DNA from: Cyanophora paradoxa CCMP329 | Lineage: Eukaryota > Plantae > Glaucophyta | Direction of reading: 5' to 3' | DNA length: 61,203 nucleotides | NCBI GenBank assembly: GCA_004431415.1 | Contig: QPMI01000592.1 | Location: 1 to 61,203 of the forward strand | In this document: positions 1 to 61,203 of the stretch, piece after piece | How positions within the stretch are numbered: the stretch's first letter is position 1 | How the letters are laid out: every line of letters begins with the position of its first letter | The notes under the pieces: generated by a model | What the model saw: only the letters and a program-made list of their open reading frames with translations | Told to the model about the DNA's origin: nothing | Database searches by the model: none | Made by a program: the position numbers and the translations under genes

Positions 1-188
1 ATCTCGTGCCCTCACCGTGGTACGGTGGTGCTGCGAGCAGCATGCGCGCCTGACATTGCGAGCAACGAAATGGGGGTTTGAAAAGTCGCTCGATGATGCG
101 TACCCCGTTGGTCTAATTCGTGCCGTTGCTAGGATAAATACAGTTGCCCTTTCGAAAGTAGGGCACGATCCAGCGTACACCGGCAGAC

Positions 189-697
189 ATGCCGCGTGTG
201 AAGAAGAAGCCGCGGAAATCCGCCAAGGCCGCTCCGGCCGCCCCGCCCAGGCCAAGAAGCACACGAAGACCGAGTCGCCGGGAAAGAGACCTTACCGCTA
301 TCGTCCAGGTGCGGATGCCAATTATGGTAAGCAGTTAGGGAGGCTGAACGAGGAGAGCAGGTACTGTCGCGCTGCGGGGAGATTCGCAGATACCAGAAGA
401 CGACGGAGCTCCTGCTTCGCAAGCTTCCGTTCCAGCGGCTCGATGTTCGAGGTCGCACACGATCTAGGCGCAACGGATAAACGTTTCCAATCGTCGAGCG
501 TCCTCGCGCTGCAAGAGGCAGCGAGGCTTATCTTGTCGGCGTTTTTCAGGATGCGAACCTCTGCGCCATCCACGCAAGCGCGTGCGTTGCCTGAAGGATG
601 TGTGCTTAAATTTCTGATCGGTGCATGGTGCTCAGGGTCACAATCATGCCGAAGGACATGCAGCTCGCCCGTCGCATTCGCGGCGACGCGCACCTAG
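189..697 (+). CDS. H3: Divergent histone H3 variant with 2 introns and several 1-bp frameshifts (sequencing error or pseudogene)
   Basis: Pieces in shifting frames read MPRVKKKPRKS...KRPYRYRPG | intron 309-360 | [69 protein letters not shown] | intron | VTIMPKDMQLARRIRG, with TAG at 695-697. This is a clear H3 histone fold. Confidence 0.93.
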
Positions 698-1749
698 AAA
701 AGAGAAGAGCCGTACGGTGTATACCAGTATCTCTGGCGCACCGGAGGGCATGTAACCCGCAAATTCGATGGTGTTATGCCTGTATTGTGTTCTCAAGTAC
801 ACAACGGCGAGCTCGCTGAGTGCATGAGACGAATGTTTGAGAGCAATTGCGCCTTTTTGTACGAAATCGTCATCATGATCACTCGACAACCGACTGTGCT
901 CGACACGAGTGACAGTGGGCAACTAGTGTATTAAATAGAGAGATCATTCATCGTCAGATGAGGCCTCCAGAATTTCTGGATCGCTCGAGTTTATCGATGG
1001 CCCGATTGCCTTTCGATACATAACCCTCGTGAGGTCCGTGAGAGCGCACGAGATCCTCCAATTCGTACACACGGGTTTGAAGATTTTTCACCCAGGTCCA
1101 CGCCTGCTCCAGCTTGAGTTTCACCGGGCATGACTGACCGCACATGCTAGACATTTGCTGGTTGGCGCAGCACCAGACAAGGCGCTCTCCGCAAAGAGCC
1201 TCCGCACAGGCAATAGCGGCAAGCAAAACGGCCTGCGGTGACGTAGCAGCTAAGGCTTGCTGAAAGTGGGCTTTGGCCGCTGCTTTTTTAGCTACGGCTG
1301 TGCGCTTCGACGGATGGATTTCGCCGGAGACAGCTGTGGTAACTCACGCTCAAAGTTATACCGTCGATTATGCGCATTGAACCAGTCCGTCGGCGGACTG
1401 GACTGCTCTTTTTACACGGCTGTTTCCTGCGTCGGTGGTGGCTGACCCCTGGTTGCCCGACGGGGAGCAGGTCGGCTGCTGTCGCGGTAGAAGGCTTTCA
1501 GCAGAGTTGCTAATCGACGCCGTCGGCTCAGACTTCTGGCGTTTCGACATTAGGTAACTGCCGATCGAATTAGGGGTACGTGCTACAAGCGTTCGAACCT
1601 GCGTTACTGCACGCGAGCTTACAGTAGCCGACACGGACACGTTGACGGCAGCCAGGGTGCAATTGGCGTTTCGACAAGCGATGGGGACGCAGCAGCACAG
1701 ACAGGGTTGCTTTCCAAACGTAGGCGGATGAGAAACGCGTGCCCGCACA

Positions 1750-3150
1750 GTGCCCCTAAAGCGTCGCCTGATTGAATACGCAGGCCCGCGGCTTGAAGAG
1801 GTGGGACATGAGCCATTGTCGTACTCTTCGAGTGCGATGGTACCTGTGCAGGACACCCGCTATTCGGATCCGGACGTCAACTACGAGATAACAATCGGAG
1901 AGGAGCGTGCAGGGCGCAGGGACGTCGGCACATTAACGGAGTTTCCGCGTCCTTATGGGTATTATAAGCGTCATCCGCAAGCAGACATCGATGAGTACGT
2001 GCTGTGGTCGTTCATGTCAACCGAGGCATGATCTGAGACCGACGCGATGAAGACGTCGACGTCCCAGTATACGTGTGCATATACATGCACCTCATTCTGG
2101 ACAGAAGGTTGCCGCGAGTGACGTGTGTCAAGGCATGATGTGTAATTAAGTCGCAGCGTGCGCAGCTTCGGTGCAGTTTAGACCAACGTCATGTTTTCAC
2201 GACAACTTCAAGTATTTCTGCCAGACCTTCAACCTATCCAAAGGCGCTTTCGTGGTTGGAGGGAAACAATTGCAAGTACGGCCTGTCGACTGTCCCGAGT
2301 CCGTAGGGATAGAGGACGGCGACTTCATAACCTACGTTATGGATGGCAAAGGGGAGAAGCTGAAGCGGTGCGCGTGGTACATATGCATATAGGATGGGAA
2401 CTCATGGATTCACGGAACAATTCACAGGAGGAGGAGTTTGAGGCGTACGTTGAATGAAAGGACATCAGAAATTCGCGGGTCTGATTATCTCCACTTGAGC
2501 AGAGTGGACGAGGAGACTGCTATGGAGGTATGGATGACGGGCAGCGAGGGAGAGCGTACCATGCAGATGGTGGAACACCACGCAGAAATATTTTAGATCT
2601 GCGATCAAACAATGGCGGTACCGATGTTTGTGTGTGAATCGCAGGACGAAAGGTGAACCGATCGACCGGAATGTACTGGTTGCCACCGAGACGAAGGTTG
2701 AGTTGATGCTCGGGGGAATGAAGAGATGCAAGCTCACGATCGTGCCCGTACCGCAGGGTGTGTCTGCAAATGACTGTGATGGCGACGCATGATAGAACTT
2801 TACATGACACATGTGATGTGCACAAGGTGACGATTCGATGAACGATAAACTGCGCACGAAGGCGAACCAGTAACACGCTGGTTCGCAGTGTGTCGTTTCC
2901 GCAAGGACCTACGAACACCTTTCAGAGACGATGCGGCGCTTCACGGATAAAGTTATTATGCCCACAGGCACGTATTCGCAGGGTATGACGCAGTTGAATT
3001 CGAGTACCAAGGGAGGCCGCTTCTGAAAGGGGATACTCCGGAAAAACTAGAGATGAAACATGACGACGAAATTAAGTGCGTGAGCACTTACATGATGGCA
3101 TGCGTTACATGACGGTCGTGCACCAGGGTTATACCCACCTTATGGGGACA
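1750..3150 (+). CDS. Multi-exon protein with tandem SUMO/ubiquitin-like domains (Rad60-SLD/poly-SUMO-like); ends approximate
   Basis: About 2170-2350 FKYFCQTFNLSKGAFVVGGKQLQVRPVDCPESVGIEDGDFITY; about 2650-2720 KGEPIDRNVLVATETKVELMLGG; about 2985-3078 VEFEYQGRPLLKGDTPEKLEMKHDDEIKC, which matches the SUMO pattern F.F.G..L...DTP..L.M.D.D.I. Confidence 0.75.
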
Positions 3151-3725
3151 GCACATCGACTGCAGTCGAGCGCGCATTTCATATGTACAAGACCTGGTTT
3201 GCAGCTGCCTCCGACTTCAGCTACATTCATCCGACGCGCCGTCCGACTCCAAATAGGGGGCGTACACCAGAACGCATTGTAATGCAATCATGATGTACTT
3301 CAGGACTCTAGCGGCACACTGAAAGGGCCCGAGGGAGGGACGAATACTGATGATTTGCAGTACTCAAGCAGGCATCTCAGAAGACAAGAGCTACGGCCGC
3401 GTACAGGCGACCCGACGCGCGGAGCCTTTGCGGCAGGGCCGGGGCGGACGCCGGGGTGCAGCGGTGTGAGCTTGCTGATTACAGAATGTGAATTGACACA
3501 TGGCGATGAAGTGCACTAGCAGTCCCACGTATTCTATCCGCTCGATCGTTCATAGCTATCCGGGCTGCACCTAGGCACCATATGTAACTGATGACGGGCG
3601 CTCGGTTGAAGCATCTTAATGAGGTGCGGGCAAGGCGGGGCGGGGCTGGATGTGGCAGAGAAGGGCGGGGCGGGGTGATGCACTGATGGGTGGGGCGGGG
3701 CCGAGCCCTGCTTGGAGATTCTAAT

Positions 3726-4526
3726 CTAGTCGGGTATATTGTCGGAAGGGCATGGCTGCCATCTTCCTGTGTTGTCTATTTCGACAGCGAGATCTGCAGG
3801 CGTTGTCTGGAATGAGGGTGTCAATAATTACGAGATGTAAAGGTAAATCGGGCACAGACCCCATCAAGGATGGACTTGAAGAACTCGTCAATGATGAGAT
3901 CGTGGAGACCTGCTTGTCTTTGGCAGAATTGGAATGGGCATTCCCTATGGAAAGGAATTCATTGTGATCGTGATCATGAGTGCAGGACGAATAGCTGACC
4001 AATCTTCATTATGAAGGGAGAATATCAAGTGCTCGTTGAAATCGAAACACTGCGTCGGGATAAGAATAATGTGGAATTTATGATGGGAATGCGACCACGT
4101 ACGTGCGGGTGAACGCAGTACACGGATTGAACTGGCACTCTGATACGTTCTGATGTGTAGGGACAGGACAGATGCAGGCGGAATTTCGTATCGAGTGCCC
4201 GAGCGATAGCTGGCAGGCGTCTGGTGGTGAGACGTGAAGAAGTAGAGGTTGAAAATTTACGTAAGGGAAATACCAAATTCACGTCCGGCTTGCCATGGCC
4301 TGAAGATGTGGATAGGCTCGATCTGCAGAAATCGTTGCAGAACCGTTCCATCTTCAACGATTATGATGCGATCAACAGGCGGTGTGTTTCTCAGAAGAGT
4401 AGTGACGTCGGAGAAGTGACTATAGTCACGGATCGGTCCTCTATAGTCATGTGGCTGCTCGATCCTCTGCATCGTTCCTCTGAACATCCCAGGTGAGATC
4501 CCATGGCACGCTTTTGTTTTCGCCAT
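3726..4526 (-). CDS. Small SP-RING (MIZ-type zinc finger) SUMO E3 ligase-like protein, 4 or more short introns
   Basis: Spliced read LHLSCPYTSERIRVPVQSVYCVHPH|CFDFNEHLIFSLHNEDW|ECPFQFCQRQAGLHDLIIDEFFKSILDG|TTPADLAVEIDNTGRWQP matches the Siz/PIAS SP-RING, including the LIID.FF..IL and EI...G.W tails. Stop at 3728-3726. Confidence 0.88.
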
Positions 4527-4601
4527 GATCAAGTAATCGGAACCTGTTGAAATATATAAGTTAAAAGTCGTCTTTATTTAGACGGCAGTCGAGGATCGGG
4601 C
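4527..4601. promoter_or_regulatory. Candidate bidirectional promoter
   Basis: 75-bp AT-rich gap (AATATATAAG, TCTTTATTTA) between divergent ATGs at 4526 (-) and 4602 (+). Confidence 0.45.
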
Positions 4602-5590
4602 ATGAGCATGCTTACTTCGAGCCGGGGTATCAGCCGCCCTGCGAATGAGCGCGCTTCGAATGTACGCCGAGCAGCGGTTGCAGCGCTTGTGTTCGCCTTG
4701 CTGGCGCTGGCGTTGGCGAAGGAGCGCGCCGTGCACGGTACGCGTTGCTTCGCGCTTAGCGGTGGGTTGGCCTAGCTGGAGATTGCGCTGGCTAATGAGC
4801 GCGCTATGAACGATGCGACGACCTGCGCGTGTAGCGCACGGGGTGTCGTTCACGGCGCCGGGAATGCATGCTGTACCCCTAATTGCCGGACTTGACTCTT
4901 GCAGAGACGCCTAGGCATGTCGTTGACGAATACTTCGCGTCCCATACTCGATTCCGGTTCCAAGAAGCGATCGAGAGGTATGTTCTCCGTGTGCTTGCTC
5001 CGTTCGCTGCTGATGCGAGTGCATGCTGCGATTTGCGCCATCGCAGATACGTCGCCCACATCCGATATAGTGCTAGCTGCTTCTTACGCGAGACCGAATC
5101 TCGATTTAGCTTCTTACCGCGACATTTCTGAATCAGTGAGAGTCAGCGGCCGCGGTTCCATCACCGTACTGGAGGCCATGAGCCACATGACCCCCGACGT
5201 TTTTATAATCAAGAATCCCTGCACAGGCGCCATCGTAGCAGTACCACCTGGGCCTGCAGCTCTGCGCGTGAGTAACAACGAGTATACTTCTGCGTACGAT
5301 GTGATTGCGTCCGTTCAGCTTACGGACTGTAATGGAGGTACCTGTACGCATGTAATCTTGGATGATGATCAACTATTAACCCCATCTTCACCTCAGAGTA
5401 CGACTTGATGATAAAGGCCTTCGATTGTGCTGGCAGTTGGGACCCCGATCGCCGGTGGGCCGAAATCTACATGAAGTGGAATGGAACGGTCGTCAAGCAC
5501 GTCGTAAATCGACCTGATGTGGATCCAGATGGATGGCCGCTGCATGATGATATGTACCACGGAATGTACGACGATGTCGGTCAGAATTAG
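4602..5590 (+). CDS. Hypothetical secreted or membrane-anchored protein, multi-exon
   Basis: Exon 1 MSMLTSSRG...RRAAVAALVFALLALALAKERAVH is a basic patch plus hydrophobic stretch, followed by a GTACGC donor. Later exons lie in ORFs 4883-5131, 4899-5408 and 5405-5590. Confidence 0.55.
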
Positions 5591-5869
5591 GGCAAGGACG
5601 CGCGCCGTACTACATATACGTGTTATGGCAGTCAGTTCACAGTTTCGTATCGATTACTGTTTCCTATCTCTGACACCTTCTATTCTGCGCTCTACTACTT
5701 AGTTTTGTCTGTATTTATTGAATGCGCACATTGGCACTTGCTACCCTCAGCTTGCTTCACTTGACTTCTATTCCAATATCATCCACTCATACTACCTCGA
5801 TCCTCCTCACATGTACATGTTTCGTACTATGCTAGCTGACTAGGCCTGGACTACAGTATAGTAAGCTTA

Positions 5870-7590
5870 AGCCGCCGGAAGAGAACTCTGCCGGGGTCCG
5901 ATCCCCTTGCTGCAACAGAGGCGTCGAATGCAGAGCTTACCACACCGCGGCCGCACCCGTGAAGATGCGCACATGAAGAATATGGGTCCGATCACCACCG
6001 CAAGGAGGGTTTAGAGATCACATGCTGTAGTTACTTGGGGGTTGGGGGGAGTGAAAGAACTGTAGTAGCAGGGGGTCGCAGGAGTTCGGCAGGAATAGTG
6101 TACGTAGCGACGTACTCTGTTGGGGTCCGATTCCCTTGCTGCCACCGAGGCGTCGAATGCAGCGTTGAAGGCATCGTAAATCTCTTGTGTGAGAAGCGGC
6201 AGACCGTTGTGTGTGAGCTGCCGCCTAGCGAAGAACTTGATGAGGTCACGTCGGAGCCTCTCGTACCAGGCGTAAACTCTGCCGCATGTGTAACCGCCAG
6301 CAGCGTACACATGCACGTTCGCAAATTTCTTCATGAACTGGCCGCAAACACAGTATTAACTTTTCGGGTGAACTCGACACCAGCCGCGATGATCGTATAA
6401 AATAGAAACGCACGGGGTGCACTCCTGAGGGAAGCAGACCGGTGTCCCCTTCGCAACCAATCCAATCCAGGTGACGCGCCCTCAGATTCCTGCGCACAAC
6501 ATTTGAGTGTCATCAAAGTAGTTGCAGGACGCCAGCTGCGGAGGCAGGAGGCATTATGCACTCGAGTTCGGATCTTGATCGCGGGTTAACGTCTTCGATG
6601 CCTGAAAGCGATGACGCAAGAACGCGATCGCGGAGGCCAGCAGTAGTATTTATTGTATGCGAGAGAGTACGTACTCCAGCTCCCGTGTCTTGCACGTATT
6701 TCAAAATCCGGGGCACGGAGTAATACGGATGATGCGTGGTTAATACGTGACCATTTTCAACGTAGTAGAATGGGTGCAGGAGGCCCAGGTAATCCACGTT
6801 GATGGGAATTGTGTGCGTGATGAGGGTCATACACGCTGCAAACGTTGCGACCGGGTGGCTAAGGTCGTCTCCTGGCACGTAGATTGCACATGCAGCGAGG
6901 TCGTACGATGATACTATACGCTCAATAGTATTCGAACCCATGACACTGATCTGAGCAACAAGATTTGAAAATCAAAATGAGACCGTTCAGAATATTCTGC
7001 ATGTAACAGGCACCTGCAGAGGTAGGACCCCTGGGGCCATGATCTGGACGCCGTAGGCAAAAGGTGCACAGAAGACATCCACGGTTTTATTCTTTGGTAG
7101 GTAAGGCGCGACTCGTTCTGCGGAGGCGCGGGCTGCAGCTTGGTAGAAGGCGGTGACAACGCGAGTGAATTCTGCAACGGTCGAGGCTTTTACGTAGATG
7201 TCGATATCGTTCCTGCAGGCTACTATCAGGACGAACGGTTCGCGCTCACGTTTTCGCGCATGCATGCGTACAGTGCCATTCGGTAGGCTATCGGCGGGCA
7301 CGTGATGGCTTTGAAGGGGAGGCCACCTGTGCGTGTAGAGAGGATGCGTATGTATGTATACGTAGGCATGGAACGATGAGCGAAGGACGGACCTGATATG
7401 AACACGCAGCTTGGTATGTCAGAAGGAAGGTACGAAATTAAGGCGTGGTCGCGGAGACGCTCCCCGAAAGCCGCAGGGTGTGCATAAAAGCCGTCCATCA
7501 CAGGCAAACCTGGTCCAATGATCCCATGATCCCGGCAGCCATCGTCAATGGCCCTTCCGAGCATATCACCGCTCTGTAAAAACTGGGAGT
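5870..7590 (-). CDS. Pol-beta-superfamily nucleotidyltransferase-like protein, multi-exon; 5' end uncertain
   Basis: Ordered motifs: CVFISG|GLPFKAI (GG formed across an intron), NDIDIYV (DxD), LQ|ISVMGSNTIERIVSSYDLAACAI, then PRILKY..TG. The C-terminal module AFDASVAARxSDP is present twice (about 6125-6160 and 5895-5930). Confidence 0.6.
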
Positions 7591-8058
7591 AGGAGCACGC
7601 ATGACATTAGCTATAGTACCATGTGTTTACCGGATGCGCAAGCAAAGTATAGAACATGCGTGTGTGCGAACCTCGGTGGGCGCGATACATAGATCGGTGG
7701 TGGTGGGCTTGTACAAGGCACTCAGATTAAAGCGCGCCGCGAGATATGATGCTAGCTTTCGCCGAGGATGATTGATCGCGCCTGTGATATCGTACAAGTC
7801 GTACATGGCCGCCGAGGAACAGGATATACGGAGAGAGACTGCTGACAGCTATTCTCGGAAGTGTCGCTGACGGAGCGATAGCACAGGGGCAGATGCTCGC
7901 GTCGGGAAGGATACTGGGAAGGAAGAGACGACGGAATGGTTTTGGGTATTTTGGGCTGTGACGCGGACGCCCTCATACGAGGGTACAGGCCCGAAGAGTA
8001 AAAGTGACCGTTGTACAAGCACTAGGAGAGATCACTGAGGCCAAACAATAGCGGCGCG

Positions 8059-8854
8059 TTATGCAGAGCGGAGAAGTGCCGAGAGCGAACGAGGAAGAGA
8101 CGGCTTCGACCCCCATAGGAACACACACGTCGGCAGAGTCAGCAACAAGCGCACGTAAGGCAGTTCAAGAAGCGGCTGATGATACGCAAACGGACAAGCG
8201 GCCAGAACCAGAGGTGCGTGTGCATTTGCTGGCGGGATTGAAGAGATCGCCCAACGAGTACGCCCATGCGCGCATCGGGCTGCGCAGGGAGACCGGAGAG
8301 ATGATGATAGCGATTGCCCGTCGTGCCACTGGGCGGAAATCTGGCAGAGTGCGGAGGGTGCAGATCTGGCGTTGTGTAAAACCTCTGCATCTGAAAACGA
8401 CTGACCGGCTGCTATTGTTGCGGCGTTGTAAATTGCAGGCAAGGCATGTAAGATGGCGGATGGCGAGGTGCAAGGCAGCGACAGCGACAGCACCAGTGAC
8501 GACTCAAGTAAGTGAATCGAGAATTTCATGCCCGCATGAATTGCTATCAGATTGATGGCTTGCATTTCCGTATTGATTGCAGTACTGACGACCCCGATAT
8601 TCCCAATTCTTCCTATTTCGGACGGGGACTCTATAAGAATGAACGGCCTCCTGACGAGGCTGCAGAAGGTATCGATCGAAATGGTAATTTTGACGGAGGC
8701 AATTGATGAATTGGCATCCAAGCGACCAGGAAATAGTTGCTCTGACATGAGAAAGAGCTCTGTGCACGCATGGTGTTCATGCAGTTTTTTAAGATCGAGC
8801 ATCAAGCATCTTGAGACGGCAATCCAGTTATTTCCGAGTCAAGAACAGGCATAG
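8059..8854. CDS. Probable coding region of unknown function; strand unresolved, possibly 5' exons of the NTase-like gene
   Basis: A 248-aa minus-strand ORF (8059-8805) competes with plus-strand ORFs; no recognisable motif. Confidence 0.25.
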
Positions 8855-8991
8855 GCCTGCCGACTCTCGATGTGTATCCGAATATCAATCATAGTGTATG
8901 AAGTATAGAATTACAGGCTACATAGGGGGAGCGGCACGGGTCCAGAGGGCGGTGTTCATAGGTGAGAGGACGTTGGAGGGCAGATGCATAG

Positions 8992-11360
8992 CTATAGGGC
9001 GAGGGGCAACGGCTTCAGTGACGACGCGTAGCCGGTGCAAATGTTCCGAATCGGAGGTCCGGGTCGGCGATCTTGAGGCCGCCGAGAGCGGTCTCTAAAT
9101 CCTATGCTCACAGACCGAGTCACGGGCGAAGGCTTCCCTATAGCACTGGAGGGTGCGGGGTGCACCTGCCGCAACTTGCATGCCTGATCATTGGAGAGGT
9201 CATCGTCGGCGGCTCGCACACGCAATGCGGCCCGGAGGCGGCAAAGGCGAGAGCGGAAGGAAGCAAGGACGTCGGGCTCCAGAGGTACCGGTAGCTTCAT
9301 TTCGACCAAGTGAAGCTCGCGCAGACTGGTCATGTACTGCGCAATGAGCTGCGGGCGAGTCAGCAGAGAGGCGGGGTCGGAAGCTAAAGGTTTAGAAACA
9401 AGGCACTGGCTGCTACACCTTCATAATTGCGTCCACGACGAAGGGGGGCGTTTCCAAACCAAATCCCGCGCCTCCATCCCAGCCGTGCAGATGAAGGGTG
9501 TGGACCTTGTTCAGGGCGTTCCAGGCACTGGGTTTGATCTGGGAGCAAATGCTGACCGCAATCTCCAAGTACTGCAAACGAGCGGGGAGCGGGGAGCGGG
9601 GATTGGAATGGATTGAATGCAGGGGTTGTGGCGCGGACTCACTCGCAATTCTGTGCAGCGCTCGATCACGCTCTCCATGGCGCCACCTTGGTTCTCATCT
9701 CCACGCTGACCGAAGTCGAGAGCGTGGAGGCGGGGCGCCAGGGGGACAAGTGGCCATGGCAAAGTGTCCTCATCCACCTCATCGAGTACAAGCGATTGGA
9801 GCTGTGTGAGCGCGGGATGACGTTGAGGGCTCTTTGTATGCTATCGACCTCATTGGAACCGGCAACGCCGAGCTGCAGCGCTGAGTGCGCGAAGGCGCTG
9901 TCAGCAGGGGTAGCAAGCGAGCTGGAGAGAGCACCCGGACATGCGCACACTTGAGGGCAGTAATTCGGCCTAGTGGGGCAAAGTCGGCGATGTTGCGAGT
10001 TCGCAAAGCGAGGTGCTCGAGGGTCAGTAACTGTACGAGCGGCTCGAGGGAGACCTGGAGAAGCGTGACCTCCTCTTCACCGTTGTCTTCATCATCTGGG
10101 TCCGCTCCGATAGAAAACACAAGGGAGAGTGCTGCGGCATCGTGCGGGTGCGAACATTAAAATGGTGATGATGGGTGCGGGGGCGCGTAGAAATACTAGG
10201 CAATGGAGTGGTGGCAGGCTGTGTTGTGCACGCAAGCGGAGGGAGGGGGGGACGGGGTCGAAGGGGGAAGTGGGGAGGAACTTACATTTTAGGGGAAGGC
10301 TGACGAGAGGGCGGAGGGCGTCAGGGGCAAAGTACGTTGTCTCCGGATACAAGTTTCCGAATATGAATTGAAGATGCAGCTTATGGAGGTACTTCAAGGG
10401 CCCTTTCGCCAGGAGGTCAAATGCATTGAATACGACGATTGGGAGCAGGCCGCCGCTAGAGGATGGCTCCGACAGGATGCTCGCCCGTAACTCTGTGAGA
10501 GCAGGGCCCTTGGTTGCCAGGTATTCGAACGCAGGCTGGCTTAGCGATATCTGATCGCGCTCCAAACCGTAGCGCGCATCTAGATCGAGACAGGTGAGGT
10601 TGACGAACGATGGATCGCTGAGGCACGCGACGTTCTCCGGCTTGAAGACGTAGGTAAAGCCATTCATCCCATCCAAGGCAAGTCGGATGGCGCGCAGAGA
10701 AGTCGGAGAGAAGCGGACGAACGGAGTCAAAACGCAAGTTTGGACTGGATTATCAAGGACGACTTCTGTGGGCCGCGGGTATGGCCGCTGGAATCTGGGA
10801 GGACGGTCCTGCGATGCAACGGCGTGTTGGATTCATGGGATGCTCGACCTCGCAGGGACGCACTAGCAGTAAGATTTCCATGTGGACATCCTCAATTCCC
10901 GGCACCGCCGCTGCCGCGCGAATGCACGCATTGGCGAGGTCATCCAGACGATGTTCCGCCTTTCCGAGGCGGCTTTCCACGGTCTGCAGACTGAAGAATG
11001 CCCGCGGCGCCCGCAGTAGGGTTCTGAACCGACGACAAACTTGCCCGAGCGGGACGAGCACGTGCATGTCAACGCGGTCGATGCGCTTTGATTCCAACGG
11101 ATGCTCCGGCATAGATAAAAGTGATTCGGCGTACGAGCAACAGCCGCCGGGCAACACCGTCCCGACCACGAGCTGGCTTGCAAGCGCAATTATCTTGGCG
11201 AGTAACTCGTCCGGCAGACATAAGATGTTGACCTGCGGTTGCCATCTCCCATGAACAGATTATGACAGGGCATGTGATCACAAGCTATAGCGGCACGCGT
11301 ACGCACGACATTTACATTCAGGTGGGAACTATGCGCAACACGTCGTCGCCTCTTTCCCAT
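8992..11360 (-). CDS. F-box protein with degenerate LRR-like C-terminus, multi-exon
   Basis: Exon 1 MGKRRRR...; the exon from about 11232 reads VNILCLPDELLAKIIALA...LGQVCRRFRTLL (F-box). LxxLxL repeats follow: NLTCLDLD, ALTELRAS, YLHKLHLQ, TLEHLALR, SLRELHLV. Confidence 0.75.
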
Positions 11361-11521
11361 CTGCTGGAAGCTGAGCACTTCGAGCCCGTTCGGGGAGACT
11401 TTAATTTTTTTGGAGGGGGGCGTACGTGAACTGAGAGTGTTGGTGAACGATCGGGAAAGTAGAGTTAGTTCTGAATTTGAAATTTTCGTCGTCCCGTCAT
11501 TCGAGCTTCTGTCGACGTGCA

Positions 11522-13933
11522 ATGGCTCGCCTTCCGAAGGCTGCTGCTGCTGCCGCCTCAGCTGCAGCGGAGAAGACGGACAGCGTGCTCGAGAAGAAGA
11601 AGTCTGCCGTAGGCGCGTCACCGTCGAAGCCTGAGATCGGCGAGTCAGCCGGCAAGTCACAACTCCCTGACATCGACCCCGAGCTCGAGTCGGAGTCACC
11701 GCCGGTGCCCAGCAAGCCGGTGGGCGGCACGGCGCAGGTTGCGCTGACGGGGTGCGTCTGCATTTAATCGCTCGCCGAGGCGACATGATCCGGAATTTAG
11801 CTGACGGTCAATGCATAAACAGGATGAACGCTGGCGCTCCATCGGAAGGAGCAGCCGCAGCTGCTGCTCCGGAGGCGGGGCCGTCACGCACTTCGAATGG
11901 CGGCTTGTACACTGCTGACGTTGACAAAGTGTACGCAGTCCAAGATTGCGCAAACATTGTTTAAAAAATGTTACGCTGAATTCCGACGCCGCGTAGGTCC
12001 GGAGCTCTCACGGCAAATGGCGCGCCTAAGGAAAATGTGATGCTGTCGTACGTGGTCCACCCCTCATTAGGCCCCATCCGTGATAATCGTCGGAAAATCT
12101 GATATCTTGCAGGCCCGTCAAGAAGATGATCGTGAATGTGGGGCGCACGTTCACGGAAATGAAGGAGGGGAGAGACTTTAATGGCGTCGTGCGGATCGCG
12201 AACATGCACACCATCACTGGAAAGACTGGAGGCGATACCATCCGTGCTACACTGGAAGATGAGGTGCGCAATGACGTTAAGCCGAACGGGGCAGGGACTT
12301 TGCCGTCGGAGCTTACGCAAGGCAGCTTGGGGACAAAGTGCCGCTCCGTATATTCACCGGAGCCATGGTAAAAAATTCGAAGGGAGATACTCTCATCGAT
12401 CAAGTGAACAAAATAACCGAACAACTGAACATGAGCTGCAACACGGACGAAATGGTGAGTTGCACTTTACGTGTTACTCTAACGGGATATATCAGGATAC
12501 TGACAAAGATCACATGAAACAGTACCTGATAATGCAAGCCTCCAAAAATGCTCGGCATCTGGTGAAGGGGACTGCGACTGAAAAGATGGCTTGGCCATTG
12601 ACGCGAGACCGCAATCTGGCCAAGGAGATCCAGATCAACTCTGGTAATGCAGGTCTAATCATATTCGAATCAGTGCATGAGGAGGTCGGTCACTCTTGAT
12701 TTTATTGTTTGTTCGATACCATATACGCACGCCGTGACCAATTCCCGTGCGCTAGGACTCACGTCTCAGCGGGCTTCCCCATAAAATTATGAACATGGAT
12801 CGCACGTCATTCGTCATGATGCGTTACGACATCGTGTCCGATTTCAAGGCCGCCGCAGTGGACTACATGAATGTCAACAAACAGTGCGACTCAAACAGGT
12901 TCAGCGAATGTGCGTCAAATGTAATCTGAAGAAAATGGATAAGATTCCATAGTCGTCATATTGCGCCTTATCTTTATAGCAGACAATGTTCATTGCGTTA
13001 TCAAGGAGGAAGAGGACGGATACGTGTGCATGGATAAGCTTGGATTTAAGGTGTCAGCTCGTTTCGGAGTGAACGCGAAGGTTGATACGCTTGGTGTGCT
13101 GTTCGACAACTACAGCAACGATGGGGTTGCAGACATCATCGTTTCGTTCGCGGAGGTGCGGCAGCTATAACATGGATTTTTACAGAAAGGAATCAGGATT
13201 AACTCGTACGACGTGCGTGCAGTTCAAATTCGAGAGACCCTCCGGCACGCCGACCGAACTGTGGTTTGGCTACTTCTCCGATGTGATGGGGCTTGCGGAA
13301 TACGAGGAGAAAAAGAAGACCCTGCCGGCAGGGTTTGCCACCAAGTCAATCAAAATTCCGGATGTGAATGCTCGCTTGCATGCATCTGTACCGTTCGGAA
13401 ATGCGTCCAACCGACTTGGTGCGAGAGTCCTGCCAATCTGGTTATAGACTGTATACTCATTTCGTACAGCACTTTTCGCCGGTACCGGTGGTAGTGCCCC
13501 GACAGGGAGCGTCCCTCTTCTTGCGGCTGCTGGACAAATGTCTGCACCGATGGGAAGTCCTGTCAAGGTCGGGAATGGGAGCTCAGGAACGGGAGCGAAT
13601 GGGAGCTCAAGCTCGCCGATGGCAGTTTCAGCAATGCACATGCCAATGCAGTCGTGCATGAGCTTGAAGGAAAATCCGTTCGCGGTCACTCGCGAACGCA
13701 CCGGAAGTGAGGCATCTTTCCCAACCGGACTGGTTGAGCGCGAGGTACAGACCTACGCAATCATGCGCAGCTCATACGTCACGTTACAGCTAAGCCTATC
13801 GATGGCGCAGGCAACCATCGCAAAGCGTAAGAAGGGAGGGAACGACAGAGCCAAGACTTCGAAGAAACAGAAAAGCGAAGACGTGGAGGAGGAGGCGGAG
13901 GAGGACGATGACGAAGGCGAGGATGAGAATTAA
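11522..13933 (+). CDS. Hypothetical nuclear protein, roughly 9-10 exons, with basic NLS-like patch and acidic C-terminal tail
   Basis: ATG at 11522 (MARLPKAAAAA...), a regular series of GTGCGT/GTACGC/GTGAGT...AG introns, and C-terminus KRKKGGNDRAKTSKKQKSEDVEEEAEEDDDEGEDEN*. Divergent from the F-box gene across a 161-bp gap. Confidence 0.7.
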
Positions 13934-14291
13934 AGCGAACGATACTCGACACAGCTCCGATCTATTTACTTCCATGGGGGTTTTTAATTTGAGACCATTT
14001 GGCCTGTACAGCAAAGTGGTTCACGGGTAGTAACTGGGTAGCAAGTATGTAAGCAGTGAGAGTGTTTTTGTACAGCAATTCGCGTCACACACGAGATAAA
14101 GAGTGTACTTGAATATAGATACAGTTTCATGCAACAGAAACAGTAGAGCAGTCCATGCTTCCTGGACAAGACATGGAAATCTAGGGGCCTATGGATGGCC
14201 CGGCGCAGAAGGCGCCACGGCATTTGCGATCAGCGGCGAGATTGCGATGATCAGGGGTTGAGATAATGCTAAATTTTCAATTAATATCGCA

Positions 14292-17231
14292 CTAACATAC
14301 ATGTGAACCCGCTACGGAGTACGCTGCGGAAGTCGCAGTAATGGCTCGGGGATGCGAATGAGGGCTGTCGCCCCGCCCCGAGTGCCCACGGCAATCTGAG
14401 GGACGGTCATCGCACAGCGCAAGGGGGTGAGGCTGTCGATGGGCATGTACCAATCCAGGTTGTTTTGGAGAAGCAGCTAGGCAAGTGACGGCATGGACAA
14501 ATATGGGTACAGGATGCGCATCTGGGGAGCCGCTGATGGCATGGGTTCCAAGGTAGGGACGGAGGAGAGCCCGGAGACTGAGCTTGAGGACAGGATGGTC
14601 GAGCTGGCCCAGTGGCAATGTCCAGACGATGTCAGCGGGGCCCGGCGTGAGGTCATAGATAAGGAGGTACTGGCCACCCCTTGAACGGGTGGCGATGACG
14701 AAAAGAGCCCCAGCATTGGCAGAAAGGGCGGACGCATTAAATCGGGCGTACGCCCTGGGCAGCGGAGCAACGTGAACGGCCTCGAGAACCATGGGGCAGA
14801 GCCAGAGCCAGCAGGCATCGGGCGCAGGCGGACGAGCGCGAGGCGATCCTCCAGGGTAACAATCACGAGTTGGGCAAGCCGCCGCTCCTCCTCAGGGTAA
14901 TCTACAGGGGGCAGGCCGAATGGAAGCGGCGGCGGAGGCGGCGGGCCCCGGGGCGCCGCGGCAGCGCCGGTGCCGGCGGCGTGCGCCGCGCTGGGTCGAA
15001 GCCTTGCAAGAAGAAATGCACACCTGCACCCCAACGCTTCAATGGCCGGCGGGGTGAGCGCGGCTTGCACCACCGCGGCGCTTACCCCGGGGACAATGCG
15101 GGCCGTGGAGCCAGGGGTGGCGGTATCCGCGAGATCTAGAGACGCCAGCACTACCGCGCAACCTCATCACAGGCTGCGCTGATCTGGGAGATGAGTGACG
15201 GGCGAACCACAATTCGGTGTGGGTCCATCGGGGGCTGCGCGTTGAGCAACTCGGCGGAGGGCAAAAAGAGTGCCTGGATACATCTGCAGGCCCTCTGGTG
15301 CGTTTGCGGGAGCAGCCCAACAAATGAGGGGGCGGCGTGCACGTTCCAGAGCCAGCAAAGGTGCAGTAGATCCAGCGCCCTTCCGCGGTAGGGTCGTGTG
15401 TAGAGGCGTCCAACGGGGCAGGGCGGAGCGCCGGGATGCCTGGATTTGCCCACCAAGCGGAAGAGGGGGCCCGGCAGACGGTGGGAATAACCGCTGAGAC
15501 AGGCAGAGGGTTCGAGTCGCCGCCAGCAGTGCACTCCACCACCGGCCGCCGGCTCTTCAAGTTCGATATCCTCAAGCGGCCTGTCTGCGCAGGGAGATCA
15601 GGGGACAGCTATTGAGTCGGCACGGCGACAAGGACGGCAGTGCGCCTGGGTGCCAACAATCACGATGTTATTGTCGTGGAGGCTGAAGGTGATGGCGGTC
15701 GGCCACTGGGGGTTATCGCTAGGTCCTTCGGCATCGCCCCTCATCAATCCAAACCGTTCCCAGCGCGCGTGCCGTCCGTACACACTGACCAGGTAGTGTT
15801 ACAGAGCGTACATTCGAGAGTACGGAGGCAGCTCCAGAGAGTGCGTGAACATCAGTGGCACCGCCACGGCCAGAGCACCATGCGCTCCGGTAACCTCGGT
15901 CGACCCTTGCGATTCTCCACCTTCTGATGGCTGCAGCTGAGGTGCCACTGCCGGCGCCGCACCTGCCCCACCTGGAACGGCGCCCACCGCGGCGGCGCCA
16001 AGGGGGGGGGAGGGTGCCACTGCCTCAGCCCCGCCGAGGGCCGCACCAGGGACCGCTCCGCCTGGGCCAGGGGCGTGTGCAGACTGAGGCACGGGGATCA
16101 TTGGCCCACGGGGACAGGCGAGAATTGGTTCCACGTCGAGGTCGATTTCCTGTAGTTAGATTAGAACATAAGCAACGGCAGAGCACCGTGCTGAGCAACG
16201 GCGCACAATGGGGACCATTCCATCAATGTCTAGGGGGCCGGGTGGGGGCGGTTCTTGCTTCGGAGCATCCTTTGGAGCCGGTCGACGCCAGTGGTACTTC
16301 TGCGCTTTTCCGCAGCGATTCAGGCTCGTGACGGAGTCACTAACAGCCGGGCCCGAGAGAGCTGCTGAGCGTGAGGAGCGCGTAGAGACGTAGCGGAGGG
16401 CGAAGCGCACGGCAGATGCCAAAGGAAAAGGCGATAGCAGCGACGGGTGAAGGCCGTGGTTCAACCACCTGAGGCAGGACGCGAACCACCTGTAGATTTC
16501 AAATGAAAGATCCGCCTTCCGATGAGGGCGTGCTCACAAATGAATAGGGAGGGATGTCCGCCATCGCCGTTAACGTTGCAGACGGCGCAACGTCGGTCGT
16601 AAGGGAGCTTGAAGAAGTTGAGTACTGACATTGGGCGTTCTGCGCATGAGTTGGTGCCTGCAGACGAACAGGCAGTCACACTTGATCTTGAGCGGGAAGG
16701 GATAACCGATGATGAATTCGAGGGCGGGGCTCCATCGCTGGCGGGGGAGCTTGCATGGAATGGAGCGGGTATTGAAGATTGGCATTGACCGGGACGCAAT
16801 GGGGCCGACAATTGCAAGTGCGATAGCTCTGGATCATACGTATCGGTTTCTGAGCTCGAGCCGGGACTATCGACAAGCTCGACGAGCTCCACATTGCCGC
16901 TTGCGGGCGGTGACGTCGACGTCGGCAACTCTACGATGTGCTTCCGCTTCTTCCGGCTTTCCATCATGACTTGCGCACTTGCACCGGCTTCAGTCTGCGT
17001 TCCCTGGTCAACCCTGTGCATGCCTCTCGGATGCAGGCAAAAGTGGGGACGCTGATGCTGCTGGCGCACACTGATAGCGGCGGACTGCACCTGAACTGGA
17101 CCGATCTCTTGCCGTGTGGCTGATTCGAACTGCGCATGAACGTCTGCGAGTTCAGCTTGTGCTCTGCCAAGTGCTGCTTCTGCTAGTTCGACCCTAGCCT
17201 GTGCCTCCGCCAATTTGCGGCCAAGATCCAC
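14292..17231 (-). CDS. Coiled-coil + degenerate PHD-like finger + WD40/beta-propeller-like protein; further 5' exons likely
   Basis: LAEAQARVELAEAALGRAQAELADV coiled coil; spliced CAVC..LFIC...RCGKAQKYHW...RRCSARC; propeller-like blades TAITFSLHDNNIVIVGT..GRLRISNL and FNASALSANAGALFVIATRSRGGQYLLIYDL. Confidence 0.45.
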
Positions 17232-17495
17232 GACTGTTTCACCTGCAGTGCGTTCGAAAGCATACGTTGATGCAGCCTAAGGCGGCGGACCTCGTCCAGG
17301 CGCCGACATGGGCAGATCTCCCTAGCTCGCACGCTGAAACGGGTACATAAATCATTCACATCCCATGCGTTTATATGAGGCCCTCGGCAGTGACCCAGAT
17401 CAAATGATCGCCGAACCAGGCTTAGGCGAGCGTCGAGTAGCACTGTTAAATAGCAGGACACTTGGTAAGTATGTCATCACTAATCATGGCCACTG

Positions 17496-19474
17496 TCAGG
17501 CTACTACATGTACGTCAACCGGAGTCCAGATCGCAGGAGATCTAGAGGCCGAGGGGCCAGCCGACCAAGGCGGTGGATTGTGGCGAGAGCGTTGCGCAGG
17601 CCTTAAAGGACATGCGTCGCACTGTAGAGCGTACTGACACCACGCGCACTTATATCCGGCCTCCACGTCCGGCACACCTGCCGCGGCGCCTGTCCGTAAA
17701 ACAAGCACGCCCGGCACAAGAGGTGCATGCGCACCGTATGCAGGGCGATCCCCATCCCAGTATGCTGCAAGATCTACCAGCAACGTTGACAGCCATATTG
17801 GATTGTATATGCATCCCTCCTCGGCAATGAGACTCCCATCCTGTTGCCACTGCGCAATTTCATATCAGGACGGGCGACGATAGATATAAACAGGGAGAAG
17901 AGGACATCACATGGTAGCGGACACGGAGGTCGATATCAGAAAGTGGTACGTAGTTGAGGGCGTTACGTGCAAGGATAGAAAGACTTGATAGGTCAAATGA
18001 TTTAGGCACAATGCCAATCGACAAGGCATGGTCCCTCAGGGCAGGACATAGTTGCACCTGCACCATTTCAATGGGCAAGGGATGATTATGTGATTAATTA
18101 TAAGGACATGGCACGGGGTAGTGAGGCGCACCTCAGAGTCGAGACCCATGTCGCGGCAGAAAGATGACCAGTTAAATGCAGTAATCTCGAGGTATTGGGA
18201 GGATGTTGCAGGGACCGCAGCCGACTGTAATACGGTCACTAACACATACACAGATGGATATATCATGTGCGTTGCCCCCCAGAACATCCGGAACAAATGA
18301 GCATAAACGGCATGTATGGGGCAGAAACGGAAGAGAGGGTGCACCAGGCTTGGCAGACGAAGTACAAACTGCGTTAACGTGGTCTCTGTGTGGCTTATCA
18401 GTGCACTAATCTTTCGGCAGGGCGCATGTATAAACTGAGGGGGTCAGGGAGAGGGCCGTAAGCACCGTCTCCGGAGGCGCACAGGTCTCAGCTTTGAACT
18501 CAAGTCCGGAGCAGGTAAGGGTGTGCCGGAGACCCCTATAGAAGAAAGTACAAGACCGTCAAAGAGGCACTTGTACAGTGAGAGTTGGAGGCGCGTTTGC
18601 TCCTTCTGTAACTCCCGCGGTACAGTACGCAGTGCTCGCGTTTTGTGATCGACGATGATTACACGTCCTCTTTCGCGGTCCTGCGTAGGGGGTGGGCGCC
18701 GGCAACGGAAAGCCAAAATAAGCGAACCAGCCGGATCTCGTCAATTATACCAATTAGGAGGAAACCACCAACATAACCAAACACTGGCATTTCCCTCGTC
18801 TGCGATTGCATAGAATGAGTGTACGGACAACCTTGAAATGTCACCAGGGTCGAATGACTACGTACAATGCCCGCCGTGGCAAGCTCTTGCAGGCAAGCGA
18901 TGAAGTTCAATAGTCGCACAGCATGTAGGTCTTCAGCAGTCTGCGTACGGTTGAAACCGTTAATGTAACATTGTAAGTATGGATACAGCAGAGTCGTGCT
19001 GAATGGTTTTCACACCTCAACGTCAATATCGACGAACGTGTGCAGCTCTGCCTCCAGGGTTTCGTGTCTTCGAGAGCCTTCCTTCATTGCCGCTGTTTGA
19101 ATGGGTCGCTCTCCGGTGGTCAGAGCCAGTTCTACTGCCCTTTCACACCACAGCTGCGAAAAACACATAAAATCATCTACAGAGGTGATTACCACTTGCA
19201 AATAAAGACTGAATGCACAAGACCAGTGAGACGCCTAGCGCACCTGAGAGCACAGCTGTGTGACAGAGAAGTAGACCTTCTTGAATCTCTTCCGGGGAGG
19301 ATCGGTAGGAAAGAGGTCCTCAATGTCGTTATTTGCGAATTCGTGGGTAGTACTGCATGAACTTCCGAAAGCATGCGTGTTTATTACACGGCGATTCGCA
19401 GCGGCCGCAGTCAGTGCTGCTTCTATCTCCGCCATCTCTTCATCTCCCACGATCTCCACTTCGATGTGAGACAT
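17496..19474 (-). CDS. EXO5: Exonuclease V (EXO5/Dem1 family, PD-(D/E)XK Fe-S nuclease), multi-exon
   Basis: FSVTQLCSQ|LWCE, MKEGSRRHETLEAELH, TAEDLHAVRLLNFI..LQEL, TREMPVFG..GIIDEI, IVDHKTR, RLQLSLYK, YWDGDR..G|VPDVEAGYKCAWCQYALQC. All four Fe-S cysteines are present. Confidence 0.92.
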
Positions 19475-19859
19475 TACACGGACACTGCATGCAGAAGACA
19501 TGATTACTGGATTTTAGGGTGTGGGCAGGGACATAAGCAGGAGTTTGGCACGTGACCTAGAACTCATAGGCGGACGTGAGAAAACTAGGTGGTCCCCCAA
19601 GATAGCGCATCACGGATAAGACTAGTGGCACACAGGTGAAAGCAACAACGTATAAGCGATAGCAGCGGCGGAGGCAGCGGATGATGAAAGATGGAGCAGA
19701 ATCACGAAGACCCAACCTGACGGAGATCAGGACGTCAGCGATTTGTGTCTATCTTGAGATCTAGAGCAGGGCTCAGCCTGAACGCTAACCGCAGCGGTGA
19801 GGGCCAGAGGAACAGACGAAGAATTCCGGATGAGTTCTACGCAGCCGCCGGCAAGAACG

Positions 19860-20530
19860 GAGCGCGGTAACAGGTGAGCAGTCGGCCAAAGAAGCGGCCG
19901 GCGGGGGGCAGAGCGTGTTAAGAGGTAAGCAGTAAATGTAGGCTAAAGCAGCGGGCGGCGAGGATGGTACGTCTTAATCGGTGAGGGCTAGTCGAAAATA
20001 GAGGCCGGCGGAGCGGAGCGTGTTTAGCAGGCCAAAGCGAAGGCAATCGGCGGCGGCGGAGCGGCCGGCAGGAGAGGAGCACGCTAAGCATTCCGAGACT
20101 GCGGCCGGCGAGGGCGGAGCGTGTTAACCGGTAGAGGCGACCTAAACGTCGAAGCAGCAGCCGGCGAGGCCGGAGCTTGTTAACCGGTAAGAGCTAGCTA
20201 TACGCCGAAGCAGCAGCCGGCGAGGTCGGAGCTTGATAACCGGCAAGGGCTAGCTGTACGCCGAATCAGCAGCCGGTGAGGACGGAGCGGGATAAGCGGC
20301 AAAGGCTAGGGCAAAACGGCCGGCTGGAACGGAGCGCCGGCTGGAACGGAGGCCAGTGCAGCGGCTGGCTGGAACGGAGCGCGGCCGGCTAGAACGGAGT
20401 GCGGCCGGCGGAGCGAGCAAGTTTAGGCCAGTGCAGCGGCCGGCTGGAACGGAGCGCGGCCGGCGGAGCGCAGGCCAAATCAGTGGCCGGGGCCGGCGGC
20501 CCGGAGTGGCTTAAGCAGGCCGAATCAAAC
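19860..20530 (+). repeat. Degenerate tandem repeat array (about 60-bp and shorter units)
   Basis: Recurrent GCCGAAGCAGCAGCCGGCGAGG.CGGAGCTTG.TAACCGG and GGCTGGAACGGAGCG units. Confidence 0.8.
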
Positions 20531-20619
20531 AAGAGCAGGATGCGAGGTCACCTGCCTATGTCATCGGCGCACCTGCGAACTTGCGTCGAGCCGATCGAAA
20601 GGATGGTGGAGACTTGAAA

Positions 20620-20678
20620 GGGGTACAGGCTCATTGCTAAACGACCGTGGGCCACGGTCGTTCGGCAGACATGGGTAC
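20620..20678. other. Structured motif copy 1: GGGGTAC-N13-palindrome-CG-N8-GGGTAC
   Basis: Perfect inverted repeat AACGACCGTGG-G-CCACGGTCGTT at 20640-20662; GGGGTAC at 20620-20626; GGGTAC at 20673-20678. Confidence 0.9.
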
Positions 20679-20914
20679 CGAATAATCAACGCGGCAGGCG
20701 GGCTAGCCTAGTAGTACGATTAAATGACAAAGAGTTAAACTGAGCGTTCAAGCACAGCATACCGCAATCACGGTCATGCACGAATGCGCGCGTTCAAGCA
20801 TGGTATTCGCAAACTCCCGGAGCCAAACAAGAGCAGGCTGCGCGCGTTCATGATCAAGCATGGTAGTCGCAAGTTCCCGCGCCGGAGCTCCGACGTCGAC
20901 GTGCCTGACACTAA

Positions 20915-22295
20915 GGGCGCTGGTCAGAGAGATGGAGACCTAAGGGAGGGGTGGGGTGCTTGAGGGTGGCGGCGACTGAGGGTGGCGGGGAGCTCGAGGG
21001 CGGCGAGGTGGAACAATGAGAATACGAGACGGGGTGAAAAAAAGGGACTTTCGCAGCACAGCGAACAGTAGTAGGGGGGCATATAGAGAACGGACGGATA
21101 GACTACTGAGGGGGGGGGAGGGGGGGCGATCTTAAAATTACGGGCGGCTGGTCAGAGAAATGGAGACCTAAGGCAGATGCAGGGGTGGTGCCCTAAAGGG
21201 TGGCGGCGACTGAGGGCGGCGGAGAGCACGAGGCTGGCGGGGCGGAGCAACGAGGACCTGAGACGGGGTGACCAGGGGGACTTTCATACCACAGAGGGTG
21301 ATGATATGACACAGGGCGGCGGGTCAGAGCGATGGAGACCTTTTTTTTTGCAAGAGCCCAACCGGGCAATGTTCGTATTAAGGACAACAACAGCCGCCCC
21401 GTCGCTTGCATCGACTGGGGGGGGCGCCTAGGCTAGCTCTGAGGCTCTGCGGAATAGAGGGAAGACGTCCTGCTATCTTATCCTAGCTGTGAGCTATCGA
21501 TCTGCGGCTTGAGGAGGGCCTGATGCGCTGGTGTCCTTGGTCCTGTGGAAAAGGAGGGAAGGGGAAGGCGAGGCGCACGGGGTGCGGGAGGTCGGCAGGG
21601 GCGAGGCGTAGGGAGGGGGAGAAGGGCAGGGAGTGGGGTACACGGAGCGCTGGAGGGTGGCGGGAGTGAGGCGTTCGAATCGGGAAGCTGAGGGGCGCGC
21701 GGGCGGGAAGGGTGACGGGCCGGGAGCGGGGCAAGGCGCTGGAGCCGGAGGGCGGGGGCGGGATGCTGGAGCAGGAGGGTGGGGGCAGGGCGCTGGACCG
21801 GAGGGCGGGGGTGGGGCGTTGGAGACGGAGGGCGGGGGCGGGGCGCTGGAGCTGGAGGACAGGGGCTGGGCGCTGGAGGCGGGGGCGGGGGCGGGGCGCT
21901 GGAGCTGGAGGAGCGATGGAGACCTATATAGCTAAGGGAGGGTGGAGCGCTTGAGGGTGGCGTGCGGCGACTGAGGGTGGTGGGGAGCTCGAGGGCGGCA
22001 GGGCGGAGACAGGGTGACAGAGGGGACTTTCACAACACAACGAACAATAGCAGGGGAGCATATAGAGTACGGTTGGCTAGACTACCGAGGGGGTGGCGAT
22101 CTTAAAATTACGGGTGGTGGGTCAGAGCGATGGAGACCTAAGGGAGGGGTGGTGCCCAAAAGGGTGGCGGCGACTGAGGGCAGCGGAGAGCACGACAGCG
22201 GCGGGACGGAGCAAGCTAAGGGGAGCCTGAGACGGGGTGGGAAGGGGGACTCTCACAGCACAACGAACAGTAGCAGGGGAGCAAATAGAGTATGA
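20915..22295 (+). repeat. About 220-bp repeat units in two clusters around a G-rich ~24-bp minisatellite (21735-21910)
   Basis: GATGGAGACCT(AAGG)-like unit marker at about 20931, 21160, 21331, 21915 and 22130; GGGGCGCTGGAG-core tandem units in the middle. Confidence 0.85.
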
Positions 22296-22303
22296 TACGT
22301 AGA

Positions 22304-23020
22304 TTACAAGACACAGAGACACTGCTGCAGATGAGGGAGTGCAATGCGAACTAGTTCATGTACAGGTAGTCTAGCATCGAGCCGTACAATCGGAATTCGA
22401 CGCTGGTCTTCCAGCTCATTAAGCCACTCAGCATACAATTTTGACAAGCCTGGAATAGTCCGGATGGTCTCTTGTGAATCTCCCCGACTGCATGCACGAC
22501 GCTGACAGAGCTCACTTGACGCATCCAGATATACTATCATAATCGGATCGGGAAACGCAAGACAAGCATACGTTTCTTGAAGCAAGTCGCGCTCGTGAAG
22601 GGTGAGATTGCCACGAGCGTGCCAGTAGGATGAGAAGATAGTATTTGAAGAATAATGACATCGCTCGACCAGGCCGATGATCGGAGGACTGCCAGTGCTA
22701 ACGCTAGCGCTGTTGGCAATCGATAATTGGCGAAGGTGATCAGCATGAGACAGTAACGCTCGAAGCTGCATGCCAAGTACAGCGCCTGGTCTAGGGCCAC
22801 CAGGCGCAAAAATACCGTCCAACCACGGCTGCCAAATATGCAGAGGCTCCGGGAATACACGAAACTGGGAGTGGCAGTTTGCTTCGACGGCTGCAGAAAC
22901 TAGCTCTGCAATGAGCGTGCTTTTACCAGCTCCCGGCGGCGCTTCGAACGATACATATGGACGCGCTGTTGCAGGCACCGGTCGGCGTACTGTGAGCGGG
23001 AAATCTACTAACGACTGCAT
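22304..23020 (-). CDS. Deoxynucleoside kinase (dNK family), intronless
   Basis: P-loop YVSFEAPPGAGKSTLI, then FPEPLHIW, MQL, LVERCHYSSNTIF, G.L...E..L, PDPIMIVYLDASSELCQRRACSRG, LSKLYAEWL, RLDA. Start taken at MQSLVD (23020). Confidence 0.9.
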   Translation of the reverse strand: MQSLVDFPLTVRRPVPATARPYVSFEAPPGAGKSTLIAELVSAAVEANCHSQFRVFPEPLHIWQPWLDGIFAPGGPRPGAVLGMQLRALLSHADHLRQLSIANSASVSTGSPPIIGLVERCHYSSNTIFSSYWHARGNLTLHERDLLQETYACLAFPDPIMIVYLDASSELCQRRACSRGDSQETIRTIPGLSKLYAEWLNELEDQRRIPIVRLDARLPVHELVRIALPHLQQCLCVL

Positions 23021-23242
23021 GGACTTAGGGTGAGAAGCAGACGAAAAAAGTGAACAGGGGTACAGGCAAAACATGGACACGTGCACATAGAAGATAGTCG
23101 CAAGCACAGCACTAGTACGCAAGCAGCGAACGCGCGTTGCAGTGCGGAACTGAATCTGAGCAGTACCGAAATAACGTCGCTGGCAAATTTCGCGGAGTGC
23201 AGCCGGTGTCACGCAGCGCACTCTGACAGGTCGGCACGTCCT

Positions 23243-23786
23243 ATGTCTGCCGGTCGCACGCTTAGTCAGTTGCAGGTCATCGACTTCAAAGTCCGGTACC
23301 CTGAATTCATAAAGGAGCAAGGGGTGCCACCCAACAAACCGGATGTGCGCTTCCCTTACCAGCTACTTCGCGCCACTGCCTCAGCGGTTGGCTGCAGCTG
23401 CTCATTATAACACGATGATTCACGAGGGGAACGAGGTCCAGCTGTTCATGACCATGTCGCCAACTACTACGTATTGGGAGCAGCTACTCGGCCTGCATGC
23501 AAACGGAATCGCGGAGAAATTGCCAGATACGGATACGGCTATAACCACATTCGACGGGAGTGGTGTCGCGACCTCTTTCCAGCAAGATCAGTACCAACTG
23601 ATCACTGCAGCTGTACCAGTCGCAGCACACGAGGACAGTGAGGATGATATGCCAGCACTGGAAATCGGCATGCCACACTTTTACATAGGGATCAACGCCA
23701 TTTCCGCCGCGACCGATCCTCCAGCAGTATACTCTCATGAGCATTCGTTGATCTGGCTAGTAGGGGCGGTGCGGCGTGAAGAATAA
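23243..23786 (+). CDS. Hypothetical protein between dNK and RepHel; 5' end uncertain
   Basis: VIDFKVRYPEFIKEQGVPPNKPD joins RLAAAAHYNT... in frame through a ~40-nt GT-AG intron; an AATAAA-like signal overlaps the stop. Confidence 0.5.
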
Positions 23787-23844
23787 AAATTCGATCGATT
23801 AAATGGACATATCGCTAAACGAGGGCATCATAGTCATATCTATT

Positions 23845-26800
23845 CTACGGTATCAATGCAGAGTAATGGTGGTTCTGTATAGAAAGTAGAGAACCGTCGC
23901 AGTGAAAGATCCCGTGGTAGAGTAGACACAAGGGACGGTGATAACGGATGAGAGGAGGGACGTGAAAAGTTCCATCAATCCCTGTGTGTATATACGGGAA
24001 ACGTCGGGAGGCACTCCTATCTTCAAAAAAAATCATGATAGGTCTACACAAGTAGGCCGAACAGAAGGCGACTTCCAGATTTGTAGCTGCACGGGCGTTA
24101 TAATGACATGAGTAGTTTCTGGTTAGTAGGCAGCACACACCGTCTGTACCGGGCTCTCGCATGCGGTTGCAGTATGCGGTAATGATATTCGCACCTTGAT
24201 TGAGACCTTGCGCGCCGTTTGGAGCGACTGGGGCGTCGGGAATTGCAGCGGAGTATAATAGGGGGTAGAAAGGATGGAGAGGACTAGTTGACATCATCAG
24301 GTCAACAACACCTGCCCGTAGTGTATCCGCAAAGAAACATTTCTCTGATTTCCGCTGTAAGACAGGGAAGGTCCCTTCAGCAGATAACCCGTCGATGATG
24401 GATAGGAACATGCAGCGGCCTGCACCAGAATTGCTGCGAATTTCGACGTATTGGAATGGAGCTCTAGATATAAATGAAAGGTCTAGATAATTACTGACCT
24501 GACAGGAACAAGGTAAGGGGACACTACGTTTGGAGGCAGCGTCCCTTGCGTTACCATGGCAGATATGCGCTCTGCCATAATATGAACCACAGAAGATTGG
24601 ATATGAGTTGAGGAAGGTGCAGCAGGGACAACAACAGTGTTGGTAGAGTGGAAGACAGCATGAACGGGAGGTGCGGGACCACTAGAAGCTGCATGTGCAA
24701 AAACCGAGTCCAGACGGCGAGGAAGGAGATCATGCGACAAGAAGGGGACGGTGCAGGGTGTAGATGGCGAAAGTAATGGACCCAGGGGACGGACAGGGGC
24801 ACTAGAGGAAGAAACCGGATGAGAAGTGTGGATAACTGACGTAATCGCAGTTCCAGCTACGTTGGCCCGTTTCGGACAGGATGAGGTGACCGAATCGTTT
24901 AATTTGCGTTTCGGTGTCACAGGGGTTGGTTGTGAACTTGAAGCAGGGGCGTTTGTAGAACCCTGTTTCTTCGGGGTACCAACTTGTTTTGATGATCCGG
25001 AATTTGCAGCTTTGAGGCGATAGTATTCCATGACTGACGGCGGCTTGGCAACTGGCATAATTGAAGTTCCCCACAATGCGCGGCGATCTGACGTTGGTAG
25101 GCCGATTGAAGACGACAGAGTCCGAAGGCGTTCCTGTTCCCGAATATCGCAAGGGTTCGGAGCAAAGTAAAGCCATCGATCGCAAGTTGTGTTCGAATCT
25201 ATGATGGCATCGACATCCGATACATCAGACTCGCCGCTGCTCGAACATATGGTCGCCAATGGTACAGGTACCCGCTTGGATTGGCGTCCAGGTTTTCGTG
25301 ACTTGGGGTCGCGTAGGACATGGGTGAATATGATATCCGCTGAAGATCGAACGCGACTACAGGCTACATACGCCATGTTATACGAGAATGCACGTGCAAG
25401 GTCAACCACGATCTTGGGCAAGGTCAGGCCTTGGCATTTATGGATAGTAACAGCCCATGCTAGTCGAAATGGGAACTGTGTACGCGATGGCGTAGGGCTT
25501 GTGGTCTTGGCCTCACTCGTCAGGGCGGGCTGGGTTTCATGTTCCGGCTGGTCTGAATTTGGCGTTTCCTTTGCATGTACAACAGGCTCATTCGAAAGAT
25601 CGCGTTCGGAAGGCTCGATTCGTACAGCCTGGTAGTCGACACCTGCAAGCGAAACTTGGACGCGTCCTCGTTTGCGACCGACCTTGTCATCGTCGAATGC
25701 GATGTACAGTGCGACGGGTGCATTCTTGTCCAAGATTCGGACCGTTGAGGACGACAGTGGAACTGGACCATCGAACTCCCAACCAACCAAGGTTCCGAGG
25801 GCTCCATTAACCAGCCCGTCGTGTGTATCTTCATTGATGATCATCATTACACGTGAGCCGAGACAAAAAGTGAACTTGGCTGCCAACAGATCACTCTGTT
25901 TATTCTGCAAACTCCAGACTGAGACAAGAAAAAAGATATATAGATCGAACATGGAACAAGCCACGCACGTCAACAGGATCAGCTGGCTTACATGTTTTCG
26001 CCTTCTTGTCGTATTCACCCTCATCGAAAGCCTCCAACGTGATGATCGGTGCTAGGTACCGATGTGATGTTGCGAACAGGCGAGTCTGATTGTAGGAAGC
26101 AACTTCCCTGTTACAAGGGAACACACGCAATGCATTCTGCCAAGCAGGAGAAGACAGCTCAAGCTCCAACTGCGCATACCCTCGGCGATTTTCCTGAGGG
26201 TCAACGGACCTAAAGGCCCACGGTATTTCAGCACGCTTCAAACTCCTACTTGAATGACGCAGACAATATGTAGTCACACCTGGACAGCACGAGACGTTTA
26301 TCATTATCGTGGAATTCACCGACACGCAGTCGCAGACAGGTGTCACGCCACATCGTATCACCAGCTTGCCGGACCACTTCGTCGAGAAAAATGGGATGAA
26401 ATAATGAAAGCCATAGATGGATATCGTCGATACGGTCGGCATCTTGCTTGAACGTACGCCACATAAGAGGCGACAAAGGACTGTAAATCCGCTTCTCCCG
26501 GACAGGAGGTAGCTGAAAGAAATCCCCGAAACAGATTACGGATTTTCCAGCAAAAGGAGCATCGATCTGAAAGATCTCCTGCAGACGCTGATTGACACGC
26601 GGGAAATTCTTGCCACCTATGAAGCTGATCTCGTCGATGATGATAAGTTCGACGTCCCGGAACTTTGCATTCAATTGGCAGGCTCGTTGTCCAGACAGAG
26701 GGTAAAACGTGTCCTTTGCGCCGTCTTTAGGAGGGGCACCGAATGCCAGAAGAGTAGAGACGGTGCTACCTCCAATGTTAAACGATGCAACACCAGTCCA

Positions 26801-29800
26801 GGACATGAGCAGAACCCCTCCGTTGCCACACGGTTGGGCCATGTTGGCATGATCCCGGCTCCATTGCATCATATATTTTACAATCGTCTTGATTAGGAAA
26901 GACTTCCCTGTACCGCCTGGTCCGACACACGCCACATGTAAGGGTAGTTTGGGAGAGATGGCAGGGAGTTCCACTTGTCGGCAAGCTGGCATCCCGGCAT
27001 TCGCAGCTAGCTTTGCATTGTAACTATGCAACCGGAACCAATCAGGTCATTATAATAAAAATAACGAAAGCCAGCACACTCGGATTGAGAGGTGTAGTGT
27101 TTTTCGAGCCGACTAGTCATTTGACGGACGGCAACCATCAGCTCCCGTTGTCGGGGCTTCAATTTCGTTTCCATGTCTGGCAGGCTCATTGAATCAAGAT
27201 CATGCAAATCGACACTTGAATTCGACGTAGCCGGGACGGGTGGCTGAATCGAACTAGGTGGCTCAGAGTTGGCCGCCTCTGGTTCCGAAGGGATAGCAGC
27301 CGGTGCAATGTTTGGTCCACCACCTTGCGCTCCCGCAGGAGGAACGGAGTCATGAGGGAGCATTTCGGCATCGACCCCCTGGACTCCTTCGGGTGCACGG
27401 GGTCGCACATGGGACGTGGATGATGCTGTGCCAGTGGTCGAGCGATTATCATGGTGCAAATCTCTCCCAGCAGCCAATCGCGCATCCCTGTCGAATTTTT
27501 GGAGAGATCGTTCGAGACGTGCAGCCATATGACAGTGAGTAAACTGTATGTTGTACTCTATAGTTGCACGGTGACGGATGACGGCGGCGGATATAACTTC
27601 TGGAGTAACGTCATCCTCAGACTCGACCCCCAGCAGATCGCGCAGTTCGTTCCGGAAAGGGACATGCATAAAAAGAAGACTGTACAAGCTGTCCGGATCG
27701 CCATCCTTCGGAACCCGAACCCGAATTGCGCGCGGTCGACGACGCTGTTGCAGCACGTGCCGATGGAAAGGTTTGCCCATCGAGGTCCGTGGACACACGC
27801 TGGTAACGGAAATTTATGATTACCAGTTGTGTGAAATGCAAGGATCCGATTAAAAACAAATATACCCGGAGGCAGCAATTTTGGGTCGAAGTGGTGCTGT
27901 TGTCTGCGGATGTTGTTTCCGGATAGCCTCATTCGACCATGCCGGATTCGGCTCCCAATCATTCAAATTAGTGCCATTGTCCATTCCATCGCAATCCACA
28001 TCCTCGCTTGTGAGATTCGAATCAGGGCCGGCGCCCTTTGGGGCATCACCAAGGAAATGTATGTTGAACCAATTCATGTACTGCATGAATGTCAACGATT
28101 CGAATATAGGTGGCGCATCTAATACATCCATCAGTTCGAACGGTCGTAAAAAAACCACCCCGAAAGCATGCACGTACCAGCAGGGTCTTTGGTGCGAGCC
28201 ATATAATAATCGATCTGATCGTCGGCCCATGCATCTTGATCTTCAGGATTCTTCTGCATCCTGAATTCAAGATCTTTTTTACGACGCAGATGTTTGGTGC
28301 GCTTCGACGGAAGATAAGCCCCCACTGAGCATGATGTCCTTGATGAATAAAATAAAGGGAGACCTGCCAACAGAAAATGCATATTCAGGTAAATCAAAGT
28401 GGAATGATACAATTCAATTAATTCGAAGCCAAGGAAGTATAGGGTACAGACCCAGGCAATATAATCCTGCTTCCTGTTTCGACATTGTCCGACACCCGAG
28501 CATAGCATTACGCATCTATATGAGGGGTCCCGACAGTCAGCGTCATGTGTAGCAAGGAATCCAGGCACGCGATGCAGCATGCCTTCAGAAGGATCTGATT
28601 AGTCGACGCCTCATCCGGCAAGTCGCTCAATACGGCCTCCACAGCTTTCATCTCCTCCGTCTCATCCTTAGTCATATAGCCGAGAATATACGCGGCTATC
28701 TTGTAAGGGTTCGTCACTACTTGAATATCCATATTGGCCTGCCAGAGCTGGATGATGACGTCGTGAAAGTTATTCGTGTAACGATCGTCCTGCGTTGTTC
28801 GCCGGAAGATCACCTCCTTGTCACCACGGCACATAAATCGCTCTTCATGCGAACTCCGCAGATGAGTCTTAGAAGCAAACACCTGGGGAAATCCGAAGCG
28901 ACATTTACAGCGCTCCTTGTATTCCGCCATGAACTTCGCAATGCGGGCAGAACGGGCGACGTGCTCAGAAGGTGCTGCTTTTTCCATAGCGGCCAACTGG
29001 TCGTCGAGGACGCTATTGCGGGCCGAATCCGGAAGGGGGTCATGTAGTTCCGCACTGTCATCTACCGTAGGCAATTTCCGATGACGTCGAAACTTAAAGG
29101 AAGCAGCAGGATCGATCCTGCAAGTATGAGAGTGTTTATGTCGATTGAAACGGGCAACGTAATTCTGTAAACGAGGTGTTGCCCATGGTTGAGCGAAAGG
29201 CCCTTCCGTTCGAGGTTGCTGAAGTTGAATCGTCGGTTCGCGTACACATGAACGGGGGCAGAGTAAAAAATGAGGAAATCGAATGACTCACCTCGGTTTT
29301 GACGACTGTATCAAGCCACTCACAAACTTGCTCGGCATTGAACGTGGGATCCGAAGGGTCCAAGTTCGGTGGCGGTGTTGTCACACCATCTCGGATGCGC
29401 TCACCCAACCAGATTACCAAATGAGCATGCAGCGATCCACGACTCTGTACCTCATACCTTCGATTACATTATTGGCGAGAATTAAGTACGGTATGAACCT
29501 AACCGCGAACCGGACAAAGAAATCAACCACCGGCCAACCAAATAAGACCTCCCCCGCCTCCGATTGGAAGAGATCAAGCATGGCACGGACACGCTCGTCG
29601 AAATGTTCAGCCACGATTCCAGGGTTATCGTTCAGCAATTTAACAACCTCGTCACGATTCGCAGTGAACGCCGTTACATCTGCACTGGACCGGAAACGAA
29701 TAGGATCGATTGCACGCAATAAGTCCGGCCAATGAAGGTCGTCGCTGGAGAGAGTCATGTAGATATGAGGAAATCCAATCGTAGTGAACATGCTGTGTAA

Positions 29801-32106
29801 TTTATTTCTCGCGTTGATCCAATACGCGGCTGTACCGCGCACCTAATTGAACACCACTTTGGTCAGCACAGCAGAGGCAGTAATATATACAAGGGCAAAG
29901 ACGTGAACGTGCGTTACGTGTCATTGTACGGTAGCACCGCGTACGAATGGCCAAAGCGTCGAGGGAATGGTCTTCCACAGTACTGTTTATTAAATTTAAT
30001 GCGTCGGCAACAGTCAAGGGGCATTGGAAGCGACATTGTGGGTGTCACGATTATCGGTTGACATAGCATTGACTATATGATCCCGCACAAAATTGAATCC
30101 ACGCCATGCATCATCATCCAATATAATTGACACGGAATTCAGAAGAGCAGCAGGATCTCGCTGGAAGGGAGCAGATGATGCTGCAAGGCATCGGTGTGAA
30201 AAAATTCACGGGCCGTGAGTTCGATTGGCCTGGCGGGATCATGCAGGCCGTGCGTGCCTGAAGTAACTAACTTAATCTCGGGCGGCACGGTTTCAAATAG
30301 CAAATAGCTTACCTGTAGGATAAACTGACAAGAAGGAGCAGACGTCTGTTTCGGGCGCATGCGCACGGATAATACGGCCGGCGTTTACAGGGAGAGTGCT
30401 AAGCGAAGTTCCTTTCAGATTCACGGCGACAGAAGGGCAGATCGGACGGTTCAGAGGCGAGGAGTCAGAGACTCCGTCATCCGAATCATCACTATCCGAA
30501 TCATCGGCCTCGCGTGGGTTAACGACATTGTCAGTAGTTCCAGCATTCCATTTCTCAATTTCGGCCAGTAGCTCGGGATCGGTTGGATCACGCAATAGAA
30601 TATTCTGATAATACAGGTGCTTGGTGGTATTCCGCAGGCATTCGAGAACTTCGAAGCAGCGATCCAGCCTAACGCGGTTGTACCAAGTCTCTCCACCTTT
30701 CGGCTTTCGTTGATTCACCAAGCAAACCTTCCCTCTTGGTGGAAGTGGGAAAATTGCTTTGATATTGTTGATGGGGTTGCAGGGTACAAAAATCACTCGT
30801 CCTTGAGAACCTAGTTGCCCTCCACCCATCCTGCGACCATTCTGCCCTTTTGGTCCTCGAACATGAATTAACTGAGATAGCATACGAAATTACATGACGG
30901 TAAATGAGAGTGACAAATAGATATCACCTGATAGTTATTAACCCGCTGACACATCAGCAATTCCGGTACGTTAAATCAGACAAAAGACGTCGCGTACTTT
31001 CATCGACCTCCACACAGTGCAGACGATTCTGGACAAAATCTGCTTTAGCCGGGTGTGTCGATAAGTATCCAATAACACATACCAAGCGCGAGAAGGGGCA
31101 GAAAGGTCGTTCCGGAGTGCATTGAAAAGCATGGCACCGGGTACAAAATTCGACACTTGCCTGATCAACGGGTATTCCATGCAGACGCAATACTGAACAC
31201 GGTTGACAGCACACATCTGTAAGTACACACTGACAACTCGATTCATGATGTCGTAGCGGTGAAGCATTCCCAGAAGACACACATTGGCAGCGAATGACAT
31301 GCAATTTATCTGACCGCCTTGACTCTGTGCAGCAGCTACACAGTCGCCGGATGCAGTATAGCTTGAGAAAAAATAACCTGGCAGCATCCTTTAATGCTTG
31401 GTTTGAAATCTCGTTCCAGAACTGAATCGGTTCATAGCTGATGCAAGCATATGCATGAGAAGTAGACGTGCGTACACGGAAACGCAAACTTACTCGGACA
31501 ATAAGGTGGCGAAATCCGTGTGAAGTTCCAAGAGACGTTCAGTCTTGTTGCGCCTGCTACGACTTGCACTCTTCGCGTGTTCCGAGGGTCTGAGAGGATT
31601 CGACGCATGGCGAGCTGCAGGAAAAATAAAACAGAGATAAACGGACATGAAAAGAAAATTCAAATGTCACCCCGCACGTACCCGAATCATAATCACGCAA
31701 TAATTGCCTGTCAGAGTCAGGGAGCGCATTTCTCAGGCGACCACGGTACGAATTCTCTGAAAAAGCGCCCGTCATGCCAGTTCACTAAGGGTTGCAAGTT
31801 CTAATAAACACTCACTTGTTTGTCTGCTAGGCTGGGTCGATCGGTGAGCTATAGACCGATGGGCCTCCCAACAAGGACGATCAGCGAGTACGGTGCCACA
31901 CAGACCACATGGAAATTTGTCGTCCAGTGTAATATCGTGGGCACCAGCCAAGTGGTATCGCCATTCATTCTCGGTCCGAAATGCAGCCCTGCATGAGGCG
32001 GCACCGACACAACGGTACGCAAACTATAAAAAAGATGCACGCAAATTAGCGAGAGGCAAACGGTCCGAAACAAAAATACCACTTGCATGTTGAGCTGGGG
32101 TTGCAT
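23845..32106 (-). CDS. Helitron-type RepHel transposase: 2x C2H2 - DUF6570-like - HUH/Y2 Rep - PIF1 helicase - OTU protease; many short introns
   Basis: C2H2 fingers YRCVGAASCRAAF...YHLAGAH and FPCGLCG...AHRSIAH (about 32015-31843); GQLGSQGRVIFVP; RGTAAYW...GFPHIYMTLSSDDLHWPDL; HUH motif EVQSRGSLHAHLVIW (about 29453-29409); CRFGFP; NMDIQ...AAYILGYMTK; PIF1 motifs GPGGTGKS, IIIDEIS, GDFFQLPPV, VVRQ, GLVNG, RTQFPFRLAWAVTIHKCQGLTL, AYVACSR; OTU GAGRCMF...HHYSAL. Start approximate. Confidence 0.95.
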
Positions 32107-32798
32107 GCACGAATCGATGGAGAAGAGGCGGAGTTGATAAAGAAGACTGCGACAGATGGCACGGTCTAGGTGCAATTTTAGGAAAACGTTGCACCTAACA
32201 TGGCAGCGACGTTACACCGGAATATAATACCCATATTATTCAGCACGCACAATTTCGAGAAAACGTGAGGGCGTGAATGATGAAGAACCCGGTAGAGGGT
32301 TATAGGCAAATTGCACATCGGGCGGTGCAGCCCCCGCCATGAATATATTGACTCGTTCAACCTGCGTCGACAAATGTAAGAACATTCCACGTCTCCACGC
32401 AACAGCACATATTCGGCAGCAGCGCGCAGAGGGCCTCCGAGATCTTGACACGATACGCACGGGCCAAATTCGAGGACGCGCCCCCGGCCGCGAGAAGCCC
32501 TTGCGTCTAAAGCCTGCAACGCGTACGCTCTCGGCGCCCTGCCTCGGCAGGAAGGGACGTACAGCGGCGCACGCGACGGGAGCACCAGGGCGACGTGCGG
32601 CCGTCAAGGACACACCGCCGGCCGAAAGTCCACGATGGTCCACGTGTACCAGGGTAGCTGAGCACGCTAGACGCCAACTGGGGATGCAGTTCCTAAAGAA
32701 GATGCTAGGCGGCAAGACTAACCGTACTAATTCAACGACCACCCACAGGGTATCGCATAAAAAACACAGTAGTTGGAAGCAGCACCAGCTATATTAAG

Positions 32799-33362
32799 AT
32801 GTCTAGCGGGAAGACGATCGCCATATCCAAGGACCTTGTCGCAAACGCGACGCAATACGCACAGAGAGCATACGATAGCGTATTACGGGATGTTAGACAG
32901 GATGCCGTTGCCAATCTCGGAGACTTCCCCTCGGAATGCAGGGCCGACCTCGTAGAGCTGGAATACACAGCATTGCAGTTAACCGGCAAGCGGCTGATCA
33001 CGAATCGACAGTTCAATCGACTCGTATGGGCGGCGGAGGTGTACGCGCAGTTCGCCGAAGTTGACCGGTGTCTGCAAGCAGAAGCTATGGAGATTAAGCG
33101 TGACAACGAGCCTAGTCAGTTCTGCGGCGTATTAAGCGTCTCCCCCTTTTCAGCCGGGACACGATGGCGAGTGCTAGCTTTGAAACGGAAGTGGAATTGG
33201 AAACTGAAGGCGACTGACGAGAAACACGTGGAAGCAGCGGCAGCTCAAGATCGGGACATCGAAGATCTGGAAATATACGCAACAGTATCAGAGGCAATCG
33301 CTGCAGTGGAGACTAGGATCGCAGATATTGAACGCGGAGGGCAACGAGCAGCGGGACTGTAA
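32799..33362 (+). CDS. Hypothetical helical protein, head-to-head with RepHel
   Basis: 187-aa ATG ORF preceded by TATATTAA, with protein-like composition and a coiled-coil-like C-terminus. Confidence 0.55.
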   Translation: MSSGKTIAISKDLVANATQYAQRAYDSVLRDVRQDAVANLGDFPSECRADLVELEYTALQLTGKRLITNRQFNRLVWAAEVYAQFAEVDRCLQAEAMEIKRDNEPSQFCGVLSVSPFSAGTRWRVLALKRKWNWKLKATDEKHVEAAAAQDRDIEDLEIYATVSEAIAAVETRIADIERGGQRAAGL

Positions 33363-33912
33363 TAAGGCTGGTGGGTTGGTAAGCATGAATTATCTGTACA
33401 TGAACACAATAACGTATGCGTGGATTTGAACTGAAACATGCAATCGGATGCAGTGAGGAGTGTTTGGAGGTCCGGAGAAAGAAGAAGAGCGCGTGGGGAA
33501 AATGCAGCAAGCATGCAATTACACGGGACCAAACCTCCAAGATTGACAGTACAAATTGTAGGCAGTAACTACCAGTTGTTCAGCAGGAATTAATATACAT
33601 CATTCTAAGATGATATCCAACTCTAACTGGTGAACTTGCAAGGCAGATTCCAGAGCCTGGCAGATGCAAGGCAGTGGCATGGCAGCAGACGAACATGAGA
33701 GATGCCACAGTGCAGGTTCCGCAAGCCAGAAGCAGGTATATATACGGAAGGAACGAAGGGCGGGGGGCCAACTGGATGCATATGCGGGTTGGATAGAGGC
33801 AGGGAGAATTAGGGAAGCTGAAGGAAAATGCGATGTAAGATGTAAGAAACGCGTGTGTAAGAAACACTCATCGACAAAATTGGGCGAACCTGGAGCGATC
33901 AGTCGTCAAGTA

Positions 33913-36095
33913 CTATTTCGTCGACGACCTCGAAAGGGTGGTAGCCGGCTCGTGACCGAGACATCTCTTCGACGAGGACGGTAATACGAAGCGCGAGCCG
34001 GGCGGATCGATCGAGGATGGCAGCGAGAGTCTCAGAGGCGCCCATGGCTGCCGCGTGCACCGCCTTGACCGAATCCTCATCGGCCCACTGGATGATGTGA
34101 GAGGCACGGTTGCAGATGCTGGTGACCGACCGGAGCCCCTGCTGTATGTCGCCACAAGGCCGCTGCGCTGAGACCGAGCAGCGAGAAATGCCTGGAAGTG
34201 GCCGGCCACCGCGCGCGTCACAGTGACAACTCCAGCGACCGATGGCGTGTCGTAGAAGACCTCGGCGAGACTGTTGGACGCACCGAACGCTGCAGCAGCT
34301 GCAGAAGCTGCATACAGTGGAATACGGCGGGAGGACAAGAGGAGGCCACCGACAAGCCCGAGAGCGGCAAGCGAGGGCAGTTGCGGGCGACTTGTGCTAT
34401 AGAGCTGACCAGAATGCCGTGCACTTCAGGCGCGGGGCCGCTATAGGAATCACGAGGCGCTCGAGGGTGTCCGATGAGAGGCGCATAGCAAAGTCCGATA
34501 CGAGACGCGTATTGTACTTGTGATCGAAGATGCGATGAGCAGAAAGGTCGAGGGATACAAGATATTTGAGATTGTGGATGAGGTCGGCGACGTGGATGAG
34601 TTTCTCGGCAGCACGGGGCTGCGCAGAACCTCGAGGGACCACGGTAGGTAGTTAACATCTATGCACCCGCCGGGTACTGACGGGATCGAGTTCTCAAAGT
34701 GAGTAATGTGATTCTGCAGATGGTCGTCCATCCACTCAAAATCAAACAGACTGCGGAGATTGACACGCATGGTTGACGGGGCCGCCACTGCCGGCGACGG
34801 CACCACGTGCGTGCGCGAAGCCCATGACTCGTAATCACCAAAGATGTCGAAGCTGACCATCGGAGAGTCGCACTCAAATGTGATCTCGACGGGCGCTCGC
34901 AACAACGGAGGTATGAAGTACAGCCCCTCGTGTGCATGACCCACGGGAAGGGACCCTCGGACGATAACCGACCGAGCATCGAGCCGCGACTCGACGAAGT
35001 GACAGCTGTTGGTTGCGCACTGGTACGCAATGGCGCCCGTAGATATCTCGAGCCGGTCAAGGAAGAACGGACCAAGGGACCAGCCTCCGAATCTGCGACG
35101 AGTGCATGTGATTAAAATGCAGGATCACTTGTAAAAGTAGAACAGGAGTAAATTTCGCTGTTGCTTCAAAGATACCAGCGATGAGACGGCGAACCTATCA
35201 ACATAGCAGGAGCGGGGGCAGTGGTGCCAGGCAGCGGCAAAGGCTTGAAATGCAGAGCGTCCAGGCCTTCGAGCTCATTGGATGCCAGATCATCAAAGAC
35301 GAGCACCTTGGCCGACGTGTTCTTGGCGACGACGTACCATTTGCCGTGCACGGGGCGCGCGTTCCCCGGGTGGGCGGCGCTAGTGGACAGGGCGAGTGAC
35401 CACTGATCTGCCGGGATGGCTGCTGGCCCATCGAAATCGGAAGGCCGAAAAGATTCGTTGACGATAACGTCCAAGAACTTCGCGATGTACGGATGCCGAC
35501 GGGGCGGGACGTCGAAGATGCGCGATACGACGCGGAGTAGGCTGCTCTTGCCAGAGAGGAGGTGGTGGACCCAGCGACCGAGGAAGGCAAGAATAGGCGC
35601 GGTGTGCTGTTCACTAGAAAGGGGCTCCGCAGGGTTGACGTAGCCGACGTCGCGGAGCGCCGCGTCGAGGTCGAGAACGACGCCGCGCTTCCCGTGATAA
35701 GGGACCACGGACGACGACGACATGAAAATACTGCGGGCCCGCCGATGCGTGTGTGCGAACGCCACAGCCGAACGGGGGTCTGATCCGAGGTGACGCATGA
35801 TTTCGGCCATCACCAGGTCTGGGAGCCCGTCCAGAGGAGAGAACCTGGAACGGATAGTGGTCGTGTGATAATCAGTCCGTACGCGCTCAGCGGCCGGAGG
35901 TGGTCGGGTGCGGGCGCTGGAGGCATAGGGTGGGGTAGAAGCAAAGAGTGCAGTCTGGAAGCGTGGGGCCTGGGCTTGAGGGTGACGGGGAGTTGAAGGG
36001 GGCGGCCGGGACGAGGAGCTGGAGGGCAGCAAGGGAAGGGGTCTGGGTGCGGCAGAGCAGGTTGATGGAAGACTCGGCCCGGGCGGGGCGAGCAA
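33913..36095 (-). CDS. F-box/LRR-like protein, copy A (frameshifted)
   Basis: SPLDGLPDLVMAEIMRHLGSDPRSAVAFAHTHRRARSI is F-box-like; downstream SLEVLRSP, YLVSLDLS and TLERLVIP repeats. Paralogous to 38998-41214. Confidence 0.65.
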
Positions 36096-38997
36096 AGACG
36101 ACGGGGCGAACAGCGGAGCACAGGAGGGTTTGAAAGGCCCATTTGGAGTTTCGGTGAGGGCTTTAAACTAATATTCGAAGTACAGTCCAACAGTGCGCAC
36201 GTGCACGGCTCCGCGGCCGCCGGAGCGACATCCGGATCCGCCGGGAAGACTCTCGCTGGATCTTCAGAAGGAGGACACGCCGTGCCAGACGTAGAAGCAG
36301 ATACAGGGGCATCAGCTGAAGAGAACCTGCTGAGCGATGAGCACAGCCGAATTTCGGACAACCGTCTAGCTGCATGCGCCATGCTAGCTGGATGCACGTG
36401 CGCACCCAATCGGCAAATCCGGAGGTGATGCAGCTGCTCCTGCAGATGGGGCATCTGTGGCTCACCTAAACGCAGCTGCAGATCCATGGGGGACAGAATA
36501 AAGGGCGGACCGGGCAAGCTGTTCGTAGTGCGATTCGCAGGTCGACCACGCTTTGAGGGAGGCCTGCGAGCGAGATTGTGCAGCGTGTCGAGACGGACTG
36601 AGCGGTAGGGCGCATGGCGGGGCGCGCAGCGTGCAGCGCACCCTACGGGGACGCGAACATCGGCGATGGATTTGCTTCAACGTCCGTCGACTCCGTAGAC
36701 TTCGGTTTGCAATGGCGGGCCCTGCGGCAACGAGAGTAGACAAAGTACATGAGTGCGTGCGGAACAAGACGAACAGGCCCGATTCAGGCGCGCGGGCACC
36801 GAGTCTTCACCATGACCGCGCGTCCGATGGCTACAGGTGAGAACGGCCGGGCGACGGCAGATTTTTGTAATATGCCGATCAGCCGCAGAGGAGGCCTGAT
36901 TAGCACGGGGGGGTATCATTAAGGCGGCAAAACTGGCAATAGAAACCGGCTGCGATCCGGCGGCGAAACAGCCGTAGGGAGAGCAGACCCACCTGTTAAA
37001 TTGGACGGGTACGTGCGGCCAGGTAGACATGAGCCGCCGATGATCTGCAGATTCGTGCACAGTCGCTGACCTGGCTGTAAGCGCGACGGCGAAGCGCGAG
37101 CTCGGCGCCTGCAATAAAACTACATGGAAGGATGCGGTGCTACATCTGGTGACCCCCAGGGTGCGGGCTGTCACACGCACGACCGGCGAAAGCGCGCGCC
37201 GCTGTCAGAGGAAAATTAATTCGGTGCACAAACAGAGTACACGATTGACACGGAAGATCACAAGTTCCCTTCGGAAGTCCCAGTGATGCGGGAGAGCACT
37301 TCGCGCGCAGCGCCGACTTCCGAACTTGGCACAACGGACAATACGGTGACTGTGTACGTTCATATATGGCTTCCGAATAACAAACATTCACTTATAATAA
37401 TGCTCAGGATCGAAGAAGCACGAGAAAGCATCGATAATTCAAATCCATCGCCAAGCCACGTGACGACCTCGACGACAATTCTGGTGGGTATATACCCTAT
37501 AAATCAGAAGTCATGTGGATATGGTGCACTAAACCAAATTGTCATGTCAGCCCCGCCCCGAATTCTGCAGCGGCGGCTACTTATATAATAAAATATATTT
37601 GACATGACAGAAAGCACCGCAGCCCCCTAATCAACAGTCCTATAGCTAGTAGTCTTCAGACGAATCATATCCACATACATGGTCATCGTAGCAGTCCATT
37701 TCATTGCAGCAGAGACGATTGCAGATTTCGCCGCGGTCCTTGCCGTGTGTAAGGTCCTCTCCTGGCGCTGCTGGTGGTGCATGTCTCTCATTCCTGGCAC
37801 GAGGATCGCCGTATCCCGATAATGAATGTTCCGCTTCAGAATCCGCCGACAGCGTATAACTGTGTGATTGGGCAGAAGGTTGTGACAAAGAAGTAATCAA
37901 GCGCGCCCATGCGGGCATGAGCCCATGTTCGATCGGTACAGACATCGCATTTTATCATCTCGCTGCTATGTTCCTCACAGTAGAGGCTGCACAACAAGGG
38001 CGTCAGCTCCCGTCAGATATGTTGGTTTTGTGAGTAGGGTTGCAATTGAACACTTAAACGTCAGATATACACCACGCGAACCTGCCACAATCTTCCGATG
38101 AGCAACGGTATACCGTATGCTGACGACCGCAAGTACTGGCCATGGAGGGTTCGTGCAAGTCGTCATTGCAGAAAAGAATAGGACAGCCAGTGACGGATGA
38201 ACACTGAGCAAGCCGGCACGTTCGTGCGGGTTCGAGCGGGCATGGGCCGTGCATACCGTCGATGGCAGGCACGGTCCGTACGCATGTGCACACGCGACGG
38301 CAATCTCATCCCGGAACACGCTGCAGTCGAAGTAGGAGGTGGAACGGCTTCAGCTGACGGCACCATTACTATATGCTGGATCGAAATAACGTACCCCAAA
38401 CGGGTACCCTAGTCGCTTCATGGCTCAGATCCATACATGACCCAGGCTCCATGCATCTACTTAAGCTTGCCTGCGAGCATGCCGGGCTTGCCGCCCGCTC
38501 TTCCTCCGCCTAGCCCCCGCCCTTGCCCTTTGCCCCCCTGCCCGGCCCCCGCCCCCTCCTCCCCCACCGCCGCCGCATCCTCATCGTCCGCGGTCCTTGC
38601 CGCGCGATATGAGAATAGCGTACATACACATAGCGGATGCAGACCTGGATTAATCAGTCGTCGAGTACTACCACATCCAATTTCAAAAGGGCTATATAGT
38701 CCCAGGGGGCTTGACATATACTTGCACATCGCGCCTTAAAAGCTTGTATAGATAATCACATGATGTGCCATGAGGAGAGTGTACAACTGAAGAGAGGGTA
38801 CAAATTGCATCACGGGAATGGCACAAGTCACGCAGGAGGCAATAAACAAGTACGTGTGTACTGAACTAGCGACCGATAGTTCAAGCAGTTGATATATCTG
38901 AAGCGTAAAGGATGTCAAGTGCGTGGATATGCGAATCACGTAGATACACATAGCCGGGCGCATACCTGGGTTGATCAGTCGTCGAGCTCGAGGTCTA

Positions 38998-41214
38998 TCA
39001 CTTCCAATCTTGGAGGGGTACATCGTAGACGAGCTCGAATGGGTGGTAGCCGGCTCGTGCCAGTGTCATCGTATCGACGAGATTGGCATTGGTACGCGCA
39101 AGCTTAGCGGAGTGCTCGTAGGCTGCCTCGAGCGTTGTTTTGGCTGACTTGGTTGCCTCGTGCATCTCCTGGACAGCATCCTCGGTGGCCGATGCGCTCA
39201 GATGGCAGGCTTGTTGGCAGAAGTCGGAGACGGCACGTAGCCCCTTCTGGATCTCGGCGACTATTCCGCTGCGCTCCTTCTCTGCGGCGAGATACGCCCG
39301 GAAGTGGCCGGCCACCTCACGCGACACAGATATCACGCCAGATGTCGCCGGGGTGTCGAAGAAGACCTCGACGAGACTATCCGAAGCACCGTACGCCGCA
39401 GCGGCAGCTGAAGCTGCGTAGGGAGGGATGCGACGGGGTGACGAGAGGAGGCCACCGACGAGCCCCAGTGATTCGAGGCGATGACAATTGTGGACGATAT
39501 GCTCGAGGGAGTTGAACAGTATGACGTGCTCCTCAAGAGCAGGGACCGCAACGGGATCACGAGTCGCTTGAGGGAGTCCGAGCCAACGTGCTGGGCGAAG
39601 GACTTTATGTGGCTCGCACGGTACTTGTGGTCGAAGATGCGAGCAGCAGAAAGGTCGAGGGAGACGAGGGCATCGAGCGCCTTGCTGAGGCCGTCGCCGA
39701 GTACGGGAGCGTCGAGGGAGCACGGGGCAACGTAGGACTTCGGTGGTTTTCGGTAGGGCTCGCACGGGAAGGCACGCGCCGAGCGCGGACGGGATCTCGT
39801 TCTCGAAGTGGGTAATGTGGCTCTGGTAACCGCCGCCGCGCATGCCTGGACGATACAGACCGTTGAGATTGATGCGCATGGTCGATGGAGCCACCACCGT
39901 CGACGAGGGAATAATGCGAGTGCGCGGAGGCCAACTCTCGTACTCTCCGACGGCGTCGAAGAGGACGATCGAAGAGTCGCACTCGAACGTCAGAGAGAAG
40001 GTGCACGGGGCAGTGGTAGTATGAAGCAGTGCCCTCGTGGCTGTGACCAGGGGGATGGACCCACTGATGATGACTTCACGAGCATCGAAACGCGTCTCAA
40101 TGAAGAGACCGACGTTCGTCGCGCACTGGTACGCAATGGCTCCACAGAAATCTCGAGGCGTTCAAGAAAGTACGGACCAGCGGACCAGCGTCCGAAACTG
40201 CGCAGAGGCATGAGGGAAGATACTTGGAGATCGCGCATATTGTTTACGATCAATTTAAAATCACAAGTAAAAAAGTTCCGGTTCTGAGAAGGCACCAGAG
40301 CTAACAACGAGAAGGCGCACTTGTCAATTTGGGAGAATGTGGGGACGCTGATGCCAGGAAGCGACGGAGGGTCCAATTGCAGGTCGTCTAAGACGTGAAG
40401 CTCATCGACCGGGTGATCGTCGAAGACGAGCACTTTGGCTGACACCTCCTTGGCAACGTGGTACCATTTGACGTGAACGGGGCGCGCGCGCTCCGGCGGG
40501 ACGGCGCGAGTGGACAGCGCAAGCAACCACCGATCTGACGGATGGCTGGAGACTCCTCGGAGGGGCAAAAAGACTGCTTGACGACGGCGCCAAGGAACTC
40601 GGCAATGCGCCGGTGCGCCAGGGCGGACGTCGAAGATACGCGATACGATACGGAGTAGGCTGCTCTTGCCAGAGAGGAGGTGGTGGACCCAGCGACCGAG
40701 GAAGGCAAGAATAGGCGCGGTGTGCTGTTCACTAGAAAGGGGCTCCGCAGGGTTGACGTAGCCAACGTCGCGGAGCGCCGCGTCGAGGTCGAGAACGACG
40801 CCGCGCTTCCCGTGATAAGGGACCACGGACGACGACGACATGAAATACTGCGGGCCCGCCGATGCGTGTGTGCGAACGCCACAGCCGAACGGGGGTCTGA
40901 TCCGAGGTGACGCCATGATTTCGGCCATCACCAGGTCTGGAGCCCGTCCAGAGGAGAGAACCTGGAACGGATAGTGGTCGTGTGATAATCAGTACGTACG
41001 CGCTCAGCGGGCGGAAGTGGTCGGGTGCGGGCGCTGGAGGCATAGGGTGGGGTAGAAGCAAAGAGTGCAGTCTGGAAGCGTGGGGCCTGGGCTTGAGGAT
41101 GACGGGGAGTTGAAGGGGGCGGCCGGGACGAGGAGCTGGAGGGCAGCAAGGGGAAGGGGGTCTGAGTGCGGCAGAGCAGGTTGATGGAAGACTCGGCCCG
41201 GGCGGGGCGAGCAA
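38998..41214 (-). CDS. F-box/LRR-like protein, copy B (frameshifted)
   Basis: Colinear paralog of copy A, sharing LDLDAALRDVGYVNPAEPLSSEQH, HITHFEN and RRIP.YAASAAAAA.GAS.SL.EVF.DTP. Confidence 0.65.
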
Positions 41215-42560
41215 AGACGACGGGAGCGGTGAGCGGGCGGGCAGTGAGGATGACGGCTAGGAGTTGCAAGAGAGTGGTTGCAGGAACAGGGTCTTATACG
41301 TCACAAATGGCCTTAGAAGCGAAGTAAAAGAGTGCGCACAGGCACAGCTCTGCAGGAGCGTCGGCGGGATCCACATGGAGGGCCCTCGCAGGATCCTCAG
41401 CTGCAGGAGCTGGTTCCGCAGTGCCGGACGTACTCACGGATGCAGGGGCATCGGCAGGCGAGCACCTGCTGAACGATGAGGAACGGCGAGCATCGGACAC
41501 ACGCATGAGGGCCCGCGGCATTGCGGAGGCGAGTGTGTACCCGGTAGACGCATCCGTAGGTGCAGCAGACACAAGGCCCGGGAAGCTGCTGGAAGCAGCG
41601 TCCTCGGCGTCGAAGGAAGGTGGCGGACTGTGCACAGTATCCGTGGTGCGAGACGCAGTACGGGCACGCTCCAACAAGGACCTGCGCACGCAAGCGTGTA
41701 GGGAGACCAACTCAGTGATCATTCGACCGTTAGTGCCAGTCGGATACGATATACGCAAGTGCGGGGAGCTGGTGGCCAAGGGTGGGGGCCGGGCGAAGAG
41801 TGCATAGAGCGGGGCGGGGTGCTGGATGCACGTGGCGGAGGCGGGCGCCGGATGGCGGAAGAGGCACGGCGCCCTAGACCTAGAGTACAGGAGGAGTGCG
41901 GTAGGCACCGGGCGAGGACAGAGGACGGAATATGGCGGGCGGATGGGGTTGAGGGGACGGAGAGTTGTAGGGGGGCGGAAGGGGTGGGGAGCTGGAGGGC
42001 AGCAAGGGGAAGGGCTCTGAGCGCAGCAGGCAGGTTGATGGAGAACTCGAGCCGGGCGGAGAGAACTAAGACGAGGGAAGCAGTGAGCAGGCGGGCAGTG
42101 GGGATGACGGCTAGAAGTTGCAAGAGAGTGGTTGCAGGAACGGAGCCTTGTACGTCACAAATGACCTTATAAGCGACGTAGAAGAGTGCGCACGGGCACA
42201 GCTCTGCAGGAGCGTCGACGGAATCCACCTGGAGGCCCTCACAGGATCCTCAGCTGCAGGAGCGGGTTCCGCAATGCCGGACGTACTCGCGGATGCAGGG
42301 CATCGGCAGGCGAGTACCTGATGAACGATGAGGAACGGCGAGCATCGGAAACACGCATGGGGCCACGGCATTGCGGAGGCGAGTGTGCACCCGGTAGACG
42401 CATCCGTAGGTGCAGCAGGTCCAAGGCCCGGGAAGCTGCTGGAGGTAGCGTCCTCGGCGTCGGAGGAAGGTGGCGGACTGGGCACAGTATTCGTAGTGCG
42501 AGTCGCAGTACGGGCACGCTTCGAAACGGACCTGCGCACGCAGATGCGCAGCGGGACCGA
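41110..42560. repeat. About 850-bp-period tandem duplication of the F-box upstream region
   Basis: About 41110-41700 matches about 41960-42545 (e.g. GAGTTGCAAGAGAGTGGTTGCAGGAAC); a more diverged third copy lies at about 35990-36400. Confidence 0.85.
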
Positions 42561-42924
42561 GCCTTGGAATGAGCAGTAGTACTCGTGACGTGCACGTATA
42601 CGTAGCGAGCGGCGCACTCGCGATCGGCGGGAACGCGATCAACATCGGTAGGACCTACAATCGCGTCAGCCGGCCCCGCAGGCTTGCGGCCCTGCGGCAT
42701 CACATGTGGTCATCAGTGCAGGCATGGCAAGATGAACGATGCGATTGCGATTGCTTCACGCGGGCACCGACGTTTGGCCATGAAAGCGCTTCTGATAGCT
42801 ACATGGAAGGTTGGCCGGGCGAGGACAAGTTTTTGCTTGCACCAGTTGGCCGTCGACGCCTCCCGACTGGCACGGGGGTACCTGGCAGTGGGCAGGCCCG
42901 ACTGCAGGACTGAGAAGGCCCCGT

Positions 42925-43525
42925 ACAGCCTGCCCTGCGCAAGGACGACAAGTCCGTAAGCCGCTACGGTAGCAGCACAACAGGCATCCACCTCTTTTCC
43001 CGCCCGCCCCACCCGCGTCCCGGAACGGCGCGGAGAGGCGCGGCGGCGGCGCGGCTCGCCGGCGAAACAGTGCACGGCGGGCGACGGCATGGCTCGCCGG
43101 CAGGTGTGGAAGCGCGGCGGGCGGCGGCGCGGCTCGCGGGACGGTGCGGAGAGGCGGCGGACGGCGGCGCGGCTCGCCGGGCAGGGCGGAGGCGCGGCTG
43201 GCGGCGGCGCGCTCCGAGGCTCGCGGCCGGGCAGGGATACAGCGGGCGGCGGAGCAGCTCGCTGGGCGGGGCGGCGGGGCGGCGGGCGGCGGCGCGGCTC
43301 GCCACCGGGCGGCCTAGCCCTACGCCTAGCGAACGTTCGGCTGATACGTATACCTTTAGATGCTGTCTTTCAGCTAGAGTCTGTAGTTTAGACCCCACCA
43401 TGCACATCCTAAGACGATTAGGAGAGAAGGCCACGCACAGCCTGCGCTGCGCAGGGACGACAAGTCCGTAAGCCGGTACGGTAGCGGCACGACAGGCATC
43501 CACCCCTTTGCCCGCCCCGCCCGGC
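42925..43525. repeat. About 95-bp direct repeats flanking a GGCGGCGCGGCTCGC-type array
   Basis: GGACGACAAGTCCGTAAGCCG.TACGGTAGC...CAGGCATCCACC at about 42942 and 43455. Confidence 0.8.
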
Positions 43526-43751
43526 CCCGTACCCTCCTCCCCCACGCTACCGCCTTCTCCTCGTCCGCGTCGGGGTCGGGGTCGGGGTAAGGGGAATGCG
43601 GCGCGGAGGGCAGCAAGGAGAGTGCCGCGGCGGGGGCCGGGAGGCCCGGCGGCTTTCATGCCGGCGGAGATGTAGAAGGCGAGTTAGGCCGCAATGAGGC
43701 CGCCCCCTGTCCCCACCCAGCAAACTCTTTAATTACAGGGATCGAGGCATA

Positions 43752-45560
43752 TTATGATTCGTACGTAATATGCCCTCCACACCGTATAACTGGAAAACTA
43801 AAATTATAGATAGTGCTGTTCCGCGGATCGTTTGCGATAACGCAGCAATCACGCAGCACAAGTTGCCGTGGAGGGCAACATTCCAGCAATGACACAATTC
43901 CTGTCTCGATCATAACACCCGCAATGTGCGTCAAATTCAGCCTGGACGAGTTCAGCCCAGTTCAGACACGCAAAGCAAAAAAAGAGACATGCACCCCTCA
44001 AATGTTAGAATCAGTGGAGCAGACATTTTGGACAAAATCAGTTTCAGCAGATGCAAGACAAATCGAAATTCCCGAAACTCCAGCATCGTCCGTTCCTACG
44101 AAAGGAATCAATCAAAACCCAAGCCAGAGAAACAAGAGCATATACACATTGCAAGTACTTGCAAATATTCCAAAGAAACCGCGCCGGAATTAGGGTCCGG
44201 CATCATTATCTTGCACACTGAGTCTGCAAGGTCACCCTTGATTTTATCATAATACTGTTCTGCGTTGGGCAACATCATGCATTCCTCATTCAGCGGACTG
44301 CAATGCAAAGGGCAGTCCGCATCGATGCGAATGTAAAATCCAAATATCCTGAGTTGGTCCGATATAGTTGAAAAAAACTCCGACAATCGGACAGTTTCTG
44401 CTTCAATTGTTGAGTGGCGCCGTAGTGCACCTAGTGACACCATAGAATGATAGGACTGCAATACTATGCCGCCCAGAAACAATGGCTTCTTTCGTTCCTC
44501 CAGAACGGTCTGAAGGCGCGCAAGATCTGATTCCCTGGCATTCAAACAGATATCCAGCTGTGCTTCGAATAGTAACGGACACGCCTGATTTCCTCAAGCG
44601 TGAAATAAAGTTTCGCACCCGTGAAATTAGAGCAGACGGATAAGGACCGCAAAATGGGAGGTAGGCAATACATCTCTCATCAGCTGATTTAATGGTTGGT
44701 CCTTTGCGCAGAGGAAACGCAGTAGATATTGAAACACCCAATTCACTGAGGATTGACTGGTTGGCCACCTCGTTCAAGGAATTCAATAATTTACTGGAAA
44801 ATTCCTTCAGAACGACATCCATACACGGCCGATTTTGCTGTTCACTGGCTGTCTGTGACGGGAAAGAAAAGGATCGCTTCAGAATTAGATGGACACGTCA
44901 CAGTGTAAATCAGATTCACGAACCAACGCGTTATAACTGCTCGATGGGATCCGTACGAAACTCGACGTTCCCGAACCAGGCACAATTCGACAAGTAACTC
45001 ATCCGCACGCCCAGAGTGACTGATGAGACGAGGCAGTTCTACCAGTATTTCGTCCGTGGGTGCTGTGATAAAAACCATCCTCGTAACACTTCCAAAACCT
45101 AGACGAGGACGCAGGGTGTAAGATATGTATAATACGTGTCCTCGGCATCATAAGACGCGCACGTGCTCAAGAAGACCATTCTTAGGGTGCGACACTAGCA
45201 TCCCAACAGCCTGTAACGGTTTATAAGCTTGAATTGCGCTCATTGCGTTCCCCATGAACAAAAAGAGACGCACTTTCGAGAATGACTCAACACTTATATG
45301 AATGAGACCATTAGGTTTCCGCAAAAGGCCGCATCCATCTCGCACGAAGAACACAGCTTTGACGGGTTTGAAATTTCGAGCCTAAATCACAGGGGAAATT
45401 AGATTGAACCACTGCCAATGCAAAATACATCATGAACATCATCACGTACGACTCTTCTCCAGCTTTGACAGATTCTTCCGAGCACACAGACGACGGCCCT
45501 GTATTGATTGTTGCAGATAAAGTTCGCAATTATAAGGAAAATTCCAGGATTCTCGAACAC
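43752..45560 (-). pseudogene. Long orphan reading frame broken by frameshifts
   Basis: Abutting or overlapping minus-strand ORFs 45311-45529, 45148-45354, 44842-45078, 44403-44822, 44108-44545 and 43752-43934 in a visibly lower-GC island. Confidence 0.5.
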
Positions 45561-45739
45561 CTGCCCGAAAGCAGTGACGCTACAATTTTACATGATATAG
45601 AAGTATGTTAACCTGCTGCACTAGGTCCCGCATACGTGACCCTAGGCAAGGGGTCACACAGCGTGACATAGACGACCGCAACAGAGCAACGTACGCGTTA
45701 TCCGAGTGGAGATCATTGCAAGGCAATAGGATATAATTC

Positions 45740-46340
45740 CAGGAGTAAACGTAGGCCGTTGAGGACACGCCGCCGGTCGCGAGCATACGCGGATCCAACT
45801 CCGGCGGTCAACGATGCGCGTGAGATAAAAGCAAAGCGGCGGCAGGCATGAGCACGAGATTGCGCACAGGACGGAGGCGGTGAGGGCGGCGGACGACTAC
45901 GATGCAGTGACGGTTACGGGCGGATCTGAGCCATATTCCTGCAACACCTGTAAGCTCTGGCCGACCACGGACCACTACACAAGAAAGTCTGCACCGAGCA
46001 GCCTAAAACAAGGTAACGAGCACGCACTTCGACAAGGCAATAAGACTTAATTCCGGAGTAATCGTAGGCCGTTGAGGACACGCCGCCGGTCGCGAGCATA
46101 CGCAGATCCTACTCCGGCGGTCAACGACGCGCGTGAGACAAGCGGCGGCAGACATGAGCACGAAGCTGCGCACAGGACGGAGGCAGTGAGAGCGGCGGAC
46201 GACTACGATGCAGTGACAATTACGGGCAGGATCTGAGCCATATTCCTGCAACATCTGTAAGCTCTGGCCGACCACGGACCACTACGCAAGAAAGTCTGCA
46301 CCCGCGCAGCCTAAAACAAGGTAACGAGCACGCACTTCGG
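45740..46340. repeat. About 310-bp tandem duplication with partial third copy
   Basis: CGTAGGCCGTTGAGGACACGCCGCCGGTCGCGAGCATACGC at about 45750 and 46062. Confidence 0.9.
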
Positions 46341-46620
46341 AAATAAACAGCACCTACGGACGGACCGGAGCAAATCCCGGACGGCCGGGAATGCCTGCAA
46401 CCCTGTAAAGGTGTACCGGGCGGCAATTCACAGGGTATACCCCCAGTACATACCGACGGACGTACGTACACAAAAAGTGCACATCCGGGATCCAATGCAC
46501 AGCGAGCCGGCCCCGGAAATGCACAGCTTGATGTTCCGCAATGCGAAGTTGCTTCGTTGTCGCTTCCGCCTACCTTCTCCTGTACGCGTGTCTACATCCA
46601 TTGCACGCCCAACATGCAGC

Positions 46621-47368
46621 CTATACCGATGCAGGCGTCATCAAGCATTCACAACCCAGATACGAATAGAACGGTGGCTCAAGCCGAAGAGTAGATATAA
46701 GCACAGATTTTTGCAGGGAAAATAGACAGCTCGCAACCCGGCATATGCTTAATTTACGAGGTATGAGTGCATACACAAGGCACAAGGCAGAGAGTATGTC
46801 GTTCAACATCAGTTCCCTCGATTCAAATGTGACGGTGGTCTACTTACTATTACTAACCGGAAACCTACTGCCAAGTTATGCTCTGACAAAAACGACAGTT
46901 CGGGGGGGGACTTCTTCTTCGCAAACAATGAAGCGACAGATCTAGACGAATCAGCTGCATCCAGCTTGTCCACTATATCCGAAATGGACGGCACATTTAC
47001 TAAGTGTCGCAGATAGTCATAAATCTCTCTCATTCCAACCCCACTTGTAAAGGGAGCAGCCAGTAGCGGTACTAACATCTCCTCCCGGGTCGCAAGCAGA
47101 TATCCAATCTGAGACCCAAATTAAACACCGAGTGACCATGAGCACCCATGCCAGGAAAAAAAAGCACCTCGTATAACGTAAACGTCACGTCGGCCCTCGA
47201 GATATCAAACCCAAAGAAATTGGAACATGCAGCATTAAATCTAGATTTCTCGGCATCGACATCCTGAAACGAAGTCAGAACAACATCAGCAGGAGAGTAG
47301 CAAGTCGAAAAATTACGAATACCTGTATCGATGATCCAGAGCTTGACGTACCGGCAGCCTAGTCGCAC
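46621..47368 (-). pseudogene. Frameshifted orphan reading frame, possibly the 5' part of the 43752-45560 gene
   Basis: Three abutting minus-strand ORFs (47072-47368, 46809-47078, 46621-46809) with similar low-GC composition. Confidence 0.4.
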
Positions 47369-47559
47369 ATTAATTTAAATTGTACCCACGAGGCGAAAAT
47401 TAAACGTTACCTGTACATGAGTCGATGGCTCTAGACTCGGCATCCCGGAGGCAGAAAGGCTGGAAACACGGGCAGCACCCCGCCATGCCTGCAAGACGTG
47501 CGAGCTCGGACGTCACCATGTCAACTATAAGCAAGAGGCGACTCACGAAAAGGGGACGG

Positions 47560-48230
47560 CGGGGACAGCGGCCGATATCGGCGTGCCGACGGCCGAGAGC
47601 GGTGCCTGAGCCGAAGGACTGCAACGCGTCTAAGCTCGAAGAACGGAGAAGGCTGGCGAACCGAGAGGCGGCGCACAGAACCAGGGCGGGAGGAGCTGCA
47701 TTCGTCGAGTGCGCGCCGACGGCCTCGAGCTGCACCTGGGCCGGAGGACTGCAACGGGCGTAAGATTCTGCGCCCGACGCAACAGGCAAAGGGGTCGAAG
47801 CCTATAGGAGGCTGGCAAAAGCGAGAGGCGGCGCACAGAACGAGAGCGGGAGGGGCTGCATTCGTCGAGTGCGCGCCGACGGCCTCGAGATGCACCTGGG
47901 CCGGAGGACTGCAACACGTTTAAGCTCGAAGAGGAGGAGGCTGGCAAAAGCGAGAGGCGGCGCACAGAACCGGGCGGGAGGGGCTGCATTCGTCGAGTGC
48001 GTCGAGTGCGCGCCGACGTCCTCGAGCTGCACCTGGGCCGAAGGACTGCAACGCGTATAAGCTCAAAGCCCGGAGGAGGCTGGCAAAAGCGAGAGGCAGC
48101 ACACAGAAGCCGGGCGGAGGGGGTGCATTCGTCGAGTCCGCGCCGATGATGGACGACGGACGCGAGCCTCCTTCCATGAGTGGCACCGGCACCAACGACC
48201 TGCAACGCACGTGAAATTGGCACCCCGCCG
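47560..48230. repeat. About 125-bp tandem repeat, 4-5 copies
   Basis: Repeated GGCTGGCAAAAGCGAGAGGCGGCGCACAGAAC...GCTGCATTCGTCGAGTGCGCGCCGAC. Confidence 0.9.
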
Positions 48231-48239
48231 CGACAAGCA

Positions 48240-49480
48240 AGTGAGCAGGAAAGCGCATGGGACGAACGCGGTCGACGTCTGCGTCACGCGGCCGGCCGCA
48301 ATCATGGGTAGAATGGAAGACACATCTAAACCCTCAAAATATTGTAGCATAGGACGTCGAATGCGTAGATCAAGCAGTTTCTCACGAAATACTTTCCAGT
48401 GTCTTGTGCACATATTCTGGCTTAACTGTACGTTTAGATCAGCAGGCGCGTCGATTTCGTCATGCTTCCGCTTCCTCGAAGTAGAAGGATTCGAGTTGAC
48501 CGGAAGATCCGTAGGGAGAGGAACGAAAGGCTCCAAGTCTGTGATTGTAATAAATCGAAATATCAGCACAACGAGACATATAGGAATAAAAGATAAACAC
48601 ACTCAGTTTCCACCGAAGAAAATCGACTCTGACGAAATAACACAACGACGCAAGCATAAAAGCCCAACCAGTCTCGAGTGTTCAATATACAGTGCTGTGA
48701 GGACAGCAATGTCGTTTCCGTTGCGCACTCTCGAAGATGATCAGAGATGTGTTTGCCGACGTTGAACACAAGAGACGGCACTTCACCATCGATACGGACG
48801 CCAGAAGGAAGGGAAGGGGACAAAACAGGATGAAACATAGTCGCGATAGACTCCCCGACTTTACGAGCAGTATCCAAAACTGCTTTCACCTCGGAAATGT
48901 TGGCTGAAAAAACTCTCGCCATCCGCTGGACCCTTGAAACCTCTTGTGTGAAGATCACCGATGTCTGCTTGTTAGCAGAAAGATCTGAAGTCCCCTCCAC
49001 AATTGCTTCCGCAACGTGTACAGATCCCATGCCATCTGCAGGAGCACCACAGGCACAATCAATAATAAGAAAGGTACAGCCATTAAGGTGAGCACATACC
49101 ACATCACTGTCGTTCGATTTTGGTTGAGGAATGTCGATATCGTGCAACACACGTGCCTTCGTTCATCGTTAACTACAAAACAAATAATAAAAGGGGGAAC
49201 GTACCGCATCAGAACCCGATGGACCCTGACAATCGGAAGATTCAGCAGGTCTCTGAGAACCATGCTTAAGGTGAGCACATACCACATCACTATCGTTCGA
49301 TTTTGGTTGATGATTGTCGATATCGTGCGACACACGTGCCTTCGTTCATCGTTAACTACAAAACAAATAATAGAAGGGGGAACGTACCGCATCAGAACCC
49401 GATGGACCCTGACAATCGGAAGATTCAGCAGGTCTCTGAGAACCATGCTTGTTTCCCTTCTGTCTGCCCGCACTACTTCC
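48240..49480 (-). CDS. Hypothetical protein region (ORFs 48563-49150 and 48063-48602)
   Basis: Overlapping minus-strand ORFs in a lower-GC island; SRKRKHDE is NLS-like. Confidence 0.4.
49083..49450. repeat. Near-perfect 183-bp tandem duplication
   Basis: TTAAGGTGAGCACATACCACATCACT at 49083 and 49266. Confidence 0.95.
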
Positions 49481-49949
49481 ATGCCACCTCACTTTCGACA
49501 CTTCAGGCTTAGTTCGATAAGGAGACGGATAATCTACAACCGCAATGACGTCCGATTCAGCTGCAGCATACACAAACTTCAAACACACAGAACAGAGGAG
49601 GAATCGGAATGCGAATTCCACATACCCTCCGAAGATGAAGAAGCTCCCGAATTCGAAGGCGACGGTACGGGGGCCGCAAGGGATGCAGCCGGCAGAGGCG
49701 CGCCAGTTCCCGCGAGCGACGACTGCCCAGTACCCCTGCGACGCGATAAGGGTATCCAGCAGCGCATGAGCTCGGAGGCAAACATAAGCATCAAGTGCAC
49801 GAGGGTACGTACAGAACGGGGGCGGAGGGACCGGCAGTCGGACCACGGGCGGCAGGGCCAGCGGCCATCATGGCCCCGCCAACCGACGGGAGAAGCTCCT
49901 GCCCAAAAGAACTGCAACGCGACGCACGCACGGTCGCCCGGAGAACCAA

Positions 49950-50620
49950 CATGGCAGGCGGAGGGACTGTGAAGCGCACGGGGCTGATGCAGCGAGAGAG
50001 GCGGTTGAGGGCGCGCCGCTAGGCCGGAGCAACTCCTGGTCAAGAGGCCTGCGAGACGCGTGACCTCGGAGATACGGTAAGGCAGACAAAAGCACGAGTA
50101 GGCGAACAGGCAAGGGGCGGCAGGACCGGCGGCCAACAAGGACTCGCCGACAGCTGCAAGTGGACCCTTGCCCGGAGAGCTGCGACACAAACACGTGCGC
50201 TCAGACGCGTGACGAAGCACGAGGAGGCACGAGAAAGCGCACGGGCGGGGCAGCGAGAAGAACCGTGGAGGGCGCACCGCCAGGCCCAAACGACTCATTA
50301 TCCGGAGGCCTGCGATGGAGTTTAGCTCGGTGCTTGAGATCGGAGACACGAAGAGACAGGCAGGGACACGAGGTGACGAACAGCCCGGGGCAGCAGGGAC
50401 GGCGGCCGTCGAAGACTCGCCGAAAGCTGCAAGTGAACCCTGCCGCGGAGACCTGCGACGCATAGGCCTGCACGTTCGCTCAGATTCACGACATGACAGG
50501 ATGAGACACGGGGCGGCGCACCGGGCCGGGGGGGCGGGAAGGGACAGAGGGGGCGTGAGGCTGGACCCGACCGACGCTTCATCCGGAGGTCTGGAACGCG
50601 TGTTAGCTCGGCACGCAACA
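49950..50620. repeat. Diverged ~270-bp tandem repeat
   Basis: GACTCGCCGA.AGCTGCAAGTG.ACCC at about 50141 and 50414. Confidence 0.65.
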
Positions 50621-51102
50621 ACAGCAAGATAGTGCAAAAAGCAACGCACGGAGCTAAAGCGACAGATGCGACGGGGATTGCGCAGACTGATGTCAGAGGC
50701 TCTTTGCCAGCCACCGCCCTCCGATTAGCTTCTGGTTATAACCACCAAAAATCAGAAAGTTGTAGACTAAATTAAGAAGATAAGCACTGAAACAAACAGA
50801 CCTTTTTCTTTCCAAACTAAATCGTCGACCGCAGCGCGATCACGAGTACGGAAATCGGCCCACCATGACTGGGACTGTACGACAAAAGAATACCACTCAA
50901 ATACAAAAAGGGAGTGAAAGGAAAAAAACAACAGGTAATCATACCAGAGATCCCAGTAAGGAAACTGCAAGATTTGTCGATCTAATACTGGTACCTACGC
51001 AGAGAATTAAAAATCACGAATGAAAGCACTATAGAAAGTAAGATAGATATGCACCCGAAGACTGCCCCTGTACCGCAGAAACTCTAGCATTCAAAATCGC
51101 AA

Positions 51103-51918
51103 TCATCTCTTGTTTACACGAAAAGACATATCCATGACTTTCGCAACGGCATCATCCAGCAACGGCTGTAGACCTTCCAATTCCTCCTTCTGCGCATCGA
51201 CTGTAGAGTGCAGTTTGGGATACGCCTCCTTCGGAAAACGAGATATTTCATCATCCTCTGCAGGAAACAGAGGCTGCGACTGCATCAAGTCCGTAAATTC
51301 AAGGTGCAGCGCCCAAGTCTCCATGCCATGAACGAAGGCCTTCTTTCCAGCCGCAAACATAGAATTCACGTTGACGCCCTCTTCACCTGCGTTTGCAAGA
51401 ACTCGAAATTCTATGCAGGCATTGAAGGTCAACTTGTACAGACTCCATGTCCGATAGTAGCTGCATAACAAAGCTGCGTATTTTGATGACTCCGTTATCA
51501 GCAGGTCAAGGTCAACTATGTAGTCTTCACCAGCAGCCTTAGGTCCGGCCAAAAATGGTCCCAGAGCATCATCTGGCCCCAGAGCATCGACTCCAATCGA
51601 TGGCATCTTACGCTTGAAGGATGAGATCTGTTTCTTTACAAGGTCCTTGATTTCGAGTAGTGTGCCAGAAGTAAAAAGTCCTTCTGTAATGAAGGGTTCA
51701 AGGAAATCGTCGATGTCCGATTTAGCCGTATCCTTTGAACGCAAAAGCTCCCAAGCCAGGCGCATGCGCCGATGTAGCGGGATGCTTGCTACTTTGCATG
51801 CACTCAGATAGTGGTCATCATCGTAATAATGAGCGCACTGAGCTGATATATGCTCCAGTACATTCACCAGGATAAGAAACTCAGACACCCGTCCCCAGCT
51901 CATGACGCGATGCTTCAC
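51103..51918 (-). CDS. Hypothetical helical protein (exon of 270 aa or more)
   Basis: Uninterrupted 271-aa ORF with typical globular/helical composition; start uncertain. Confidence 0.6.
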   Translation of the reverse strand: MKHRVMSWGRVSEFLILVNVLEHISAQCAHYYDDDHYLSACKVASIPLHRRMRLAWELLRSKDTAKSDIDDFLEPFITEGLFTSGTLLEIKDLVKKQISSFKRKMPSIGVDALGPDDALGPFLAGPKAAGEDYIVDLDLLITESSKYAALLCSYYRTWSLYKLTFNACIEFRVLANAGEEGVNVNSMFAAGKKAFVHGMETWALHLEFTDLMQSQPLFPAEDDEISRFPKEAYPKLHSTVDAQKEELEGLQPLLDDAVAKVMDMSFRVNKR

Positions 51919-52636
51919 TGCGTATCATACATCAGAAGAAGCCAGATAAGGTAATGCAAAGGTACAGAAACATCATTGGGCATACATATACCTCGAATAG
52001 GAGATGCAGACAAAGCAACAGACATTCACAGCGGGCACCCCGAGATGCACACCTAGTATGAAGGGGCAAACATCAGACAAAGCAGTTACACAGTCGTCGG
52101 GAGGCAGTACAACCACTGAAAACAGCGTACAAGGACGGATACAACACAGAATGCAGACCGAGAGGAAGCAAAGTGGGACAAAAGAACCACTCAACGCCCC
52201 GACTTGAAGGCCACCCACGCGCTGGAGAGCGAAATAAGATGATAGCTAAACCCTCATTATGGGCAGGAGGGATGGCGCATGGGACGGGCGACGCACCAGA
52301 AATGTTAGCGCCAAAAAGAAGGGAAGACAACCAGGGCAGCAGACATAAAAGGCTTTAATCCGATGACCCCTACAGATCGAAGAGCCATACATTAGCAAGT
52401 GCGGTCACCGCTGAGAGCCGCGATGCAGGATCTGAGCTTATAACAAGTGCGTACCGATTTTCGTCAAAACCGAAGCTGCAGTCAGTAAAACGACGGTGAC
52501 GGTGATGGCCGGCAAAGGAGCGGAAAAGTCCCAACCCTGCGTAAAGCCACACATCAACTCCATGGCTCGCAACTGTACTATGCGCGGCGAAGGCAGCACG
52601 GCCTCACGCTAGCCGGGGCGCTACTAGCGATAGAAT

Positions 52637-53457
52637 CGCTAATAGTCAATATAAAAATCTCTTGCATTAGCACACAACACAACTACAATGAGTTTCACAT
52701 CGCCCAATAAATCTCTCCGACTAGATACTATCGAGGACCGTCGTATGCTGTGCTTTAGAAAGTACAAAATGAACGAAAGGTTTGAAGGTTTCGTGTCTAG
52801 ATATCTAGCTAAGGAGGTTTCTAACTAATACTAATGATGTGGAAGCTAGCTGTATCGATTTCTAAACCAACCTAAACTCCCGGCTACGAGGTCCTATCTC
52901 TACAAAAGACTCCCAATCATGGTATGTCCGCCGCCAGCGCTGCCCAAGGGCCTCGCCGCGCCGTGTGCCAGGCTCCTCGCCAGCCCCAGTAGATTGGGCT
53001 ACTGGCCGCCTCCTGCCGTCGCCTCCGCCGCCTCCATTTGTTGGTGTTGCGTCCTCCGGCCCGCCCCAGACCGCAATCCCCCAGTGTCTCCCTCTAGCGC
53101 GGGCGCGCCCTCTGTGTGCCCACGCCCAAGCATACCTGTTCGTATGGTCGTATACTTGCATGGCCGCTGAAGCCCGGACCCAGCCGTAGTCGTCTGGCGG
53201 GCAGCTCAGGTGTGAGAGGGCTAGGGTTTCCCCGCCTTGGTGGCGGGACTCGAGGGCACCGCACTCCCTGCAGCGTTCCCGCTGCCGGGGCTCCGGATCC
53301 GCGCGCTTCCTGCGAGCGTTGCCAGCCGTATCGTCAGGCGGCGCGTCGGCCTCGCGCCCGCGCGCCTCAGTGCGCTTCGCCTTGGCGCGACGTTCTTTCA
53401 TGACCTTCGTGATCCCGCACGCCTTCTCCCACTCCGCGTACGCGCTAATAGTCAATA
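52637..53457 (-). mobile_element. About 790-bp insertion flanked by a 15-bp direct repeat; probable 5'-truncated non-LTR retroelement or retrocopy
   Basis: CGCTAATAGTCAATA at 52637-52651 and 53443-53457. The minus-strand ORF is open from the right junction to the stop at 52862, followed by an AT-rich tail. Confidence 0.65.
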
Positions 53458-54519
53458 GGTGGTCTCTAGCACCGCATGCGCAACTGACTAACCGCGGCAG
53501 TTACGGTTGCATGCAACTAACCGCGAGACCAAGGGCCCCAAGTCCAAACATTACGACCGGCGAGCGACGATAGATGTAGAGAAAGCGTGCACGTACCAAG
53601 CACTATGATCGTTGCTTCTAGGACCCAGCCGAGCCACGGACGACGCAAGCCCGGAGCGATGAAGCTGGCGCACGAACGAAGCACGCCTGGCCAAGCCAGG
53701 ATAGCGGGACAGCTCTTTCCACTTGAAGCCGAGCAGGCCGCGAGGCCACCGCCCGCGGAAGCTGATCAGACTTGAGGCCAGGCACGCCAGCGCCACGCCA
53801 GGGATTGACTGATGTCCGGGTACAAAAACAATGCAGGAGATCAAATTCTACGGCCTTAGTGGCGCCCGTACGCGTCGGACGCCGTCACTTAAAAGACTGC
53901 AGCACTTTAAGCACAGCCACGACAGTACGGCGCTGGCCTCGACGACTCTCGCGCGCGCGCCGAGCCTAGCACAGGAAGGAATCCCGCCGGCACCCTGGCC
54001 GGCGCCACCACCAAGCCGCACAAGCGGGACAAAAAACATCACTAACAGACTCTGAGACCGGGCCGGGAATCAGAAAGGCCGGCGCCGCCGGTCGCAGCAG
54101 CTGATACGACTTCGACGTCGACAGACAGCAGCTTCATTCAAGACAAGCAGAGAGTCCAACGCCTAGATCCCTGCCATGAGCAGCAAGAACAAATTCAACA
54201 TGCAAATACAATGACATACACACACACAGCTACCTAGGCGCGGCAGGGCGGGGGGCTGCGCGGCGGAGCAGGGCGGCGGACCCGGTGCAGGCAAGATGGG
54301 TCCACGGCGGATGCGAAGCGCAAGCGCGGCCGCCCGGCGGATCCCGGAGCTGCTGCAAGCAGAAGCGGGCGCAGTCAAACCGGGGCAGCTGGGGACGGGG
54401 CGGCAAAGGAGCGGCGTCGCGGGGCGGCCCTGCCACCTGTACGGGGGCCCGGATGCATAGCGTCGTTCCAGGGGCACAAAGTTGTAGGGATGGAAGGGAG
54501 AGGAGGGGGGGGGGGCGAG

Positions 54520-55520
54520 GCCTAGGGCTGGGAAGCGGACGCTGGAAGCCTAGGGCTGGGGTGCGGGCGCTGGAGGCCTAGAGCTGGGGCGCGGGCGCTG
54601 GAGGCCTAGGGCTGGGGCGCGGGCGCTGGAGGCCTAGGGCTGGAGCGCGGGCGCTGGAGGGGGCGCGGGCGCTGGAGGCCTAGGGCTGGGACGCGGGCGC
54701 TGGAGGCCTAGGGCTGGGACGCGGGCGCTGGAAGCCTAGGGCTTGGCGCGGGCGCTGGAAGCATAGGGCTGGGGTGCAGGCGCTGGAGGCCTAGGGCTGG
54801 GGTGGGAGTGGTGGGGGGGGGGGGGGGGGGGAGGGGCGCTGAGGTTTCATTAACGTGAGCGATGCGCGTTGCATCCTGCACATGGCGTCAGCGGATGCGG
54901 GCAGCAGGGGGTACAGACGCGCGGACCAGAGGCCAGAAAGCTCGAGAGACTCGAAGACCGAGAGGTGCGCGAAGGCCGAGAGGTGCACGCGCCTGATTGC
55001 CTCTCCCGTCCAGGGCATGCAGCCCCTCCGGCCTGCCACCTGCACGGGGGCCCGGGTGCCTAGCGTCGTTCCAGAGGCACAAAGTTGTAGAATTGGGAAG
55101 GGAGAGGGGGGGGGGGAGGGGGGGGGGGGGGGGCGAGGCCTGGGGCTGGGGCGCGGGCGCTGGAAGCCTAGAGCTGGGGCGCGGGCACTGGAGGCCTAGG
55201 GCTGGGGCGCGGGCGCTGGAGGCCTAGGGCTGGGGCGCGGGCGCTGGAGGCCTAGGGCTGGGGCGCGGGCGCTGGAGGCCTAGGGCTGGACGCGGGCGCT
55301 GGAAGCCTAGGGTTTGGGCGCGGGCGCTGGAAGCATAGGGCTTGGGCGCGGGCGCTGGAGGCCTAGGGCTGGGGCGCGGGCGCTGGAGGCCTAGGGCTGG
55401 GGCGCGGGCGCTGGAGGCCTAGGGCTGGGACGCGGGCGCTGGAAGCCTAGGGCTTGGGCGCGGGCGCTGGAAGCATAGGGCTGGGGTGCAGGCGCTGGAG
55501 GCCTAGGGCTGGGGCGCGGC
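54520..55520 (+). repeat. 24-bp G-rich minisatellite in two duplicated blocks, plus a short block at about 56372-56480
   Basis: (GGGCTGGGGCGCGGGCGCTGGAGGCCTA)-type unit reiterated; each main block is preceded by AGCGTCGTTCCAG.GGCACAAAGTTGTAG and a G-run. Confidence 0.95.
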
Positions 55521-57900
55521 AACGATACTGCGGGCGGAAGCGGGCGCACTCAAATAAGAAGGATGGAAGATGTCGCGCCAATGCGCGACCGCCCGGCAGC
55601 GCTGCTGCAGGCGTAAGAGGACGCGATCAATTCGAGGGAGCGGGGGACGGGGCAGCAGGACAGTGGCGTAGCCGGACGGCGGACCAGGCGCAGGCGAGAG
55701 AAGTCCACGGCACGTGCGGGGCTCGAGCGCCGGCGGCCACCGAAGCTGCTGCGGGCGGGAGCGGGCTCGATCAAATCGGGGCAACGAGCCGTCAGGGCGG
55801 TAGGAGAGCGGCAGAGCCAGGCAACGAACCCGGCGCAGGCAAACTGGACCCACGGAAGTACGGGGAGCGAGCAATTCGACCGGCGGCCCTGCTGCGAGCA
55901 GGAGCGGGCATGATCAAATCATAAGAACATAGGACGGCGCGGCAGGAGAGCGGCGGAGCCGGCGGCAGACCGGTGCAGGCAAGAAGAATCCACGGCGGGT
56001 GCGAAGCCCAAGCGTGGCCAACCGCCCAGCTGCTGCAAGCAGAAACGGGCGCGATCAAACCGGGGCAGATGGGAAGGGGCGGCAAAGGAGCGGCGTCGCG
56101 GGGCGGCGAACCCTGCGCGGACGAGAAGAGGCCGGGCGGCGGACCAGGCGCAGGCGAGAGGAGTCCACGGCACGTCCGGGCCCAAGCGCCGGCAGCCACC
56201 GAAACTGCTGCGGGCGGGAGCGGGCGCGATCAAATCGGGGCGACGAGCTTCAGGGCGGTAGGAGAGCGACGGGGCTAGGCAGCGAACCCGGCGCAAATCA
56301 TAAGGACGAGGGACGGCGCGGCAGGAGAGCGGCGGAGCCGGGCGGCGGACCCGGTGCAGGCGAGATGGATCCAGGGCTGGGAAGCGGACGCTGGACGCCT
56401 AGGGCTGGGGTGCGGGCGCTGGAGGCCTAGAGCTGGGGCGCGGGCGCTGGAGGCCTAGGGCTGGGACGCGGGCCCTGGAGGCCCTGGAGCGCGGGGCGGC
56501 GAACCCTGCGCGGACGAGAAGAGGCCGGGCGGCGGACCAGGCGCAGGCGAGAGGAGTCCAAGGCACGTCCGGGGCCCCAGCGCCGGCGGCCACCGAAACT
56601 GCTGCGGGCGGGAGCGAACGCGATCAAATCGGGGCGACGAGCCTTCAGGGCGGTAGGAGAGCGACAGGGCTAGGCAGCGAACCCGGCGCAAATCATAAGG
56701 ACGAGGGACGGCGCGGCAGGAGAGGCGGCGGAGCCGGGCGGCGGACCCGGTGCAGGCGAGATGGATCCACGGCGGGTGCGGGCCCAAAAGCGGCCGCCTG
56801 GCAGCGCTGCTACTAGAACGCGATCAGTTCGAGAGAGCGGGGACGGGGCGGCAGGACAGTGGCGTAGCCGGGCGGCGGACCAGGCGCAGGCGAGAGGAGT
56901 CCCACGGCACGTACGGGGCCCGATCGCCAGCGGCCACCGAAGCTGCTGCGGGCGGGAACGGGCGCGACCAAAATCGGGGCGACAAACCGTCAGGCGGTAG
57001 GAGAGCGGCAGGGCCAGGGCAGCGAAACCCGGCGCAGGCAAGCTGGACACACGGAAGGTACGAGGCGCGAGTGTGGTCGACCGGCGGCCCTGCTGCAGGC
57101 AGGAGCGGGCATGATCAATCATAAGAACAGGGGACGGCGCGGCAAGAAAGCGGCGGAGACGGGCGGCGGACCGGAGCAGGCAAGATGGGTCCACGGCGGG
57201 TGCGGAGCCCAAGCGTGCCGACCGGCAGCGCTGCTGCCGAGGGAAAACAACGCGATCAATTCGAAGGAGCGGGGGACGGGGCGGCAGGACAGTGGCGTAG
57301 CCGGGCGGCGTACCAGGCGCAGACGAGAGGAGTCCACGGCACGTGGCGGGGCCCGATCGCCAGCGGCCACCAAAGCTGCTGCGGGCGGGAGCGGGCGCGA
57401 CCAAATCGGGGCGACAAACCGTCAGGGCGGTAGGAGAGCGCAGGGCCAGGCAGCGAACCCGGCGCAGACAAGCTGGACACACGGAAGGTACGAGGCGCGA
57501 GCGTTGTCGACCGGCGGACCTGCTGCGGGCAGGAGCGGGCATGATCAAATCATAAGAACGGTGGACGCACGGCAAAGAGCGGCAGAGACGGGCGGCGGAC
57601 CCGGAGCAGGCAAGATGGGTCCACGGCGCGTGCGGAGCCCAAGCGTGGCCGCCCGGCGGAGCTGCTGCAGGCAGAAGCGGACCGGATCAAACCGGGGCAG
57701 ATGGGGAAGGGGCAGCAGAGAAGCGGCGGCGCAGGCAAGCTGGACACACGGAAGGTACAAGGCGCGAGCGCGGTCGACCGGCGTACCTGCCGCAAGCAGG
57801 AGCGGACGCACTCAAACCGGGGCGGATGGGGACGGGGCGGAAAAGGACCGGCGTCGCGGGGCGACGAACCCGGCGCAGACGAGAAGTGGCCCTGCATCAG
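55520..57900 (+). repeat. Complex higher-order GC-rich repeat array (~420-bp periodicity with shuffled subunits)
   Basis: Recurrent GGCGGACCAGGCGCAGGCGAGA, GCTGCTGCGGGCGGGAGCGGGCGCGA and ATGATCAAATCATAAG; a related copy lies at about 54250-54430. Confidence 0.9.
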
Positions 57901-58166
57901 CGGCGGCGCTGATGCAGGCAGACAATCACCTGATGACCATTAAACGCAGAAGCGCACAAACAGCAAAACCGCCGCTCACCGTGGAACAATCGGCCGCATA
58001 TACGCGACTTCCGCGCCGCTGCGGATGGTCCGCGCTGCCGGCGATCGCTCCGGGATCACATCCTTCGATCGATCTGCGGCGGACAACATGATTCGACAAC
58101 CACAGCCCAACCTCACACTTGAGGCCGGGCAGGCCCGACCTCACAAGGATCACACCGCGTAACGGG

Positions 58167-58225
58167 GGGGTACACTACCACAACCGAACGACCGTGGCCC
58201 ACGGTCGTTCGACGAGGGGGGGTAC
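58167..58225. other. Structured motif copy 2: GGGGTAC-N13-palindrome-CG-N8-GGGTAC
   Basis: AACGACCGTGG-C-CCACGGTCGTT at 58187-58209; GGGGTAC at 58167-58173; GGGTAC at 58220-58225. Confidence 0.9.
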
Positions 58226-59388
58226 ACAGATATGTAGACTTTCCGCAAGCCGACACTGTCCCACCCGCGAACGCCGTCCAGTCTGGCACACACGAGATGC
58301 CAATGCCATGGAAAATACCGGTACTTACCCTCCGAGGCTCACGCGCGGATTTCCTAATACCACACTTCCGCTCGCACGGCGCTCATATCTACCTTCGCTG
58401 ATCTTGCCACGACACGACAGACCCACGAGAACGACCTCGCATTGGGTGCGCCATTGGCCGGTCAAGCTAGCAAGGAGGGCCTTTCGAAAGCAGCGGCGCA
58501 CGCTCCAACCAGGCGAGCTTCGGTAAACACGGGCATCCATGTGCGTACACTCGCTCGCCAGGAAACCCGACAGGCGCCTGAAAGTAGCGCAGCAAACGCG
58601 ATGCACGCTACTATGTTAGATGCTGGTGTCGGGAATGGAGTACAAAAGAGCCACCAGCATGGATCAAGTTCAAAAAGACGTGCGCCACATACCTGCACCC
58701 TGAAGACCCCTGACATCGACCCAATTCTGATGATGGCCGCATGCACAGCCCTCATTTATGCTACATGGATAGAAGGAAGACTGTCACTACTCGAAAAACA
58801 CGGCCGTATCCCTTGAATGCAGCGAGTGCTACTTATTTGGAACCGACCGCACCAATTCAAACAGTACTATTCAACAGCAGAAGCTTGCTTCTCCTGACCA
58901 TCAAGCTTCTCGAGAGATCATAAACATGACAACTAGCAATCCATCTTAATTTCAAGAACTCAAAGCTCATAGCTGTAATGGAGGCTCACCCTAACCCTCA
59001 GCATGCTCATCGGGAGCCTCTTCCAGGGACGGTGGCTCTGAACAGCATAACGTCCTGACAGCAACACCTGTGTCCATAACGACAGCGCTAGCATTGCTTA
59101 ATCTATCAAAAACGCATGCACAGCACTCATATATGATATGAGGATGACTGCCAGCCTGCACCTCGAGAGTTCTGCAGCACAGTGCAATCGTGATTGCCGC
59201 AATCATAGTTCTACTTAGTACGCCTATAAAAAGTACGCTTAAAAACAGATTATGCCATGAACCACGGGTTCGGCCGGTACTACTTGCTATTGCTTGTGAG
59301 ACAACTCAGCGACGAGTGCACCTGCCTCCTCCACGAGGGACCGAACCTGCTCCTTCGTAAGGGCATCCTGTAGAAACAGATACGGCGA

Positions 59389-60484
59389 TCATATGTCAGT
59401 CGAAGACAGATACGGACAGCAAATGACACCGGGATTCCCACACCTCAGCCGCAAGAGCTTCAGTCCTCCCCGCTTCCTCGTTCCGACACCAACATGCTCC
59501 TTTTCGATAGCAGCCATAAGGACCCTAGCCTGCATAGTTCGGATTACAGCTGGCAATCGCAGGTGCACAGGATTTGCAATAGCCCACCTTAGACGCAAGA
59601 TCTTCATTCCTCCTCCGAAGGGACTCCAGGTACTCGTCCCTGTGCAAGGGCCAAATGAGCAACATCGAAGGGAGACATGTAAAAGCATACGTAAGGCTCA
59701 CCTCGACTTCTTGTGAGCCACAACGATGTTATTAAGACGGACAATATGCCAGCATAACACCGCGAACGAATCCCGGATACGGGTCATCAGCACCATGGCA
59801 GAATCAATCAAGACATCTGCATCATGAAGCTGAGAGGCGGAGAGAAGACCCGAGCTGTCGTCCTGGAGGTCCTTCTTCAGCTCAGGAAAACATGGCATGA
59901 CTTTGCTGATTTCACCCAGAAGCACGTCAAAGTATTCAGCACTACCAGGCATACTGCCCGGCAATGCAAGCAAAGCAAGCGACCCCTGAGGAGCTAAAGC
60001 ACAAATCAAAACACAACCGGTAGTGCCCAAAGAAATAACGAATGACAGAGTACAAACCCGTTACAGGGCATTCAATCCGTTGACCGTCTTCTGATCTGAG
60101 CGAGCATTCTGAATGCTGCAGTTCTTCATGGTACAGATCGTACACCCGAAGCAGGCTCTGTATATGACTATCGAGCACTCCCCTGTGTACGACAAGTACA
60201 AGCCGAAGGAAATCAAGATTCTTGGCTACAGTCCGAATCGCTTCTTTACCAGGACTCGTTGGTCTGACCCGCTGCATGATGATAGCACGGACCAGGGGCG
60301 CCAAACGACACAATGAATTCAGATGCGAGTGTATGGATCGGCTCCAAAGACGCCATACACCGCCTGCTTCCATCACGCTTGATAGGCAGCTGCGGATCCA
60401 ATCCACGAGGTCGCTTACATGACCGGACTTGCACGGGCAAGCAGGGAACTGTAGAACCATTAGAAATTTGAAAAACATGCGCAA
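59389..60484 (-). CDS. Hypothetical protein (frameshifted or multi-exon)
   Basis: Abutting minus-strand ORFs 59942-60484, 59698-60030 and 59389-59688. Confidence 0.4.
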
Positions 60485-61203
60485 CGATCAACACGTACAT
60501 GATGGGACTCGCACTGAGAGATAGAACTCGACACAGGCGGCATCCAGCAGGTACAGTTTACACCTGCAGCGATACACCAGGTCATTAGCATTTAGACCGC
60601 ATCAGAGCGGACCCGGAAACACGAGCATGCGCACGGAGCAAGAGCACCAGGCGCGCAGAGCGCTCACACGACGACTGAACGGTAGTAGGACCAGGGCGCA
60701 GGCGTCTGGCGGGCAACGATGGCAATGCAAAGAAGTCAGCAGCAGGCCAGCGCATATAACAAGCAGGACAACAGTGGCAGGGCAGCGCGTACAGCGGTCC
60801 GGTCTAGATCCGACAGGCAGCGATGGCCTGAAGTACAAAAGCAAAGGAGGACTTGCGGCCTGAATGCGCCGCACACCGAGAGAGGCTGGACGCGACCAGG
60901 GTGCGGTTGTGAGCGAAGCGGAGCATATAACGAGTCGGGCGCCAAAGACAGGGCGGCACGTACAACGGAACGACGGGAGCTCCAGCTAGGGCGACACCAG
61001 CACGGCCGCCGGGCCAATTCCGAAAAGTGGAACGAGGACGCTAACAACAGCTAAGATGCAGCGGCCGCAATGCCAGGACGTGCGGCCAGAAGGGTATACG
61101 CAACACCACATAACCGGGTACACCAACGCCAAGTAGTCGATCGCGAGCGATCGCGAACGTCCGACGTCGACGTCGACTGCCGATCGAGACAAGTCAACTA
61201 GGA

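Follow-up and report, generated by a model that had tools for sequence, protein, structure and literature searches.

Paired GTAC-framed hairpin cassettes in a Helentron/HLE2-type block of the glaucophyte Cyanophora paradoxa

Gene Content and Base Composition of the Locus

The window, that is, the whole 61,203-nt stretch of Cyanophora paradoxa CCMP329 DNA analysed here, held one RepHel gene, which was encoded on the minus strand, was split by introns and lay between two hairpin cassettes. The RepHel exons were searched separately. Pfam matches to Helitron_like_N and PIF1 in co-oriented exons corresponded to a Rep domain (HUH, two tyrosines) and a PIF1 helicase, and Rep motifs 1–3 were intact. 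The Helitron_like_N exon with Rep motif 1 was located at 29417–29842 (Pfam E = 1.4e-12). The exons with HUH motif 2, carrying the Helentron/HLE2 serine (EVQSRGSLHAH; 29139–29468), and with Rep motif 3, carrying two tyrosines (YILGY; 28511–29287), were recognised by their motifs. They were followed by the PIF1 helicase exon, in which both Walker motifs, A and B, were present (26249–27046; Pfam E = 6e-17) and by the C-terminal part of the helicase with a low-complexity tail (24486–26051). An OTU-like protease frame was found at 23848–24681 by eye from its Cys and His boxes, without a Pfam match, and a deoxynucleoside kinase (dNK) gene at 22307–23020 (Pfam E = 5e-12) closed the gene series ahead of cassette 1. 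Beyond cassette 1, the genes resumed with an EXO5-like gene with introns (17508–19474), which was multi-copy like the RepHel side. All of these features were on the minus strand.

Upstream of RepHel, a duplicated block of orphan and F-box-like genes (33918–41499, minus strand; 33918–36360 vs. 39023–41499, 74% identical), other orphans and mosaic satellites extended as far as cassette 2. Weak F-box-like and SP-RING matches were found to the left of the EXO5-like gene. An earlier note on this DNA had listed RepHel-OTU, dNK and F-box genes as cargo of the interval between the cassettes. RepHel and dNK were supported by Pfam and OTU by motif only, whereas the F-box genes of the interval had no Pfam match; the only F-box match was weak, fell below the curated cut-off and lay outside the interval (10756–11259). 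The recognisable genes were all on one strand, apart from a reported SUMO-like pair, and the closest relatives of EXO5 and dNK were C. paradoxa gene models. The GC content of the gene regions of the window was 0.51–0.55, compared with 67.6% for the C. paradoxa genome (PMC6704402), so neither cassette borders ordinary host DNA. Judged by this composition, all 61 kb resemble foreign or mobile DNA.

In Rep motif 2, the residue after RG was serine, as in HLE2, and the leucine of HLE1 was absent. This serine is diagnostic of Helentrons (PMC4067079), and most related loci had SP at the same site. By its protein motifs, RepHel is of the Helentron/HLE2 type. Its helicase and Rep relatives were distant, mostly 25–60% over local stretches, and none of the proteins of the window was present in the exact-match collection. 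Six helicase relatives (L002–L007) carried DUF6570, a marker of HLE2 (PMC11417382); in the window frames, neither DUF6570 nor an AP endonuclease (EN), which like OTU are optional markers, was detected. The helicase–OTU fusion loci L003–L007 were ~13 kb long with canonical HLE2 ends, and one of these distant HLE2 relatives, L005, showed a head-to-tail joint. The GTAC-framed hairpin was found in none of the 74 loci with related RepHel genes.

Structure of the Hairpin Cassettes

The cassettes were re-found at the positions claimed in the earlier note, 20620–20678 (cassette 1) and 58167–58225 (cassette 2). Cassette 1 comprised GGGGTAC, a 13-nt spacer, an 11-bp stem with a 1-nt centre, CG, an 8-nt spacer and GGGTAC. 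Cassette 2 had the same layout with a 13-bp stem and, on both sides, a perfect direct repeat of 12 nt (58164–58175 and 58216–58227), compared with a direct repeat of only 6 nt in cassette 1. The matching stems and spacer lengths that had been reported were likewise confirmed: 11-bp stems were shared, the GGGTAC boxes were in register, 52 nt from start to start, and the centre base was G in cassette 1 and C in cassette 2. In direct alignment, 42 of 59 positions matched, both GGGTAC boxes included. In inverted orientation, the cores matched at 26 of 26 positions, the centre base too (20640–20665 vs. 58184–58209). The inner half-sites (20652–20665 and 58184–58197) formed a 14-bp perfect inverted repeat, and each was the best match of the other among the half-sites over these 14 nt.

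Both cassettes are genuine and well beyond what chance would produce. Even with three mismatches allowed, the stem pattern occurred only twice in the window and in none of 100 shuffles, and the cassettes were the only perfect hairpins in the window with at least 10 bp and a loop of 1–3 nt. Both were predicted to form stable single-stranded hairpins (z between -2.5 and -3.2). The word GGGTAC was over-represented about twofold in the window (35 observed, 18.5 expected). When the surroundings of the cassettes were compared, nothing aligned outside the cassettes, and the four flanking arms were mutually unrelated, with no shared motif family. Simple duplication as the origin of the pair was ruled out, because spacers and flanks differ. 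Rfam and ARAGORN gave no structured RNA or tRNA match, and collections of metagenomes, viral genomes and prokaryotic genomes contained no exact match to the core pattern.

At each cassette the order on the minus strand was the same: cassette, then mosaic satellite, then gene cluster. Cassette 1 was followed by mosaic arrays of 20-nt and 56-nt repeats (19830–20500), and cassette 2 by mosaic satellites of 28-nt and ~142-nt units (54234–57906). Between dNK and cassette 1, dispersed units of ~200–230 nt and a 27-nt array occupied 20890–22320. Repeat arrays, which the earlier note had described as G-rich and placed beside both cassettes, flanked cassette 1 on both sides and cassette 2 on its left side only.

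The cassettes conformed to neither of the known end rules. The hairpins were followed by GTAC on both strands and not by CTRR, as is the 3′ hairpin of HLE1, whose 5′ end is TC and which inserts in AT. The short asymmetric terminal inverted repeats (TIRs) and separate 3′ hairpin of HLE2 were not seen at these sites either, and the only convincing inverted match was the palindrome itself. No separate conserved hairpin or TT target was found after cassette 1. HLE2 inserts into TT or T runs without duplication, and no T run lay alongside cassette 2. Between a cassette region and the far side of RepHel, no other TIR of at least 14 nt was found, except one match at chance level.

Copies across Cassette 1

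Contigs from four sequencing runs, three of DNA and one probably of RNA, were placed on the cassette 1 region (18200–23600). On the EXO5 side there was one unbranched contig, with depths of 450/150/422 in the three DNA runs, which was 4636 nt long, ended at 20462 and extended to ~15830. The dNK side, from ~21890, was likewise one unbranched contig, with depths of 418/158/378; the contigs of the two sides were 4.6–4.9 kb each. A diverged EXO5 paralogue, whose coding distance fitted the Cyanophora gene model P0242, had depths of 82/29/86. If this paralogue is assumed to be single-copy, the ratio is indicative of some five copies, nearly identical to one another, on either side of cassette 1; copy number is measured poorly by contig depth, and the equality of the two sides is a firmer point than the ratio. 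The depths leading into and out of the cassette 1 site were also alike (587 and 646). Contigs of independent runs entered from both sides, which ruled out an assembly artefact at this site.

A sister subfamily (subfamily B; depth ~223–238/73/198) tracked the window from ~20438 to ~22150, including the repeat units between dNK and cassette 1. It shared both flanks of cassette 1 at ~89% identity, that is, with ~11% differences plus indels. To the left of the cassette, 11 substitutions and 18 gap letters were counted in ~97 nt; to the right, a burst of changes started at 20681. Between them was an island of 115 nt (20566–20680; bubbles ended at 20595 and began again at 20651) in which subfamilies A and B had no listed difference, and its right edge was 2 nt beyond the cassette. 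At the rate of the left flank, the chance of a difference-free 20566–20680 was roughly 1e-6. The site was unchanged while its flanks differed by ~11% plus indels, which indicated that it is under constraint. This agrees with the proposal of a protein-recognised site linked to the HLE2-type RepHel.

Cassette 1 is therefore a constrained site and not a border with unique DNA. Two types of flank were seen on each side of it. Among the loose ends listed (324 more lie beyond the list), none started at the cassette, none gave a third path and none was an empty site or a circle junction; an outer end with unique flanks was not seen. The earlier note had proposed cassette 1 as a candidate end of a ~37.6-kb element, a proposal that homology among copies ending elsewhere would refute. 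No break was found at cassette 1; homology and equal depth run on both sides in two subfamilies, and this part of the proposal is not supported. Its other version, matching ends of two neighbouring elements, holds only if the units are co-amplified or in tandem.

Possible Origin and Role of the Cassettes

We consider the chances about even that the cassettes are terminus-type recognition sites of the HLE2 transposase at the joints of co-oriented modules within a composite or tandem giant rolling-circle block. Transposition by rolling circle begins with a nick at the left end, from which the transposase copies as far as a right end (PMC13085455). Cassette, satellite and gene cluster, read on the minus strand, would be the left, initiating end of a module; the 115-nt conserved island, which starts at the cassette and continues in the coding direction, may be read in the same way. 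RepHel would bind the hairpin in the unwound strand, nick at or near a GTAC box 12–13 nt from the stem foot and copy onward. The roles of the hairpin as binding site and the GTAC box as nick site are suggested by the spacing from hairpin to CTRR in canonical Helitrons. We infer RepHel binding, the nick position and the polarity, together with all that concerns the flanks of cassette 2.

A start site that lies internally would leave the copying unstopped, and read-through would amplify the RepHel module (20680–58166) together with the EXO5/SUMO-type module to the left of 20620. Read-through of an internal left end has been used to explain FoHeli composites with several 5′ termini (PMC5148889), and at cassette 1 it would lead to equal copy number on both sides. 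Equal depth would also be expected from plain segmental duplication. With RepHel remaining linked to cassette 2, the co-amplified stretch would be no shorter than about 42 kb; it would probably reach 58 kb or more, if it takes in the entire low-GC left arm. Against the joint-site explanation, the layout fits the ends of neither HLE1 nor HLE2 and is absent from the 74 related loci, and it would still have to be explained why a start site that is simply read through stays constrained. In a variant, one cassette would be the fused right-end/left-end junction of head-to-tail copies, and this would explain the constraint better than a read-through start site. A more speculative extension, to which we give a low probability, is a virus-like rolling-circle element of at least 60 kb built of exchangeable modules, in which the short inverted arms at the module ends abut across one base and so rebuild the hairpin, and RepHel both copies the block and recombines the modules.

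Other explanations were also considered. The cassettes may be the two ends of one ~37.5-kb element, with a 14-bp TIR or palindromic subTIRs, that inserts only into cognate half-sites. The sole RepHel sits between them, their cores match at 26/26 positions in inverted orientation and each inner half-site finds its best match, of 14 nt, in the other; palindromic Helentron subTIRs have a precedent (PMC4067079), and 14 nt falls in the TIR range of HLE2 in HELIANO (PMC11417382). We nevertheless regard a two-ended element as doubtful. In both subfamilies, homology and depth go on leftwards past cassette 1, which is followed by no TT target or second 3′ hairpin, and neither an empty site nor a circle junction is among the listed loose ends. 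Besides, the same boxes at the same spacing in the outer halves would be left unexplained, and the element would require both insertion into cognate sites only and co-amplification with the left module. A role in transcription control, as a promoter, enhancer or insulator heading a gene cluster, with a dimeric protein at the palindrome and phased GTACCC boxes, is unlikely. It would account for the minus-strand gene cluster after each cassette, for the twofold enrichment of GGGTAC and for a probable subfamily B RNA contig that ends at 20602, just past cassette 1, and runs towards EXO5. However, the RNA evidence consists of one unstranded contig of low depth, a satellite and more than 4 kb separate cassette 2 from the next gene-like frame, and a perfect stem of 11–13 bp exceeds the need of most transcription-factor sites.

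A role in shuffling gene modules, either as a site for site-specific recombination or as a tiny REP-like mobile hairpin targeting GTAC words, seems quite improbable. The centres of tyrosine recombinase sites are 6–8 nt and those of serine recombinase sites 2 nt, unlike the 1-nt centre here; the frames that were scanned included no recombinase, the two cassettes do not share their spacers as copies of one insertion would, and only two flank types per side were seen at cassette 1. The inverted arms, which abut around a centre base that varies, the four mutually unrelated flanking arms and the 12-nt perfect direct repeat of cassette 2, which resembles a target duplication, would nonetheless suit such a site. 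Finally, the minus strand of cassette 1 reads GT...AG over 66 nt, as would a short hairpin-containing intron with the word GTACCC(C). This is very improbable, as no AG closely follows the second box of cassette 2, neither cassette is flanked by coding exons and no RNA joint was seen across cassette 1, where RNA coverage is nearly nil. The cassette is a real cis-element under constraint, undescribed in the literature covered, and it lies within a giant HLE2-type block of recent amplification.

The ends of Helitron-like elements are what they are detected and classified by. This block breaks both known end rules, and current finders would thus misplace its boundaries; by default, HELIANO covers 10 kb on either side of the transposase (PMC11417382). 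For a glaucophyte to harbour a cargo-rich, recently amplified HLE2 block, with genes for dNK and EXO5 and of the ubiquitin/SUMO type, would widen both the size and the host range of rolling-circle cargo elements. Recognition and nicking by the HLE2 transposase were inferred from sequence only in the papers cited here (PMC5148889, PMC11417382, PMC4067079, PMC13085455), and the 59-nt cassette is a ready substrate for studying both. The module exchange described above, if true, would be an integron-like use of an HUH transposase, which has not been described in eukaryotes. A literature search on Cyanophora Helitrons, giant Helitrons and GTAC-framed ends, which covered mainly open-access papers, found nothing relevant.

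Comparison with Known Rolling-circle Systems

The block shares with HLE2, including FoHeli of Fusarium and HelenXT233 of Xenopus, the motif-2 serine, two catalytic tyrosines and a neighbour that is OTU-like by its motifs. Composite HLE2s resemble it further in hairpins tied to module ends, in directly repeated non-identical termini and in gene capture (here EXO5 and dNK). Such composites can carry multiple 5′ termini in direct repeat and can contain tandem self-insertions (PMC5148889), and the left end of HelenXT233 is doubled, its two versions being directly repeated but not identical (PMC11417382). The block differs from HLE2 in that asymmetric TIRs with a separate 3′ hairpin and a TT target were not seen, in its 23–27-nt palindrome framed by directly repeated GGGTAC boxes and in that no DUF6570 or AP endonuclease was detected. 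In addition, the repeated termini are 37.5 kb apart here, but typically <200 bp apart in FoHeli composites, where whole elements are 5–11 kb (PMC5148889).

HINE/Helentron elements of mite and Culex also carry one palindrome near both unit ends, with tandem repeats inside the ends, and Helentron subTIRs may be palindromic (PMC4067079). Their subTIRs are 12–15 bp and their true ends lie in T runs, whereas homology passes the palindrome here (PMC4067079). The Helitrons of Paramecium are similar in their large size, their several alternative termini and their mosaic satellites beside terminal sequences, satellites beside Helitron termini being known (PMC13085455). They belong to a separate clade and have CCAA ends within telomeric repeats (PMC13085455); no telomeric repeats were seen in this block. 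As in HLE1, the hairpin is ~10–13 nt from a palindromic tetranucleotide, but this is GTAC instead of CTRR and stands on both sides of the hairpin, and Rep motif 2 departs from that of HLE1.

The origins of CRESS viruses and rolling-circle plasmids have a loop of 9–12 nt with the nick site and directly repeated boxes near the stem. The 11-bp stem and the nearby repeated boxes of the cassettes are alike, whereas the loop is 1–3 nt here, and we take this likeness as a lead only. By analogy with these origins, two direct copies of the cassette could release a unit circle.

Probable Introns in the EXO5-Like Gene and Upstream of dNK

The EXO5-like gene to the left of cassette 1 (17508–19474, minus strand) differed in length from its low-depth paralogue. 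Across the stretch at 18620–19023, the window had 402 nt, whereas the contigs of the DNA and RNA runs gave 214 nt for the paralogue, and this shorter length agreed with the coding length of P0242, a Cyanophora gene model related to EXO5. Judging from these sequences, the EXO5 copy of the element appears to contain introns that are absent from the low-depth paralogue. Two explanations may account for this difference: the introns were gained following capture of the gene, or they were lost in the paralogue.

On the other side of cassette 1, a probable GT..AG intron of 57 nt was located upstream of the dNK gene (23024–23080, minus strand). Contigs of the probable RNA run ended at 23081 and 23022 and showed no differences from the window, which suggested that this region was transcribed and spliced. 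A second dNK-like family was detected by contig alignment at ~10–12 times the baseline depth (that of the EXO5 paralogue, assumed to be single-copy), and it matched both conserved dNK motifs (window 22745–22957). In addition, a Cyanophora gene model on tig00000492 carried a dNK fragment with 57% identity.

Sequence Features of the Window

The word GGGTAC occurred 35 times in the whole window against 18.5 expected, an approximately twofold over-representation, with 24 occurrences on the plus strand and 11 on the minus strand. Cassette 1 was flanked on both sides by a 19-nt direct repeat (20526–20544 and 20824–20842; 95% identity, 298 nt apart). At the satellite edge, ~250 nt inside cassette 2, lay a hairpin (57891–57918) whose perfect 12-bp stem enclosed a 4-nt loop; no counterpart of it was found near cassette 1. 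An orphan region contained a recent 183-nt tandem duplication (49083–49450), the copies of which were 97% identical.

In the left module, Pfam returned weak matches, under the curated cut-off, to SP-RING (zf-MIZ; 4028–4360) and an F-box-like domain (10756–11259), both on the minus strand. Plus-strand SUMO-like frames, searched against Pfam as single exons, gave no relevant match.

Comparison with Related HLE2 Elements

The loci L003–L007 (~5130–18540), which encode distant helicase relatives of the window RepHel, represented a multi-copy HLE2 family of ~13 kb from a metagenome assembly. The OTU was fused behind the helicase, and the TIRs were asymmetric and of the canonical kind. In L005, the element was directly followed by the 5′ end of another, in a head-to-tail arrangement.
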